Assembly: GCA_051294905.1 (NCBI GenBank)
Contig: CM119373.1
Location: 35,278,001 to 35,342,000 of the forward strand
DNA length: 64,000 nucleotides
Source: Botryllus schlosseri
Taxonomy: Eukaryota
Direction of reading: 5' to 3'
In this document: one piece after another, positions 1-64,000 of the stretch
Layout: each line of letters starts with the position of its first letter
Numbering within the stretch: position 1 is the first letter of the stretch
The notes under the pieces: generated by a model
What the model saw: only the letters and a program-made list of their open reading frames with translations
What the model was told of the DNA's origin: nothing
Databases searched by the model: none
Translations under genes and position numbers: made by a program

Positions 1-108
1 GCGAACAGTGCTTGATGTATCACTTCAATTCATGTAGAATACCGTAACATATATCACACTGCTATTTTCAGGTAATAATCTTAACCACCTATCTATAAAG
101 ATCTCGTA

Positions 109-2004
109 ATGGATATCGTGAACATCTTGCCAGATGAGATGTGGGTCAAGATTCTTGATTACCTCCCTCTGCACGACCGTCTTGAATGGGTAAAATTTAC
201 AAACAAAAGGCTTTTGCAGCTTGCGGGAGACGTGCCTGCAGTCCAAAATCTCGATTTTCACGGATGTAGTTATGTATCGAATGATCTGTTTCTAAAAATA
301 ATCAACCGTTCAAAGGACAGTGTGAGATTTTTATCGTTTCGGGACTGCGCTTGGCTCTCGAATCAAATCTGCACCACGATGCCCAGATTGAAAAATCTTG
401 TTACGCTGGATATATTGGGGTGTTTCTTGAGTAGCGAAACGTTGCACAGTCTACTCCACGCTACGCGCTCCATAAAAAGATTGGCTCTATCCACTACCGA
501 ACTGGTCATGAAAGATTTTTGTCGGCGGCAGTCAAAACGTGGATTGTCACTTCGGGTCTTACATGTAGAATTGCTTCACGATCCTAAAAAACTCGGCAGT
601 CGCCAAACCAGAACGGTGTTGAAGAATTTTATCAAGACATGTTGTTATTCTAAACCTCATTGCATTTCAGTCCAAACTCTCAAGCATTTGCCTCTAGGTG
701 ATTTTGAAGATATATTCATCAAGGCAAATCTTGCGGTTCATAGAGACTCCTTACAAAGAGTGATGCGGGAGGCTTGTGATAACGCTTACTACAATCAGAT
801 ACTGATTGCAGAGACTTTACATAGAGATGACAGTCCTCTGTCGGCCGGTTGCTTGGATGAAGCCCGGGTGCTCTGTCTTCCTATGCAGGGATTGAGGCAT
901 GGGAGTATGCACGCATCATGCTATTGTAAAGGAGAATACCTGCCTGATGAACTGCATGAACTGGAGTATCTTATTTGCTCTAGGAACGAATATGGTGATG
1001 GTGATGATCCAGATACTGCTGAGGCAGTTTTGCAAAATGGCAGTATTCCGAAACTGACACATCTAGACTTGGGCAGACGGTGCGCTTCTTATTTTGGTGA
1101 CACCGAGGCATTCCCGGGAGTATGCAAGAAATTACTATCTTTCACAAACCTCGTTGAGCTTAATGTGTGTGGGCTTGATTTGAATGCTAACATGCTTCTA
1201 TCAGCGATTACGGACATGAAACATTTGAAGGGTTTGTCTTTTTCGCTCCATCTTCCTATACAAACTGTCCCGGATCCAGAGCAGGATGTGATGAATTTTA
1301 CAAGTAAGACGGGAGACGCTAATGAAAGTTGCAGGTATTCAATATTTTTGTCGAAATTGGTGAAAAATTTCCCAGATTTGGAGAAGTTGGAAATAAGTTG
1401 TAGCATGGATGCCCGAAAATGTGTTGCTGTCGGTGATTTGAAACCAATTGGGACTCTGGGCAAGCTTTGTTGTCTGTCTCTACATGGATTTATTTTGGAC
1501 GATGTGGATCAGCTTGCACAAATCCTGTCTAAATGCACGAAGATATCATCATTGGACCTAAGTCACTTTGAGACTGATGTTGTCCGTGATTTTTCAGAGT
1601 GTTTTGCTTCGTTACGTCATCTCATTTATCTACGACTTGCCCATGATGACTTGGAGTCTGTCTCGAAATTCCACGATTTGCACATGAGTAGCAATCTTCA
1701 AAGATTCACTCTGTATTCAAAGTCGACATTGTCAGCAGCGTGGATCGAGTCATTTCTGGGACCGGTTGTTGCAACTTGCGATCATTTCTGTATGTGCCAT
1801 ATAGAATGTCAAAATGTGAACGTGGGTGTTAAAAAGATGATTGCAAAGTACCGGAAGCTTTGTGAGTCAAAATATCGTAACAATGTGGTATTGTCATGCA
1901 GTAATGATTGTATCAGCCAACATCCAGTGTGTCAAAGTTGGCAGGGTAGGTCGTTTTCATCTGTGGCCACATACAGCCCTTTTGACTTTCTGAAGATGCC
2001 TTGA
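109..2004 (+). CDS. FBXL18-like: F-box/LRR protein (FBXL18-like), intact paralog 1, 631 aa
   Basis: Uninterrupted ORF. N-terminal F-box (LPDEMWVKILDYLP), repeated LxxLxL units, and C-terminal HPVCQSWQGRSFSSVATYSPFDF. Segments such as FLSFRDCAWL..MPRLKNLVTLDILGCFLSS, FLSKLVKNFPDLEKLEI and LQRFTLYS...FCMCHI recall human FBXL18 (from memory). Acceptor-like ttttcAG at 70-71. Confidence 0.92.
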   Translation: MDIVNILPDEMWVKILDYLPLHDRLEWVKFTNKRLLQLAGDVPAVQNLDFHGCSYVSNDLFLKIINRSKDSVRFLSFRDCAWLSNQICTTMPRLKNLVTLDILGCFLSSETLHSLLHATRSIKRLALSTTELVMKDFCRRQSKRGLSLRVLHVELLHDPKKLGSRQTRTVLKNFIKTCCYSKPHCISVQTLKHLPLGDFEDIFIKANLAVHRDSLQRVMREACDNAYYNQILIAETLHRDDSPLSAGCLDEARVLCLPMQGLRHGSMHASCYCKGEYLPDELHELEYLICSRNEYGDGDDPDTAEAVLQNGSIPKLTHLDLGRRCASYFGDTEAFPGVCKKLLSFTNLVELNVCGLDLNANMLLSAITDMKHLKGLSFSLHLPIQTVPDPEQDVMNFTSKTGDANESCRYSIFLSKLVKNFPDLEKLEISCSMDARKCVAVGDLKPIGTLGKLCCLSLHGFILDDVDQLAQILSKCTKISSLDLSHFETDVVRDFSECFASLRHLIYLRLAHDDLESVSKFHDLHMSSNLQRFTLYSKSTLSAAWIESFLGPVVATCDHFCMCHIECQNVNVGVKKMIAKYRKLCESKYRNNVVLSCSNDCISQHPVCQSWQGRSFSSVATYSPFDFLKMP

Positions 2005-4281
2005 GTGCAAGTAAACCGGTTTACCATCACATTTCTGTTTTGAATTTCGTTCAACGTCATTGATTTGCCATTTTCTTTGAATTATTACTTTTCGTTAGGT
2101 TTTGTTATCTTGTTCATTTTCTCGATACTCAGATGTCAGAACGATCCTCAAATAGGCTAGCTACCCAGTGTGTCAATTGTATGATATGGTTTGCAATTTT
2201 AGAATTTGCCTAAACCAAGAGTTGGAGAGTAGTTGCATCCAAATTTCCACACTCACCCAAAATTCACTCGATATGAACCATTTGGTAAGTTTTTCTCTAA
2301 TCCATGATGGCTTTGTCAATTCCCTGTCATTAATATGTTTATTACGGCATCGGCAGTGAATAAATTTGTGTTGAAGTTGTTTTTTAAACTGTGTGATATT
2401 ATTGACTTCTACATTCCATTTCGGATATGAACATTGTTACCGGTATGTTGATTTTTGTTCTTATTTGAACTGTGGTTTCTGTTTCTAACTGCGTATTTGA
2501 GATCTTCCCAGTTATCACATGTATTTAGTAGGAATAATCATTATTCTACCTAACTGAACCCTACAATATCATTAAATATGGCCTGAATTTGATTCAGTAT
2601 GAATACTATAACAGGTCGTCCTTAATCTCAAAATAGTTGGAAATATCTGACACAAATTTGGAGTTTTTTTTATGTATTCTATTAGTGCATATCCACAATT
2701 ACACCATAAAAACTCTCATCCAATGTCATGTGAACAAATTGAACATAGAAGCTGACTAGATGGAACTTATAAATTAGTTCATCTACGGTGTTATTCACAA
2801 TTTTAGTTATGCTAACTAATCACCGTATTGGCTCAGTGTGATTTTGTCATTTCATCATACTAAATATGAATCACAGCATTGTCTTGTCATAATTGCCTTC
2901 AAATTACTGCCAGCATGTTATATCTTATATGAACTGCTGTTTTTCTCAATTCAATATCTAGAAACGAAATGATCATGCTTACTGTGTACATTTGATCATC
3001 AAAGAACATTTTCATCACTAGTTTTTTAATGTAGTCAAACGTCCAGAGTTTCAATTCATTAAATGTATGTTTATGCTAATGGGTAATTTATGTTGTCACG
3101 GAGCATTTTTCAATTTGTAGAAATCTGATTGCGACTTTGATGGAAATTTATTTTCTCTGCAAACGTAATCTAGCTCTATAGATTACACGATGCACTAAGT
3201 CTCCCAATTTTGCGTCACCTGAACACCAATTCACTGCATAAATCGTCATTGTAAAACATTCTTACCTGAAACATATCTTAACATTGAGTTAGGATTGCTT
3301 CAAAAGGGTATCTCCTCGAAAATCTGAGATGTTGGTGCACAGCAGTCATAATTATTACACGATAAGTGGTATTTTTGGTTCACGCCTGACGGATTAGAAT
3401 TGTGATGTCTGGTTTTCTATTGTGTTAATTGTTGGCATTGTGATATCACCTATTATTTTTCTTTAGTGTAATTCATTAGTATAATTTGTCAATCTGGATG
3501 TGTCTATGAACGACAAGTTTCTTCTGGATTAGTCTGGAAAATTTGCTAATCACACCACTGCGGAAGTGAGAAAGTGAGAGTAAATTACGTAAGTCATTGG
3601 TTCTTTATTCTTTTGAGATGTCAACTGGCACTGCCTTACTAAGATTATTGGGAAGTCAACTTTGTAGAGCTGGGATACCTATCGGTAATGCCCGTGATGG
3701 ACCTACATTTTAAATGTTTCGATCCCTATAGATATGTTGTGTCACAGGCCACTCTGGCAAACAAGTGTCTGTATTATCTGTTTCTGTATAATGTTGTGAT
3801 AGTTCATTTCTTGAGTATTATTTATTGACTATTTCGTCATGACATCTCAAGTCTGGTATCCTACAGGATATTTTTGTGAGGTTCTGTCGCTCCTTTGGCT
3901 ACTCACTAGTATTGATATTAATTTTAACTCATTGAAGCATGCCGGATATTAAATCTAGATTCCAGCACCGAATTTTCACCTTAGTCAAATTCATTGTGAA
4001 AAGTCAGGGTACATGGAATAAGTATTGGTCCAAAACAAGCGTTTTCGTATAATTTGGAGTTTTGAATGATGATGGTAAAAAACGTATAGGTTTTGATTTG
4101 GAGTATAGCTCTGAATTTGAGGTGCGGACTGTTCTCAATCTCTCTAGCCTTGTGTGAATATCTGACCTTTGTTTTTTCCTAATTCAAATAAGCACTGCTC
4201 TATATCATTGCAATTGATATAGAAGAGAAGACCGTAACATATCAGCCTTTTATATTCAGATAACAGTTGCAAGATTTCATG

Positions 4282-6147
4282 ATGGATATTGTGAGCTGCT
4301 TGCCTGATGAAATCTGGATAAAGATCCTTGATCACCTACCAGTACATGACCGTCTCGAATGGGTTAAATTTACACACAGAAGATTTTTTCATCTCGCTGG
4401 AGACATGCCTGCTGTCGAAAATCTCGATTTTCACGGGTGTAGTTATGTATCGAGCAACACGTTTCTGCGTATAATCAAGCGCTCGAGAGACAGTGTGAGA
4501 TTTTTATCTTTCCGCGATTGCGCTTGGCTTTCGGATCAAATCTGCACCACCATGCCAAGATTGAAAAATCTCGTTACTCTGGATATCATGGGATGTTTCT
4601 TGAGCAGCGAAATCTTACACAGTCTACTTCGCTCTACTCGTTCCATAAAAAAATTAGCTTTATCCACTACGGAACTGGTCATGAAAGATTTTTGTCGGTT
4701 GCAGTCAAAACGCGGACTGTCACTTCGAGTGTTACACGTAGAATTGCTTCACGATCCCGAAAAAGTCTGTAGTGACGAAACCAGAACGGTGTTGAAGAAT
4801 TTCATCAAGACATGCTGTTATTCTAAACCGCACTGCATTACAGTCCAAACGCTCAAGCATTTGCCTCTTTACGAATTTCAGGATATTCTAATAGAAGCCA
4901 ACCTTATAGTGTATCGAGACTCAATCCACAGAGTGATGAGGGAGGATTACGCTGAAACATACCAAAATCAGATGCTGTTTGCCGTTGCTTTACATCGTGA
5001 CGGCAGTGAACTGTCATCAGGTTGCTTAGATGCAGCCCGCGTGCTGTCTCTTCCTATGCAGATGAGACATAGGAATATACTTGGATCGTGTTATTGTAAA
5101 GGGAAATGCCTGCCTTTTACGCTACATGAACTGGAGTATCTCATTTGCTCAAGAGATGAATATTGTGATGACCCAGATACTGCTGAAACGGTTTTGCTTA
5201 ACTGCCGCATTCCAAAACTTACCCATCTAGACTTGGGCAGACGGTTCGATTCTTGTTTGGGGTCCTTTGACGATATATTCAAGAAATTACCGTCTTTCAC
5301 AAACCTAGTTGAACTGAATCTGTCTGGCCTGGACTTGGATGCGAACACGCTGCTGATTGCAATTGTGGGCATGAAATATTTGAAGGGTTTGTCATTCTCA
5401 CTTCACATTCCATCACAATGTGACTCAAAACAGAATGGAATGGTTTTAAGGTCAAGGGACAGAGATGCAGGTCGCATATATTCAATATTTTTGTCCAAGT
5501 TGACGACAAATTTCCCAGGTTTGGAAAAGCTGGAACTGATCTGTAGCGTGGATGCAAGAAAATACGTTACTGTCTGTGATCTGAAACCAATTGCAAAGCT
5601 CACCAAACTGCGTCATCTATCTCTACATCGATTTCCTTTGGACAATGTGGATCAGCTCGCACAGATCCTGTCCGAGAATATGAATATTTCTTCATTAGAT
5701 CTCGGTCACTTTGAGACAGATGTTGTCTGTGATTTTTCTGAGTGTTTTGCTTCGTTACGCAATCTCAATTATCTACGACTTGCCCATGATGATTTAGAGT
5801 CTGTATCGAAATTCCGCAATTTGCACATGAGTAGAAATCTTCAAAGATTCACTCTGTATTCGAATTCCACCTTGTCACCGGCGTGGATCGAGTCATTTCT
5901 GGGACCGGTTGTTGCAACCTGCAATCTGTTCTGTATGTGCCATATTGCTTGCAAAAATGTGGATGCAGATGTTAAAAGGCTAATTGCAAAATACCGGCAA
6001 ATTTGTGAATCGAAATACCGTAACAAGGTGATATTGTCATGCAGTGGTAATCGTATGACCCAACATCCAGTGTGCCAAAGTTGGCAGGGACGCGCAATCT
6101 CACAGGTCGCCACATACAGCCCTTTTGACATCGTAAAAAAACCATGA
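4282..6147 (+). CDS. FBXL18-like: F-box/LRR protein (FBXL18-like), intact paralog 2, 621 aa (alternative ATG at 4279)
   Basis: Uninterrupted ORF colinear with paralog 1. Start placed at the conserved MDIV; acceptor-like AG at 4258-4259. Confidence 0.92.
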   Translation: MDIVSCLPDEIWIKILDHLPVHDRLEWVKFTHRRFFHLAGDMPAVENLDFHGCSYVSSNTFLRIIKRSRDSVRFLSFRDCAWLSDQICTTMPRLKNLVTLDIMGCFLSSEILHSLLRSTRSIKKLALSTTELVMKDFCRLQSKRGLSLRVLHVELLHDPEKVCSDETRTVLKNFIKTCCYSKPHCITVQTLKHLPLYEFQDILIEANLIVYRDSIHRVMREDYAETYQNQMLFAVALHRDGSELSSGCLDAARVLSLPMQMRHRNILGSCYCKGKCLPFTLHELEYLICSRDEYCDDPDTAETVLLNCRIPKLTHLDLGRRFDSCLGSFDDIFKKLPSFTNLVELNLSGLDLDANTLLIAIVGMKYLKGLSFSLHIPSQCDSKQNGMVLRSRDRDAGRIYSIFLSKLTTNFPGLEKLELICSVDARKYVTVCDLKPIAKLTKLRHLSLHRFPLDNVDQLAQILSENMNISSLDLGHFETDVVCDFSECFASLRNLNYLRLAHDDLESVSKFRNLHMSRNLQRFTLYSNSTLSPAWIESFLGPVVATCNLFCMCHIACKNVDADVKRLIAKYRQICESKYRNKVILSCSGNRMTQHPVCQSWQGRAISQVATYSPFDIVKKP

Positions 6148-6157
6148 GTGTAAATTT

Positions 6158-6605
6158 TAGACGCGTAGCCAGCCAGAAAATAAGTAGGGGGTGAATTTAC
6201 TAATATAGCATCAATTCATTAGCGTTGAGTACATGCGTAAATGCTGGCGATTATACAATATCCTCGTGTGACGAAGTATGATAGGCTTGCCAACGAGTCC
6301 GGCAGTGCTGTCAATTAGCGAGTCCCTGATCTCTTATGAACAATAAATTATGCGAGCTGATCAGCATGTATTACGTAGCTCAAGTCATTATGACCAAGTT
6401 GATATGGAGTCTGTTCTATAATGGCATTTCCAATGGCCCAATCATATATCATCTTTAATAGCTCAAGCTTTGACACACATCTTATGGTATTTTCAGTATT
6501 AGCGGAAATCAATGTTCCGCACGCACATGTTTGCGGGCATTCGATATCATTAAGTTTCGTGATGTCACTCTTCAATCACACCCGAACCCCCTGGCTACGC
6601 GCCTG
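6158..6605. mobile_element. Old hAT-type MITE just downstream of the paralog 2 stop codon
   Basis: Ends TAGACGCGTAGCCAG...CTGGCTACGCGCCTG (13/15 inverted match). It interrupts 3' sequence that is contiguous in other paralogs (catgactgtgaatggtgccataacttgac). Flanks gtaaattt/gtatatgg are only a degenerate TSD. Confidence 0.65.
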
Positions 6606-7186
6606 GTATATGGTGTCCTAACTTGACAGCATATTTCTGATTCTAACTTCATTTTTTGTCAATTGGCATTGAACTGCCATTTTCTTTAAAATAAATATGA
6701 AATTCATTTCATTCATTCATCTATCATTTCATCCATAATGGTAAGAACATCAGTCTTGCGGGCTAACTTCCCACCATGTCAATTGTATGACATAGTTCAG
6801 AATTTGAGAAGGATCTAAAGTGAATTAGCTAGTTTGATTGAAATAATTACTTACACCCCTCATGATATCACCAAATATGATCCGGTGTGTTCCAATTTGT
6901 GAATTTTAGTGTAATTCCAGACGTGTTACGTCCATGTCAATGATATTTTCATTATTATATTGGCTGTCAATATAATTGTGCTGATCCTTAACAATGTAGG
7001 CCTACGCAATATTAGCTATTGCGAATATTGCAGTCTCAGCATTTGAAAAGCTACTCGTTGATACAGAACCTCAATATACAAATGAATAGCATATTCACAT
7101 TGAAATGAACCTGAATATTTTCTGCTGACATTTGTCAGGGGTAATTCGTCATCAACTAGTAGATCATTTGAAAGAGCAATGCATAC

Positions 7187-7679
7187 CAGGGTAGTAACCA
7201 AGTCACAAGGCTCCGAGTCAAAAGTCGAGTCATTTTCAATTCACCACCGAGTCAAGTCCGAGTCCATGTCAGCGAGCAGAGGGTCGAGTCCAAGTCATGG
7301 TGTTTTGACTCGAGTCGCAGTCCAAGTGATTGCGTTGATTGCTCAGTTTTCGGTTAAATTCTTGTTTAATCCATTTTTTATCACTCTTTTCGGTGCTACA
7401 GAACTATTCGCATTTATAATGTACTAATTTTCCTCACTCTTAACAGTTTGTGGTCTTATTTTCAAATACCAGTACCAATAGACGATATACCAATGGTGCG
7501 CTCACTTTTCTATTCTTCGAAATTACAATAAAATGTTGGTCTTGCCCGCCTAATTCATACACAATGACTCGAGACCACGTCGCGTCATTACAAAGATTGA
7601 CTCGAGTCATTTCTGTATTCTGAGAAAATGACTAGAGTCGAGTCATGAAAAAATTGCGACTCGAGTCATTGCAACCCTG
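7187..7679. mobile_element. hAT-type MITE with GACTCGAGTC subterminal repeats
   Basis: TIRs CAGGGTAGTAA / TTGCAACCCTG, many (GACTC)GAGTC motifs at both ends, and 8-bp flanks atgcatac/ttgcatat (6/8). Confidence 0.75.
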
Positions 7680-8467
7680 TTGCATATCAACAATGGTATC
7701 GCAAAAATGAAGTCACCGGCATTGAAATGTCGAATAATCAAGGTGATGTCCTTTCGAATTCTCCACTAGTTGATAACGGTCACCTCTGACGAGAGTCAGC
7801 CAAAAATATTCGAGTTGATTTCAGTATGAATATGCTATCCAGAAGAGTAATAATTGTACATCATTATGCATACATATCACATTTCGTATATAGGTTTTCA
7901 TGCATAAATATCATTGCAAGAGAGAATGGCCTATGTAGGTGTCTGGTTTTGGGTGAAACAATTCAAATGCTATGAGGATCATTTGAAAAATGAAGCCCGT
8001 ATACTGGGGGCAAAGAAATGAACCATGTCCTCGTTATTGGTTTCACCGCATATAAGATATTGAATTTATGTATATCATCGTGCATGATTAATTTAATTTT
8101 CAATGCTTCCACTGTTCAGCAGTATCCATTTCCATATTTCATTTTATGCATCAGCATCATGTTCATTTGTTGTTATTTTGACTTGCTCACTTCACTTTTG
8201 TCTCACACTGTTTACGTACCTGACACCATGCTAGTTGTCACATGCATATGGTATAATATATCAGCATTTTCTTTCAATAGCTGCCAAACAATCACATGCT
8301 CAATTGCATCAACCTGCTAAAAATCCATCATTTGTTGTTATTTTCAAATGAACAGTGTTTGATACATCATCCCCATTTCATTTATACTACGGTATATCAC
8401 CCTTCTATTTTCAGATTATAGTTTCAGTTAAAACTTGTTACTACGTTTCATCTGTAACTATTTCCTA

Positions 8468-10324
8468 ATGGATATTGTTGGCGGCTTGCCCGATGAAATA
8501 TGGTTGAAGATTCTCGGTTACCTACCGGTACACGATCGTCTTGAATGGGTTAAGTTTACAAACAGAAGATTTTTACAGCTTGCTGGAGATATCACCGCTG
8601 TCCAAAATCTCGATTTTCACGGATGTAGTTATGTATCGAACGATCAGTTTTTGAAGATAATCAATCGTTCGAAGGACAGTGTGAGATTTTTATCTTTCCG
8701 GGACTGTGCTTGGTTCTCGAATCAAATTTGCACCACCATGCCGAGATTGGAAAATCTTGTTACACTGGATGTATTGGGTTGTTTCTTGAGTAGCGAAACA
8801 TTACATAGTCTACTTGGTGCCACATGCTCCTTAAAAAGACTGGCTCTATCCATTACGGAACAGGTCATGACAGATTTTTGTCTCTTGAAGTCAAAACGCA
8901 GATTGTCACTTCGAGTCTTGCATGTGGAATTGCTTCGCGATCCCAAAACTTTCTATGGTAGCATAAGCCAAACCATGACGGTGTTGAGTGATTTTATTAA
9001 TACATGCTGTCACATGCCGCACTGCGTTTCAGTCCAAACGCTGAAGTATATACCTCTTGAAGATTTTAAAAACATTATGATTGAGGCAAATCCTGCGATT
9101 GATCGTGACTCCATCCAAATGGTGACGAGGGAAGATTGTGATGAAACTTATCTAAATCGGTTACTGATTGCCGTTGCTTTACATAGGGATGTGAGTTCTC
9201 TGTCGGTTGGTTGCTTAGATGAATCGCGATTACTCTGCCTTCTTATGCAGATAAGACATGAGAACTTGCTCCCATCTGAACTACATCCGCATTTTTATTC
9301 CCCGCGGGACGAATATGTTGATGATCCAGATTCTGCTGATTTTGTTTTGTTTAATTGCTGGATCCCAAAACTGAGACATCTAAACATCGACAGATATTGT
9401 AGTTTTGATTTTGGTGTCATTGATGCATCTCCTCGTATATGCAAGAAACTACCAACTTTCACAAACCTTGTTGAGCTCAATGTATGGGGGCTGGATTTGC
9501 ATGCTAACATGCTTCTATTAGCGATTATGGATATGGAACATTTGAAGGGTTTGTCTTTTTCGCTCCATCTTCCTAAACAATGTGAGCTGGATCCAGGGCA
9601 GGATGTGTGGAATTATAAAGCTGAGACAATAGATGCCGATGAAGAAAGTTGCAGATATTCGATATTTTTGTCGAAATTGGTGAACAATTTCCCGGATTTG
9701 AAAAAGCTTGAAATGAAGTGTAGCGAACATGCCCGAAAATTCGTTTCTGTCAGTGAATTGGAACCAATCGGGATACTGGGCCAACTTCGCCATCTATCTC
9801 TACACAGATTCATTTTGGACGATGTAGATCAGCTTGTACAAATCCTATCCAAATGCATGAAAATATCATCATTGGATCTCGGTCACTTTGAGACTGATGT
9901 TGCCCATGATTTTTCAGAGTGTTTTGCTTCGTTGCGCCATCTCACTTATCTACGACTTGCCCATGATGACTTGGAGGGTGTATCGAAATTCCACGATTTG
10001 CACATGAGTAGCAATCTTCAAAGATTCACTTTTTATTCAGAGTCCACCTTGTCACCGGCGTGGATCGAGTCATTTCTGGGACCGGTTGTTGCAACTTGCG
10101 ATCTGTTCTGTATGTGCCATATCGAATGTCAATATGTGAATGCGGCTGTGAAAAAGTTGATTGCAAAGTACCGGAAGCTTTGTGAATCAAAATATCGTAA
10201 CAATGTGGTGTTGTCATGCAGTAATGAACTTGTCAGCCAACATCCAGTGTGTCAAAGTTGGCAGGCACGTTCGTTCTCTACTGTTGCCACGTGCAGCCCT
10301 TTTGACTTTGTAAAGAGACCATGA
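8468..10324 (+). CDS. FBXL18-like: F-box/LRR protein (FBXL18-like), intact chimeric paralog 3, 618 aa
   Basis: Uninterrupted ORF; acceptor AG at 8413-8414. The N-terminus matches the 55085 copy and the body matches the 59338 copy. Confidence 0.92.
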   Translation: MDIVGGLPDEIWLKILGYLPVHDRLEWVKFTNRRFLQLAGDITAVQNLDFHGCSYVSNDQFLKIINRSKDSVRFLSFRDCAWFSNQICTTMPRLENLVTLDVLGCFLSSETLHSLLGATCSLKRLALSITEQVMTDFCLLKSKRRLSLRVLHVELLRDPKTFYGSISQTMTVLSDFINTCCHMPHCVSVQTLKYIPLEDFKNIMIEANPAIDRDSIQMVTREDCDETYLNRLLIAVALHRDVSSLSVGCLDESRLLCLLMQIRHENLLPSELHPHFYSPRDEYVDDPDSADFVLFNCWIPKLRHLNIDRYCSFDFGVIDASPRICKKLPTFTNLVELNVWGLDLHANMLLLAIMDMEHLKGLSFSLHLPKQCELDPGQDVWNYKAETIDADEESCRYSIFLSKLVNNFPDLKKLEMKCSEHARKFVSVSELEPIGILGQLRHLSLHRFILDDVDQLVQILSKCMKISSLDLGHFETDVAHDFSECFASLRHLTYLRLAHDDLEGVSKFHDLHMSSNLQRFTFYSESTLSPAWIESFLGPVVATCDLFCMCHIECQYVNAAVKKLIAKYRKLCESKYRNNVVLSCSNELVSQHPVCQSWQARSFSTVATCSPFDFVKRP

Positions 10325-11155
10325 CTGTGAATGGTGCCATAACTTGACGTCATATTTCTGTTTAGAATTTTTTTTTTCAGCTTTCATCTGAACTTCGAAA
10401 TGAATATAAAATTGATTTCATTTACCGGTACCTCTTTCAACTTATCCATGATGCTCAGAACCTCGGTCATACGAGCTAGTTTCCCACCATGTCAATTGTA
10501 TGACATACCGTACTTTGGAATTTAAGAAGGATCCACAGTAAAGTAGGTATTTCGATAGAAATATCTACACCCCTCCTGATATCACAAAATATGATACCAT
10601 GTCATCCACGTTGTGGATTTGAATTGAATTCCTGATGGTTGTGTTTACATCCATGTCGTTATTTATTCCTGCATTAGTTGAAAAATTGAATTCTGTTGAT
10701 CATAAGGTAATAATAATTGTATACAATATCAGCTATTGCGTTTGTACATATTGCTGTCTTGAGGAAGGCTTCTGTAGCCTAAGCGTACATTTGACTTTCC
10801 GTTTTTTGTTTTACATACCTAAATGTCATTTCAGCTTTAATCTCGCACTATTGACATATTCAACACCGTGCTTGTTATCAGATGATTATGGTATAATATA
10901 TTGGCATTTTCACTACCATAGCTGCAAATAATTTACTGCCATGCCATCATGTTGTATTTTTTCAGCACTGCTTTTGTTCCTCGATTAAATTATTGGATTA
11001 CACTTCTGGATTTAGTTCGTTTGTTGCCATTATTGTACATATGACTTGGCTTTGTTGCAATTCATACAAATGAACAGTTCTCAAGTTATCATCTGTATCG
11101 CCCTTCATTTTCAGATAATAGTTTTGTAGTGTTAACCTGTTACCACATTTTCATC

Positions 11156-11419
11156 AGGCTGCAGCGTGGATCCAGTCATTTCTGGGACCTGTCGTTGCAG
11201 CCTGGGACCTATCGAATGTGAAAAGATTTTCGCGAATGTGAGAAAGGTCATGGCAAAATACCGGAATATTTGCAAAACGAAGTATCGTAGCAGTGTGGTG
11301 TTGTTGTGAAGGTGCAATGATTATCATCTCAGCCAATATCCAGTATGTCAATGTTGGCAATGAAGGTCATTTACAACTGTGGCCATATACTAACCTTTTG
11401 ACTTCTAAATATGCCTCGG
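11156..11419 (+). pseudogene. Collapsed F-box/LRR relic: 5' leader fused directly to the last ~90 codons
   Basis: Leader with acceptor (AG 11113-11114) runs into gcagcgtggatccagtcatttctgggacc (AAWIxSFLGP). ATG and about 1.6 kb of CDS are missing; stops and indels are present. Confidence 0.85.
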
Positions 11420-11647
11420 GTGCAGATAATTGTATAATTGTAATTGTATAATTTGGGTTTTTGAATGACTATGCCCAAGAATTATTGTATGTTGATTTGG
11501 ATTATAGCTTTGGATTTCATGCTGGGACTGCACACCATCGAACTATCCTTCTCTTAAAATCTCCCTTTTCCCCCAATTCAAACAAGCGGTGCTCGATGTA
11601 TCATTCGAATGGTATCCCTCTTCTATTTTCAGATGATAGTGTCAATA

Positions 11648-13046
11648 ATGGATGTTGTGAGTAGCTTGCCAGATGAAATGTGGTTGAAGATTCTCGAATA
11701 CCTTCCACTTCATGACCGTTTTGAATGGGTCAAACTTACGAAAAAAGGTTATTTCACCTTGCTGGAGACATATCTGCAGTCCAAGATCTCGATTTTCTCG
11801 GATGTAGTTATGTATCGAGCGATCAGTTTTTGAAAATAATCAATCGTTCGACGGACAGTGTGAGATTTTTGTCCTTACTGGACTGCGCTTGGTTTTCGAA
11901 TCAAACCTGCACCACCATGCCGAGATTGAAAAATCTTGTTACAGTGGATATATTGGGGTTCTTCTTGAGTAGCGAAGCATTACACAGTCTACTTCGTGCC
12001 ACATACTCCATAAAAAGATAGGTTCTCTCCACTACAGAACAGGTCATGACAGATTTTTGTCGGTTGCAGTCAAAATGCGGATTGTCACTTCGAGTCTTGC
12101 ATGTGAAATTTCTCCATGATCCTGAAAAACTTTATAGTTTCCAAACCACAACAGTGTTGAGGAATTTTATTAAGATATGCTGCCATTCTAAACCACACCG
12201 CTTTTCAGTTCAAACGCTCAAGCGTTTGGATCTACAAGAGTTAATAGATATATTCTGGGACGCAAAGCTCAAGATATGCAAAGTATCCACTCGAAGACAA
12301 TTGAGGGATGAATATGATCAACAATACCAAAATGACATACTAATTGCTGTTCCTTTACATCAAGATGGCTGTCCTCCTTGCTTGCGGGACGAACATTATG
12401 ATGACCTATCTTTACCTGAGGCAGTTTTTCTGAAACACAGCATTCGGAAAGTGACACATCTAGACTTGGGAAACCGTCACGCTCTTTTCAATTATGAATT
12501 CCAGGGTTTATGTACGAAATGACCATCTTTCTCAAAACTTGTTGAGCTGAACGTGTGTGGACGGGACTTCGACACTAACATGCTCCTGTTATCGATTATG
12601 GACTTGAAACAATTGTTCGTTTCGTCTTTTTCGCTCCATCTACCTTTACAATGTAAGCCGGATCCAAATCAGAATGTGATGAATTTTACGACAACTGAGA
12701 CAAAGGGCAATGATCCGAGTTGCCGATATTCAATATTTTTGTCGAAATTGGTGAAATATTTCCCAAATTTGGAAAAGCTGGAAATGAGGTATTGCATGGA
12801 TGCCCAAAAATACACTACTGTCAGTAATTTGGAAGCGATTGGGATGTTGGCCAAACTTCGGTATCTATCTCTACATAGATTTCCTTTGAACGATGTAAAT
12901 CAGCTTGCTAACATCCTCTCCAAATGCACGAATATAGCATCATTGGATCTCGGTCACTTTCAGACTGACGTTGCTTGTGAATTTTCAAATTGTTTTGGTT
13001 TGTTACGCATTCTCATTTATCTATGACTTGCCCATGATGATTTGGA
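11648..13046 (+). pseudogene. F-box/LRR pseudogene, 3'-truncated
   Basis: Frameshift in the A-run near 11740. Stops at 12019 (TAG), 12520 (TGA) and 13024 (TGA). Homology ends at gatgatttgga (13046), where hAT sequence begins. Confidence 0.9.
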
Positions 13047-13798
13047 CATCTACATACATGAGATGTTAAGGCGCATTCAAAACAAATCTGTGACTCTGGA
13101 AATGTCAACAGTACAAAGAAAATTATGCTCAATTTCCTATACTGGAGGAGAGAAAACCTAGTACCAACACTATACATTTGTAACTGTGATACGAAATTTA
13201 ACTACTGAATATTCACCCTCTTTTCCGGCATTCCTTCTCTACAAAATGAATTCTGACTATTCAGTACTCTGTTTAATGTGGATGCCAATACAATTGCCTG
13301 AAAATTTCAAACGGGCCTTTTTGAAATGCGATGCAGTTGAATTGAATGGCAAATTTTATACAAAGAGCATATCGCTGCATGACTTTGACAAAGAGTACGT
13401 TCTTGAAATTGGTCTTTATCCTAGCTTGACCAGCAATGCAAAAGAAATTGCATCGATTTTTGGACAATAGTTTTGAACAATGAAATTCACGAAGAGCAAG
13501 CTAAGATCACGTATTTCGGACGTCCGTTTTGAATAGGGTCTGATTCTTGTTTCATCTGACTTGTTACCAGAAATTGAAAGAAAACCTTTCACAAAGCAAG
13601 CTGCGTCAATTGTCACAATTATTCTGTGTCGTTGAAGTGTAAATACATGTGACTTCGGATTGGTATGATTGAGATTGCAGCAATGTAGAATAATATACCG
13701 AAGTGAGCGTAAAATATAGTACTAAGAAACAATCCGGCCCGCCAAAGATTGTACACCCGAAATTTGGCCCGCGACTAGCAAAAGGTTGCCGACCCCTG
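13047..13798 (+). mobile_element. Right end of a hAT (Buster/Charlie-type) element with degenerate transposase C-terminus
   Basis: Terminal GGTTGCCGACCCCTG ends at 13798. Translation YPSLTSNAKEIASIFG...MKFTKSKLRSRISD..LILVSSDLLPEI resembles the hAT dimerization region. No left TIR is visible. Confidence 0.75.
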
Positions 13799-16323
13799 GT
13801 GTATGATATGAGAAGGATACAAATAGGATGAGAAGTTTCATCCAAATTTTCACACCAATCCAAAAATCCAACGAATATGATTCACTGTGATCCATTTGGT
13901 AAATTTCTATCTAATTCATGGTTGCCTTGTCACTTCCATGTCTGTAATATGTTCATTACTGCATTGGCAGTAAATGAATTGGTGTTGATGTTTCCACTAT
14001 GCGATTGTATTGATTTCCACATTCAGTTCTATACATAAGATGTTACGTTGATTTTCGGTGTTATTTGCAACTGTGGTTTCTTTTTATTACTTCATATTTA
14101 AGACCTTGCCAGTTTTCACATGTATTTGGTATGATTTATTATTATTCCACTTGACGGTTTCTTGCAGTATAATCCAAACTCCTGTAGGAAATCGATATCC
14201 GCAGATCAAAATATTTGGGAACAGTGTCTTCAATTCGTGATTGTTCTGAATATTCAAGACCAAAATAGCAGTTTTTATGTATTGCTCAGGGCTGATTATT
14301 CACGGTATTAACTCTCATTCAATGCAATGTGGAAAAATTTGGCATCGAAAGCTGAAAAAAAGTTTAAAATTCTCATCTTCGGTCTCCCAGCATAATTGCT
14401 GTGTAACTTAGTACCATATTGCGTTGGTGTGATTTCATCAGTTCCTCATGCCAAATGTGAAGCACAGCATTGTCTTGTCATAGATTCCTGCAAATTACGT
14501 TATTCTATCCTATCTGAACTATCTAAAACCAGAATGATCATGTTTAAATTTAGGCATCAGTGAACCCTGTTAACATTCATTTGCTTATTCGGCCAAACTA
14601 TCTCAGTAATATATCCGCTCGCTGAAGTCATTTATGTGTACCAGAGTCGTGAGCACTTTCTACTTGAGATATATATCCAATGTCCACAGTTTCAAATAAG
14701 GATATGTATCTCTTTACTGTGTACAGGTATAAGTTATTTTGTCACGGAGCATTCTGCAATTTCTAGAGATCTCATCTTGAAAACGCATCAGACTGAGTCA
14801 TGGAAATTTATGCTCTTCACAAATGTAGTACTGCGCTATAGATTGAATCATGCACGAATCCTCCAAAATTGTGTCACTCGAACCCCAATTCAATGCAAAG
14901 ACAGTTGGTTGTAAAATTCTCTTACCTGTATCATGGCTTATGCTTTACATTGAATTGAGTTAGCTTTAAAAGGGCATATATGTCTACAATACCTTACACG
15001 GTAGCCATAATTATTTACCTACACTATGAGTGGTTTCTTTATTCATGAATCATGGATTAGCATTGTGATATCTGGTTTTCTTTGATGGTAATTGTTGACA
15101 TTGTGATATCAGTTGTTATTTTTCTTTAGTATAATTTGTTAGTGGAAGTTGGGTACGTATCTGTAGGACAACTTTGTTCTGGCTAAGTCTGTGGCATTTG
15201 CTAATCACGGATTGTTTCGACCAATGCCAAAGTGCGAGTGAAGCAGGTAAGCCATAATAATTGCGAACCCTGATAAGCAGAGCCGCCTGAACTGTAAAGT
15301 TAGCTTTATACAGCTGGGCCACGAATCGACAATGCCTGTGTTTGACCTTCCTACTCCCTATGTATATGTAGTGACACAGGACCTTATGGTCAACAGACTT
15401 CTGTTTTTCCAGTTACTTGATTTGTTCCAGTTGTTACGTAATCTCTATGACCTATCTAATCATTGCCTCTCCTCAAAGCTGGGGTCGTAGGTGTTATTTC
15501 CTTAAGGTTATGTTGAATATTTGGCTGCTGACTGCTATTGATATTATTTTTACCTTCATTGAAATATTCCAGATTCATAACCTAGATTACGGTAATAATT
15601 TTCACCTTGAGCAAAGGGGCAAAGCTGGGCACAAGGATTTGAATACTCGAATCTGAATCAAGTAAGAATGTGGATGCGATATAAGTCGGGTAGCGAAAGA
15701 TGAATTTTTTTTGAGTACTGAAATTTTACTATCCATGCCATAATGTGTTACTTTATCAACGAAAATAAAGTTTTGATACTAATTTCTAATGTTTCAGGTT
15801 AACAAGTCTTAATTTTTTGGGTCATAGCAGCATACCAAACATTGAACATGTAACGTCATGTATTACATAGCTTTAAGTTACCTCCATGTGGTGTCTAATT
15901 AGTATTACGGTACTGAAGCGTATATTCTTTGTGGTTGCATAAAAGGTTCATATTTAAACTTTCGATTTCTTTCGTACTGTGGTAACGTCACAATGAGTGA
16001 AGCTAGATTACCCGACGTGACTCAAAGGCCTAGTACTCTATTCACTCAAGTATTCGATTCTGGTTAGCCTAAGTCAAGGTAATTGTAAAAAAGTATTAGT
16101 CCAAAACGCAATTGATTGTATAATTTTGGTTTTTGCATGACTATGCCCAATAACTTACTTGTGTATGTTGATTCGGATTATAGCTTTGGATTTGATGCTT
16201 GGACTGCACACCATCGAACTATCCTTCTCCTAAAATCCCCCTTTTCCCCCAATTCAAGTAAATGGGGCACGCTGTATCATTCCAATGGTATCCCTTTTCT
16301 ACTTTCAGATGATAGTGTCAATA

Positions 16324-18200
16324 ATGGATGTTGTGAGTAGCTTGCCAGAGGAAATGTGGTTGAAGATTCTCGAATACCTTCCACTTCATGACCGTTTTGA
16401 ATGGGTCAAACTTACGAACAACAGGTTATTTCACCTTGCTGGAGACATATCTGCAGTCCAAGATCTCGATTTTCACGGCTGTAGTTACATATCGAGCGAT
16501 CAGTTTTTGAAAATAATCGATCGTTCAAAAGACAGTGTGAGATATCTTTCCGGGACTGTCCTTGGCTCTCGAATCAAATCTGCACCACCATGCCAAGATT
16601 GAGAAATCTTGTAACACTGGATATACTAGGCTGTTTCTTGAGTAGCGAAACATTGCACAGTCTACTCCGTGTTACGCACTGCCTAAAAAGGTTGGCTCTA
16701 TCCACTACGGAACGGGTCATGGGAGATTTTTGTCGGCTACAGCCAAAGTGTGGATTGTCACTTCAAGTATTGCATGTAGAATTTCTTGAAGATCCCGAAA
16801 CATTCTACAGGTTTGATTCCAGTATGGCGCTAAAGAATTTAATCAAGAATTGTTGTCATCCAAAACCACAGTGCGTGTCAGTTCAAACGACCAAGGATTG
16901 GATTCTTTTTGATTCTAGGGATATTTTCATAGAACCATATCTTGACGTTTATCGAGACTTCAGCCAATTAGTGACGAGGAAAGATTATACTGAAATGTAC
17001 CAAAATCATTTACATGTTGCCGTTGCTTTACATCAAGATGGCAGTGCTCTGACGACGGGTTGCTTAGATAAAGCCAGGGTACTTTGTTTCCCTAATTGGT
17101 TGTCAGAACTCGATTTGTTTGCAACATGTTGTTGTGAAGGACGTCCCCTCCCTAACACTCTATATGAACTTGAGTATCTGGCTTGCTCAAGCGACAATTA
17201 TCATCCTGTTCTAGGCCGTTCTGCCGAAGATGTTTTACTAAATCGTTGCATTCCTAATCTCACCCATCTAGACTTGGGTAGATGGCGGCGGTATTCTGGT
17301 GTCACCAAGGGTATATGCAGGAAATTACCTTTTTTTACAAACCTTGTTGAGCTGAATGTGTGTAGGCTGGACTGGGATGCTAACATGCTCCTATTTGCAA
17401 TTATGGGCATGAAGCATTTGAAGGGTTTGTCGTTTATGCTACATATTCCTTTACAATGTGACCATGATCCAAAGCAGAATCTAGTGAATTTTACGGCAAC
17501 TGAGACAAGGGACACAGATGCGAGTTGCAGATATTCGATATTTTTGTCAAAATTGGTGAAAACTTTCCCAGATTTTGAGAAGTTGGAAATGATGTGTAGC
17601 ATGGATGCCAGAAAATGCGTTGCTGTCAGTGATTTGGAACCGATTGGGATACTGGCCAAACTTCGTTATCTAACTCTACATAGATTTCCCTTGGACGATG
17701 TAGATCAGCTTACGAAAATCCTATCCAAGAGCACGAAAATAGGATCATTGGATCTCGGTCACTTCGAGACTGATGATGTCTGTGATTTTTCAAGGTGTTT
17801 TGCTTCATTACGCAATCTCGTTTATCTACGACTTGCACATGATGATTTGGAGTCTGTCTCAAAATTCAACGATTTGCACATGAGTAGAAATCTTCAAAGA
17901 TTAACCTTGTCTTCAAATCCCTTTTTGTCAGCAGTGTGGATCGAGTCGTTTCTGGGACCGGTCGTTGCAACGTGCGATCTGTTTTGTATGTGCCATATCA
18001 CATGTAGAAATGTGGATGCAGATATTGAAAAGGTCATTGAAAGATACCGCAATATTTGTGAATCGAAATACCGTAAAAGGGTGATATTGTCATGCAGTGA
18101 TGACCGTATCAGTCACCATCCAGTTTGTCAAAGTTGGGAGGGACTGTCATTTTCGTCCGTCGCCACATACAGCCCTTTTGACTTTCTAAAGAAACCTTGA
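16324..18200 (+). pseudogene. F-box/LRR copy with a single 4-nt frameshift, giving a 92-aa F-box ORF plus a 536-aa LRR ORF (16590-18200)
   Basis: gtgagatatctttcc at ~16538-16551 versus gtgagatttttatctttcc in paralogs. The rest of the frame is open to the normal stop. Acceptor AG at 16307-16308. Confidence 0.85.
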
Positions 18201-20100
18201 GTGGAATCATACTGCCATCATTTTTCTGTTTTGAGTTGCGTTCTTCTTGATATGTCATCAGAATGTTGTTTCCTTTAATGTGAATGTAAATCTGAATTCA
18301 TTATACGTCTTGCGTTTTTCCATATATATCAGAACGATATTGACGTTGGCGTACTATCCATGATGCCAATTGTATGACATGATTCATAATTCGAGATGGA
18401 TCAAATGTGAAGAGTAGGTAGTTGAATAGAAATTTTCACAACCCTTCACAACTGATGGAGAATATGATCCGCAATAGTTCACTTAAGGCAAATTTTTTAT
18501 TCATATGATGGTCCTGTAGCTTACATGACAAAATATGATTTACCTCATTGGCAGTTGATAGATTTATGTTGATTTTATGGTATTAACCACTATCTACATT
18601 CTACAGTATCAGCTACCAGTATCGCAGTTGTGATGTATTAAGGCAGCTATCTTCTTTCATAGATTTATGCACATAAATTTCATTCCTTGTAAAAGTGCAA
18701 GCGGTCGTTTTGTGTTGGGTGGAACACTTTAGATGTTATGGAGATCATTTGCCAGATTGAAGTCCAAATGCTGATGGCAAAGCATTGAACATTTCCTTTG
18801 TTGTTTGGATCATTGTATGTTAAGAGTCATTCATAATGGATTTTTATTTGGAATTTTTACACTGTGTGTTAGTATTGATTTTCACATTCCATTTCATACA
18901 TGAACACTGTTATGTTCAATATTTCTCTTATTTCTGGTAACACCTGTTGTTTCTGTTTCTGACTCTTTGCGTATTTGACATCTTGCTAGTTAACACATGC
19001 AATGTGAATGATGTATGATGATTCTAGCTAATAGTGCCTTGCAATATCATTAAATAGGGCATGACTTTGATTCAGCCTGAAAAACTCCTCTGACAAGACA
19101 TTACTGCTATCTCAAAATATTTGAAAATGTTGTCTTCAAATCTTGATCGTAATACTGAATATTCAAGTCACAAAATTGCAGATTCTGTGTATTGCTCGGG
19201 GGGGCTGAATTACATTGACACACTATTAGCTCTCATTAGCTTATAAGAAACACTTCAAATATGAATATCCTTTATGAAATTAAGTTCAAATACTGAGGCA
19301 AACGCAAAGAACATGGTCCACGGTATTGGTGTCACCGCAGATATGGTATTAAATAAGTTGACCATCTTGAGTGATGGAATTTTATTTGCAATGTTGGCAC
19401 CATGTTATAGTGTTGATTTCTACATTCTATTTCATTCATGAACACGGTAGTGTTAATTAGTGCTGTTATTTCAACCCGCGGCTTCTGTTTTGACTAGAAC
19501 TTTGGCGCCTTACCAGTTACTGGTATGATTCATCATTATTCTACCTGGCGGTACCTTGCAGTATTATCATGTATGGCTTGAATTTGATGTAGTCTAAAAA
19601 CTCCTATACAGTAACTAAAATGTGTCTTCAAACCGTGATCTTTCTCCTTAACATTCAAGACGTAAAATTGCAGTTTTTCTATATTGCTGGGACTGCTTAT
19701 CTACAATTTCACAGTATTAACTCTCATTCAAAGCTATGTGGAAAAATTCATAAATTACTCAGCCTAATTACTGTAAAAGTGTCGTGTGCTAATTAAGCAC
19801 CAGATTGTGTCAGTGTGATTTCATCAGTTCATCATGCCAAATGCAAAGCACCGCATTGTCTTTCGTACTTTCCTTCCCTGTGACTAATATTTTATTCATG
19901 ACTCCTGACTTAGCATTGTGATATCAAGTTTTCTTTGGTGTTAATTGTTGACATTGTGATAACGCCTATTATTTTTCTTTGTTGACAGAAGCTATTAAGT
20001 TAGATGAGTCTATGAAGGAAAACTTTCTTCTGAATTGAATAAGTCTGTGGCATTTGCTAATCAAGGATCTTTTGGTCCAGTGCCGGAGTGTTAGTAAAGC

Positions 20101-20615
20101 AGGTAAACTACATTTAATTATCGTGACTCCAGATAGGCCATTGGCCCTTGTCCTTAGGTCTACAGAGCTGCCTAGTAGTACTGCCTTATTCAGAGTATTG
20201 TAAAGTTAGCTTTGTAGAGCTGGGCTACTTGTCAGCGATGCCCGTGCTTTACCTCCCTATTGGATATTGTCACTCCCTATGTATATGTATGTAGTAGTGT
20301 AGTGTCACAGGCCGCCCTGACTTCTGTATATTCAGTTATTAAATATGTGCCAGTTCTTGTGTAATCTGTATGACCTATTTAGTCATCATCATTTAGTACA
20401 TCAGGTAAACTACATTTAATAATCGTGATTCCTGATAGCCCATTTGTCCTGTGGTCTGCCTTATTCAGATTTTCGTAAAGTTAGCTTTGTAAAGCTTGCC
20501 TGTGTTTGACCTCCCTTTGTATATGTATGTAGTGTCACAGGCCACCCGGCTTCGGTATTTTCAGTTATTAAATTCGTGCCAGTTCTTGTGTAATCTGTAT
20601 AACTTATTTAGTCAT
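20101..20615. repeat. Local imperfect tandem duplication within the spacer
   Basis: aggtaaactacatttaa...gtgtaatctgtat.ac.tatttagtcat occurs twice (about 20101-20380 and 20404-20617), the second copy shortened. Confidence 0.7.
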
Positions 20616-21482
20616 TACATGTCCTTAAAGCTGGTTCCGTAGGGGATATTTCTGTAAGGTTGTATCGAACATTTGGATACTTCTATTAATATTAGCTTTT
20701 CCACCGTTGAAATATTTCAGATGCAAAACCTAGACTACACTACTAATTTTAACCTCGAGCAGAGGTGCAGTACAATACAGGGTTAGGAACAAGGATTCCA
20801 ACATTCGAATCTGAGTCAATTAATAGTGTCAATGCGATCGAGTCGGGTAGTGAGAGATGATTTTTTTCGACTACTGAAATTTCACGATCCATGCTACTAA
20901 GAGTTATTTTATCAATGAATTTATAGTTTCGATAGTAATTTCAAATGTGGAAGGTTTCAAATCTCAATTAATCGTGTCATAGAAGTATGCTAAAGATTAA
21001 ACATGTATTACGAAGCTATAAATTACCCTCATGTGGTGTACAATTGGTATTTTATTCTTTGCGGTTGCATAGGAGGTACATACTTGGACTTTCCACATCT
21101 TTTGAACTGTTATGACATCATAATTAGCGATATTCGAATACTCGACTCGTAGCCTAGTACTCGATTCCGAATTGAATCACTCAAGTATTTGATTTTGCCC
21201 TAGTACCAAGTCAAGATGATTTTATGAAAGTATTAGTCCAAAACACACAAAATTGTACAATTTGGATTTTTGAATGACTACGCATGCTCATGAACTTGTG
21301 CGTGTTGAATTAGAGTATATAGCTTTGGATTTGATACATGGACTACGCGTTTTCGCACTAGCCTTCTATTGAAATCTACCCTCAAAATTCAAATAAGCAG
21401 TGTTCTATATATCATTCCATATCACCCTGCTATTTTTAGATGACAGTCGCAAGTTGAAGCTGTTTTTTTTAAAGATTTCATA

Positions 21483-23327
21483 ATGGATATGGTGAGCAGT
21501 TTGCCGGATGAAATGTGGTTGAAGATTTTCGAATACCTACCACTGCGCGATCGTCTTGACTGGGTCAAATTTACGAACAAACGATTTTTTCACCTTGCTG
21601 GAGACATATCTGCAGTACAAGATCTCGATTTTCACGGATGTAGTTATGTATCGAACGATCTGTTTTCGAAGATCATCAATTGTTCAAAAGACAGTGTGAG
21701 ATTTTTATCATTCCGGGACTGTCCCTGGCTCTCGAATCAAATCTGCACCACCTAGCCGAGATTGAAAAATCTTGTTACACTGGATATATTGGGGTGTTTC
21801 CTGAGCAGCGAAACATTATACAGTCTTCTTCGTGCCACTTTCTCATTAAAAAGATTGGCTCTATCCACTACGGAACGGGTCATGACAGATTTTTGTCGGT
21901 CGCAATCAAAGTGTGGATTATCGCTTCGAGTCTTGCATTTAGAATTTCTTAAAGATCCCGAAGCAGTCTTTATAGACAGTGACGACTACATGATGGTGCT
22001 ACAGAGTTTTATCAAGACTTGTTGTCATTCAAAACCACACTGCGTTTCAGTCCAAATGCTTCATATATCTCGTCTAGAAGCTTTTGAAAATATTTTGATT
22101 GGGGCAAATCTTTCCATTCAGCGAGACTGCACCCAAATAGTGAAAAAGACAAATTTTAATCAAACATACTACAATCACATAGTGACTGCAGTTGCTTTAC
22201 ATCAAGACGACAGTGCTCTGTCGTCGGATTGCTTAGATAAAGCCAGGGTACTCTGTCTTCCTACTTCGTGTAGAAATTTTGGTATGGCTTCATGTTATTG
22301 CCAAGGACGTCCCCTTCCTAACACACTTCACGAACTTGAGTATCTGATTTGCACGCAAAGTCATCATTTCTATAACTTAAATTTATCTCCTGCGTTCGTA
22401 TTGCGATTCTGCCACTATCCTAATCTCACGCACCTAGACTTGGGCAACTGGCGTCCTCCTTATTTTGGTATCATCACGGAATTATGCAGGAAATTTACAT
22501 TTTTCACAAACCTCGTTGAGCTGAATGTGCGTGGGCTGGACTTTGATTCTGACATGCTTCTAGGTGCGACTATGGGCATGAAACATTTGAAGGGTTTGTC
22601 GTTTTCACTACACGACTCGGATTTAAAGCAGAATGTGACTGAGACAATGGACACAGAAGCAAGATGCAGACACTCAATGTTTTTGTCCGAATTGGTGTCA
22701 AGTTTCCCAGGTTTGGAAAAGCTGGAAGTTGATGCCAGAAAATATGTTGCTTTATGTGATCTAAAACCAATTGCGAAGCTGGCCAAACTTCGTTATCTAT
22801 CTTTACATCGATTTCGTTTGAACAATGTAGATCACCTTGCACAGATCCTATCAAACAACAAGAATCTATCATCATTGGATCTCGGTCACTTTGAGACAGA
22901 TGTCGTCTGTGATTTTTCAGAGTGTTTTGCTTCGTTACGCCATCTCATTTACCTACGACTTGCCCATGATGATTTGGAGTCTGTATTAAAATTCAACGAT
23001 TTCCACATGAGTAGAAATCTTCAAAGATTCGCTTTGTATTCAAAGTCCACCTTGTCACCAGCTTGGATCGAGTCAATTCTGGGGCCGGTCGTAGCAACGT
23101 GCGATCTGTTTTGTATGGGACATGTCGAATGTCCAAATGATGGTGGGGATGTGGAAGAGGTCATTGCAAAGTATCGGACTATTTGTGAATTGAAATATCG
23201 TAACAACGTGATATTGTCGTGCAGTAGTGATCACTTCAGGCAACATCCAGTGTGTCAAAGTTGGCAGGGAAGGTCGTTTTCGTCTGTTGCCACATACAGC
23301 CCTTTTGACTTTCTGAAGAAGCCTTAA
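21483..23327 (+). pseudogene. F-box/LRR copy with one in-frame TAG at codon 91 (90-aa F-box peptide plus an otherwise open LRR frame)
   Basis: accaccTAGccgaga at 21753-21755 replaces accaccATGccgaga. The frame continues without stops to TAA at 23325-23327. Confidence 0.88.
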
Positions 23328-23659
23328 GTGTAAATTAACCGGTTTACTATCATATTTCTGTTTTGAATTTTGTTCAACGTCATTGAACTGCCATTTTTTG
23401 AATTAATACTTTTTGCTGTATTTCGTTTTCTCCTTCGTTTCACTGACAAATTCTCAAAACATACTCTTGTAGGCTAGTTGTACGGTATGTCGATTGGATG
23501 ACATTGTCGTAGGAGTATGGTTGCATCATGTTATTGTAAAGGACGTCACCTTCCTAACACACTACAGAAACTTGAGTATCTGATTTGCTCCCAAGAAGGT
23601 CATTGTTGCGACCTAGATGATCGAGTTTAGAAGGATTTTTTAAATGTAGTATTCCCAAG

Positions 23660-23882
23660 TGTGTCCTTGTGTAGATTTTGTGTACTAACTGTTACCTCGG
23701 ACGCTGATCATAGCGCGTGCGACTGATTGATTGCTCGTTAATTAGTTTGAATGGTGTTAGCTGATGGTCGTGGATATTGGGAGACAGAGCTCGTGTGACC
23801 CGTGTAGAGAGATGTTGCTTTGTTGTTGTTGCGTTACAGTTGTGGCACTTTTCGTTTTCATCTTTTAAATATACTTCCTACA
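23660..23882 (+). repeat. 5' LTR of the gag-only element
   Basis: TGTGTCC...TTCCTACA, direct repeat of 24714-24936. Confidence 0.95.
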
Positions 23883-23906
23883 AGCTATCGCGGCCCATCA
23901 ACGATA

Positions 23907-24599
23907 ATGGCCAGTTTCAAGGTGACGGATGTGTTGACGCGGTATGATGGAGCGGGTGATATAGCAACATGGATAAAGCAGGCGAAACTGGCAAAAGGTT
24001 TGCTAAAACTTGAGAATTTGGCTGTCGTAATCCCGATGTTTCTCGATGGTGACGCATTTGCCGTGTACGACCAGTTACTGGAGACTGAAAAGAGTGACGA
24101 AGATCGCATCGAAGAGGCTCTGTTGCGTGCCTTCGCCTGTGATCAGCTTTCGGCGTATGGGGAATTCAAGACGAGGGTGTTGAATGAAGGGGAATCGGTC
24201 GACGTTTTCCTTGCCGACTTGAAACGATTAGCAAAGTTGGCGGGTATCGGTCAAAACGACGACGAACAGCTGTTGAAATTATCTTTCGTCTTTGGGTTGC
24301 CGAAACGTGTGTCTGCTCAGATAAGGGCGACACCAAAGGCGGAGCAGTTACAATTGACTGAGGTGCTATCGATAGCACGTGCCCTCGTTACCGATCATGA
24401 GTTGGATGGTGCCGAGATGAGCGCCGTTGCCAATTCTTATGATAAAGAAAGAAGAGTGCGGTGTTTTCTATGTGGTGGACCACATTTAAGAATATTCTGT
24501 AAATCAATTGTATGTTTTCGTTGCAACGAAAGCGGCCACATTGCTCGATATTGCCAGAAGGTTGACCGGCGGATGGGAGGCCAACGTGGAGAGCTGTGA
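23907..24599 (+). CDS. Retrotransposon Gag (230 aa) with two zinc knuckles
   Basis: ATG 24 nt after the LTR. Capsid-like YDGAGDIATW...IPMFLDGDA...GESVDVFLADLKRLA; knuckles CFLCGGPHLRIFC and CFRCNESGHIARYC. Confidence 0.9.
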   Translation: MASFKVTDVLTRYDGAGDIATWIKQAKLAKGLLKLENLAVVIPMFLDGDAFAVYDQLLETEKSDEDRIEEALLRAFACDQLSAYGEFKTRVLNEGESVDVFLADLKRLAKLAGIGQNDDEQLLKLSFVFGLPKRVSAQIRATPKAEQLQLTEVLSIARALVTDHELDGAEMSAVANSYDKERRVRCFLCGGPHLRIFCKSIVCFRCNESGHIARYCQKVDRRMGGQRGEL

Positions 24600-24713
24600 C
24601 TTTGAAGGGGTGACGAGAGATGGAGAGAAGAGATAAGAGGCGGAGAGAGATGGAGAGACGAGATGAGAGACGATGATGAATGGTGATGAAGAGTGATATT
24701 CATCACGGGGGAA

Positions 24714-24936
24714 TGTGTCCTTGTGTAGATTTTGTGTACTAACTGTTACCTCGGACGCTGATCATAGCGCGTGCGACTGATTGATTGCTCGTTAATTAGT
24801 TTAAATGGTGTTAGCTGATGGTCGTGGATATTGGGAGACAGAGCTCGTGTGACCCGTGTAGAGAGATGTTGCTTTGTTGTTGTTGCGTTACAGTTGTGGC
24901 ACTTTTCGTTTTCATCTTTTAAATATACTTCCTACA
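24714..24936 (+). repeat. 3' LTR of the gag-only element
   Basis: Direct repeat of 23660-23882, followed by TSD CCAAG. Confidence 0.95.
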
Positions 24937-26861
24937 CCAAGTTCACACATCTAGACTCAGTCAGACGGCATCATACTCATTCTGGTACCATCGGAGCTAT
25001 ATGCAGGAAATAACCATTTTGTAATATCCATATCAATAATATGTTTATTTCTATATTGGCAGTCTATAAAATTTTGTTGATCCTTAACAATTGTACAGAA
25101 TATCAGCTATTGCAGTTGCGAATATTGCATACATTTGACATTTCGTTTATTGATTTTTGTACATAAATGTAATTTCAATGTAGTAAGCAAGTAAAGAGGT
25201 GTCGGGATTTGGGTGAAACACGTCAAATGATATGAAAATCCATTGCCAAATGAAGCTCCCATACTGGGGTGAAGCAAAGAACCATGACCTCGGTATTGAT
25301 TTCATGTTTTCTATTGTGCATGATTAATTTTGATTTTTAGATATGTTCACACTTTGATATCCTACATTAACATTTTGTTGATTTTTGCTGTTATTTTCAT
25401 CTTTCCATACCTGCAAATAAAATAAGACTCTGAGACGTTCGTATACGGTAGCTCATAATTATTGCTCCATTGCTTGGCACGATCTGTGAGCATTTTGCGT
25501 TGATCTACATAATCATGACTCCTTAATTAGCATTGTGATATCTGTGATGAATTTTCTTTATAGAGTTAAATGCTTGTAGCAATTATGGAGTTGGGTGCAT
25601 CGATGAAGGATAACTTTCTTCTGGATAAGTCTGTGGCATTTATTAACAACGGATCGTTTGGACCAGTGCCAAAGTGTGTTTTGGAAGAGAGAATGAAGTA
25701 GGTAGACAATAATATTAGTGGTGAGCCTTTGGGTTAGTAGTAGTCTGTAGGTCTGGGCAAAATCGAATATCTGAGTGATTTCATTCTGAGTTGAGTATTA
25801 ACCTTCAAGTTGACTTGGGCATTCGGATATCAGTCATTGTGACGTCGTATTGGTGTGAATGGTGTGGCAAATTTGAATATGTACTTTCATGCCAGCGGTT
25901 CTCAATCGCCGGCCAGTGTCAAATTTGATATCTTAATTTCAAAATGCAAGAACTTGGACGCCCGTCAATTAATTAGAGCAGGATTGGTGCGCGGCTGCCT
26001 ACAGTTGTGCTGACTTTCTCTGAAAATTAGCTCTTCGTTCCGTATTCAAGTGCTCGATTTATCATTGCAATTTATATAGAGCAGTGCTTTTCAACCTGTG
26101 TGACGGTTCGCACTGGTGCGAATGAAAAAAATTTCAGTGCGAATGACGAGCGTGGTGCGAATGGTGCGAATGAAAAATCCGGATGAGTGCGAACGGCAAG
26201 CGTGGTGCGAATGGTGCGAATGAGAAATCCGGATGAGTGCGAATGAAAATTGTCCATGTTTCTCACTTTTCCGACGTGGAATAATTCAAATAAGAACGAT
26301 ATAAGTACAGTGAGCCCGTAAATTTTGTCGTTTGGAAGCAATTCTAAAAACTTGTTGGTAGCTAGGCTTTTCTAGTTCACAAGTGAGGAACGTTCCCGAT
26401 GCGTGTATAATGCAAAGTTTGAGATAATATTTCCGCACGAGAGGATTACATCACTGCATGGAAAAAAGAAGGAGTTGGAAACGGTATCAGTTGCTCACTT
26501 GCTCGGAAACATCCACCGTGTATGGATATTGTATACAGGCCTTGTATGAATGTAGTAGGTTATAGTAGCTGATGCCAGTGTTGACATTTGGCATATTTGA
26601 ATGCAAAATATTGGAATTTTCGCACACATTCATGTTGGTTAACAGCAGAATTTCGCGTTTCTTCAACTATAACAATTAGCACATTAGATCTATAACAAGT
26701 GTTGTTTACTCGTGTACCTTACCAAGGATTAGAGGCCAGAGAGACCAGTGCCAAGGCCTGTTTGTAATGCGAACTCCACAATTTTGGCTTAGACACGCTT
26801 TCCTGTTCTTGGACTGATGATCTCAGGCCAAGTCTAAGTAAAGGCATAGGCCTATATAGAA

Positions 26862-27320
26862 TAGGCTTACCATATTTTGGAAATGAAAAAAGAGGACACT
26901 TTTTCAGAAATTTGCAAGTTGCAGAACCGGAGGGAAATTCTCAAAATTCGGTTAATTTCTCCCCACTTTGTGATCGGTTGACTAAAAAAAAAAAAAAAAA
27001 AAAGTTCATCTTCGCCGCTCAGAACTCAAAATAACGTTTTTTACTCCGCATCGCCAAGTGGATGACTAAAAAAAAAAAAAAAAAAAAAAAAAAGGTCATC
27101 TTTTCGCTCGGAGCTAAAATCACCGTTTTTCACCCGTCGGAGCTTCACGTCTGTGCTAATATGTGGCATATCACTCGCAATTTGCTCTAAATCTGCTCTA
27201 AATCCTTAAAAAGAGGACAAAATCTCAAAAAAGAGGACAAAAGGGCGTCCTCCGAGGACACTTTCAAAAAAGTCAAAAAAGAGGACAAATCCTCTTAAAA
27301 GAGGACGTATGGTAAGCCTA
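26862..27320. mobile_element. Nested hAT (Blackjack-like) MITE A
   Basis: TIRs TAGGCTTACCATA / TATGGTAAGCCTA, flanks atatagaa/atatataa (7/8), AAAAGAGGAC subterminal repeats, and two internal poly(A) runs. Confidence 0.88.
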
Positions 27321-27947
27321 ATATATAACAATATAACATATTGGTGATTCCACTAAGCTTACCGATCCATACGAAAAGTTTGCCTATAGTCCGTGTTCGT
27401 ACCGCCTTTGTACTACAAACTTTGTAACACTCCGAACTCTGCCGATTTAGCTTGAGCAGATGAGCAGTGAGCAGCTGAGCACCCTCTGCAGAGCAAAATC
27501 ATATCCACCAAGCCGTATATCTTACGATATTTCTTATGCAGCCTAATTTAAGCTTAATTAGACTGTTGAACCTTATTAGTCTTTATGTATAAGGATATGT
27601 GGGAAAGTAGAGATAATTTGGCATTATTTCAGTCAGTTTTCCAATATTGTACGATTGATCTAAGAGCCATCCCGCCGTTGACTAGCCGGGCCGATATAAC
27701 TGTGTGTTAATCATGAATCTTATGTGAGTGATAATTATTCAAGATGGTGAAAGTGTTGGCTTTGACAACACAAGGAGCCCGAACGTTGTTATTGAAAGAT
27801 ATGTTGATTTGTGTACTGCATAGATAAGAAGTGAATGAAGCCTAAGCTTATCTATAAACAATAGTCATCAATTACTCGGATTGTGTGGGTTTGTATAGCA
27901 ATGCATTCCTGATTTTAACGCCCACCGTACCATCCAATCGTCTAACA

Positions 27948-28520
27948 CAGGGGCGGCAACTTCTCCAGTCGAAATTAAGTAATTGGCGGGCCGGATTGCT
28001 GAATCGATACAATATTCGCCCATTTATCCTCATATACAAGAAATAAATCGTATTTAATTAATGTATTTTAACGACAGCAATGTCACTTCAAAGCCATTTC
28101 TCGCCGATAAGTGACTAAGACAATGTGGATTTGAGAACAGCATTGTCATACAGCCGCCGCCATGTCTGCTTCTCTCTGATCAATGATCATTTACCACACG
28201 GTGCAATCCTTAATCAAGATTTCAAGGCATTCGTTAAGCCCGGTACCCCAAATTACCCAATATATTAATTCATTGGGTTTGAGTACATCGTTAATGCCAA
28301 TATTGCAAGTCTCGCTTCGACGAACGCACGCAGCGCACACACCTATATAATAACATACAGTCACTAATACTTATTGACGTTAATAAAGTATAAGTGGGGA
28401 ATTTCGGCAGACTTGGGCCGCGGGCCACATTATCATATAAAACGGGAAACTGTCCGAGGGCCGGACGAAATCCCGTCGCGGGCCGGATCCGTCCCGCGGG
28501 CCGTATGTTGCCCGCCCCTG
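27948..28520. mobile_element. Nested hAT (Buster-like) MITE
   Basis: TIRs CAGGGGCGGCAAC / GTTGCCCGCCCCTG, perfect 8-bp TSD GTCTAACA, and GGCCCGCGGGCC-type subterminal motifs. Confidence 0.92.
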
Positions 28521-28529
28521 GTCTAACAT

Positions 28530-28872
28530 TAGGGTTACCATATTTTGGAATCGGGAAAGGACGACACTATTTCAAAATTTTCAAACACAGAATATCAGTG
28601 GAAAATCCTGAAAAAGTGGTAAATTTTTACCACTTCGTAGTCGGTTGACTAAAATAACAAAAAGAAACGGCCAACTTTCGCTCAGCTCCGGAAATACCCA
28701 ACGGAGCTGATTTACAGCATCTCAGTCGAATTTTGCTATAAATTTGACCAAAAGTCCTAAAAAAGAGGACAAAATCCCAAAAAAGAGGACATTTAGGCGT
28801 CATCTGAGGACTTTTTCAAAAACCCGAAAAAAGAGGACAAATCCTCCTAAAGGAGGACGTATGGTAACCCTA
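28530..28872. mobile_element. Nested hAT (Blackjack-like) MITE B
   Basis: TIRs TAGGGTTACCATA / TATGGTAACCCTA, flanks tctaacat/tctaacag (7/8), and AAAAGAGGAC repeats as in MITE A. Confidence 0.88.
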
Positions 28873-29404
28873 TCTAACAGACCTTAGTACGCGAAGCATC
28901 TTTTCGAATGTTGTCAGAAAAATGAACCAAAGGTGCTAGTCGCAACATTGATGCTACGATTCAAGTGCAGTTCCACTATTTTGTGCGTTCTAAATGCAAA
29001 CACATTCACATCGCGATGACGTAACATGTGGATTTAGTGGCAAAGTGATATGGTTGCGAGTGAATATTGTTCTTGGGTTCGCCCTTTAAGCTTCCAAGGA
29101 AATCACTGCACGATACCCGCGGAAATGCAACGAACTTCTGGAGAACAACGGGAGTGCGATATCTGTGATTTTTATACTGCAGTGATTTTAGTGCATGCTT
29201 GATTAGTCAATAATACGATACGCAGAATGCAAAATAATGAAGCTCTATACCTCCAAGAAGCTCTTCGCATACAAAAGTGAAAAGTTTCTTCATTTTCATT
29301 TCGTGTACTAAATTTCGGCTGACTGGTGCGAATGAAATTATTTTTCAAAAAAAAGTGCGAATGGAGCTCAAAAAGGTTGAAAAGCACTGATATAGAGTGT
29401 CACG

Positions 29405-31736
29405 TGACCTATTTAGTCATCATCATTTAGTACATCAGGTAAACTACATTTAATAATCGTGATTCCTGATAGCCCATTTGTCCTGTGGTCTGCCTAGTAC
29501 TGCCTTATTCAGACTTTCGTAAAGTTAGCTTTGTAAAGCTTGCCTGTGTTTAACCTCCCTGTGTACACGTATGTAGTGTCACAGGCCACCCGACTTCGGT
29601 ATTTCCAGTTATTAAATTCGTGCCAGTTCTTGTGTAATCTGTATAACTTATTTAGTCATTACATGTCCTTAAAGCTGGTTCCGTAGGGGATATTTCTGTA
29701 AGGTTGTATCGAACATTCGGCTACTTCTATTGATATTAGTTTTTCCTCCGTTGAAATATTTCATATGCAAAACCTAGACTACTGTACTAATTTTAACCTC
29801 GAGCAGAGGTGCAGTACAATGCAGGGTTATGAACAAGGATTTCAACATTCGAATCTGAATCAAGTAATAGTGTCAATGCGATCGAGTCGGGTAATGAGAG
29901 ATGATTTTTTTCGACTACTGAAATTTCGCGATCCATGCTACTAAGAATTATTTTATCAATGAATTTATAGTTTCGATGGTAATTTCAAATGCGGAAGGTT
30001 TCAAATCTCAATTAATCGTGTCATAGACGTATGCTAAAGATTAAACATGTATTACGAAGCTATAAATTACCCTCATGTGGTGTACAATTGGTATTTTATT
30101 CTTTGCGGTTGCATAGGAGGTACATATTTGAACTTTCCACATCTTTCGTACTGGTATGACATCATAATTAGCGATATTCGAATACTCGACTCGTAGCCTA
30201 GTACTCGATTCAGAATTGAATCACTCAAGTATTTGATTTCGCCCTAGTACCAAGTCAAGATGATTGTTTAAAAGTATTAGTCCAAAACACGCTAAATTGT
30301 ACAATTTGGATTTTTGAATGACTACGCTCAGGGGCGTAGACAGCGGGGAATAATCGGTGTCCAATATCCCCCGTTTCCAAGCTCAAACTACCCCTCCTCT
30401 TGAATCCAAAATTTAGCTCTCTGATATTATCTTAGTATAATCACTTAATGCTCATTCGTGATTAGATGCCCAATCAGCGTCTTCACAGAACAATAAATGC
30501 GACGATACCCCTTTTTCTCCTATTCCTCTCCCGTCTGTGACAGCTGGAGTAATTAGCGTATCACATTACATTGCAGCCGACCTGGGCTTGTATTGTTAGA
30601 GATAGCAGATCCCTAAAGAACCAAATCAGATTGTACTAATCAAATGTCCAATGTGGAATCTATTATGTATCGATCCAATTTGCGTTGATTTAGTTCGGTT
30701 GTTGCGTAGATTTCCAGTCTTTGCGTGTCTCGGGCCTCTGACGCATCTGCTGATTGTCCTGTTTGAATGAGCTTGGCTACATGGCCAATAGTAGAAACAT
30801 TGGAGGCTAGGAAAATTAGGCCACTTTGTGACTCGAGGCGCGTGATAGTGCTATCAATGTTTGATGTAATGTTGTAATGATGAGAAGTTGTAGTCTTGGC
30901 CTGGACAATTTGCCATTGTCACGTTTGCACCGCAAACGCATTTGGGAATGCTTTTTGGTTGCAGCCTGAGCCTGCGCCGGGCCGCTGTTATTCACCAGAT
31001 ACAATGGCACAAGCTCGAGCGTTATTTGGTCTTTACTATCTCCACACACCAAAATACTACACCATCTTAGCAGACAGTAGACATCACATTGATTCAAAAT
31101 AAATTTAATCCAGATCATGTGCAATAACAGGCAACAAGCTACAAAAGACAACAGGCTAATTCATTTGCGCATCTTCGCTGTTCATATTTGATCGCAGAAT
31201 TGAGACATCTTGGCCGTGCTGTAATATGATCTGCGCGAGATATTTCTTGATAATGATCCTCGCTTTGGTAATTAGGTCATGATAACTCACTGTCTCTCTT
31301 TCTGCTGTTATCTTAGGTTACGGGTTGTGGTGTTGTATTTAAATCGTGCAACTGGGTTATATATATACGAATGACGAAGTCACAAACGCAAGGAATATTA
31401 TCTGACCATTGTAATATCTGCATTTGTGTATAAAATTAACCTGATGAATCGATTAGAGCTCGGAACATCCAATTTTTGAAGCATTCTCCTTTTATAAAAA
31501 AAATACCCCCCCTTTTTTTTTATTTATAAATATCCCCCGTTATTTCTCGGCTGGCTACGCCCCTGACTACGCTCATGAGCTTGTGCGTGTTGAGTTGGAG
31601 TATATAGCTTTGGATTTGATATATGGACTACGCGTTTTCGCACTAGCCTTCTATTAAAATCTACCCTCGAAATTCAAATAAGCAGTGTTCTATATATCAT
31701 TCCAATTGTATCACCCTGCTATTTTTAGATGACAGT
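29405..31736 (+). repeat. Duplicate of the upstream region and leader of the 21483 copy (about 20372-21448), with no CDS attached
   Basis: Colinear from gacctatttagtcatcatc to atttttagatgacagt, interrupted by the 30329-31565 MITE. Acceptor AG at 31727-31728. Confidence 0.85.
30329..31565. mobile_element. hAT-type non-autonomous element (1237 bp)
   Basis: TIRs CAGGGGCGTAG / CTACGCCCCTG and perfect 8-bp TSD ACTACGCT. Confidence 0.92.
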
Positions 31737-32096
31737 GGCGTGGTGCGCACGACATGACCGTTTGCCTGAGCAATCACATCTATAATAGGCCTCGTGTGCA
31801 AGATATCGTCGCTGACCTGAACTATCGCATTGCGAGCCTCGCAGGCATTGGCTACTATCTACTATCGTTTAAGACAATGCTGTTAAGTGTATAATGATTA
31901 GCGATCGTTATGTCATGATTGTTCAACAGTGACATCGCAAAACAGAATGACATCGAATACTAAAACATAACTATTCATGTACTGCGAATGCAGGGTGTGT
32001 GCTATACATGGGTACAGGCTTTTTCTCAGAATTTACACGCCATTTTAAGGGTGCGTATTATACATGGGGGCGCACTGTATTCGGAAAATTACGGTA
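31737..32096. mobile_element. One-ended Tc1/mariner (Tc2/pogo-like) remnant
   Basis: Ends gggtgcgtattatac...cgcactgtattcggaaaattacgg-TA, resembling TA-CCGTAxTTTTCCG termini. Array homology breaks abruptly at 31737. The other TIR was not found. Confidence 0.5.
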
Positions 32097-32345
32097 ATTG
32101 ATATTGGACATAATTATAGGCTATTACAAAGCTCTAAATTACCTTCATGTGGTGTCTAATTGGTATTTGGGAATATAGGTTTGAATTTCATGCGTGAACT
32201 GCACACCATCGCACTAGCCTTCTCTAAAAATCTCCCTTTTTTTTCTCATTCAAATAAGCATTTCTCCATATATCATTCCAATGGTATCACCATTCTATTT
32301 TCAGATGATAGTGTAGAGTTGAAGCTTTTTGTTAAAGATTTCATA

Positions 32346-34226
32346 ATGGATATGGTGAGCAGCTTGCCAGATGAAATGTGGTTGAAGATTCTCGAAAAGC
32401 TACCACTGCACGATCGTCTTAACTGGGTCAAATTTACGAACAAACGGTTTTTTCACCTTGCTGGAGACATATCTGCAGTACAAGAACTCGATTTTCACGG
32501 ATGTAGTTATGTATCGAACGATCTGTTTTCGAAGATCATCAATTGTTCAAAAGATAGTGTGAGATTATTATCTTTCCGTGATTGCCCTTGGCTCTCAGAT
32601 GAAATCTGCACCACTATGCCAAGATTGAAAAATCTTGTTACTCTGGATATATTAGGGTGTTTCTTGAGCAGCGAAACATTACACAGTCTTCTTCGTGCCA
32701 CTCGCTCCATAAAAAAACTGGCTCTATCCACTACAGAACTGGTCATGAAAGATTTTTGTCGGTTGCAGTCAAAACGCGGATTGTCACTTCGAGTGATACA
32801 TGTAGAATTGCTTCACGATCCCGAAAAAGTCCGTAGTGACGAAACCAGAACGGTGTTCAAGAATTTTATCAAGACATGCTGTCATTCTAGACCACACTGC
32901 GTTACGGTCCAAACGCTGAAGAACTTATACTTTAATTTAAAAGATATTTTGATTGAGGCAAATCGTGCGCTTTATCGAGACTACTTTCGAACAGTGAGGA
33001 GTATAGCTTGTGATCGAACTTACGGAACTAAGATACTGACTGCTGTTGCTTTACATAGAGCTGTCAGTCCTCTGTCGGCGGATTGCTTAGATGAAGCTCG
33101 GGTACTCTGCCTTCCTATGCAGAAAAGCCGTGATAAGGTGCTCGCATCATGTTATTGTAAAGGAGAACACCTGTCTATTGCACTACATGTACTGGAGTAT
33201 CTGATTTGCTCGCGGGATGAATATATTGATGATCCAGATTCTGCTGAGGCAGTTTTGCTAAATTGCCGTATCCCGAAACTGACACATCTAAACTTATTCA
33301 CCAGTTACCGAAGTATTCCCTGCCATTTCACCGAAGTATTCCAGGGTATATGCAAGAAATTACCAGCTTTCACAAACCTTGTTGAGCTGAATGTGTGTTG
33401 GCTGGAGCTGCCTGCTAACATGCTTCTATTGGCAATCATGGACATGAAACATTTGAAGGGTTTGTCTTTTTCGCTCCATCTTCCTATACAATGTGACCCG
33501 GATCCAGAGCAGGACGTCATGAATTTTACAGCCGAGACAAGAGACACCGATGAAAGTTGCAGATATTCGATATTTTTGTTGAAATTGGTGAGAAATTTTC
33601 CGGATTTGGAAAAGTTAGAAATGATATGTAGCATGGATGCCCGAAAATCCGTTGCTGTCAGTGATTTGGAACCGATTGGTATGCTGGCCAAACTTCGTTA
33701 TCTATCTCTACACAGATTTATTTTGGACGATGTACATCAGCTTGCAAATATCCTATCCAGAAGCACAAAGATATCATCATTGGAGCTTGGTCACTTTGAG
33801 ACTGATGTTGAATGTGATTTTTCAAAGTGTTTTGCTTCATTACACGATCTCATTTATCTACGACTTGCCCATCGTGATTTACAGTCTGTATCGAAATTCC
33901 GCGATTTGCACATGAGTAGAAATCTTCAAAGATTCACTTTTCGTTCAGAGCGCGCATTGTCAGCAGCGTGGATCGAGTCATTTCTGGGACCTGTCGTTGC
34001 AACCTGTGATCTGTTTTGCATGTGCCATATCGAATGTGGAAATGGGGATGAGGAGGTGGTGAAAAGGGTCATTGCAAAATACCGGAATATTTGTGAATTG
34101 AAATACCGTAACAGGGTGATATTGTCATGTAGTGATAAACGCATCAGGCAACATCCAGTGTGCCAAAGTTGGCAGGGACGCTCGTTCTCAACTGTTGCCA
34201 CATGCAGCCCTTTTGACTTCATATAG
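32346..34226 (+). CDS. FBXL18-like: F-box/LRR protein (FBXL18-like), intact mosaic paralog, 626 aa
   Basis: Uninterrupted ORF from the conserved MDMV; acceptor AG at 32303-32304. It stops 3 codons earlier than paralogs (TAG where they have a Lys codon). Confidence 0.92.
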   Translation: MDMVSSLPDEMWLKILEKLPLHDRLNWVKFTNKRFFHLAGDISAVQELDFHGCSYVSNDLFSKIINCSKDSVRLLSFRDCPWLSDEICTTMPRLKNLVTLDILGCFLSSETLHSLLRATRSIKKLALSTTELVMKDFCRLQSKRGLSLRVIHVELLHDPEKVRSDETRTVFKNFIKTCCHSRPHCVTVQTLKNLYFNLKDILIEANRALYRDYFRTVRSIACDRTYGTKILTAVALHRAVSPLSADCLDEARVLCLPMQKSRDKVLASCYCKGEHLSIALHVLEYLICSRDEYIDDPDSAEAVLLNCRIPKLTHLNLFTSYRSIPCHFTEVFQGICKKLPAFTNLVELNVCWLELPANMLLLAIMDMKHLKGLSFSLHLPIQCDPDPEQDVMNFTAETRDTDESCRYSIFLLKLVRNFPDLEKLEMICSMDARKSVAVSDLEPIGMLAKLRYLSLHRFILDDVHQLANILSRSTKISSLELGHFETDVECDFSKCFASLHDLIYLRLAHRDLQSVSKFRDLHMSRNLQRFTFRSERALSAAWIESFLGPVVATCDLFCMCHIECGNGDEEVVKRVIAKYRNICELKYRNRVILSCSDKRIRQHPVCQSWQGRSFSTVATCSPFDFI

Positions 34227-35421
34227 ACACCATGACTGTGAATGGTGCCATAACTTGACGTCATATTTCTGTTCATAATTTTGTTTTTTTAGTTTTTATC
34301 TGAACTGCTATTTTCTTTGAAATACATATAAAAGTGATTTCATTTACCGGTACCTCTTTCAATTTATCCATCCTCGGTCATGCAGGCTGACTTCCCACCA
34401 TGTCAATTGTATGACACGGTCCATAATTTTTAAAAAGATCCAAAGTGAAGGAGGTAGTTCGATGGAAATATCTACACCTCTCCTGACATCACCAAATACG
34501 ATCCGGTGTGATCCACTTTGTGAATTTGAATTGAATTTCTGATGGTCGTGTTTAGCTCCATGCCATTAATTTATTTATTTCAGCATTAGTAGTAAAATTG
34601 AATTCTGTTGATCCTAAGGTTATGATAACTGTATACAATATCAGATATTGCGGTTGTATATATCGCTGTCTTGAGGAACGCTTCTGTAGCCTATGTATAC
34701 ATTTGGCTCTTCGTTTTTTTATTTTTATACCTAAATGTCATTTGAAGGGAGTGAGTGAGTAAGTAGGTGTCTGGATTTGGGTGAAAAGCTTCAATGTTAT
34801 AAAACATCGTTTGCCAAATGAAGCTCACATACTGGGGTAAAGCAAAGAACCATGTCCTCATTGTTGGTTTCACCTCATATAGGGTGTTAAATTGATGTTC
34901 ATGCCCCCCCCCCCTTCCCCCCGTGCATGAATAATTTTTATTTACTATGGTTAAATTGTTCAGTGTTCAATAGTATTCATTAACGCATTTAATTTCATAC
35001 CACAGTCTTGTGTTGATTTTTGCGGTTTTTTCATTTGCGTTTCTTTGTCTCACACTATTAACGCATTCGAGACCGTGTTTGTTATCAAATGCATATGGCA
35101 TAATATATTAGTATTTTCTTACTATAGCTGCAAATAAATTACTGCCATCATGTCGTATTGTATTCACACTCCTTTTGTCCGTCGCTTCAATTTTCTGATT
35201 ACAGCTCAGGATTTAGTTCGTGGGTTGCCATTATTGTGCATATAATGATTGTGTTTATTACACACTAAATCGCACAAACTTGAAAATCATCCCTTTGTTG
35301 CAATTCATACAAATGCAGAGTTATCATGTCCAATTTATTCATACTGTATCACCCTTCATTTTCAGATGATAGTTTATTAGTTTTAACTTGTTACCACTTT
35401 TTCATCTGTAAGGATTTGACA

Positions 35422-35712
35422 ATGGATATTGTGAGCAGGTTGCCTGATGAAATGTGGACAAAGATTCTCGATTATCTCCCAGTACACGACCGTCTCGAAT
35501 GGGTGAAATACACAAACAAAAGATTTTTTCAGCTTGCTGGAGATGTCTCTGCTGTCCAAAATCTCGATTTTCGTGGATGTAGTTATGTGTCCAATAGCAT
35601 GTTTCAGAAAATACTCAATTGTTCAAAAGACAGTGTGAGATTTTTATCTTTCCGGGACTGCGCTTGGCTCTCGAATGAAATTTGCGCTTTTGGAGCATTG
35701 TGCAATTTGTAG
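35422..35712 (+). pseudogene. F-box-only truncated copy (96 codons; homology ends near codon 88)
   Basis: Intact leader (AG 35364-35365) and ATG. After RDCAWLSNEIC the sequence jumps to spacer DNA (ttttggagcattgtgcaatttgtagag). Confidence 0.85.
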
Positions 35713-35836
35713 AGATCTCATCTTGAAAACGCATCTGACTGAGTCATGGAAATTTATTCTTTCCACAAATGTAATACCGCGCTATAGATTAAATAATGCA
35801 CAAATTCTCCAATATTGTGTCACTCGAACACAACGG

Positions 35837-36950
35837 CAGGGGTGGGCAATTATTTTCCTCCACGGGCCAAACAAGAAAAATAAATACATTGGCGGGCTGA
35901 GTGAAAATTTTAGCTATATTCTCTGGCGTATGTTAATTTTATTTGCAAATTACATTGTTAATAAATGCGGCTCAGTGAATGTGTTGATATATTAGGTAAT
36001 GAGAAAGTGACAGTTCAAAATAGCTATTTGCTGTCATGATTCAAAACAATGTTGAACATGATACATTTTAGCTCCATGTTCCTCTATTAAGAATCTAAAA
36101 CAGTGGTTCTCAAAATTGTTTAGGCACACCTCCCTTAACGATAGCGAACAATTTGGCGCCCCCTTGTTATGATATCACAAAATATTAAAAAGTGCAACCA
36201 ACGGATAGTTTGATGGCATGAACGATTCTAGCTTTTGATGAGAGAATTGTGATATATCAATGTCGGACAATACACAGAGCAACAACTATAAGCTGGCTGT
36301 GTATCGCGCATAGCTTCGCCCTCCCTTGACCGAGTGTTTCGTGTTTTTGTCATAAGACTGACTTTAATTAAAATCCTTGATCTCGACGACATGCTCGGCA
36401 AAAACCGAAAGTACAGGTTTACCCCCGACTCCAGTATACGAATATTTAGTTCTCTAAATTCTTAGCCTAAACCTTTTTTGAATTTCAATTTTCGGCATGG
36501 CATCCTTTATGGGTAGTAGATATGATGACTCGTATAGTAATCGCAAGCACTGATTGACTTGTTTTACGAATTGGGATTTGGAAACATATCACGTAACAAA
36601 TTGGAACACATGCCATATAATGCGTAATGTGACAATGGCAACCAATAAGGTTTGCACTAAACTATATGGAAAGAGTGATTTTTGTGATTTCAATTGATTC
36701 TTATACTTTGCCACATTGCCTTTATTTTAAATCTGGATTACGCATGTCAGATACGTAGGCAGCGCAATCGTGGTATATTAATGAACAGGCTTCAAAGTAA
36801 ACGACTTTCCTGTTCATTTGATACAGCCTATGGCTTTAGTCATTCAAAATGCAAGTTTATTGTTTTGAATTCCAAGCAACACTTCACGGTCCGCACAAAT
36901 TGGCTTCGCGGGCCGCATTTGGCCCGCGGGCCGCACTTTGCCCAGCTCTG
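35837..36950. mobile_element. hAT (Buster/Charlie-like) non-autonomous element, with an internal second hAT left end at 36101
   Basis: TIRs CAGGGGTGGGCAA / TTGCCCAGCTCTG, GGGCCGCA subterminal repeats, flanks cacaacgg/gtcaacgg (last 6 nt identical), and internal CAGTGGTTCTCAA at 36101. Confidence 0.78.
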
Positions 36951-37389
36951 GTCAACGGGTTTCTGTATCTTCATTTGGTAAATTTGTACCAGCTCTTGTG
37001 TAATCTTTATGAGCTATTGAATCATTGCATCTCCTCAAAGCTGGGGTCGTAGCTGATATTTCTGTAAGGGTATGTTAATTATTTAGCTGCTAACTGCTAT
37101 TGGTATTATTTTTACTTCCATTGTAATATTCCAAATTCATAACCTAGATTACGGTACCGATTTTCACCTTGAGCAAAGGCGCAAGGCTGGGCACAAGGAT
37201 TTGAATACTTGAATCTGAATCCAGTAATAATACGGATGCAATCTAGTCGGGGTAGCAAGAGATGATGTTATTTCGAGTACTGAAATTCCACTATCCCTGC
37301 TATAATGTATTATTTTAGCAATGAATGTAAAGTTGATAGTAATTTCTAATGCTGAATGTTTGAAATCTCAATTATTTGTGTCACAGCAG

Positions 37390-37551
37390 TGTAATGTACT
37401 AACTTAAGACTTTATTCATGCGAACATAACAGAAGGTCCTGACGTGCAGGGCAACAGAAAACGAATGACTATCGTCGTTTACTCGACACAGTACAACACA
37501 ATTCAGTAATTGTAATCAAGTAATAATAATGTCCAATCACGATACACATCA
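37390..37551 (-). repeat. 3' LTR of the Gypsy element
   Basis: Identical to 41855-42016. Preceded on the minus strand by purine tract GAAAGAGGGGAGA (37552-37564). Confidence 0.96.
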
Positions 37552-37584
37552 TCTCCCCTCTTTCATCCGAAGCGTACTGTACAT

Positions 37585-40500
37585 TCACCCCGGGATATAA
37601 CGTTCAGGGCATCGTCGATTGCGCGAACTTCGACGTTGTGGATTGTGGTTAGCATCCATCTCCCACTTCTCTCCCTCCTCTGTGGTTGGCGAAACGTGAT
37701 CTATTCTCAGAAATCGTCGATTTCGCCACCATATCCGCCCGCTGCTCAGTTTAACCAAGTAATCCCGAAACTTACCAATGGCAACAATGATACCGCGATG
37801 ATGCCAACGTTTGGTGATCGGGTTTTGAATTCGAACGGAAGTTCCTATTTTGAATGGCGACAACGGATGTGCATCTCTATTATAATGATCCTCATTATAC
37901 GTCCTCACAGCCGCTGCTTTGGAATCACAATCTCGAGCTAGTTTATGCCACAATGGTGCAAACAGCTTGTGATGTGCCGGTAAACAGGTGCGAAGTGGGC
38001 GTCCGAAAAGAATTTGTGCCGGAGAACGTCCGTCCACTCTTGGTGTGTTTCTCCACTCTAGCAAACCTCGCTGAAATGAATCTGAAAAAATATCCCCATT
38101 GGGCGACGTTTTAGCCAAAAGATATTTCATGGACTTAACGGCAGCCTCCGCAAGACCATTTGATTGCGCGTAATGCGGCGTCGATACAACATGATTAACA
38201 CCCCATCGGTCCATGAATTTTCTGAAGTCATTCGAAGAGAATTGCGGTCCTCCGTCGCTTCGTAAACGCACTGGAACACCTGTGTCGGAAAAGAATTTGC
38301 GAATTACTCTGATTACCTGACGAGAGGTTGGATCCTTGTCCCATTCACAGATGCTCGGCCAACCGGAGTACCTATCGGTGTACACGAGGTATTTCTTTCC
38401 GCAATATGAAAAGAGGTCGGTTGAGACATCTTCGAAAACTCTGCTAGGAGATAGCTCAATTTCCATTGGCTCTTTTGGTAAACTTGGCAAATATTCCTGG
38501 CATCTCCCACATGACTGTACCACATTCTCTATGTCAGTGCTCATCCCTGGCCAGTATAAAGTTTGTCTCGCCCGCCTCTTCATTCTGACTATGCCTTGAT
38601 GAGCATCATGCAATCGTGCAAGCGCTTCTCCTTTAAATCCACACGGGACTACAATTCGTGCATTGTATAGAACCAAGCCATCGTCTATACTTAGATCATT
38701 CCGAATCTTCCAATACGGCTGCACGGCAATAGGTGCGTTTTCGCATTTAGCAGGGAACCCCTTTCGGATAATCTCGATTAATGACTGATAATTATTGTCA
38801 GTGAGTGCAACTTGTCTCATGCGCGATAAGACCGGGTCTTCTAGTGCGTTCAACGATCCACCCGCTTGCTCGCTTCTGAAAATTTGGCTCTTGATGGTGA
38901 GATGGCATGCCATGCAAGCGGCGTCATCTCTTTCCGCTGCTTGATCCTCTCTTGTTGGGTCTTGCACTGGCGCTCTTGACAATGCATCAGGAATGGCATG
39001 AAGTTTTCCTTTCCTCCATGACGTCGTAAATACAAATGCAGATAACTTCTCTTTCAGTCGCTGAAGTCGTGGGTTCTCGATGGAATCCAACGTTTGAGCA
39101 TTTAGAATGGAAACTAGCGGCTGATGGTCGACAACCACATCAAAATGCTGCAATCCTGTCAGAAATAGTTTGCATTTGCGTGCTGCCCACACAACTGCAA
39201 GAAGTTCTAGCTCCACCATTGCATATCGCGATTCTGTCTCACTTAGAAACCGGGAGCCGCATTGAACCAGTCTCCATGTGTCACCGTGCAACTGTAATAG
39301 AGCGTATCCCAAACCTCTTGTCCTGGATGCATCTGTTTGCAAACTCGCGGGCAACTTCGGATCGAATGTTGCTAATACAGGTGTATTAGTCAATGCTGCT
39401 TTCGTCTTCCGAAATGCGTCGGCCTGTACGCTGGACCAGATGAACTCATTTCTCGTTTTGAGTAGACAGCGAAGAGGCTCTGCCACTGTGCTGATCTCCT
39501 TCGAAAATTCCCCCAATTGATTCACCATTCCCATGAAGCTACGTAATTCTGTGATGTTGGTTGGAGCAGGAAATTCTGTAATCGCCTTCACTTTATCAGG
39601 ATCTACAGATATTCCGTCCTTGGATATAATGAATCCAACAAATTTGACTTCGCTTTTTGCGAATCTTGTCTTTTTACGGTTCAGCGTTATTTTATTTTCA
39701 CGACACCGCTGCAGCAAACTCCATACTCGATGGACGTGTGACTTGAAGTCTTCGGAATGAACGAGAATATCGTCAACGACTTTTGCGACATCCTGGAGCC
39801 CTCTCAGTGCTTCGTCCCCTCTGCGACAGTATTCATCTCCCGTTGAAACTAAGCCCATTGGTGCGCGCAGAAATTTGAATTTTCCCCAAGGAGTCATGAA
39901 CGTAGTGAGCAATTGAGAGTCCTTCTCTAGCGGGAGCTGCCAATATCCGTGTGTTGCATCAAACGTGCTCATGTACTTCGTGTTGTTCGGTATCTGCGCG
40001 ACAGCTTCCTTTGCTGTCACCAATGGGTATCCCGGACGTTTCACGAACTTGTTCAATTTGGTCAAGTCAACACATAAACGTATACCTCCACCGGGTTTCT
40101 GCACCAGTACCATCGGATGGCACCACTCTGTGGGCGAGGTGACCGGTTCGATAATACCCTTGACTATCATCTCGTCGATAAGTTTTTTCGCATCTTCCCT
40201 TTGAGGAAACGGAACCGCCCGTGCAGCGTGTATGGCATAGGCTTCAAAATTTTCTTTGACATGTATCTTCATATCAGCACCCGTCATAGGCGACAGCTTG
40301 ACATCGTTTGAAAAAACGTCTTCAAAATGCTGGAATATACGTTGCTCGATTCGACAGATCTCAGCCATGTCCGGTTCGGTAGGTATATCACCGATAACCT
40401 CACGTAACATGTCTCGTTTATCGGTAACTACTTGTTTAGCAATAGGTAATGGAGACGGATAATTTGCCGGAAGAATTCCCAACTCCTTGCAAACATACCA

Positions 40501-41802
40501 CGCAAGCATCGCTCCTTCGCAATCATTACAGATGAGAACTTCAAGAGTCACCTTTCTACCGCCGTATTCCATCTTCAAAACAACATATCCTACGCATTTC
40601 ATCGGTTGCAAATTTGCAGCGAGGACAGCGTCGCAAGGCGGCTTGGAATAATCAGCACGTTTCAATCCGATCGACATGATCCACTCTTCGCACGCGATTG
40701 AAATTCCCGCTCCACTGTCAGGCAACACGGCATGCCGTCCCAAATTACGATCTCGAACATCATACACAGTAATGAATACCGATGGTGGTGCTCTTCCAAC
40801 GACACGCCCCGATAGATTGTAGCATGTTATCACCATATTCTTCGGCAAGTTTGTTGCTTGGCACATTCGAGAGAAATGTCCACTCTTTCTACAAGAGAAG
40901 CATATTGCCTCTTCTGCTGGGCATCTAGCGGCTTCTGCATGAGGTAGCCCACAATTACGACATGTGTTCGCCTCTTTGCTCACTGGTTTCCTGCTCCTTA
41001 TGACTTTGCTCACAGTATGCCCATTCCATTCTGAACTTGCAGTCGCCAAGGCTTGGTCACCTATGGATGCCGATTCCATACTCCGACATATGTCCACAGC
41101 TTCCTTCAAACTGGGAAAGGATTTGGTTTGCATCAGACGTTTCCTCACTTCTCCTGATATGACGCCTGAAATAATGCGTGTTGTCAAACGCGTTTCAAAA
41201 CAATGCTTGCAAAGTTCGGAATTATTGGCAATCTTCCTCAGATCCATATAAAATGAGTCAAAGCTTTCGCCAACTCGTTGTTTGCGTTCTTCAAACTCCA
41301 CTCTATCAAGAGCAACATTCCGCTGATCTCTCAAGTATTTATAGATTCGTTCTAGAATATCTTTGACCGTTAGATCGGTTTGTTCGGAGTATTGTGGATA
41401 AATTACGTGGATAAGTGTGTCCAGTAATTTTGGGGAAAAGAATCCTTTAAGGTGGGATACTTGTTCGCCGTTCGGTAAACTCGTTAGTCTCATAACTGTT
41501 GCATAATCTGCCCATAATTGCTCCCATCCTCGAAAGTCTTTTATGTCAATATCTGCCTCAAGTCTTGGTGGTTTATTCGGAGACACGTGACTGGATGTTT
41601 TCTCCGAACGTTCCGAGTTAAGCTTAAGTTGCCCCAAAAGAGATGCAATGACATCTTTATGATCAGCTTCCATGCGCTGCAACACCTCTTTGTGGTGATC
41701 TTCCAATCTCTTCAACTCATCTTCCCTTTGTTTTTCGCGTTTCTCTGATTCCCCAATCAAGTGTTCGAGCAGTTCCTCCACTTGTTTTCCTCTCGTAGCC
41801 AT
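37585..41802 (-). CDS. Gag-Pol polyprotein, 1405 aa (Gag-PR-RT-RNaseH-IN)
   Basis: Knuckles CRNCGLPH..C and CFSCRKSGHFSRMC; protease LPDSGA; RT FDATHGYWQ and VVDDILV; RNase H TDAS...ELELLAV...DHQPL; integrase H-H-C-C, STDLF...SDGGPQF...NGLAE. The domain order is that of Ty3/Gypsy. Confidence 0.97.
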   Translation of the reverse strand: MATRGKQVEELLEHLIGESEKREKQREDELKRLEDHHKEVLQRMEADHKDVIASLLGQLKLNSERSEKTSSHVSPNKPPRLEADIDIKDFRGWEQLWADYATVMRLTSLPNGEQVSHLKGFFSPKLLDTLIHVIYPQYSEQTDLTVKDILERIYKYLRDQRNVALDRVEFEERKQRVGESFDSFYMDLRKIANNSELCKHCFETRLTTRIISGVISGEVRKRLMQTKSFPSLKEAVDICRSMESASIGDQALATASSEWNGHTVSKVIRSRKPVSKEANTCRNCGLPHAEAARCPAEEAICFSCRKSGHFSRMCQATNLPKNMVITCYNLSGRVVGRAPPSVFITVYDVRDRNLGRHAVLPDSGAGISIACEEWIMSIGLKRADYSKPPCDAVLAANLQPMKCVGYVVLKMEYGGRKVTLEVLICNDCEGAMLAWYVCKELGILPANYPSPLPIAKQVVTDKRDMLREVIGDIPTEPDMAEICRIEQRIFQHFEDVFSNDVKLSPMTGADMKIHVKENFEAYAIHAARAVPFPQREDAKKLIDEMIVKGIIEPVTSPTEWCHPMVLVQKPGGGIRLCVDLTKLNKFVKRPGYPLVTAKEAVAQIPNNTKYMSTFDATHGYWQLPLEKDSQLLTTFMTPWGKFKFLRAPMGLVSTGDEYCRRGDEALRGLQDVAKVVDDILVHSEDFKSHVHRVWSLLQRCRENKITLNRKKTRFAKSEVKFVGFIISKDGISVDPDKVKAITEFPAPTNITELRSFMGMVNQLGEFSKEISTVAEPLRCLLKTRNEFIWSSVQADAFRKTKAALTNTPVLATFDPKLPASLQTDASRTRGLGYALLQLHGDTWRLVQCGSRFLSETESRYAMVELELLAVVWAARKCKLFLTGLQHFDVVVDHQPLVSILNAQTLDSIENPRLQRLKEKLSAFVFTTSWRKGKLHAIPDALSRAPVQDPTREDQAAERDDAACMACHLTIKSQIFRSEQAGGSLNALEDPVLSRMRQVALTDNNYQSLIEIIRKGFPAKCENAPIAVQPYWKIRNDLSIDDGLVLYNARIVVPCGFKGEALARLHDAHQGIVRMKRRARQTLYWPGMSTDIENVVQSCGRCQEYLPSLPKEPMEIELSPSRVFEDVSTDLFSYCGKKYLVYTDRYSGWPSICEWDKDPTSRQVIRVIRKFFSDTGVPVRLRSDGGPQFSSNDFRKFMDRWGVNHVVSTPHYAQSNGLAEAAVKSMKYLLAKTSPNGDIFSDSFQRGLLEWRNTPRVDGRSPAQILFGRPLRTCLPAHHKLFAPLWHKLARDCDSKAAAVRTYNEDHYNRDAHPLSPFKIGTSVRIQNPITKRWHHRGIIVAIGKFRDYLVKLSSGRIWWRNRRFLRIDHVSPTTEEGEKWEMDANHNPQRRSSRNRRCPERYIPG

Positions 41803-41836
41803 CTATGATAATTTGTGTGGCCTTTCTTTTAAATAG

Positions 41837-41854
41837 ATCCTGCCGACAACGCCA
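41837..41854 (-). other. Primer-binding site, probably tRNA-Ser
   Basis: Minus-strand TGGCGTTGTCGGCAGGAT abuts the 5' LTR. The plus-strand ATCCTGCCGACAACGCCA matches the recalled 3' end of metazoan tRNA-Ser (ATCCTGCCGACTACG-CCA) at 17/18. Confidence 0.8.
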
Positions 41855-42016
41855 TGTAATGTACTAACTTAAGACTTTATTCATGCGAACATAACAGAAG
41901 GTCCTGACGTGCAGGGCAACAGAAAACGAATGACTATCGTCGTTTACTCGACACAGTACAACACAATTCAGTAATTGTAATCAAGTAATAATAATGTCCA
42001 ATCACGATACACATCA
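41855..42016 (-). repeat. 5' LTR of the Gypsy element
   Basis: Identical to 37390-37551, followed by TSD AGCAG. Confidence 0.96.
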
Positions 42017-42469
42017 AGCAGCATACCAAACGTTTAACATGTATTAGAAAGGTATAAAATGCCTTCATGTGGTGTCTAATTAGTATTACGGTACTGAACC
42101 GTATATACTTTACGATAGCATGAGAGGTTCATATTTAAACTTTCCACATCTTTCGTACTGCTGTAACGTCACAATGAATGAAGCTAGATTACTCGACTCA
42201 AACCCTAGTACTCGATTCACTCAAGTATTCGATTCTGGCTAGCCTTAGTACGAAATCAAGATGATTCTAAAAATGTATTAATCCAAAACACGTTTAGTTT
42301 TATAAATTGGGTTTTTGAATGTCTATGCTCATGAATTTGTACATGTTGATTTGGAGCATAGCTTTGGATTTCATGTTTATACTGCAAACCATCCAACTAG
42401 CCTTCTCTAAAAATCGGACCTCGTTTTTCTAATTCAAATTAGCGGTGCTCGATGTATCATTTCAATTGT

Positions 42470-42488
42470 ACCACCCTTCTATTTTCAG
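42470..42488 (+). promoter_or_regulatory. Representative conserved 3' splice acceptor (ACCCTTCTATTTTCAG) upstream of essentially every paralog
   Basis: Pyrimidine tract plus YAG found 15-56 nt before the ATG at 71, 4259, 8414, 11632, 16308, 21439, 32304, 35365, 42488, 45754, 55031 and 59293. Confidence 0.7.
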
Positions 42489-42532
42489 ATGATAGTGTCG
42501 AGTTGAAGCTTTTCATTTGACATGATTCAATA

Positions 42533-44425
42533 ATGGATATTGTGAGCAGCTTGCCAGATGAAATGTGGTTGAAGATTCTCGAATACCTTCCATTGCATGA
42601 CCGTTTTGAATGGGTCAAATTTACAAACAAAAGGTTTTTTCACCTTGCGGGAGACATATCTGCAGTCAAAGATCTCGATTTTCACGGATGTAGTTATCTT
42701 TCGAACGATCAGTTTTTGAAAATAATCAATCGTTCAAAGGACAGTGTGAGGTTTTTGTCCGTCCGGGACTGCGCTTGGTTCTCGGCTCAAATCTGCACCA
42801 CCATGCCGAGATTGAAAAATCTTGTTACACTGGATATATTGGGGTGTTTCTTGAGTAGTGAAACATTACACACTATACTTGGTGCCACATGCTCCCTAAA
42901 GAGATTGGCTCTATCCACTACGGAACTGGTCATGACAGATTTTTGTCTCTTGCAGTCAAAACGCGGAATGTCACTTCGAGTCTTGCATGTGGAATTGCTT
43001 CACGATCCCGAAACTTTCTATAGTAGCGAAAGCGAAACCATAACGGTGTTGAGTGATTTTATTAATACATGCTGTCATTCAAAACCGCACTGCGTTTCAG
43101 TCCAAACGTGGAAGTATTTATCTCGCAACGATTTTGAAAATATTATGATTGCGGCAAGTCCTGCGATTGATCGAGACTCCATCCAAACAGTGACGAGGGA
43201 AGCTTGTGATGAAACTTATCTAAATCGGATACTGATTGCCGTTGCTTTACATAGGGATGTGAGTTCTCTGTCGGTTGGTTGCTTAGATGAATCGCGGGTA
43301 CTCTGCCTTCCTATGCAGATGAGACATATGAATTTGCTCGCATCATGTTATTGTAAAGAAGAATACCTTCCTATTGCGCTACATGAGCTGGAGTATATTT
43401 TGTCTCGGGACGAAGATACTGATGATCCAGATTATGCTGAGGCAGATTTGTTAAACTCCCGGACCCCAAAACTGAGACATCTAAACTTGGGCAGACGACC
43501 TACTTGTTATTATGGTGTCGCCGAAGCATTCCCTCGTATATGCAAGAAATTACCAACTTTTACAAACCTTGTTGAGCTTAATGTGTGTGGACTGGATTTG
43601 CATGCTAACATGCTTCTATTAGCGATTATGGATATGAAACATTTGATTGGTTTGTCTTTTTCGCTCCATCTTCCTGTACAATGTGAGCCGGATCCAGAGC
43701 AGGACGTAATTAATTTTACAGCTGAGACGAGAGACGCCGATGAAAGTTGCAGATATTCGATATTTTTGTCGAAATTGGTGAAAAATTTCCCGGATTTGGA
43801 AAAGTTTGAAATGAAGTGTAGCATGGATGCCCGAAAATACGTTGCTGTCAGTGATTTGGAACCGGTTGGGATGCTGGGCAAACTTCACCGACTATCTCTA
43901 CACTGGTTTATTTTGGACGATGTAGATGGGCTTGCAAAGATCCTATCCAAATGCACAAAGATATCATCATTGGACCTTGGTCACTTTGAGACTGATGTTG
44001 CCTGTGATTTTTCAGAGTGTTTTGCTTCGTTACGCCATCTTATTTATCTACGACTCGCCCATGATGACTTGGAAGGTGTATCGAAATTTAACGATTTGCA
44101 CATGAGTAGCAATCTTCGAAGATTCACTTTTTATTCAGAGTGCGAATTGTCAGCAGCGTGGATCGGGTCGTTTCTGGGACCGGTCTTTGCAACCTGCGAT
44201 CTGTTTTGTATGTGCCATATCGAATGTGAAAATGGGGATACCGCGGTTGTGAAAAATGTCATTGCAACATACCGGGCTATTTTTGCATTGAAATACGGTA
44301 ACAGGGTGATATTGTCATGTAGTGATAATCGTATCAGCCAACATCCAGTGTGTCAAAGTTGGCAGGGACGCTCGTTCTCAACTGTTGCCACATGCAGCCC
44401 TTTTGACTTTGCAAAGACACCATGA
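42533..44425 (+). CDS. FBXL18-like: F-box/LRR protein (FBXL18-like), intact paralog, 630 aa
   Basis: Uninterrupted ORF; acceptor AG at 42487-42488. Confidence 0.92.
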   Translation: MDIVSSLPDEMWLKILEYLPLHDRFEWVKFTNKRFFHLAGDISAVKDLDFHGCSYLSNDQFLKIINRSKDSVRFLSVRDCAWFSAQICTTMPRLKNLVTLDILGCFLSSETLHTILGATCSLKRLALSTTELVMTDFCLLQSKRGMSLRVLHVELLHDPETFYSSESETITVLSDFINTCCHSKPHCVSVQTWKYLSRNDFENIMIAASPAIDRDSIQTVTREACDETYLNRILIAVALHRDVSSLSVGCLDESRVLCLPMQMRHMNLLASCYCKEEYLPIALHELEYILSRDEDTDDPDYAEADLLNSRTPKLRHLNLGRRPTCYYGVAEAFPRICKKLPTFTNLVELNVCGLDLHANMLLLAIMDMKHLIGLSFSLHLPVQCEPDPEQDVINFTAETRDADESCRYSIFLSKLVKNFPDLEKFEMKCSMDARKYVAVSDLEPVGMLGKLHRLSLHWFILDDVDGLAKILSKCTKISSLDLGHFETDVACDFSECFASLRHLIYLRLAHDDLEGVSKFNDLHMSSNLRRFTFYSECELSAAWIGSFLGPVFATCDLFCMCHIECENGDTAVVKNVIATYRAIFALKYGNRVILSCSDNRISQHPVCQSWQGRSFSTVATCSPFDFAKTP

Positions 44426-45261
44426 CTGTGGATGGTCCCATAAATTGACGTCATATTTCTGTTTAGAATTTTGTGTTTTCAGTTTTCATCTGAACTTTGA
44501 AATGAATATAAAACTGAATTCATTTACCGGTGCCTCTTTCAACTTATCCATGATGCTCAGGACCTCGGTCATGCGAGCTAACTTCCCACCATGTCAATTG
44601 TATGACATACTGTAGGTAGTTCGGAATTTAAGAAGGATCCAAAGTAAAGTAGGTTGTTCGATAGAAATATCTACACCCCTCCTGATATCACAAAACATGA
44701 TACCATGTCATCCACGTTGTCGATTTGAATTGAATTCCTGATGGTTGTGTTTACCTCCATGTCGTTATTTATTCCTGCATTAGTAGAAGATTTGAATTCT
44801 GTTGATCATAAGGTAATAATAATTGTATACAATATCAGCTATTGCGTTTGTACATATTGCTGTCTTGAGGAAGGCTTCTGTAGCCTAAGCGTACATTTGA
44901 CTTTCCGTTTTTTGTTTTACACACCTAAATGTCATTTCAGCTTTTATCTCGCACTATTGACATATTCAACACCGATTTTGTTATCAGATGAATATGGTAT
45001 AATATATTGGCATTTTCACTACCATAGCTGCAAATAATTTACTGCCATGCCATCATGTTGTATTTTTTCAGCACTGCTTTTGTTCCTCGATTAAATTTTT
45101 GGATTACACTTCTGGATTTAGTTCGTTTGTTGCCATTATTGTACATATGACTTGGCTTTGTTGCAATTCATACAAATGAACAGTTTTCAAGTTATCATCT
45201 GTATCGCCCTTCATTTTCAGATAATAGTTTTATAGTGTTAACTTGTTACGACACTTTCATC

Positions 45262-45542
45262 AGGCTGCAGCGTGCATCCAGTCATTTCTGGGACCTGTCG
45301 TTGCAACCTGCCATCTGTTATGTATGGGACCTATCGAATGTGAAAAGATTTTCGCGAATGTGAGAAAGGTCATGGCAAAATACCGGAATATTTGCAAAAC
45401 GAAGTATCGTAGCAGTGTGGTGTTGTCGTGGAAGGTGCAATGATTATCATCTCAGCCAATATCCAGTATGTCAATGTTGGCAATGAAGGTCATTTACAAC
45501 TGTGGCCATATACTAACCTTTTGACTTCTAAATATGCCTCGG
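45262..45542 (+). pseudogene. Collapsed leader + C-terminus relic (second copy)
   Basis: Same junction (ttcatcaggctgcagcgt) as 11156; acceptor AG at 45219-45220. Confidence 0.85.
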
Positions 45543-45769
45543 GTACAGATAATTGTATAATTGTAATTGTATAATTTGGGTTTTTGAATGACTATGCCCA
45601 AGAATTATTGTATGTTGATTTGGATTATAGCTTTGGATTTCATGCTGGGACTGCACACCATCGACCTATCCTTCTCCTAAAATCTCCCTTTTCCCCCAAT
45701 TCAAACAAGCGGTGCTCGATGTATCATTCGAATGGTATCCTATTCTATTTTCAGATGATAGTGTCAATA

Positions 45770-47407
45770 ATGGATGTTGTGAGTAGCTGGCCAGATGAAA
45801 TGTGGTTGAAGATTCTCGAATACCTTCCACTTCATGACCGTTTTGAATGGGTCAAACTTACGAACAAAAGGTTATTTCACCTTGCTGGAGACATATCTGC
45901 AGTCCAAGATCTCGATTTTCTCGGATGTAGTTATGTATCGAACGATCAGTTTTTGAAAATAATCAATCGTTCGACGGACACTGTGAGATTTTTGTCCTTC
46001 CGGGACTGCACATGGCTCTCGAATCAAATCTGCACCGCCATGCCGAGATTGAAAAATCTTGCTACGCTGGATATACTGGGGTGTTTCTTGAGTAGCGAAA
46101 CGTTGCACAGTCTACTCCACGCTACGCGTTCCATAAAAAGATTGGTTCTATCCACTACCGAACTGGTTATGAAAGATTTTTGTCTGCGGCAGTCAAAACA
46201 CGTATTGTCAGTTCTGGTCTTACATGTAGAACTGCTTCACGATCCTGGAAAACTCGGCTGGTTTGAAACCAGAACGGTGTTGAAGAATTTCATTAAGACA
46301 TGTTGTTATTCTTAACCACATTGCATTTCAGTCCAAACTCTCAAGTATTTGCCTTTAGATCATTTTGAAGACATATTCATCGAGACAAATCTTGCTGTTC
46401 ATAGAGACTCCACCCAGCGAGTGATGCAGGAGGCGTGTGATAAAGCTTACCATAATCAGATACTGATTGCAGAGACTTTGCATAGAGATGGCCTCGGCCG
46501 GTTGCTTAGATGAAGCCCGGGTGCTCTTTCTTCCTATCCAGGGATTAAGGCATGGGAATATGCCTACATCATGTTATTGTGAAGGAAAATACCTGCCTGT
46601 TGAACTACATGAACTGGAGTATCTTATTTGCTCGCGGGACGAATATGGTGATGGTAATTGTCCAGATACTGCTGAGGCAGTTTTGCAAAATTCCAGTATT
46701 CCGAAACTGACACATCTGGACTTGGGCAGACGGTGCGTTTCTTATTTTGGTCACGCCGAGGCATTCCCGGGTGTATGCAAGAAATTACCATCTTTCACAA
46801 ACCTCGTTGAGCTTAATGTGTGTGGGCTGGATTTGAATGCTAACATGTTTCTATTAGCGATTATGGACATGAAACATTTGAAGGGTTTGTCTTTTTCGCT
46901 CCATCTTCCTATTCAATCTGATCCGGATCCAGAACAAGACATAATGAATTTCACAACTAAGACAGGAGACACGGATGAAAGTTGCAGGTATTCGATGTTT
47001 TTGTCGAAATTGGTGAAAAATTTCCCGGATTTGGAAAAGTTGGAAATAAGTTGTAGCATGGATGCCCAAAAATTCCCGATTTGCACATGAGTAGCAATCT
47101 ACAAAGATTCACTCTGTATTCAAAGTCGACATTGTCAGCAGCGTGGATCGAGTCATTTCTGCGACCGGTTGTTGCAACTTGCGAACATTTCTTTATGTGC
47201 CATATCGAATGTCAAAATGTGAACGTGGGAGTTAAAAAGATGATTGCAAAGTACCGAAAGCTTTGTGAATCAAAATATCGTAACAATGTGGTATTGTCAT
47301 GCAGTAATAATCGTATCAGCCAACATCCAGTGTGTCAAAGTTGGCAGGGTAGGTCGTTTTCATCTGTCGCCACTTACAGCCCGTTCGACTTTCTAAAGAT
47401 GCCTTGA
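45770..47407 (+). pseudogene. F-box/LRR pseudogene (paralog-1-type body)
   Basis: Nonsense TAA at 46313, a frameshifting deletion near 46490, and an approximately 250-nt internal deletion near 47068. It ends in PFDFLKMP* like paralog 1. Confidence 0.9.
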
Positions 47408-48039
47408 GCGCAAGTAAACCGGTTTACCATCATATTTCTGTTTTGATTTTCGTTCAACGTCTTGAACTGCCGTTTTCTTAGAATTGATGCTTTTAATTAG
47501 TTTTTGTTATCTCCTTCATTTTCTCGATAGTACTCAGATGTCAGAACGATCCGCAGATAGGCTAGCTACCCAGTACACGGTAAATTTGAGATCCCGCCAC
47601 CGCGAAATTATCCGCTAGGAGCAGCACAAAAGAGAGCTTTCAGCGCATGGCCGCCAACGAAGCTAGGCGCTATAGGGAAAATTTCCCTTTTTTCCCGCTT
47701 TGCGTAAGTTCTGCGTTCCCCGTCTCGCTCTTTTGCGATTCAACGTGCTGGGAACATGACAGGAACTGATCGTGCTGCAGATTTCAGAACTTTCTTGGCG
47801 AGTAACGGTGTTGCATCGCGCCATATCAAGAAATTGGAAGGTAGATAAATAGCTTTAGCATTCATGTACCCTGTTATCTAGATATCTGATATAAAGTACG
47901 ATCCTAATCTGTATATAGCTCACGCATAGCTTAAGCAATATGACCTGTTATAACAGCTAAGAGACGCTCTTCGCCATGAGTATCAGAAGAAGTTGCGATA
48001 CTTTTTTCTACTGTGTTAGCATTGATCGGCCGTATTGCA

Positions 48040-48403
48040 GCGTACCGGTACCAAACATAGTAAAGAGCTTGGAATCTTGTCAATTTACATTCTGTTGTGG
48101 TGTCATTATGAGTGGAACAAAGTTGGAGATATCCTTGTTGAACGGCTCAAAGATGATGGCTTACCAGAATTTATTTGTATTGATAAGCTGTTGTATGTAA
48201 ATGATCAATTATTTTGCAACTACCATAAACTGGATGTCTGTGCTTTCGATTTCACAATGAATTCAGTTGTTATTACGCATAGCAATATCTGTGGGTTGAA
48301 CTGCATTTCTGGTCATGAATTTCGGTGGCCTCAAATCAGTAATATTATTGATGATCAGCAGTTTGTAATGGCGAGGCATGTTGGACATGTGTACTGCTTG
48401 TAA
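48040..48403 (+). pseudogene. C-terminal remnant of a CACTA-like transposase
   Basis: VIMSGTK / KVGDILVERLKDDGLPEFICIDKLLYVNDQLF (frameshifted) resembles the GT.Yk.G......lP.F..I..il tail I recall for animal CACTA transposases. No catalytic core is present. Confidence 0.5.
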
Positions 48404-49033
48404 CGATAAGGATTATCTGTAGTATTGATGTTACGTTCAAAACTGTTTCATTTTTTTAAAGAGAATGATGTCAATTCGTATAATTTTTGCGGGCTTTGTG
48501 ATAAAGACTTCTGGCAAATATTCACCATTGGTGTGACGCGCCATCTGTTGAATCTGCAAGAAGTAAGAAGCTAATCAACTGAAATGTGTTCATGCAACTA
48601 AGTCTTGTTGTTTCAGTTATGGAAAAAGTCGTCAACAAATCAATGTCAAAACAATATATCCGATAAATCAGCCTCGATCGCTGAATCAGATACCACTTTG
48701 CCGGGAGAAGCGTCAGTTAATGAGGATTTAGATACCACCGTGCCCGTAGAGCCGTCAGTCCGTTGTGATTTAGCTTCTTCAGAAGCAGCTATGCCAGTAA
48801 GTATTTGATAAAATTTTGCAATGAATTTAGCTAACCTGAATGCCTCAGCAGTCCACACCTCCTCAAGAAGACGACAACTCGACAGATCTCCTTGTGGATG
48901 ATATGGTAAATATCCACATTATTCTAGTAGGACACCAACTCATATTTTCATCGATTTTTAATCAGCCACCATGCAGTATCAAGCACCTCGTCAGGTAAAT
49001 TACTAAATAGTATGTAATGTGGGTATAGAAGTA

Positions 49034-49833
49034 CATAGTTTGTACTGCGAGTAAATAGAAGTAGTCCGGCGACGTGCGCCGGTGTAAATTACTGCATAGT
49101 TTGTACTGCCAGTAAATAGAAGTAGTCCGGCGACGTGCGCCGATGTAAATTACTGCATAGTTTGTACTGCCAGTAAATAGAAGTAGTCCGGCGACGTGCG
49201 CCGGTGTAAATTACTGCATAGTTTGTACTGCCAGTAAATAGAAGTAGTCCGGCGACGTGCGCCGATGTGAATTACTGCATAGTTTGTACTGCCAGTAAAT
49301 AGAAGTAGTCCGGCGACGTGCGCCGGTGTAAATTACTGCATAGTTTGTACTGCCAGTAAATAGAAGTAGTCCGGCGACGTGCGCCGATGTAAATTACTGC
49401 ATCGTTTGTACTGCCAGTAAATAGATGTAGTCCGGCGACGTGCGCCGGTGTAAATTACTGCATAGTTTGTACTGCCAGTAAATAGAAGTAGTCCGGCGAC
49501 GTGCGCCGATGTAAATTACTGCATCGTTTGTACTGCCAGTAAATAGATGTAGTCCGGCGACGTGCGCCGGTGTAAATTACTGCATAGTTTGTACTGCCAG
49601 TAAATAGAAGTAGTCCGGCGACGTGCGCCGATGTAAATTACTGCATAGTTTGTACTGCCAGTAAATAGAAGTAGTCCGGCGACGTGCGCCGGTGTAAATT
49701 ACTGCATAGTTTGTACTGCCAGTAAATAGAAGTAGTCCGGCGACGTGCGCCGGTGTAAATTACTGCATAGTTTGTACTGCCAGTAAATAGAAGTAGTCCG
49801 GCGATGTGTGCCGGTGTAAATTACAGCATAGTT
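49034..49833. repeat. 61-bp minisatellite, about 13 copies, intronic
   Basis: Unit GTAAATTACTGCATAGTTTGTACTGCCAGTAAATAGAAGTAGTCCGGCGACGTGCGCCG(G/A)T. The register shifts 1 nt per 60-nt line. Confidence 0.97.
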
Positions 49834-50636
49834 AAACTAATATTTACACATTCAGGTGGATTCAAGTTGACTGTTAAAGAAGCTACTCGTCAGCTGCAAA
49901 ATGAATTTGACAACGAGGACTGCAACTGGCAGAAAATCGTGACTCTTTTCAAACAATTGTACGGGTACCGGCGTGCTCAGCTAACAAAGAAAGGGATCCC
50001 TCTCAATGAAATTCTGCAAACTTTCCCAACCTTGGGTGATATCAGACTGGTGAGCGCATGTATGATTTACCATTAGGCCTCTGCGATATCGAGTGCGCGT
50101 CAGTGTATTGAGTATTACAGTCGAGACTTGTATTCCTGTATCACTCATTCTGATGTCACAACATGAATGATTTGGGGTAGGAATTATGTGCCTTTTATAC
50201 GGCCAAAAAGAATATAGTGATAGTTCTTAATATAATACTGAAAAATTTCTTTACAGGTCAGGGAAGACTTCTGGAAGTTAGTTGCACCAACTACAATTGA
50301 TGAGATGAGAACTAATTACACAAAAATGATGAATACATTGGATAAGATATTTGGGGTAAATTGGGACTTGCAAAGCTATTATGATTTAGAATGATTGATA
50401 ATAACTTCTCGATTTTTTGTTTTTCAGTACAGTGTGAATGATCAACTTAAAAATCTGCTGAAAGTACAATCGCAACTCGCCGATGGCAGAGTAAAGTGGA
50501 AGAAGACCGACGCCAGCCTGAACTCTAAAAAGAAGTCCACAGTATCTGCATTGTCAGTGGAACAGGTACTTGATTATAACTAAGTTTATATAATGATTTC
50601 AATCACTGATACATGTAGCTGACTGTGCGGCAGTGG

Positions 50637-50770
50637 TGAGCGAGATAGTGTAATGGTTATGCGTCCGGGTTCTCGATCGGTAGGTCGTGGGTCATACCAA
50701 AGACTGTAAAACTTATTGTGTGGCGTGTCTAAATAACTTGGTGAATTACTGGTGTAGAGTTGTTACCCCT
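50637..50770 (+). mobile_element. Possible tRNA-derived SINE fragment in an intron
   Basis: A-box-like TAGTGTAATGG at 50646-50656, a tRNA-like head lacking the B box, then GTCATACCAAAGACTGTAAAA, which I recall from invertebrate SINE bodies. Confidence 0.4.
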
Positions 50771-51299
50771 GTTGTTGACAGTCGTATTCATAGTTTGAAT
50801 TTTTAAAAAATACTTGCATTTCAGGCTCAAGATACTGAAATCCACTGCAAACGATCACACCCTCCACATTTGGTTGTTGCCAAGCACGAAAATGGCAAGA
50901 TCCAGGGCTGGATTCTGGCTGATGGCCACAAAATTTCTTGCCAAGAATACGATACGGTCTTTGACATGTTAATTATGTTAATATTATGGCATGCTATTAT
51001 GCCTGGGACCTATCATATCCGAAAGATTTTCAGCTTCTGGCTTTCGTTCAACATGTGGTAATAGGTGACAAAAGTGCTCAATATGTGTCTACCAGATTGG
51101 CTGATTTCTTTTTAAGATTTCAACAATCTGCTCCAGAATAAGACTTTTTCCGGGTTTCTCACTATCGTTTTTTGAGTAGTACTTCACAAGTACGTTAGAT
51201 CGTACAAATCCTGTGAGGTTAAGTTCCTCTCCGCATTCGTTTATTGAGTATGGTACTTTGAAGTACGTTTTAGTACTTGTACTAATTATGTTACATAAT

Positions 51300-51525
51300 C
51301 CAACTTCTGTAATTAGTTTTTTGTTTGTAATTCTTGATTGAAAAATTCGGCTCTGATTTATGCTGGTATGTTACATGATCCAAATTCTGTAATTTGTTTT
51401 TTTTTGTAATTCTAAATTGAAAAATTCGGCTCTGATTTATGCTGGTATGTTACATGATCCAAATTCTGTAATTAGTTTTTTTTTTGTAATTCTAAATTAA
51501 AAAATTCGGCTCTGATTTATGCTGA
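51300..51525. repeat. About 70-bp subterminal tandem repeat (3 copies) of the CACTA-type element
   Basis: ttctgtaatt...aaaaattcggctctgatttatgctg occurs three times. A GGAAACACCT(T)AA triplet follows at about 51752-51797. Confidence 0.8.
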
Positions 51526-52257
51526 TGCAAGTCCTATTTTTTGCCTTCAATTTCATTTCGTTTACTTGTTGATTTCTTTGCACGTTCATTTTTCCGTTTA
51601 TAATAAAATGTTCCATGCGGGATTCGAACAGTTTTAGATGTCGTCGAGTACACCAGGTGGTTTTAGTGTTATTTCGAGGACAGGTCGACTTGACATGTAC
51701 GCCAGATTATTTAGTATTCTATATCAGGCCGCATTGAGGTATCACCTAGATCGGAAACACCTAAATACGGAAACACCTTAATATGGAAACACCTAATCGA
51801 TATCATCTAGGACATTTTTCGTGGGATCTTTTTTGACGAAAAAAGTGTTGTCTTTTCTGATTTCAATGACATGAAAAAACTTACAGTGTATGTCAATTGT
51901 ATGACATGGTTTGCAATTTTAGAATTTGCCTAAAATAAGAGATGAAGAGTATTTGCATCCAAATTTTCACACCCACCCAAAATTCACTGAATATGATCCA
52001 CTTGGAAGTTTTTGTCTAATCCATGATGGCTTTGTCAATTCCCTGTCATTAATATGTGATATTACCGTATCAGCAGTGAATAAATTTGTGTTGAAGTTGA
52101 AGTTGATGTTTAAACAATGCGATAGTATTGGCTTCTACATTCCATTTCGTACATGAACATTGTTACCAGTACGTTGATTTTTCCTCTTACTTGACCTGTG
52201 GTTTCTGTTTCTAACTGCGTATTTGAGATCTTCCCAGTTATCACATGTATTTGGTAG

Positions 52258-52660
52258 GATTTTTCAGAGGGTTTTGCTTCGTTACGCAATCTCGTTTATC
52301 TACGACTTGTCCACAATGATTTGGAGTCTGTATCGATATTCAGCAATTTGCAAATGAGTAGAAATCTTCAAAGATTCACTCTTTATTCAAAGTCTACCTT
52401 GTCAGCGGCGTGGATCGAGTCATTTCTGGGACCGGTCGTTGCAACCTGCAATCTGTTCTGTATGTGCCATATCGTGTGTAAAAATGTGGATGCTAAATTG
52501 CAAAATACCGCAACATTTGTGAATCGAAATACCGTAACAAGGTGATATTGTCATGCAGTGATAATCGTATTACCCAACATCCAGTGTGCCAAAGTTGGCA
52601 GGGACGCTCGATCTCACAAGTTGCCACATACAGCCCTTTTGACATTGTAAAAAACCATGA
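52258..52660 (+). pseudogene. 3' fragment of a paralog-2-type gene
   Basis: Matches 5731-6147 and ends PFDIVKKP*. It is joined directly to spacer homologous to about 2530. Confidence 0.88.
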
Positions 52661-52670
52661 GTGTAAATTT

Positions 52671-53115
52671 TAGACGCGTAGCCAGCCAAAAAATAAGGAT
52701 GGTTGAATTTACTAATTTAGCATCAATTCATTAGCGTTGAGTACATGCACAAATGGCGATTATACAATATCCTCGTGTTGACGAAGTATGATAGGCTTGC
52801 CAACGAGTCCGGCAGTGCTGTCAATTAGCGAGTCCCTGATCTATTATGAACAATAAAATATGTGTGCTTATCAGCATGTATTACATAGCTCAAGACAAAA
52901 TGACCAAGTTGATATGGAGTCTGTTCCATAATGGCCTTTCCGGTGGCTCAATCATTTATCATCTTTTATAGCTCAAGCTTTGACACACATCTTACGGTAT
53001 TTTCAGTATTAGCGGAAATCAATGTTCCGCACGCACATGTTTGCGGACATTCGATATCATCAAGTTTCGTGATGTCACTCTTTAATCACACCTGAAGCCC
53101 CTGGCTACGCGCCTG
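52671..53115. mobile_element. Paralogous copy of the 6158-6605 MITE
   Basis: Same TAGACGCGTAGCCAG / CTGGCTACGCGCCTG ends and same position after the stop codon. Confidence 0.65.
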
Positions 53116-53695
53116 TTATATGATGCCCTGACTTGACATCATATTTCTGTTTCTAACTTTATTTTTTGTCAGTTGGCATTGAACTACCATTTTCTTTAAA
53201 ATAGGCTAAATATGAAATTCATTTCATTCATTCATCTATCATTTCATCCATAATGCTAAGAACATCGGTCTTGCGAGCTAACTTCCCACCATGTCAATTG
53301 TATGACATAGTACATAATTTGAGAAGGATCCAAAGTGAAGTAGGTAGTTTGATTGAAATAATTACTTACACCCCTCATGATATCACCAAATATGATCCGG
53401 TGTGTTCCAATTTGTGAATTTTAGTGTAATTCCAGACGTGTTACTTCCATGTCAATGATATTTTTATTATTATATTGGCTGTCAATATAATTGTGTTGAT
53501 CCTCAACCATGTAGGCCTACGTAATATTAGCTATTGCGAATATTGCAGTCTCAGCATTTTGAAGAGCTTCTCGTTGATACAGAACCTCAATATACAAATA
53601 AATAGTATATTGAAATGAACCTGGATATTTTCGGCTGACATTTGTCAGGGGTATTCGTCATCAACTAGTAGATCAGTTGAAAGAGCAATGCATAC

Positions 53696-54187
53696 CAGGG
53701 TTGTAACCAAGTCACAAGGCTCCGAGTCAAAAGTCGAGTCATTTTCAATTCACCACCGAGTCAAGTCCGAGTCCATGTCAGCGAGCAGAGGGTCGAGTCC
53801 AAGTCATGGTGTTTTGACTCGAGTCGCAGTCCAGGTGATTGCGTTGACTGCTCAGTTTTCGGTTAAATTCTTGTTTAACCCACTTTTTATGACTCTTCGG
53901 TGCTACCGAACTATTCGCATTTATAATATACTAATTTTCCCCGCTCTTAACAGTTTGTGGTCTTATTTTTGAAATACCAGTACCAATAGACGATATACCA
54001 ATGGTGCGCTTACTTTTCTATTCATCGAAATTACAATAAAATGTTGGTCTTGCCCGCCTAATTCATACACAATGACTCGAGACCACGTCGCGTCATTACA
54101 AAGATTGACTCGAGTCATTTCTTTATTCTGAGAAAATGACTGGAGTCGAGTCATGAAAAAATTGCGACTCGAGTCATTGCAACCCTG
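53696..54187. mobile_element. Paralogous copy of the 7187-7679 MITE
   Basis: TIRs CAGGGTTGTAA / TTGCAACCCTG with identical flanks. Confidence 0.75.
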
Positions 54188-55084
54188 TTGCATATCAACA
54201 ATGGTATCGCAAAAATGAAGTCACCGGCATTGAAATGTCGAATAATCAAGGTGATGTCCTTTCGAATTCTCCACTAGTTGATAACGGTCACCTCCGACGA
54301 GTGTCAGCCAAAAATATTCGAGTTGATTTCAGTATGAATATGCTATCCAGAAGAGTAATAATTGTACATCATTATGCATACATTTCACATTTCGTATATA
54401 GGTTTTCATGCATAAGTATCATTGCAAGAGAGAATGGCCTATGTAGGTGTCTGGTTTTGGGTGAAACACTTGAAATGTTATGAGGATCATTTGAAAAATG
54501 AAGCCCGTATACTGGGGGGTGAAGAAATGAACCATGTCTTCGTTATTGGTTTCACCGCATATAAGATATTGAATTTATGTTTATCATCGTGTATGATTAA
54601 TTTAATTTTCAATGCTTCCACTGTTCAGCAGTATCCATTTCCATATTTCATTTTATGCATCAGCATCATGTTCATTCTCGCTGTTATTTTGACTTGCTCA
54701 CTTCAATTTTGTCTCACACTGTTTACGTACCTGACACCGTGCCAGTTGTCACATGCATATGGTATAATATATCAGCATTTTCTTTCAATAGCTGCCAAAC
54801 AATCGCCGCCGTCTTATTCTATCCACACACGCTTTTGTTTCTCAATTCAATATTCTGATTACATCGCTGGATTTAGCGCGTAGCCTTTTTGTGCATATAA
54901 GAGCTGCTTATCACGTGCTCAATTGCATCAACCTGCTAAAAATCCGCCATTTGTTGTTATTATCAAATAAACAGTGTTTGATATATCATCCCCATTTCAT
55001 TTATTACGGTATATCACCCTTTTATTTTCAGATCATAGTTTCAGTTAAAACTTGTTACTACTTTTCATCTGTGAAGATTTCGTA

Positions 55085-56944
55085 ATGGATATCGTGGGCG
55101 GCTTGCCCGATGAAATCTGGCTGAAGATTCTCGGTTACCTACCAGTACATGATCGTCTTGAATGGGTTAAGTTTACAAACAGAAGATTTTGTCAGCTTGC
55201 TGGAGATATAACCGCAGTCCAAAATCTCGATTTTCACGGATGTAGTTATGTATCGAACGATCAGTTTTTGAAAATAATCAATCGTTCAAAGGATAGTGTG
55301 AGATTTTTATCTTTCCGGGACTGTGCTTGGCTCTCGAATCAAATCTGCACCACCATGCCTAGATTGAAAAATCTTGTTACGCTGGATATATTGGGGTGTT
55401 TCTTGAACAGCGAAACATTACACAGTCTTCTTCGTGCCACTCGCTCCATAAAAAAGTTGGGTATATCCACTACAGAACTCGTCATGAAAGATTTTTGTCA
55501 GTTGCAGTCAAAACGCGGATTGTCACTTCGAGTCTTACATGTAGAATTGCTTCACGATCCAGAAAAAGTCAGCAGTCGCCAAACCAGAACGGTGTTAAGG
55601 AATTTTATCAAGACATGCTGTCATTCTAAACCACACTGCATTACAGTCCAAACTCTCAAGCATTTGCCTCTAGATGATTTCGACGATATATTCATTGAGG
55701 CAAATCTTGCGGTCTATCGAGACTCCGTCCAAAGAGTGATGAGGGAAACTTATGATCGAGCATACCAAAATCAGATGCTGATTGCAGTGGCTTTTCATCG
55801 AGTAGACAGTGCTCTGTCGAAAGGTTGCTTAGATATGGCTAAGGTACTTTGTCTTCCAATGCTGTTGAGACATGAGAGAAAATATGTATCCTGTTACTGT
55901 AAAGGACGTCCCCTCCCTAACACACTGCATGAACTCGAGTATCTTATTTGCTCCCGTAATGAATATTGGGGTGATCCAGATTCAGCTGAGGATCTTTTGC
56001 TGAACCACAGTCTTCCGAATCTCACACATCTAGACTTGGGCCACCGGCTCTGTTCTTATGTTGATATCTCCGAGGGTATATGCACGAGATTACCATTTTT
56101 CACAAACCTTGTTGAGCTGAATGTGTATGGGGTAAGCATGGATGCTAACGTCCTTTTGAATTCGATTATGGGCATGAAACATTTGAATGGTTTGTCTTTT
56201 TCACTACATATTCCTTTGCAATGTGATCCAGAACAGAACGTGACTGAGACAAGAGAAACAGATGCAAGTGGCAGATACTCAATGTTTTTGTTGAAATTGG
56301 TGAATAATTTACCAGGCTTAGAAAAGTTGGAACTGCTCTGTAGCGTAGATGCCAGAAAATGTTTTGCTGTCTGTGATCTAAAACCAATAGTTGAGCTGGC
56401 AAAACTTCGTTATCTATCTCTACATAGATTTCCTCTGGACAATGTAGATCAGCTCGCAAAGATCCTATCCAGCAACAAGAATATATCATCATTGGATCTT
56501 GGTCACTTTGAAACAGATGTTGTCTGTGATTTTTCAGAGTGTTTTGCTTCGCTACGCAATCTCATTTATCTACGACTTGCCCATAATGATTTGGAGTCTG
56601 TCTCAAAATTCAAAGATTTGCAAATGAGTAGAAATCTTCAAAGATTCACTCTTCATTCAAAGTCCTCCTTGTCAGCAGCGTATATCGAGTCATTCTTGGG
56701 ACCATTCGTTGCAACCTGCGATTTGTTTTGTATGGCACATATCCAATGTCAAAATGTGGATGAAGATGTGAAAAAGATGATTGAAAAGTACCGCAATATT
56801 TGTGAATCGAAATATCGTAACAACGTGGTATTGTCATGCAGCGATGATCGTATCAGCCAACATCCAGTCTGTCAAAGCTGGCAGGGAAGGTCGTTTTCAT
56901 CTGTTGCCACATACAGCCCTTTTGACTTCCTAAAGATGCCTTGA
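55085..56944 (+). CDS. FBXL18-like: F-box/LRR protein (FBXL18-like), intact paralog, 619 aa
   Basis: Uninterrupted ORF from MDIV; acceptor AG at 55030-55031. Confidence 0.92.
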   Translation: MDIVGGLPDEIWLKILGYLPVHDRLEWVKFTNRRFCQLAGDITAVQNLDFHGCSYVSNDQFLKIINRSKDSVRFLSFRDCAWLSNQICTTMPRLKNLVTLDILGCFLNSETLHSLLRATRSIKKLGISTTELVMKDFCQLQSKRGLSLRVLHVELLHDPEKVSSRQTRTVLRNFIKTCCHSKPHCITVQTLKHLPLDDFDDIFIEANLAVYRDSVQRVMRETYDRAYQNQMLIAVAFHRVDSALSKGCLDMAKVLCLPMLLRHERKYVSCYCKGRPLPNTLHELEYLICSRNEYWGDPDSAEDLLLNHSLPNLTHLDLGHRLCSYVDISEGICTRLPFFTNLVELNVYGVSMDANVLLNSIMGMKHLNGLSFSLHIPLQCDPEQNVTETRETDASGRYSMFLLKLVNNLPGLEKLELLCSVDARKCFAVCDLKPIVELAKLRYLSLHRFPLDNVDQLAKILSSNKNISSLDLGHFETDVVCDFSECFASLRNLIYLRLAHNDLESVSKFKDLQMSRNLQRFTLHSKSSLSAAYIESFLGPFVATCDLFCMAHIQCQNVDEDVKKMIEKYRNICESKYRNNVVLSCSDDRISQHPVCQSWQGRSFSSVATYSPFDFLKMP

Positions 56945-59337
56945 GTGCAGATCAACGATCCTATTCCTGTTTGAATATTGCTCAACATTATTGAACCGCC
57001 ATTTTCTTTGAATTAATACTTCTCGTTGCATTTCGTTATTTCTTTCGTTTTATCGATAGTGATCAGAACTATTCTCATATGAGCTAGCTACCAGACATTT
57101 CAATTGTATGACATGGTTTTAGATTTGTGAAGGATCCCAATAGAAGGAGTAGTTGCATCCACATTTCCGCTCCTATCCAAACTCCACCTAATATGATCCA
57201 CTGTGATCCATTTGGTAAATTTTTATTTAATTCATGATGGCCTTGCCACTTCTATGTCAGTAATATGTTCATTACCGCATTAGCAGTAAATAAATCCGTG
57301 TTGATGTTTACACATCCCGTTCCATACATGAACATGTTTAAGTTGATTTATGCTATTATCTTCAACTGTGGTTTCTGTTTCTTACTGCATATTTGACATC
57401 TCGCCAGTTTCACATGTATTCGGTATGATTTATCATTATTCCACTTGACAGTTCCTTGCAGTATCATCCAAACTCCTGTAGCAAATCGATGTCCGCAATC
57501 TCAAAATATTTGAGAACAGTGTCTTCAAATCGTGATCTTTCTCAATAATCAAGACGCAAAATAGCAGTTTTTATGCATTCAATTACGGAAATGTATCTTT
57601 GTACTGATATAAGCTATTTGTCATGTACCATTGTGCAATTTGTAGAAATCACATAGTGACAACGCAAATTTATTTTATGCAGAAATGTAATCTTGCGCTT
57701 TGGATTGAATTTTACACCAAGTCTCCCCATTTTGCGTCACCCGAACACCAATTTAAAGCATAGATAGTAATTTTAAAATAGTCTTACCTCTATCATAGCA
57801 TACGCATAACATTGAATTGAGTTAGCTTGAAAAGGGTTGAATATATAGATTGAATCACGTACGAATACTCCAATATTGTGTCACCCGAACACTAATTTAA
57901 TGATAAGATATATTCTCTTACCTGTATCATGGCTTATGCATTACATTGAATTGAGTTAGCTTTAAAAGGGCATATATCTCCACAATATACAAACACAGCA
58001 GCCATAATCATTGACCTACACTACGAGTGGCATCTTTGTTTGTGAATAATGGATTAGCATTGTGATATCTGGTTTTCTTTAATCTTAATTGGTGACATTG
58101 TGATATCAGTTGTTATTTTTCTTAAGTATAATTTGTTAGTGGAAGTCGGGTACGTATCTTCTGGCTAAATCTGTGGCATTTGCTAATCTAGGACTGTTTC
58201 AACCAGTGCCGAAGTGAGAGTGAAGCAGGTAAGCTATAATAATCATGGTGCTTATGGTGCTGTAGTTTGCAGCGCTGCCGTTTGCAGCGCTGCCGGTACT
58301 GTAAAGTTAGCTTTATAATCCTAGCCCACTAGTCGACAATGCCTGTGTTTGACCTCCCTACTCCCTATGTAGGCCTATATGTAGTGACACAGGAAACTAT
58401 GGTCAACGGGCTTCTGTATCTTCTTTTGGTAAATTTGTACCAGTTCTTGCGTAATCTTGATGAGCTATTGAATCATTGCATCTCCTCAAAGCTGGGGTCG
58501 TAGCTGATATTTCTGTAAGGGTATGTTAATTATTTGGCTGCTAACGGCTATTGCTATTATTTTTACCTCCATTGTAATATACCAGATTCATAACCTAGAT
58601 TACGGTGCCAATTTTCACCTTGAGCAAAGGCTGGGCACAAGGATTTGAACACTCGAATCTGAATCAAGTAATAATACGGATGCAATCTAGTCGGGTAGCA
58701 TGATTTTATTTCGAGTACTGAAATTCCACTATCCCTGCTATAATGTGTTACTTTAGCAATGAATGTAAAGTTGATAGTAATTTCTAATGCTGAATGTTTG
58801 AAATCTCACTTATTTGTGTCACAGCAACATACCAAACGTTTAACATGTATTAGAAAGGTATAAATTGCCTTCATGTGGTGTCTAATTAGTATTACGGTAC
58901 TGAACCGTGTATACTTTACGGTAGCATGAGAGGTTCAAATTTAAATTTCCACATCTTTCGTACTGCTGTAACATCACAATGAGTGAAGCTAGATTACTCG
59001 ACTCGACTCAAACTCTAGTACTCGATTCACTCAAGTATTTGATTCTGGCTAGCCTTAGTACGAAATCAAGATGATTGTAAAAATGTATTAGTCCAAAACA
59101 CGCTTAGTTGTGTAAATTTTTGAATGACTATGTTCGTGAATTTGTACATGTTGATTTGAAGCACAGCTTTGGATTCCATGTTTGGACTGCAAACCATCGA
59201 ACTAGCCTTCTCTAAAAATCTGACCTTGTTTTCCTAAATCAAATAAGCTGTGCTCGTTGTATCATTTCAATTGTATCACCCTTCTATTTTCAGATGATAG
59301 TGTCGAGTTGAAGCTTTTCGTGTGATAAGATTCAATA

Positions 59338-61194
59338 ATGGATATTGTGAGCAGCTTGCCAGATGAAATGTGGTTGAAGATTCTCGAATACCTTCCACTG
59401 CATGACCGTTTTGAATGGGTCAAATTTACGAGCAAAAGGTTTTTTCACCTTGCTTGGGACATATCTGCAGTCCAAGATCTCGATTTTCACGGATGTAGTT
59501 ATGTATCGAGCGATCAGTTTTTGAAAATAATCAATCGTTCGAGGGACAGTGTGAGATTTTTGTCCTTTCGGGACTGTACTTGGTTGTCGAATCAAATCTG
59601 CACCACCGTGCCGAGATTGGAAAATCTTGTTACATTGGATATATTGGGGTGTTTCTTGAGTAGCGAAACATTACATGGTCTACTTGGTGCCGCATGCTCC
59701 TTAAAGAGATTGGCTCTATCCACTACGGAACTGGTCATGACAGATTTTTGTCGGTTGCAGTCAAAACGCAGATTGTCACTTCGAGTCTTGCATGTGGAAT
59801 TGCTTCACGATCCCGAAACTCTCTATGGTAGCGTAAACCAAACCATAACGGTGTTGAGTGATTTTATTAATACATGCTGTCACATGCCGCACTGCGTTTC
59901 AGTCCAAACGCCGAAGAATATACTTCTCGATGATTTTAAAAACATTATGATTGAGGCAAATCCTGCGATTGATCGTGACTCCATCCAAAGGGTGACGAGG
60001 GTAGCTTGTGATCATACTTATCTAAATCGGTTACTGATTGCCGTTGCTTTACATAGGGATGTGAGTTCTCTGTCGGTTGGTTGCTTAGATGAATCGCGAT
60101 TACTCTGCCTTCCTATGCAGATAAGACATGAGAACTTGCTCGCATCTGAACTACATACGCATTTTTTTTCCCCGCGGGACGAATATGTTGATGATCCAGA
60201 TTCTGCTGAGGCAGTTTTGTTAAATTGCTGGATCCCAAAACTGAGACATCTAAACATCGACAGATCTTGTAGTTTTGATTTTGGTGTCATTGATGCATCT
60301 CCTCGTATTTGCAAGAAACTACCAACTTTCACAAACCTTGTTGAGCTCAATGTATGTGGGCTGGATTTGCATGCTAACATGCTTCTATTAGCTATTATGG
60401 ATATGGAACATTTGAAGGGTTTGTCTTTTTCGCTCCATCTTCCTAAACAATGTGAGCTGGATCCAGAGCAGGATGTGTGGAATTATAAAACTGAGACAAT
60501 AGACGCCGATGAAGAAAGTTGCAGATATTCGATATTTTTGTCGAAATTGGTGAACAATTTCCCGGATTTGAAAAAGCTTGAAATGAAGTGTAGCGAACAT
60601 GCCCGAAAATTCGTTTCTGTCAGTGAATTGGAACCGATTGGGATGCTGGGCCAACTTCGCCATCTATCTCTACACAGCTTCATTTTGGACGATGTAGATC
60701 AGGTTGCACAAATCCTATCCAAATGCATGAAAATATCATCATTGGATCTTGGTCACTTTGAGACCGATGTTGCCCATGATTTTTCAGAGTGTTTTGCTTC
60801 GTTACGCCATCTCACTAATCTACGACTTGCCCATGATGACTTGGAGGGTGTATCGAAATTCCACGATTTGCACATGAGTAGCAATCTTCAAAGATTAACT
60901 TTTTATTCAGGGTCCACCTTGTCACCGGCGTGGATCGAGTCATTTCTGGGACCGGTTATTGCAACTTGCGATCTGTTCTGTATGTGCCATATCGAATGTG
61001 AAAATGTGAATGCGGCTGTGAAAAAGTTGATTGCAAAGTACCGGAAGCTTTGTGAATCAAAATATCGTAACAATGTGGTGTTGTCATGGAGTCATAATCG
61101 TGTCAGCGAACATCCAGTGTGTCAAAGTTGGCAGGCACGTTCGTACTCTACTGTTGCCACGTGCAGCCCTTTTGACTTCGTAAAGAGACCATGA
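59338..61194 (+). CDS. FBXL18-like: F-box/LRR protein (FBXL18-like), intact paralog, 618 aa
   Basis: Uninterrupted ORF; acceptor AG at 59292-59293. Confidence 0.92.
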   Translation: MDIVSSLPDEMWLKILEYLPLHDRFEWVKFTSKRFFHLAWDISAVQDLDFHGCSYVSSDQFLKIINRSRDSVRFLSFRDCTWLSNQICTTVPRLENLVTLDILGCFLSSETLHGLLGAACSLKRLALSTTELVMTDFCRLQSKRRLSLRVLHVELLHDPETLYGSVNQTITVLSDFINTCCHMPHCVSVQTPKNILLDDFKNIMIEANPAIDRDSIQRVTRVACDHTYLNRLLIAVALHRDVSSLSVGCLDESRLLCLPMQIRHENLLASELHTHFFSPRDEYVDDPDSAEAVLLNCWIPKLRHLNIDRSCSFDFGVIDASPRICKKLPTFTNLVELNVCGLDLHANMLLLAIMDMEHLKGLSFSLHLPKQCELDPEQDVWNYKTETIDADEESCRYSIFLSKLVNNFPDLKKLEMKCSEHARKFVSVSELEPIGMLGQLRHLSLHSFILDDVDQVAQILSKCMKISSLDLGHFETDVAHDFSECFASLRHLTNLRLAHDDLEGVSKFHDLHMSSNLQRLTFYSGSTLSPAWIESFLGPVIATCDLFCMCHIECENVNAAVKKLIAKYRKLCESKYRNNVVLSWSHNRVSEHPVCQSWQARSYSTVATCSPFDFVKRP

Positions 61195-62860
61195 CTGTGG
61201 ATGGTCCCATAACTTGACGTCATATTTCTGTTTAGAATTTTGTTTTTTTCAGTTTTCATCTGAACTTTGATTGATTTCATTTACCGGTACATCTTTCAAC
61301 TTATCCATAATGCTCAGAACCTCGGTCTTGCGGGCTAACTTCCCACCATGTCAATTGTATGACATACCGTAGTCCACAATTTAAGAAGGGTCCAAAGTAA
61401 AGTAGGTTGTTCGATAGAAATATCTACACCCCTCCTGATATCACAAAACATGATACCATGTCATCCACGTTGCCGATTTGAATTGAATTCCTGATGGTCG
61501 TGTTCATCTCAATGTCATTATTTATTCCTGCATTAGTAGAAAAATTGAATTCTGTTGATCATAAGGTAATAATAATTGTACACAATATCAGCTATTGCGT
61601 TTGTACATATTGCTGTCTTGAGGAAGGCTTCTGTAGCCTAAGCGTACATTTGACTTTCCGTTTTTTGTTTTACATACCTAAATGTCATTTTAGCTTTTAT
61701 CTCGCACTATTGACATATTCAACACCGATTTTGTTATCAGATGAATATGGTATAATATATTGGCATTTTCACTACCGTAGCTGCAAATAATTTACTGCCA
61801 TGCCATCATGTTGTATTTTTTCAGCACTGCTTTTGTTCCTCGATAAATTTTTGGATTACACTTCTGGATTTAGTTCGTTTGTTGCCATTATTGTACATAT
61901 GACTTGGCTTTGTTGCAATTCATACAAATGAACAGTTTTCAAGTTATCATCTGTATCGCCCTTCATTTTCAGATAATAGTTTTGTAGTGTTTACTTGTTA
62001 CCACACTTTCATCAGGCTGCAGCGTGGATCCAGTCATTTCTGGGACCTGTCGTTGCAACCTGCCATCTGTTATGCATGGGACCTATCGAATGTGAAAAGA
62101 TTTTCGCGAATGTGAGAAAGGTCATGGCAAAATACCGGAATATTTGCAAAACAAAGTATCGTAGCAGTGTGGTGTTGTCGTGGAAGGTGCAATGGTTATC
62201 ATCTCAGCCAATATCCAGTATGTCAATGTTGGCAATGAAGGTCATTTACAACTGTGGCCATATACTAACCTTTTGACTTCTAAATATGCCTCGGGTGCAG
62301 ATAATTGTATAATTGTAATTGTATAATTTGGGTTTTTGAATGACTATGCCCAAGAATTATTGTATGTTGATTTGGATTATAGCTTTGGATTTCATGCTGG
62401 GACTGCACACCATCGAACTATCCTTCTCTTAAAATCACCCTTTTCCCCCAATTCAAACAAGCGGTGCTCGATGTATCATTCGTATGGTATCGCTCTTCTA
62501 TTTTCACATGATGGTGTCAATAATGGATGTTGTGAGTAGCTTGCCAGATGAAATGTGGTTGAAGATTCTCGAATACCTTCCACTTCATGACCGTTTTGAA
62601 TGGGTCAAACTTACGAAAAAAAGGTTATTTCACCTTGCTGGAGACATATCTGCAGTCCAAGATCTCGATTTTCTCGGATGTAGTTATGTATCGAGCGATC
62701 AGTTTTTGAAAATAATCAATCGTTCGACGGACAGTGTGAGATTTTTGTCCTTCCGGGACTGCACATGGCTCTCGAATCAAATCTGCACCACCATGCCGAG
62801 ATTGAAAAATCTTGATACACTGGATATACTGGGGTGTTTCTTGAGTAGCGAAACGTTGCA
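59620..62860 (+). repeat. Segmental duplicate of about 8750-11990 (its 3' half is also repeated at about 44400-46110)
   Basis: Same order in all copies: gene body, spacer, collapsed relic, 230-nt gap, MDVVSS start. Confidence 0.88.
62014..62294 (+). pseudogene. Collapsed leader + C-terminus relic (third copy)
   Basis: Same junction as 11156 and 45262; acceptor AG at 61971-61972. Confidence 0.85.
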
Positions 62861-64000
62861 CAGTCTACTCCACGCTACGCGTTCCATAAAATGATTGGCT
62901 CTATCCACTACCGAACTGGTCATGAAAGATTTTTGTCTGCGGCAGTCAAAACACGAATTGTCACTTCTGGTCTTACATGTAGAATTGCTTCACGATCCCG
63001 GAAAACTCGGCTGGTTTGAAACCAGAACGGTGTTAAAGAATTTTATTAAGACATGTTGTTATTCTAAACCACATTGCATTTCAGTCCAAACTCTCAAGTA
63101 TTTGCCTTTAGATCGTTTTGAAGACATATTCATCGAGACAAATCTTGCTGTTCATAGAGACTCCACCCAGCGAGTGATGCGGGGGGCTTGTGATAAAGCT
63201 TACCATAATCAGATACTGATTGCAGAGACTTTACACAGATATGACAGTCCTCTGTCGGCCGGTTGCTTAGATGATGCCCGGGTGCTCTTTCTTCCTATGC
63301 CGGGATGGAGGCATGGGAGTATGCACGCATCATGTTATTGTGAAGGAATATACCTGCCTGTTGAACTACATGAACTGGAGTATCTTATTTGCTCACGGGA
63401 CGTATATGGTGATGGTACTAGTCCAGATACTGCTGAGGGAGTTTTGCAAAATTGTAGTATTCCGAAACTGACACATCGGGACTTGGGCAGACGGTGCGTT
63501 TCTTATTTTGGTCACGCCGAGGCATTCCCGGGTGTATGCAAGAAATTACCATCTTTCACAAACCTCGTTGAGCTTAATGTGTGTGGGCTGGATTTGAATG
63601 CTAACATGTTTCTATTAGCGATTATGGACATGAAACATTTGAAGGGTTTGTCTTTTTCGCTCCATCTTCCTATTCAATCTGATCCGGATCCTGAACAAGA
63701 CATAATGAATTTCACAACTAAGACATGAGACACGGATGAAAGTTGCAGGTATTCGATGTTTTTATCGAAGTTGGTGAAAAATTTCCCGGATTTGGAAAAG
63801 TTGGAAATAAGTTGTAGCATGGATGCCCGAAAATGCGTTGCTGTCAGTGATTTGGAACCGATTGGGATTCTGGGCAAACTTTGTTATCTATCTCTACATG
63901 GATTCATTTTGGACGATGTAGATCAGCTTGCTCAAATTCTATCCAAATGCATGAAAATATCATCATTGGATCTTGGCCACTTTGAGACTGATGTTGCCCA
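62523..64000 (+). pseudogene. F-box/LRR pseudogene, cut by the window edge
   Basis: In-frame nonsense codons AGA>TGA (62892) and GGA>TGA (63726). The leader acceptor is mutated to CAC (62505-62507). Confidence 0.88.

What the first reader, a model, noticed from the sequence alone, without database searches (positions are those of the whole stretch)
109..64000. Birth-and-death array of at least 18 FBXL18-like F-box/LRR genes: candidate diversified SCF substrate-receptor repertoire
Seen: 7 intact ORFs, 5 long pseudogenes and 6 fragments, all on one strand, each with homologous spacer DNA. This points to DNA-level tandem duplication of a roughly 4-kb unit, and the array runs off the right edge. 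Established: F-box/LRR proteins are SCF (SKP1-CUL1) substrate adaptors, FBXL18 is a single conserved gene in vertebrates, and large fast-evolving F-box expansions in nematodes and plants have been proposed to target foreign proteins. Inference: this may be a lineage-specific, immune-like or conflict-driven ubiquitin-ligase receptor locus built from FBXL18.
Basis: partly seen in the sequence, partly recalled or inferred. Interest (0 to 1): 0.85.

Follow-up and report, generated by a model that had tools for sequence, protein, structure and literature searches.

The report
Tandem array of FBXL18-like F-box genes
A sea-squirt chromosome carries a head-to-tail row of at least 18 copies (7 intact) of a gene for an F-box/leucine-rich-repeat protein most like vertebrate FBXL18; it is a real, still-changing gene-family expansion of a well-known kind, and its targets and purpose remain unknown.

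Summary
The window has 18 same-strand copies of one roughly 630-codon single-exon F-box/LRR gene: 7 intact, 5 long disabled copies and 6 fragments. Spacers are homologous, and the last copy runs off the right edge. The array grew by DNA-level duplication at two scales, a unit of about 4.2 kb and a super-unit of about 16.8 kb, with mosaic exchange between copies. Two young LTR retroelements have inserted into it.

Intact copies are under purifying selection (ML omega 0.39; omega=1 rejected, 2ΔlnL about 200). FBXL18 is the nearest known family by three methods, but identity is only about 15% and the Pfam match covers only the first 70 of 591 model positions. No FBXL18 sequences could be fetched, so descent was not tested by a tree.

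The immune or conflict reading has no support here. No region reaches dN/dS of 1, predicted LRR beta-strands are the least variable positions, and two intact copies gave only trace, paralog-derived reads in subsamples of three bulk RNA-seq runs.

Relatives were found only in Styela clava and one unidentified public run.

The scan had already noted the same array continuing into the adjacent window. This is a new member of a known kind (lineage-specific F-box expansion).

The parts
109..2004 (+). g1, intact F-box/LRR gene, 631 codons
   Evidence: ORF; Pfam F-box and LRR_FBXL18; AF2 models show F-box helices plus an LRR solenoid
4282..6147 (+). g2, intact gene, 621 codons from the ATG
8468..10324 (+). 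g3, intact gene, 618 codons. It is a mosaic: the 5' roughly 300 nt and the upstream kb resemble g15 (94-96%), the rest resembles g16 (97%)
11161..11424 (+). f4, C-terminal fragment with stops and frameshifts shared with f12 and f17
11648..13060 (+). p5, long pseudogene with stops, deletions and a truncated 3' end. Its first 300 nt are 97% identical to p18, the rest 64-84% to any copy
16324..18200 (+). p6, disabled by a 4-nt deletion near 16543 (codon ~73). The remaining 536-codon LRR-only ORF (16590-18200) is open and starts at the conserved Met91
21483..23327 (+). p7, disabled by one stop at 21753 (codon 91). The remaining 521 codons are open
23514..23621 (+). f8, short internal fragment (codons ~266-300)
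32346..34226 (+). g9, intact gene, 626 codons
35422..35688 (+). f10, N-terminal fragment (codons 1-89) with a stop
42533..44425 (+). g11, intact gene, 630 codons
45264..45547 (+). f12, C-terminal fragment
45770..47407 (+). p13, g1-like pseudogene (90%) with a stop at 46313, an 8-nt deletion and a 249-nt deletion
52258..52666 (+). f14, 3' end of a g2-like copy (92% to g2 over the fragment; 94% over the 2.6 kb that includes its spacer); a deletion removed its 5' 1.45 kb
55085..56944 (+). g15, intact gene, 619 codons
59338..61194 (+). g16, intact gene, 618 codons
62016..62299 (+). f17, C-terminal fragment
62523..64000 (+). p18, g1/p13-like copy with stops at 62892 and 63726 and a mutated upstream acceptor (CAC instead of CAG). 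It runs off the window
37390..42016 (-). Ty3/gypsy LTR retrotransposon inserted in the spacer upstream of g11. It has identical 162-bp LTRs, a 5-bp target duplication AGCAG and an open 1405-codon gag-pol ORF
23660..24936 (+). Gag-only LTR element with identical 223-bp LTRs, target duplication CCAAG and a 259-codon ORF with a CCHC knuckle
47575..51883 (.). 4.3-kb insertion that splits the spacer after p13. It contains a 61-bp x 13 minisatellite at 49034-49833

Best explanation
This is a lineage-restricted multigene family of F-box/LRR proteins that are distant structural look-alikes of FBXL18, and probably its derivatives. The genes sit in a tandem array that turns over by unequal crossing-over, segmental duplication, gene conversion, pseudogenisation and transposon insertion.

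Each intact copy has a single coding exon preceded by a conserved 3' splice acceptor.

Inferred mechanism: the N-terminal F-box (residues ~5-45) docks on SKP1 in an SCF (SKP1-CUL1-RBX1) ubiquitin ligase, and the LRR solenoid holds a substrate. Paralogs keep nearly the same N-terminal LRRs and C-terminal LRR strands. They differ mainly in loops and indels of the central third (residues ~190-410), which would tune which protein is bound.

Shown here: the array anatomy, its duplication history, purifying selection, the fold, and FBXL18 as the nearest family. Inferred only: SKP1 binding, ubiquitin-ligase function, and the central region setting specificity.
For: Array and lesions.

Duplication history: 42014-47073 matches 58819-63834 at 91-93%. 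A third, older copy of the same gene order lies at 107-12222. The spacers after g3, g11 and g16 are 96-97% identical. Nearest neighbours change along the genes. p13 and p18 are 96% identical but carry different lesions, while f4, f12 and f17 share theirs.

Selection: dN/dS is below 1 in all 21 pairs of intact copies (0.22-0.61). ML omega is 0.39. lnL is -7456.3 against -7556.1 with omega fixed at 1.

Domains and fold: Pfam F-box, F-box-like and LRR_FBXL18. The AF2 model has pTM 0.71 with alternating strand and helix.

FBXL18 as nearest family.

Splice acceptor: CTATTTTCAG lies 15-55 nt upstream of the ATG in almost every copy.

Family elsewhere: four paralogs less than 50% identical to each other in one other public run, and a Styela clava protein.
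Against: F-box scores hover around the Pfam gathering threshold; only 3 of 7 copies reach it. No SKP1-binding test was possible.

The central variable region is modelled with low confidence (pLDDT below 50), so its role in binding is a guess.

In subsamples of three bulk RNA-seq runs, the two intact copies tested drew 0, 9 and 14 reads. All were only partial matches, most were 95-99% alike, and those on g16 carry a base found in no copy of this window. Expression of these copies is therefore not shown.

The 5' exon or spliced leader that would use the acceptor was not seen.
Confidence: 0.62

Rival explanations
1. One reading: the array is a diversified recognition repertoire driven by conflict with pathogens, viruses, transposons or selfish elements, as proposed for nematode and plant F-box expansions.
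For: There are many paralogs with rapid turnover and mosaic exchange. The central third has the highest amino-acid diversity and frequent in-frame indels. Other samples of the species hold only 8-20% of the 31-mers of 1-10000, which could mean high polymorphism. Published precedent exists for positive selection in C. elegans F-box genes (PMC8120010).
Against: No 30-codon window reaches dN/dS of 1 (maximum 0.72). ML omega for residues 191-345 is 0.49. Predicted beta-strands, including those of the C-terminal LRRs, are the least variable positions. That is unlike VLR, NLR or plant LRR receptors, where strand x-positions vary most. Where coding regions are more diverged than their flanks (g11 against g16), synonymous sites are raised too (dS 0.185), which fits imported conversion tracts rather than selected point changes. 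No induction or tissue data exist.
Confidence: 0.15
2. The array is a largely redundant or decaying expansion. Copies are kept by dosage or are on their way to loss, and sequence differences reflect relaxed constraint only.
For: 11 of 18 copies are dead or fragmentary. Omega is moderately high at 0.39-0.49. Expression is at trace level. Recent transposon insertions lie inside the array.
Against: Seven ORFs of about 1.9 kb stay open at dS up to 0.7, and omega=1 is strongly rejected. Even the LRR-only ORFs of p6 and p7 keep dN/dS of 0.34-0.54. The upstream acceptor block is conserved in units whose spacers are otherwise about 70% identical.
Confidence: 0.18
3. Artefact or mobile-element cargo: the copies are assembly duplications or haplotigs, or the F-box gene is carried by a transposon that multiplied.
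For: Blocks at 8395-12222, 42014-47073 and 58819-63834 are 90-93% identical overall, with 96-100% stretches. That is within the range of allelic divergence in some ascidians.
Against: There are three such blocks in different contexts. Copies differ by 4-25% and by private lesions. No terminal inverted repeats or LTRs bound the units. All copies face the same way with collinear spacers. Independent samples hold parts of the locus.
Confidence: 0.04

Closest known systems
FBXL18 (vertebrate F-box/LRR-repeat protein 18; SCF subunit that ubiquitylates FBXL7, PMC4669792)
   Same: Both have an N-terminal F-box followed directly by a long LRR solenoid of similar total length. FBXL18 is the best Pfam family-specific LRR model. 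It is the best Foldseek hit with both models (E 7.6e-13 and 9.4e-15; the next hit, FBXL13, is about 1000-fold weaker). It is the best ESM-Atlas shape match, TM 0.73/0.66 over 573 residues. It is the nearest or second-nearest language-model cluster for three family members.
   Different: Identity is about 15-16%. The Pfam match covers only model positions 4-73 of 591 and is below threshold in 3 of 7 copies. The family is multi-copy and tandem, with a single coding exon. Its central region is variable. Orthology was not tested.
Lineage-specific F-box expansions in Caenorhabditis and plants (PMC8120010, PMC8665587, PMC12951971)
   Same: Both are tandem clusters of F-box adaptors with fast gain, loss and many pseudogenes, conserved F-box ends and more variable substrate-binding parts.
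   Different: Those families pair the F-box with FTH/FBA2, Kelch or other domains and show documented positive selection. This family has an FBXL18-type LRR, sits in a chordate, and showed no signal of positive selection with the 7 sequences available.
Plant S-locus F-box (SLF/SFB) arrays of collaborative non-self recognition (as summarised in PMC9265791)
   Same: Both are a linked row of many paralogous F-box genes. Ascidians are hermaphrodites in which a sperm-borne ubiquitinating activity of unknown E3 identity acts on the egg-coat protein HrVC70 (PMC9265791).
   Different: No link to a self-sterility locus was shown here, nor gamete expression or haplotype-specific repertoires. SLFs carry FBA domains, not LRRs.
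Fish 'im:7136021' F-box family (ESM-Atlas clusters)
   Same: It is a chordate F-box family with many clusters (36-39 of the 100 nearest) and comes next after FBXL18 in language-model feature space.
   Different: Its proteins are about 435 aa and carry no LRR_FBXL18 annotation. The relationship was not tested by alignment.

Membership tests
F-box protein, FBXL class (SCF substrate receptor) | N-terminal F-box motif of about 40-50 residues | tested here: met
   Pfam F-box or F-box-like match at residues ~5-50 in all 7 intact copies, E 4e-5 to 2e-3. Three of the 7 reach the gathering score; relative P0004 scores 28.1 and 27.6 bits. LPxE..W.KIL..LP..DR is conserved down to 22-30%-identical relatives.
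F-box protein, FBXL class (SCF substrate receptor) | Leucine-rich-repeat domain C-terminal to the F-box | tested here: met
   The AF2 model alternates strand and helix from residue ~47 to ~598, pTM 0.71. The top structural hits are F-box LRR proteins: FBXL18, FBXL13, TIR1, COI1 and FBXL2.
F-box protein, FBXL class (SCF substrate receptor) | Binds SKP1 and assembles with CUL1-RBX1 | not testable with these tools
   Needs co-immunoprecipitation or a complex prediction. No such tool was available.
FBXL18 family (Pfam PF19729 LRR_FBXL18) | Match to the family's LRR model at or above the gathering score (27 bits), over most of the model | tested here: inconclusive
   Scores are 31.1, 35.4, 39.9 and 40.7 bits in g1, g2, g3 and g16, and 22.2-25.4 bits in g9, g11 and g15. 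The best stretch always covers only model positions 4-73 of 591. Relatives score 16.5-19.3 bits or do not match.
FBXL18 family (Pfam PF19729 LRR_FBXL18) | Whole-length structural similarity to FBXL18, better than to other FBXLs | tested here: met
   ESM-Atlas FBXL18 cluster: TM 0.73/0.66, 573 residues aligned, rmsd 5.1, with the next best at 0.52-0.58. Human FBXL18: E 9.4e-15, TM 0.55/0.49, against FBXL13 at 1.9e-11. Both sides are predictions.
FBXL18 family (Pfam PF19729 LRR_FBXL18) | Groups with FBXL18 orthologs in a tree, or reciprocal best hit | not tested
   No FBXL18 or other FBXL sequence could be fetched. Word-indexed searches returned none. The exhaustive search lists only the best 150 hits, and giant LRR proteins fill that list.
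Birth-and-death tandem multigene family | Tandem paralogs of graded divergence, independent pseudogenisation, and duplication of DNA including spacers | tested here: met
   dS ranges from 0.10 to 0.70. Closely related copies carry private lesions. Spacers are collinear and there is a 16.8-kb higher-order repeat.
Diversifying (conflict-type) receptor repertoire | dN/dS above 1 or hypervariability on the ligand-binding surface | tested here: not met
   The maximum windowed dN/dS is 0.72. ML omega is 0.49 or lower in every partition. Predicted strands are the least variable positions. Power is low: 7 sequences, recombination, and no site model was run.

The most novel reading that the evidence does not exclude
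The array is the variable E3-receptor side of an ascidian self/non-self system (gamete self-sterility or colony allorecognition). It would work like the plant S-locus F-box arrays: each paralog would recognise a subset of non-self partner alleles and mark them for proteasomal destruction. This would supply the unidentified ubiquitinating specificity invoked for sperm action on egg-coat proteins (PMC9265791). Nothing here tests it. It is merely not excluded, given many linked paralogs, a variable central region, near-silence in bulk RNA, and possibly high between-individual divergence.
Probability: 0.04. Interest if true: 0.85.

Novelty: new member of a known kind. Interest (0 to 1): 0.35.

Why it matters
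Large, fast-turning-over F-box families are well documented in nematodes and plants and have been linked there to conflict, hybrid incompatibility and self-incompatibility. Chordates are usually described as having small, stable F-box sets.

A long array of FBXL18-type adaptors in a tunicate would be a chordate example of the same evolutionary mode. The scan's note on the adjacent window suggests the array exceeds 100 kb. In the paper library searched I found no description of such an array.

It gives a defined set of paralogs with a conserved scaffold and a variable middle. These could be used to ask what FBXL18-type LRRs bind. Without expression or partner data it remains a descriptive gene-family finding.

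Tried and rejected
1. Fetching FBXL18 or other FBXL sequences for a tree failed. I tried the word-indexed search with one protein, with the N-terminal 160 residues and with a 10-sequence profile. These gave only one relative plus unrelated bacterial LRR proteins. In the exhaustive profile search, the 150 listed hits are mostly giant LRR proteins.

2. The organism behind the four relatives (run SRR25569784) could not be identified. No DNA is served and no paper names the run.

The result was near-empty and the reads came from other copies.

4. Transposon-cargo idea: no repeats bound the units, so I rejected it.

5. A conserved second gene in the spacers: ORFs of 92-153 codons have no Pfam match. 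The three 98-codon ORFs lie in spacers that are 96-97% identical anyway, so their conservation says nothing.

6. Rfam and tRNA scans of the window found nothing.

7. Sequence search of PDB gave only marginal F-box hits: KDM2A at E 0.024 and FBXL17 at 0.34.

8. A first AF2 model from 8 sequences was poor (pTM 0.52). A 14-sequence alignment improved it.


Full report
**What is there.** The window has no N. A six-frame ORF list shows ten + strand ORFs of more than 500 codons and one 1405-codon ORF on the - strand. tblastn with the first ORF finds 18 loci, all on the + strand. Aligning each non-intact locus to its nearest intact copy gives the lesions.
- Seven copies are uninterrupted from an ATG (MDIV... 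or MDMV...) to a stop, 618-631 codons: g1 109-2004, g2 4282-6147, g3 8468-10324, g9 32346-34226, g11 42533-44425, g15 55085-56944 and g16 59338-61194.
- Five are long but disabled: p5 11648-13060, p6 16324-18200, p7 21483-23327, p13 45770-47407, and p18 62523-64000, which runs off the edge.
- Six are fragments: f4, f8, f10, f12, f14 and f17.

**Other features of the window.** The - strand ORF is the gag-pol of a Ty3/gypsy element at 37390-42016. It has identical 162-bp LTRs and a 5-bp target duplication, and it sits in the spacer upstream of g11. A 1.28-kb gag-only LTR element lies at 23660-24936. A 4.3-kb insertion containing a 61-bp minisatellite splits the spacer after p13.

**How the array was built.** Start-to-start distances are 3.2-4.7 kb wherever no foreign DNA has been inserted. 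The spacer after g1 finds homologous spacer segments in most units at 64-75% identity, while coding parts are 75-89% identical.

A higher-order structure sits above the basic unit. 42014-47073 (g11-f12-p13) matches 58819-63834 (g16-f17-p18) at 91-93% with an offset of 16.8 kb. An older copy of the same gene order lies at the left end:
- 107-2533 matches p13 plus its spacer.
- 5731-8293 matches f14 plus its spacer.
- 8395-12222 matches g16-f17-p18.

The 1.3-kb spacers after g3, g11 and g16 are 96-97% identical.

**Mosaic exchange.** The blocks do not respect gene boundaries.
- g3 has the upstream kb and first ~300 nt of g15 (94-96%) and the rest of g16 (97%).
- p5 is 97% identical to p18 for 300 nt and 64-84% to every copy afterwards.
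- g11 is nearest g16 at its 5' end and nearest g9 in its 3' part.

Unequal crossovers or conversion tracts, often with a breakpoint near codons 50-100, have therefore shuffled the copies.

**Lesion sharing.** p13 and p18 are 96% identical yet have no lesion in common, so each died after the duplication. f4, f12 and f17 share their frameshift and stops, so they were copied as dead DNA. This is birth-and-death evolution with exchange between copies.

Divergence of 4-25% between copies, private lesions and three different contexts make assembly artefacts very unlikely. Read depth could not be checked.

**Are the intact copies genes?** All 21 pairs of intact copies have dN below dS (dN 0.05-0.20, dS 0.10-0.70, ratio 0.22-0.61). 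A codon model gives omega of 0.39. Fixing omega at 1 lowers lnL from -7456.3 to -7556.1.

Every copy is preceded, 15-55 nt before the ATG, by a conserved block ending in CTATTTTCAG, which is a textbook 3' splice acceptor. p18 has CAC there. So the coding exon is probably joined to a 5' exon or to a spliced leader; earlier notes of the scan identify the genome as a sea squirt. No read showing that junction was obtained.

p6 and p7 each have a single early lesion, a 4-nt deletion at codon ~73 and a stop at codon 91. Downstream they keep open 536- and 521-codon LRR-only ORFs. These ORFs have dN/dS of 0.34-0.54 against the intact copies and 0.45 against each other. They were disabled recently, or they may still be used without the F-box.

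**What the protein is.** Pfam finds an F-box or F-box-like match at residues ~5-50. The match is near threshold, and 3 of 7 copies reach the gathering score. Directly after it comes a match to LRR_FBXL18 (PF19729), which covers only model positions 4-73 of 591. That match is above the 27-bit cut-off in four copies and at 22-25 bits in three.

An AF2 model from a 14-sequence family alignment (pTM 0.71) shows three F-box helices followed by a strand-helix solenoid to residue ~598. Several stretches between residues 204 and 406 have low confidence.

Evidence that FBXL18 is the nearest family:
- The best shape match in the ESM Atlas is an FBXL18 cluster: TM 0.73 by query and 0.66 by hit, 573 residues aligned. 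Other F-box LRR clusters score 0.44-0.58.
- Foldseek against Swiss-Prot models puts human FBXL18 first with both models, about a thousand-fold ahead of FBXL13.
- Language-model features put FBXL18 clusters first or second for g1 and for two relatives that are only 24-27% identical to g1.

'FBXL18-like' is therefore the right label for the nearest known family. Identity is only about 15%, and no tree could be made because no FBXL18 sequence could be fetched. Descent from FBXL18 remains a reasonable but untested inference.

**Where the family occurs.** An exhaustive profile search of 1.84 billion cluster representatives found five proteins that align from the F-box on. Four are full-length proteins of 608-652 aa, each its own 50%-identity cluster representative, all from short contigs of one public run whose organism I could not identify. 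The fifth is a 304-aa 'uncharacterized protein' of Styela clava (31% identity over 150 residues). The rest of the listed hits are giant LRR proteins matching a few repeats. The window's copies are 74-77% identical to g1 at the protein level, against 22-30% for these relatives. The expansion seen here therefore happened within this lineage.

**Does it look like a diversifying receptor set?**
- Variation is uneven. Mean per-site entropy is 0.37-0.43 in the F-box and N-terminal LRRs, 0.84 in residues 191-410 and 0.50 in the C-terminal LRRs. Most in-frame indels fall in the centre.
- Windowed dN/dS peaks at 0.72 (residues 209-238). ML omega is 0.23 for codons 1-150, 0.46 for 151-410, 0.44 for 411-631 and 0.49 for 191-345. 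The centre is less constrained but is not shown to be positively selected.
- Predicted beta-strands are the least variable class in every region (0.25-0.36). In the C-terminal repeats even the non-leucine strand positions are mostly invariant. The variable part is loops in a poorly modelled stretch.
- g11 and g16 have flanks at 93-97% identity but coding identity of 88%. Synonymous divergence is raised as well (dS 0.185), which fits imported conversion tracts rather than selected point changes.
- With 7 sequences and pervasive recombination, power is low. Site models were not available.

**Expression.** Reads of three bulk RNA-seq runs of the species, plus the contigs of one older run, were laid on 55050-61049, which holds g15, the spacer and most of g16.
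- From 7-13 million reads read per run (6-13% of each run), 0, 9 and 14 reads were laid. All were only partial matches, most 95-99% alike, and some fell in the spacer.
- The reads on the g16 5' end carry A at 59432, as in all other copies, and G at 59447, as in no copy of the window. They come from another copy or allele.
- Some family member is therefore transcribed at trace level. These two intact copies are not shown to be expressed. Tissues and stages are unknown to me.
- Other runs of the species hold 8-20% of the 31-mers of 1-10000, against 56-69% in the probable source sample. This could reflect divergence between individuals, low coverage, or transcripts.

**Verdict.** The functional part (immune-like or conflict-driven) is untested speculation, and the few tests possible did not favour it.

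The most likely function is a set of SCF substrate adaptors with a shared scaffold and a variable central region (confidence about 0.6). Lineage-specific F-box arrays are a known phenomenon (PMC8120010, PMC8665587, PMC12951971). An FBXL18-type array in a tunicate was not found in the searched literature. The scan had already noted the same array continuing into the adjacent window.

Noticed in passing
window 37390-42016 (- strand): Apparently complete Ty3/gypsy LTR retrotransposon. It has 100%-identical 162-bp LTRs (TG...CA), a 5-bp target duplication AGCAG, and one open 1405-codon gag-pol ORF with RT, RNase H and integrase domains. It looks like a very recent insertion into an array spacer.
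   Followed up: partly
window 23660-24936: 1.28-kb LTR element with identical 223-bp LTRs, target duplication CCAAG and a single 259-codon ORF with a CCHC zinc knuckle (gag only). It is a non-autonomous element that must rely on another element's pol.
   Followed up: partly
window 47575-51883: 4.3-kb insertion with no homology to other spacers. It contains a 61-bp x 13 minisatellite (49034-49833, 96% matches) and an 80-bp x 3 repeat (51287-51524). No Pfam-matching ORF was found and its nature is unknown.
   Followed up: no
window 16590-18200 and 21762-23327: The two 'pseudogenes' with a single early lesion keep open LRR-only ORFs of 536 and 521 codons under dN/dS of 0.34-0.54. The first starts at the family's conserved Met91. 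They could encode F-box-less proteins that act as decoys or competitors, or they may have been disabled only recently.
   Followed up: partly
15-55 nt upstream of each ATG, e.g. window 32290-32320, 42480-42505, 59285-59310: A conserved block of about 100 nt ends in CTATTTTCAG before every copy. It is the best-conserved part of the spacers. It is a candidate trans-splice or cis-splice acceptor, possibly with a nearby promoter. The acceptor is mutated to CAC before the pseudogene at 62523.
   Followed up: partly
window 10635-10931, 44741-45037, 61494-61790: Equivalent 98-codon ORFs lie about 310 nt downstream of g3, g11 and g16. They have no Pfam match, and the spacers there are 96-97% identical, so conservation of the ORFs is uninformative.
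   Followed up: partly
window 24937-29404: About 4.5 kb between duplicated spacer segments (20371-21283 matches 29405-30327 at 94.8%) has no match to other units and shows a strong G-over-C skew (0.21 at 24001-26000). It is probably more inserted DNA. It was not identified.
   Followed up: no

What the first reader, a model, noticed from the sequence alone, without database searches (positions are those of the whole stretch)
580..1130. Hypervariable patches with in-frame indels between conserved LRR scaffold blocks
Immediately after ELLxDP the paralogs read KKLGSRQ, EKVCSDE, KTFYGSISQ, ETFYRFDSS, EAVFIDSDDY, ETFYSSESE, EKVSSRQ and ETLYGSVNQ. After HL(D/N)L they read GRRCASYFGDTEA, GRRFDSCLGSFDD, GRWRRYSGVTK, GNWRPPYFGIITE, FTSYRSIPCHFTE, GRRPTCYYGVAEA and GHRLCSYVDISE. 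The segments after VQT and EYLICS vary similarly. Length changes in intact copies preserve frame, including loss of the CYCKG..LHELEYLIC block in the 8468 and 59338 copies. The F-box and C-terminal ~200 aa stay conserved. Inference: diversifying selection on the substrate-binding surface.
Basis: partly seen in the sequence, partly recalled or inferred. Interest (0 to 1): 0.72.

Follow-up and report, generated by a model that had tools for sequence, protein, structure and literature searches.

The report
Variable loops in F-box gene array
A cluster of about 19 intact, single-exon genes for FBXL18-like ubiquitin-ligase adaptors keeps its F-box and repeat scaffold constant. A few loops in the middle repeats change at about the neutral rate and only a small subset of codons changes faster, a pattern already known from worm and plant F-box families.

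Summary
Non-synonymous change is strongly clustered and synonymous change is not. 73 of 98 gap columns fall in those same stretches.

The gene at 109-2004 is one of 7 intact copies in the window. The whole array holds 19 intact copies over about 162 kb, all on one strand. Each encodes an F-box followed by about 18 leucine-rich repeats (LRRs) and is closest to FBXL18.

The variable patches are the strand-to-helix loops and irregular inserts of LRRs 5-11. They are not the concave beta-sheet face, which is the most conserved part (dN/dS 0.24).

Region-wise dN/dS:
- Loop after ELLHDP: 0.92.
- Stretch after VQT: 0.70.
- CYCKG/EYLICS stretch: 0.82.
- Loop after HLDL: 1.23, the only one above 1, and only marginally.

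Site models that allow for the evident recombination find about 6% of codons at omega about 1.8. The M8-M8a statistic is 14.4, against a maximum of 4.3 in 12 null simulations. That signal disappears when the patches are removed.

The diversifying-selection reading is therefore partly supported: mostly relaxed constraint, with a modest adaptive component. No expression was seen. The scan had already noted this same array on the adjoining, overlapping window (s1-236783).

The parts
109..2004 (+). Intact single-exon ORF (631 aa) of the FBXL18-like F-box/LRR gene that holds the finding.
   Evidence: ORF list. Pfam LRR_FBXL18 31.1 bits against a cut-off of 27, and F-box 18.2 bits. Best fold match is human FBXL18, TM 0.56. 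Nearest ESM Atlas clusters are FBXL18, score 0.97.
109..243 (+). F-box (aa 1-45, three helices), conserved among paralogs.
   Evidence: dN/dS 0.20. Helices 9-18, 21-27 and 29-38. Predicted contact with this genome's Skp1: score 0.73, best control 0.01.
244..576 (+). LRRs 1-5 (aa 46-156), conserved scaffold.
   Evidence: dN/dS 0.23. Strands and helices in the model have pLDDT 70-88.
577..618 (+). Patch A: the loop after the LRR5 strand VLHVELL-HDP (aa 157-170), variable, with 2- and 4-codon indels.
   Evidence: Omega 0.92 (0.70-1.16); 1.16 pooled over all pairs and 0.71 in independent pairs. Site R165 has P=0.89.
679..867 (+). Patch after VQT: a 63-residue irregular insert after the LRR6 strand (aa 191-253). 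It looks like degenerate repeats with a conserved hydrophobic skeleton.
   Evidence: Omega 0.70, significantly below 1. pLDDT is under 50 over 204-248. Sites L191 (P=0.95) and G197 (P=0.84).
886..1017 (+). Patch C: the CYCKG..LHELEYLICS stretch and the following loop (aa 260-303). It holds the 10+2, 14 and 45-codon in-frame deletions seen in other copies.
   Evidence: Omega 0.82. Indel list. Sites G265 (P=0.93), M267 and G298.
1069..1110 (+). Patch B: the loop after the LRR9 strand HLD (aa 321-334, GRRCASYFGDTEA). It is the only stretch with dN above dS.
   Evidence: Omega 1.23 (1.05-1.49). Loop-wise NG86 value 1.50, with 4 sites at P>0.8. Sites C325, A326, D331 and T332.
1249..1311 (+). Patch D: the loop after the LRR11 strand GLSFSL (aa 381-401), variable and indel-bearing.
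   Evidence: Omega 0.73. pLDDT is under 50 over 384-404. Sites M395 and S399.
1312..2001 (+). LRRs 11-18 and the C-terminal tail (aa 402-631). Conserved within the array but variable among the distant paralogs.
   Evidence: dN/dS 0.35. Entropy 0.35-0.8 in near copies against 1.2-2.2 in far copies. Isolated candidate sites S430 and H522.
4282..6147 (+). Intact paralog (621 aa).
8468..10324 (+). Intact paralog (618 aa) that lacks the CYCKG..LHELEY block.
32346..34226 (+). Paralog (626 aa) that ends 4 to 5 codons early at a stop; otherwise intact.
42533..44425 (+). Intact paralog (630 aa). A near-identical copy lies 44.8 kb downstream, outside the window.
55085..56944 (+). Intact paralog (619 aa).
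59338..61194 (+). Intact paralog (618 aa) that lacks the CYCKG..LHELEY block.

Best explanation
The finding lies in one gene of a roughly 162-kb, same-strand tandem array of FBXL18-like F-box/LRR genes. These are probably substrate receptors of SCF (Skp1-Cullin-F-box) ubiquitin ligases. Each protein has an N-terminal F-box that docks on Skp1, followed by a solenoid of about 18 LRRs. Purifying selection holds three parts constant: the F-box, the beta strands of the concave face, and the C-terminal repeats. The loops that leave the beta strands of the central repeats (LRRs 5-11), and two irregular inserts there, are weakly constrained. They accept amino-acid changes at about the neutral rate, and they accept in-frame indels. 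A small subset of codons, about 6% and half of them inside these loops, appears to be under positive selection. The clearest case is the 14-residue loop after HLDL in LRR9. All strand-to-helix loops of an LRR solenoid lie on the same rim, so these patches could together form a variable recognition surface beside a conserved concave face. This would resemble the rim loops that build the ligand pocket in the plant F-box receptors TIR1 and COI1. Unequal crossing-over and gene conversion within the array shuffle the segments and create or destroy copies. What is shown here: the array, the fold class, the conservation pattern, the recombination and the dN/dS values. What is inferred: SCF function, the loops acting as the substrate-contacting surface, and any adaptive driver.
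For: - Array: 7 intact copies in the window and 19 in the array, plus many broken ones, all on the + strand.
- Family: Pfam PF19729 above its cut-off, though it covers only 65 residues. The best fold hit is human FBXL18 (E 4.7e-13, TM 0.56); the solved-structure hits include TIR1, COI1 and D3 among other LRR proteins, NLRC4 ranking first. The nearest ESM Atlas clusters are FBXL18.
- Skp1 docking: score 0.73, best of 3 controls 0.01. The runs agree in at least 82% of contacts and the partner's pLDDT is at least 81. That mark was reached by 51 of 78 solved complexes and 2 of 108 mismatched pairs.
- Selection overall: global omega is 0.40-0.46.
- Selection by structural class: beta strands 0.24, helices 0.36, helix-to-strand loops 0.32, strand-to-helix loops 0.57, irregular inserts 0.61.
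- Clustering: non-synonymous change is clustered and synonymous change is not.
- Region omegas run from 0.70 to 1.23.
- Site models: M8-M8a is 14.4 with 4 segment trees and 11.8 with 8 trees. The null maximum was 4.3 in 12 simulations. The statistic is 9.4 without gap columns, 8.5 without the three short copies, and 3.3 without the patches.
- Recombination: segment trees conflict at nodes with 100% bootstrap support, and separate trees gain about 600 lnL units.
Against: - No expression was seen. Four RNA runs gave only 7 partly fitting reads on the gene and its flanks, and there was no positive control.
- The positive-selection signal is modest. M2a-M1a is only 7.1-7.5 once recombination is allowed for. 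No region except LRR9's loop exceeds omega 1. Only two sites reach naive posterior 0.95, and one of them (H522) is outside the patches.
- The simulated null was somewhat inflated over the chi-square expectation: 3 of 12 simulations reached 2.7 or more.
- The patches are the low-confidence parts of the model (pLDDT under 50). No coordinates were available, so their position on a common rim rests on LRR topology and was not measured.
- The Skp1 pass may only reflect likeness to the many solved F-box/Skp1 complexes.
- The substrates are unknown.
Confidence: 0.68

Rival explanations
1. Relaxed constraint only. The patches are loops and degenerate repeats that matter little for function. They drift neutrally and tolerate indels. 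The small omega>1 class is an artefact of unmodelled gene conversion, tree error or alignment uncertainty near gaps.
For: Four of the five variable stretches have omega at or below 1, and three of them are significantly below 1. The independent-pair test for the HLDL loop is not significant (P=0.14). M2a-M1a drops from 23.8 to 7.5 when segment trees replace a single tree. The null LRTs are inflated. The patches coincide with the low-pLDDT stretches.
Against: M8-M8a of 14.4 is more than three times the largest of 12 null values, and those nulls were simulated with a finer recombination mosaic than was analysed. The signal survives removal of gap-adjacent columns (9.4) and the use of eight trees (11.8). 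Synonymous divergence in the patches is not raised, so they are not misaligned or older.
Confidence: 0.27
2. A decaying family. The array is a birth-and-death cluster that is no longer used, and the 'intact' ORFs are young duplicates that have not yet been hit by disabling mutations.
For: At least 8 broken copies or fragments sit beside 7 intact copies in the window alone. No RNA support was found. Several intact copies carry 45-codon deletions.
Against: Scaffold omega of 0.2-0.35 over synonymous distances of about 0.4 among 19 copies shows long-standing purifying selection on the F-box, the strands and the C-terminal repeats. Pseudogenes would give omega near 1 throughout.
Confidence: 0.05

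Closest known systems
Vertebrate FBXL18 (F-box/LRR-repeat protein 18; Pfam PF19729 LRR_FBXL18)
   Same: An N-terminal F-box followed by one long LRR solenoid of similar length. It is the best fold match (TM 0.56/0.51 over residues 7-627), the nearest language-model clusters are FBXL18, and the Pfam hit is above its cut-off.
   Different: Identity in the fold alignment is only about 14%. The Pfam match covers 65 of 591 model positions. Here the gene is a single coding exon in a tandem array of 19 or more copies with variable central loops. Orthology was not tested.
[quoted passage not shown] 2021, PMC8120010)
   Same: Tandem-duplicated F-box adaptor genes, a conserved F-box, variation concentrated in the putative substrate-binding part, many pseudogenes, and a proposed role in recognising fast-changing targets.
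   Different: The recognition domain here is an FBXL18-type LRR solenoid, not FTH or FBA. The selection signal here is weak (about 6% of codons at omega about 1.8). It sits in loops, while the concave face stays conserved.
Plant hormone receptors TIR1/COI1/D3(MAX2): F-box proteins with an 18-LRR horseshoe
   Same: These are among the closest solved folds. From general knowledge of those structures, long loops leaving the strands on the top rim of particular LRRs build the ligand and degron pocket. This is the same topological position as the variable patches here.
   Different: TM scores are only 0.35-0.47 and there is no sequence similarity. No evidence was found for a small-molecule pocket. 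The equivalence of the loops was inferred from topology and not from superposed coordinates.

Membership tests
F-box proteins (SCF substrate receptors) | An F-box motif of about 45 residues forming three helices near the N-terminus. | tested here: met
   An LPDE..W..IL..LP..DR...V pattern is present. Pfam F-box scores 18.2 bits (E 0.0024), just under the 20.5 cut-off. The model has three helices at 9-38. The fold alignment to FBXL18 starts at residue 7.
F-box proteins (SCF substrate receptors) | Binds Skp1 through the F-box. | tested here: inconclusive
   Prediction only. The score is 0.73 against a best control of 0.01, with the interface on residues 2-36 and the Skp1 C-terminal helices. The pass may come from likeness to solved complexes. 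No binding experiment was done.
FBXL18 family (Pfam PF19729) | A match to the LRR_FBXL18 profile above the gathering score. | tested here: met
   31.1 bits against 27, but over residues 66-130 only (model positions 6-70 of 591).
FBXL18 family (Pfam PF19729) | Full-length fold likeness to FBXL18. | tested here: met
   Foldseek E 4.7e-13, TM 0.56 by query, rank 1 of Swiss-Prot models. The ESM Atlas FBXL18 clusters score 0.97 with 178-180 of 256 shared features.
FBXL18 family (Pfam PF19729) | Orthology to vertebrate FBXL18 (tree position, synteny). | not tested
   No named FBXL18 sequences could be brought in by reference. Only three unnamed homologs of about 30% identity exist in 1.8 billion representative proteins.
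Adaptively evolving F-box adaptor expansions (Thomas 2006 type) | Tandem lineage-specific expansion with a conserved F-box. | tested here: met
Adaptively evolving F-box adaptor expansions (Thomas 2006 type) | dN/dS above 1 at sites of the substrate-recognition domain. | tested here: inconclusive
   M8-M8a is 11.8-14.4, above a simulated null maximum of 4.3. But M2a-M1a is only 7.1-7.5, region omegas are 0.70-1.23, and few sites have a high posterior.

The most novel reading that the evidence does not exclude
The array may be a germline-encoded recognition repertoire. Each copy would present a different combination of rim loops beside a shared concave face, so that the set of SCF adaptors collectively targets a changing set of proteins for degradation. 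Candidates are viral or parasite proteins. Alternatively, by analogy with the S-locus F-box arrays of plants, the targets could be non-self variants of a polymorphic partner in an animal. Recombination within the array would generate new loop combinations.
Probability: 0.12. Interest if true: 0.75.

Novelty: new member of a known kind. Interest (0 to 1): 0.36.

Why it matters
Expanded F-box adaptor families with fast-changing recognition domains are thought to act in innate defence or conflict, but their targets are almost all unknown. This array gives a compact natural series of 19 related receptors with the same scaffold and different loops. The LRR9 loop is an obvious first place to test for specificity. 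It also shows that, in this LRR family, the classic concave face is the conserved part and the rim loops are the variable part. As it stands the finding extends a known pattern to an FBXL18-like family. It does not reveal a new mechanism.

Tried and rejected
- Expression: four RNA runs were laid on the gene with 1.5-kb flanks. They gave 0, 4, 3 and 0 reads, all only partly fitting, and there was no positive control, so neither expression nor silence is shown. No public run holds more than 31% of the gene's sampled words.
- Homolog searches: the 5.8-billion word-indexed search found one real relative. The exhaustive 1.8-billion search found three full-length relatives at about 30% identity plus generic LRR hits. 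None carries a name.
- Solved structures by sequence: only weak F-box-region hits, KDM2A and FBXL17.
- Single-tree site models: M2a-M1a of 23.8 was rejected as the headline figure because the segment trees conflict.
- Gene conversion homogenising the scaffold as the cause of the contrast: rejected, because synonymous divergence is not clustered and is not higher in the patches.
- Misalignment as the cause of high dN in the patches: rejected, because pS there is 0.24-0.38, far from saturation, and the signal survives dropping gap-adjacent columns.
- Concave-face diversification: rejected.
- Three-dimensional mapping of sites: not possible, because the structure tool returns no coordinates. Only secondary structure and LRR topology were used.
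- PAML and HyPhy are not installed. Branch lengths came from nucleotide trees and were scaled per segment. Posteriors are naive empirical Bayes.
- A literature search for FBXL18-family expansions found nothing specific.

Full report
WHAT IS THERE

The stretch 580-1130 lies inside a 631-codon open reading frame at 109-2004 (+). A tblastn search of that protein against the window finds 13 full or partial copies, all on the + strand and spaced about 4 kb apart. Seven copies are intact: 109, 4282, 8468, 42533, 55085 and 59338, plus 32346, which ends four to five codons early. The others are frameshifted, stopped or fragmentary.

In the whole genome (495 Mb, 219 contigs) the array runs for about 162 kb on contig C3. 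It holds 19 ORFs of 574-631 codons. Relatives at 28-31% identity sit on at least seven other contigs.

The window also holds a Ty3/gypsy-type element at 37390-42016.

WHAT THE PROTEIN IS

- Pfam gives LRR_FBXL18 above its cut-off (31.1 against 27 bits, on residues 66-130 only). It gives a near-threshold F-box.
- An AlphaFold2 model built on 29 paralogs and homologs has mean pLDDT 70 and pTM 0.75. It shows a three-helix F-box and about 18 strand-helix repeats.
- Its best match among Swiss-Prot models is human FBXL18 (E 4.7e-13, TM 0.56, residues 7-627). The solved-structure hits include the plant F-box receptors TIR1, COI1 and D3, alongside NLRC4, which ranks first, and TLRs.
- The ESM Atlas nearest clusters are FBXL18 of chordates.
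- This genome has a single-exon Skp1 gene. A complex prediction of residues 1-120 with it scored 0.73, against 0.01 for the best of three controls. The runs agreed in at least 82% of contacts and the partner's pLDDT was at least 81. That mark was reached by 51 of 78 solved complexes and 2 of 108 mismatched pairs. Because F-box/Skp1 complexes are well known, this shows likeness and not proof of binding.
- Public protein sets hold only three full-length relatives, at about 30% identity and unnamed.

CHECKING THE OBSERVATION

Two in each set come from broken copies.
- The alignments of 7 and of 19 intact copies show the described alternation of conserved and variable stretches. They also show the loss of the CYCKG..LHELEY block in the 8468 and 59338 copies.
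- Non-synonymous difference is far more clustered than in any of 5000 column shuffles. Synonymous difference is not clustered (P=0.30). The contrast is therefore not a mutation-rate or gene-conversion effect.
- 73 of 98 gap-bearing columns lie in the same variable classes.
- That indels in intact copies preserve frame is true by construction.

WHERE THE PATCHES SIT

I used the model's secondary structure to class residues as strand, strand-to-helix loop, helix, helix-to-strand loop or irregular insert.

| Class | dN/dS |
|---|---|
| Beta strands | 0.24 |
| Helix-to-strand loops | 0.32 |
| Helices | 0.36 |
| Strand-to-helix loops | 0.57 |
| Irregular inserts | 0.61 |

The beta strands are the most conserved class. 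This includes their outward-facing H, E, D, R, S, N and K residues, many of which are invariant.

The variable stretches all begin right after a strand of LRRs 5-11: after VLHVELL (LRR5), CISVQT (LRR6), VLCLPM (LRR7), YLICSR (LRR8), HLD (LRR9) and GLSFSL (LRR11). They coincide with the segments of pLDDT below 50.

By the topology of LRR solenoids, all strand-to-helix loops lie on one rim, so the patches may form one surface. I could not measure this because no coordinates are returned. The concave face, the classic LRR binding surface, is not the variable part.

SELECTION

- Global omega is 0.40-0.46.
- Pooled Nei-Gojobori values by region are 0.20 (F-box), 0.23 (LRRs 1-5), 1.16 (patch A), 0.62 (VQT patch), 0.71 (patch C), 1.28 (patch B), 0.50 (patch D) and 0.35 (C-terminal part).
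- In eight phylogenetically independent pairs only patch B exceeds 1 (1.54; 58 non-synonymous against 12 synonymous differences; P=0.14).
- Maximum-likelihood region omegas, with the synonymous rate tied to the flanks, are 0.92, 0.70, 0.82, 1.23 and 0.73.
- Segment trees conflict at fully supported nodes. For example, the 59338 copy groups with one gene in codons 1-155 and with another clade afterwards. Separate trees gain about 600 log-likelihood units. Recombination is therefore real and single-tree tests are unsafe.

Site-model likelihood-ratio statistics (2 x delta lnL):

| Trees used | M2a-M1a | M8-M7 | M8-M8a |
|---|---|---|---|
| Single tree | 23.8 | not run | not run |
| Four segment trees | 7.5 | 25.8 | 14.4 |
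| Eight segment trees | 7.1 | not run | 11.8 |

With four segment trees, M8 puts omega at 1.83 for 6% of codons.

I simulated twelve data sets under M8a with the eight-segment mosaic and analysed them exactly as the real data. They gave M8-M8a values of 0 to 4.3. This null is somewhat inflated, but it lies far below the observed value.

Candidate sites with naive posterior of 0.9 or more are L191, G265, A326, D331, T332, S430 and H522. Thirteen of the 26 sites above 0.5 fall in the patches, which are 22% of the columns (P=0.0013).

READING

- The patches are mostly weakly constrained loops and degenerate repeats evolving near neutrality.
- A modest positive-selection component is concentrated in them, most clearly in the LRR9 loop.
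- Its structural premise, a variable binding face between scaffold blocks, needs restating as variable rim loops beside a conserved concave face.
- The overall pattern (tandem F-box adaptor expansion, conserved F-box, variable recognition part, many dead copies) is the one described for nematode and plant F-box families (PMC8120010, which cites Thomas 2006). A search for reports of FBXL18-family expansions found none.

EXPRESSION

Four RNA runs of the same species label gave only seven partly fitting reads over the gene and its flanks. There was no positive control. This neither shows nor excludes expression.

EARLIER NOTES

A follow-up on the adjoining, overlapping window (s1-236783) reached a similar reading: an FBXL18-like array, middle loops changing at about the neutral rate, and no expression seen. 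It guessed a sea squirt as the host. I did not test the organism. My analysis adds the small omega>1 class and its location. Other readers' notes of chimeric copies and of crossovers near codons 75-95 fit the recombination seen here and the dip in synonymous divergence at codons 81-95.

Noticed in passing
window 37390-42016: A Ty3/gypsy-type LTR element with two 162-nt LTRs that are 100% identical (37390-37551 and 41855-42016) and an uninterrupted 1405-codon ORF on the - strand (zinc knuckle, RT, RNase H, integrase). The gene spacing 32346-to-42533 is 4633 bp longer here than between the matching genes of the duplicated block downstream. The insertion therefore looks younger than that block duplication. 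Observed only.
   Followed up: partly
window 32346-47404, against G000:C3:35359739-35370172 and 35407397-35414617: The array has grown recently by duplication of multi-gene blocks of about 45-49 kb. The 42533 copy and the copy 44.8 kb downstream are nearly identical (tree branch lengths 0.006 and 0.0007), and a third related copy lies at +134.7 kb.
   Followed up: partly
window about 40-70, and the same place before every copy (alignment A3): A conserved pyrimidine tract ending in TTTTCAG lies 30-70 nt upstream of each ATG. It looks like a 3' splice acceptor, so the single coding exon probably follows a 5' UTR intron or a trans-splice site.
   Followed up: no
codons 81-95 (window 349-393) and 489-513 (window 1573-1647) of the 109 gene: Synonymous difference among paralogs dips to 0.14-0.16, against 0.32 on average. 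This could be a gene-conversion hot spot or nucleotide-level constraint. Another reader noted lesions and crossovers at codons 75-95.
   Followed up: no
G000:C3:23.30-23.44 Mb, C1:9.38-9.43 Mb, C6:8.09 Mb, C15:17.31-17.32 Mb, C8, C10, C16, C169: Further single-exon F-box/LRR genes sit at 28-31% identity, several again in local clusters. In these distant copies the C-terminal third is variable, whereas it is conserved inside this array.
   Followed up: partly
L040:1165-1656 (G000:C6:24319764-24320255): A single-exon, full-length Skp1 gene (163 aa). It is the only Skp1-domain match in the genome search.
   Followed up: partly
window 109-2004: No public run of the same species label holds more than 31% of this gene's sampled 31-mers. 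This suggests high allelic divergence or presence/absence variation of array members between individuals.
   Followed up: no

Follow-up and report, generated by a model that had tools for sequence, protein, structure and literature searches.

The 1.28-kb LTR element at positions 23660 to 24936 of the window, by which we mean the whole 64-kb stretch of Botryllus schlosseri DNA analyzed here, is a gag-only retrotransposon that is complete and young and carries an intact 230-aa Gag. The interpretation that we favor, at a probability of roughly 60%, is that it represents a young, pol-less, nonautonomous copy of a compact LTR lineage, mobilized in trans and already gag-only when it inserted. Sequence comparison identifies it as a pol-less member of a lineage whose autonomous elements are compact (~4.0 to 4.6 kb) and encode Gag followed by PR-RT-RNaseH-IN. 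The gag-only structure is that of the TR-GAG elements already known in plants; the unusual part is the priming site of the lineage.

The features of the element are those of an LTR retrotransposon (Table 1): direct repeats with TG..CA termini, each LTR beginning with TGTG and ending with TACA, a target-site duplication (TSD), a polypurine tract (PPT), and a primer-binding site (PBS), the last being noncanonical in that it is without TGG. An earlier note on this DNA had described 223-bp LTRs differing at one position, and this was confirmed by alignment of 23660-23882 with 24714-24936, in which 222 of 223 positions are identical and the sole difference is G at 23749 versus A at 24803. The CCAAG that the note had taken for a TSD is present on both flanks, which are a fragment of the F-box/LRR gene family of the window. 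Three F-box/LRR paralogues (near 56000, 5200, and 1050) can be aligned straight through the point of insertion, where they are short by exactly 5 nt, and because these paralogous empty sites carry one 5-nt copy, CCAAG is a real 5-bp target-site duplication. Between the LTRs, Gag is the sole ORF, as in TR-GAG-type elements, with PR, RT, RNase H, and IN absent; four related Pol proteins used as queries detected no Pol similarity in the element even at an E value of ≤10, in agreement with the note's statement that no trace of PR, RT, or IN is left. The gag stop is separated from the 3' LTR by 114 nt (previously put at about 115), a GA-rich, microsatellite-like stretch at the 3' end of which lie a hairpin and the purine tract, GGGGGAA. 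No second copy of the LTR or of gag was found within the 64-kb window, and a search of Rfam gave no match inside the element.

Table 1. Coordinates of the gag-only LTR element and its parts within the window
Feature	Position	Strand	Basis
5' TSD copy, CCAAG	23655..23659	.	Sequence; paralogous empty sites with a single 5-nt copy
5' LTR, 223 nt, TGTG...TACA	23660..23882	+	Direct repeat, 1 mismatch at 23749
Putative PBS, AGCTATCGCGGC, complement of a tRNA 5' end of the form GCCGCGAUAGCU	23883..23894	+	Motif after the LTR in 30/31 related loci
12-nt leader from PBS to gag ATG	23895..23906	+	Sequence; leaders of relatives likewise short, 0 to about 50 nt
gag ORF, 230 aa plus TGA; predicted two-lobed capsid (residues about 1-175) plus nucleocapsid	23907..24599	+	ORF, homologues, profile, AlphaFold/Foldseek
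Two CCHC zinc knuckles (residues 186-198 and 203-216)	24462..24554	+	Pfam PF00098; Cys/His columns conserved in alignment
GGGAGGC, degenerate remnant of the -1 frameshift heptamer of the lineage	24575..24581	+	Comparison with 25 related gag genes
GA-rich noncoding spacer of 10- to 15-nt tandem units	24600..24682	+	Repeat structure
Hairpin directly before the PPT, with a stem of 8 bp (GTGATGAA/TTCATCAC) or an inner stem of 5 bp (GTGAT/ATCAC)	24683..24706	+	Seen in 11 elements examined
Polypurine tract, GGGGGAA	24707..24713	+	Sequence, element comparison
3' LTR, 223 nt	24714..24936	+	Direct repeat of the 5' LTR
3' TSD copy, CCAAG	24937..24941	.	Sequence, empty-site comparison

The ORF at 23907-24599 bears out the note's description of an intact 230-aa Gag with two zinc knuckles: both knuckles have the form CX2CX4HX4C in the alignment, and Pfam zf-CCHC picks up one of them (E = 1.1e-4). 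A profile built from the Gag family matched retroviral nucleocapsids at E = 1.6e-9, with weaker matches to the capsids of copia and dArc1. In the AlphaFold model, built on 23 sequences with a mean pLDDT of 83, residues 1 to 175 are all helical, and the best matches of this model in a Foldseek search of the PDB were all retroelement capsids (PNMA2, dArc1, MLV CA, copia, and Arc), with a probability of 1.00 and a best E value of 1.8e-3. The knuckles, the family profile, the modeled fold, and the Foldseek capsid matches identify the window Gag as a full capsid-nucleocapsid protein.

These properties of Gag bear on the proposal that the protein, instead of aiding the spread of its own element, interferes with autonomous relatives, poisoning their assembly as a dominant-negative or copy-number-control capsid in the manner of Ty1 p22/Drt2 or of Fv1-type restriction, and that it is on the way to domestication. 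The ORF is intact and the invariant and near-invariant columns of the Gag family are all retained in the alignment, the predicted fold is that of a capsid, and the Foldseek matches include Drt2, a Ty1-derived restriction factor, all of which would suit such a role. However, the LTRs are nearly identical, the PBS and PPT are intact, and the TSD is fresh, all of which mark a recently mobile element and not a fixed host gene, and orthologous conservation of the protein is without support; we therefore regard interference as improbable, although a function of this kind would be compatible with mobility. A domesticated gag gene of the Arc, PNMA, or RTL type was rejected, the LTRs, PBS, PPT, and TSD being intact and young.

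A word-based protein search recovered 30 Gag homologues of 136 to 304 aa, most of them between 219 and 268 aa, with a best identity of 57%. The closest, at 54 to 57% identity, come from ENA assemblies with megabase-scale contigs and belong to clusters of up to 52 members; P0001 has 52 members and P0003 has 38, and P0004 is found mostly on contigs of 1.15 to 1.56 kb. Scanning of metagenomes with the Gag yielded 27 loci at 29 to 46% identity, and prokaryote genome records contained four further loci, in two bacterial MAGs, where they are evident eukaryotic contamination; a scan of viral contigs returned no related locus. Exact look-up of the window Gag, the Pol of the Gypsy element in the window, and an F-box protein gave no entry in the protein collection, and a similarity search with the F-box protein gave one match, at 30% identity. 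Wherever a related locus has enough sequence, Gag lies directly upstream of a Pol of ~960 aa in the -1 frame. Complete relatives (L006 and L023, with 4.0-kb periods in L010, L011, and L016) are 4.0 to 4.6 kb long, their LTRs range from about 140 to about 350 nt, and one relative, L030, is rearranged and internally deleted. When the Pol of one relative was used as the query, 407 proteins were retrieved at an E value of ≤1e-20, most of them on contigs of 3.5 to 4.8 kb; the few named matches were to an “uncharacterized protein” in each of the bryozoan Watersipora subatra and the leafhopper Macrosteles quadrilineatus.

The Pfam domains of four related Pol proteins are ordered as aspartyl protease, RVT_1 (weak), DUF7047, RVT_3-type RNase H, integrase zinc finger, and integrase core. 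The RT of the lineage matches RVT_1 only below the cutoff, RT_RNaseH (PF17917/PF17919) is not matched, the RNase H belongs with RVT_3, and no PDB sequence matched the RT-RNase H part even at an E value of ≤5. We class the lineage as gypsy-like by its predicted domain order, PR-RT-RNaseH-IN, only. Like Ty3/gypsy elements (Metaviridae), it combines a capsid-fold CCHC Gag and the PR-RT-RH-IN order with TG..CA ends and a 5-bp TSD; it differs from them in the subthreshold RVT_1 match, the RVT_3/RNase HI-type RNase H, and DUF7047, and its recoding, PBS, and PPT context differ from those of the Gypsy element in the window. The window copy keeps the cis elements of the lineage, namely, TG..CA LTRs, the 5-bp duplication, the 12-nt PBS, and a hairpin with a G-rich PPT, and it has the PBS motif, hairpin/PPT, and TG..CA ends in common even with distant autonomous relatives.

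The fate of the frameshift signal bears on the time at which the capacity to make Pol was lost. Of 25 related gag genes compared, 23 have an in-phase heptamer of the X XXY YYZ type (GGGAAAC, GGGAAAT, GGGAAAA, or AAAAAAC) immediately downstream of the second knuckle, with Pol open in frame -1; the two genes without it are visibly degenerate copies. At the corresponding site in the window, GGGAAAC is replaced by GGGAGGC, changing a conserved Gly-Asn to Gly-Gly, and the gag stop follows five codons past it, where the relative P0011 also stops. With a single difference between the LTRs in 223 positions, two later substitutions in the heptamer are very unlikely, and the loss of the heptamer therefore predates the insertion. 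The source RNA was then already without the frameshift signal, which favors an element that was nonautonomous when it inserted: unable to make Pol, it would have been mobilized in trans anyway. The lost heptamer, together with the intact cis elements, gives indirect support to the note's idea of a parasite that supplies its own capsid and borrows Pol. The element probably moved as a nonautonomous unit, on the assumption that its sublineage recoded at the site usual among relatives that are 35 to 57% identical to it.

The alternative that deserves the most attention is a one-off deletion in place, in which a recent full-length insertion of ~4 kb subsequently lost ~2.9 kb of Pol from the genome, leaving no gag-only family and a copy that never moved in its short form. 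The LTRs and the target duplication would look identical under such a history, a single copy is present in the 64-kb window, and rearranged or internally deleted relatives, such as L030, do exist. The deletion, however, would have had to spare the whole gag ORF, the PBS, and the hairpin and PPT while removing all recognizable Pol, and the heptamer was gone before the insertion took place. We consider a deletion in place unlikely, though it is to be taken seriously; the element most likely was gag-only at insertion, instead of arriving complete and losing Pol afterwards.

The sequence between gag and the 3' LTR contains a second signature of the lineage. A hairpin of 5 to 8 bp, of the TGATC/GATCA type, adjoins the LTR in all 11 elements examined; in 10 of them it abuts a G-rich purine run of 5 to 9 nt and ends 5 to 8 nt before the LTR, and in L023 the purine run is absent and the hairpin is immediately adjacent to the LTR. 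L011, L019, and the window element show compensatory changes, and in a control with shuffled 40-mers, 15% formed any such hairpin. The spacer after gag had no significant similarity to anything in our searches. Acidic low-complexity tails occur at the C termini of the Pol proteins of relatives (in L004, for example), and the spacer, judged only by its similar composition, is possibly a vestige of such an acidic integrase tail.

The same region invites the suspicion of an assembly artifact, in which a full-length element has been collapsed across GA-rich repeats and Pol is missing from the assembly only, since the junction of gag and LTR lies in low-complexity tandem repeats of a kind prone to assembler error. 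Against this, the gag stop, spacer, hairpin, and PPT read as one coherent sequence, the 64-kb window contains no runs of N, and the loss of the heptamer is independent of any collapse, and we regard an artifact as highly improbable.

The most distinctive feature shared with the relatives is the sequence AGCTAT-NNN-GGC, which stands directly after the terminal ACA of the LTR and is separated from the gag ATG downstream by 0 to about 50 nt. This 12-nt motif was found in 30 of 31 related loci and never on minus strands, about 1 occurrence being expected by chance, and it occurs once in the 64-kb window, at 23883. Counted by locus, the variable triplet is TTC in 15, CGC (the form in the window) in 7, CAC in 4, and CCG in 2, with three singletons. 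The TTC variant, AGCTATTTCGGC, is the exact complement of nucleotides 1 to 12 of tRNA-Phe(GAA), as follows from a published primer (human) and a published 5' probe (Drosophila) (PMC10505166, PMC7038984), and the CCG variant, AGCTATCCGGGC, is the exact complement of nucleotides 1 to 12 of human tRNA-Lys3, for which the gene sequence is printed in PMC8715211. The complementarity is limited by tRNA nucleotide 1 on one side and by the edge of the LTR on the other, the last bases of the LTR having no complementarity to tRNA nucleotides 13 to 16. A tRNA beginning with GCCGCGAUAGCU was found neither in the window, where ARAGORN detected no tRNA gene, nor in the literature searched, and ARAGORN found no relevant tRNA gene on the related loci.

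The earlier note had remarked that the sequence 3' of the 5' LTR, AGCTATCGCGGCCCA, is without TGG, as we also find, and that it loosely resembles a half-tRNAiMet site. The second remark did not survive comparison with the relatives: what follows the LTR is an exact 12-nt motif, present in 30 of 31 loci, and a copia-type half-tRNAiMet site was rejected since the variants of this motif match nucleotides 1 to 12 of tRNA-Phe and tRNA-Lys3 and not the anticodon arm. Self-priming of the Tf1 type was also rejected, no complement of the PBS being present in the LTR of any locus with ≤2 mismatches allowed. By its complementarity, a 12-nt fragment of a tRNA 5' end is the candidate primer. Our search of the literature for the PBS sequence or for tRNA 5'-end priming found no pertinent description, which is not proof of absence.

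A nonautonomous element of this kind would depend on a helper. The window contains an intact Gypsy element on the minus strand (37390-42016) with identical 162-bp LTRs, the TSD CTGCT, one ORF of 1,405 aa, and a canonical TGG-type PBS, TGGCGTTGTCGGCAGGAT (TGGCG...). The note had thought this tRNA-Ser-type element an improbable helper, and we likewise rejected it, because its LTR ends, PBS, and PPT differ from those of the gag-only element and the two Gag proteins are 26% identical. Queries with related Pol proteins found no autonomous member of the compact lineage in the 64-kb window; the partner is expected to be an autonomous member of that lineage whose site has the CGC form.

In the mechanism that we propose, an LTR-driven RNA of about 1.1 kb would be translated into Gag, which would coassemble with the Gag-Pol of an autonomous relative elsewhere in the genome, and the RT, RNase H, and IN of this helper would reverse transcribe the short RNA and integrate the product. 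The minus strand would be started at the 12-nt site, with the 5'-terminal 12 nt of a Phe- or Lys-like tRNA as the primer. By analogy with the cleaved tRNA 5' half used by copia and with 5'-end cleavage in Tf1, this primer would have to be released by a cut in the tRNA after nucleotide 12, in the D-stem. Plus-strand synthesis would be primed at GGGGGAA.

Each of these traits has a partial counterpart among known systems. In copia, the PBS pairs with nucleotides ~25 to 39 of initiator tRNA-Met, in the anticodon arm. The site described here resembles that of copia and hemiviruses, as reportedly described by Kikuchi et al. in 1986 and Ke et al. in 1999, in having no TGG and in complementing a part of the tRNA other than the 3' end, so that tRNA cleavage would be needed; it differs in that the match is to nucleotides 1 to 12 of an elongator tRNA of the Phe/Lys type, comprising the acceptor strand and the start of the D-stem, and in that the domain order is gypsy-like. 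From Levin's work, Tf1 reportedly takes its primer from the 5' end of its own transcript, cleaved after nucleotide 11. Release by cleavage of an 11- to 12-nt primer from the very 5' end of an RNA would be common to Tf1/sushi elements and, if the proposed mechanism holds, to the lineage described here, but Tf1 uses its own transcript, whereas here the LTRs are without a complement of the PBS and the motif tracks tRNA 5' ends.

TR-GAG elements are known in plants, including Coffea, Arabidopsis, the Triticeae, and sugar beet, and to our knowledge, Gag-retaining nonautonomous LTR elements have been documented almost only there. The window element is like them in having LTRs, a PBS, a PPT, and a single Gag ORF and in the absence of the enzymes. 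Those plant elements, however, are derivatives of Ty1/copia or Ty3/gypsy with canonical 3'-end tRNA sites and form multicopy families, whereas here a single copy is visible, the lineage is different, and the PBS is noncanonical. One account gives a definition of TR-GAG elements as “semi-autonomous” LTR elements with a GAG domain that depend on the Pol of a partner (PMC13570524). Among animals, TRIMs and other protein-less LTR elements have been described from ants and wasps, taeniid cestodes, and bivalves, with Helenus and Ajax as named examples (PMC10886601). These too are short LTR-PBS-PPT units of animal genomes that are mobilized in trans, as we propose for the window element; in contrast to it, TRIMs are smaller than 1 kb and noncoding, whereas the window element keeps a complete, conserved Gag. 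No pertinent account of a gag-only LTR element from an animal came up in our literature search, which is not proof that no description exists.

We advance, tentatively and as the less probable outcome, a broader proposition: that a widespread animal lineage of ~4-kb elements primes with a 12-nt fragment from the 5' end of an elongator tRNA of the Phe/Lys type and that the gag-only element, rather than being a dead deletion product, is a hyperparasite that supplies capsid and is actively spreading. The lineage extends over hundreds of assemblies as well as the bryozoan and leafhopper genomes. A clean animal example of the gag-only state would allow a test of whether a capsid of its own helps the parasite or restricts the helper. 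If the proposed priming is true, tRNA 5'-end priming would be a third mode of tRNA use, besides 3'-end and half-tRNA priming, and tRNA 5' fragments would be linked directly to the replication of retroelements.

Within Pol of the autonomous lineage related to the gag-only element, as represented by the loci L004, L010, L018, and L021, the Pfam domain DUF7047 sits between reverse transcriptase and RNase H, the latter being of the RVT_3/RNase HI type. Pfam searches of the same four proteins found no RT_RNaseH domains, which are typical of Ty3/gypsy, and the RT-RH part of the lineage Pol was without a PDB sequence match at an E value of ≤5. The autonomous relatives (L001 to L028) use a −1 frameshift heptamer of canonical type (GGGAAAC/T/A or AAAAAAC), positioned immediately 3′ of the second zinc knuckle. 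In the Gag protein, this signal shows up as a conserved Gly-Asn or Lys-Asn.

Many relatives are assembled into stand-alone contigs of 3.5 to 4.8 kb (L010, L011, L016, L018, L008, L014, L025, and L026), often circularly permuted or longer than one unit, running from the Pol end through an LTR to Gag with a period of about 4.01 kb. Such contigs could stem from an assembly that collapsed the LTRs, from tandem arrays, or from circular forms. The retroelement contigs filed in bacterial MAG bins (L028 to L031) are evidently eukaryotic contamination. One of these, a 25-kb contig, is made up of an 8.1-kb tandem unit in which two tRNA-Ser(UGA) genes accompany rearranged copies of the retroelement. On the L023 contig, a second primer binding site-type motif, in the Lys form (AGCTATCCGGGC, position 2367), lies upstream of the Phe-form element; its neighbor is an unrelated gypsy-like Pol on the opposite strand.

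The window also holds an intact Ty3/gypsy element. Its 162-bp LTRs are identical, the duplication reads CTGCT, the primer binding site is canonical (TGGCGTTGTCGGCAGGAT), and Gag-Pol is encoded in one 1,405-amino-acid open reading frame (ORF). This element is just as young as the gag-only one, and the cis elements of the two are unrelated. Intronless ORFs of about 520 to 690 amino acids with F-box and LRR (FBXL18-like) signatures form a tandem array in the window, and their products had a single distant homolog (30% identity) in a collection of 5.8 billion proteins; the gag-only element is inserted in a fragment of one such paralog. Shortly downstream of that element, positions 25057 to 25140 weakly match the C/D-box snoRNA family snoR122, probably by chance (27 bits versus a gathering score of 36, below threshold; E = 0.097).

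Coordinates of elements, example frameshift heptamers, and F-box/LRR ORFs
Feature	Location	Remarks
Ty3/gypsy element	window 37390-42016	minus strand; intact, very compact, 4.6 kb
−1 frameshift heptamer	L010 4211	
−1 frameshift heptamer	L004 893	
−1 frameshift heptamer	L016 1290	
F-box/LRR ORFs	window 109-2004, 4267-6147, 8435-10324	
F-box/LRR ORFs	window 16590-18200, 21762-23327, 32160-34226	
F-box/LRR ORFs	window 42533-44425, 55052-56944, 59338-61194	
L029-L031	CAXXMW010000015.1	eukaryotic retroelement copies; filed as 'Arenicella sp.' MAG
L028	JAZGFI010000132.1	eukaryotic retroelement copy; filed as Planctomycetota MAG

A cluster of homologous Gag proteins (P0004 and P0059 to P0068) shares 55% identity with the window Gag, and the contigs bearing it are mostly 1.15 to 1.56 kb, approximately the length of one gag-only unit. 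These contigs may merely be short, or they may represent gag-only relatives in other organisms.
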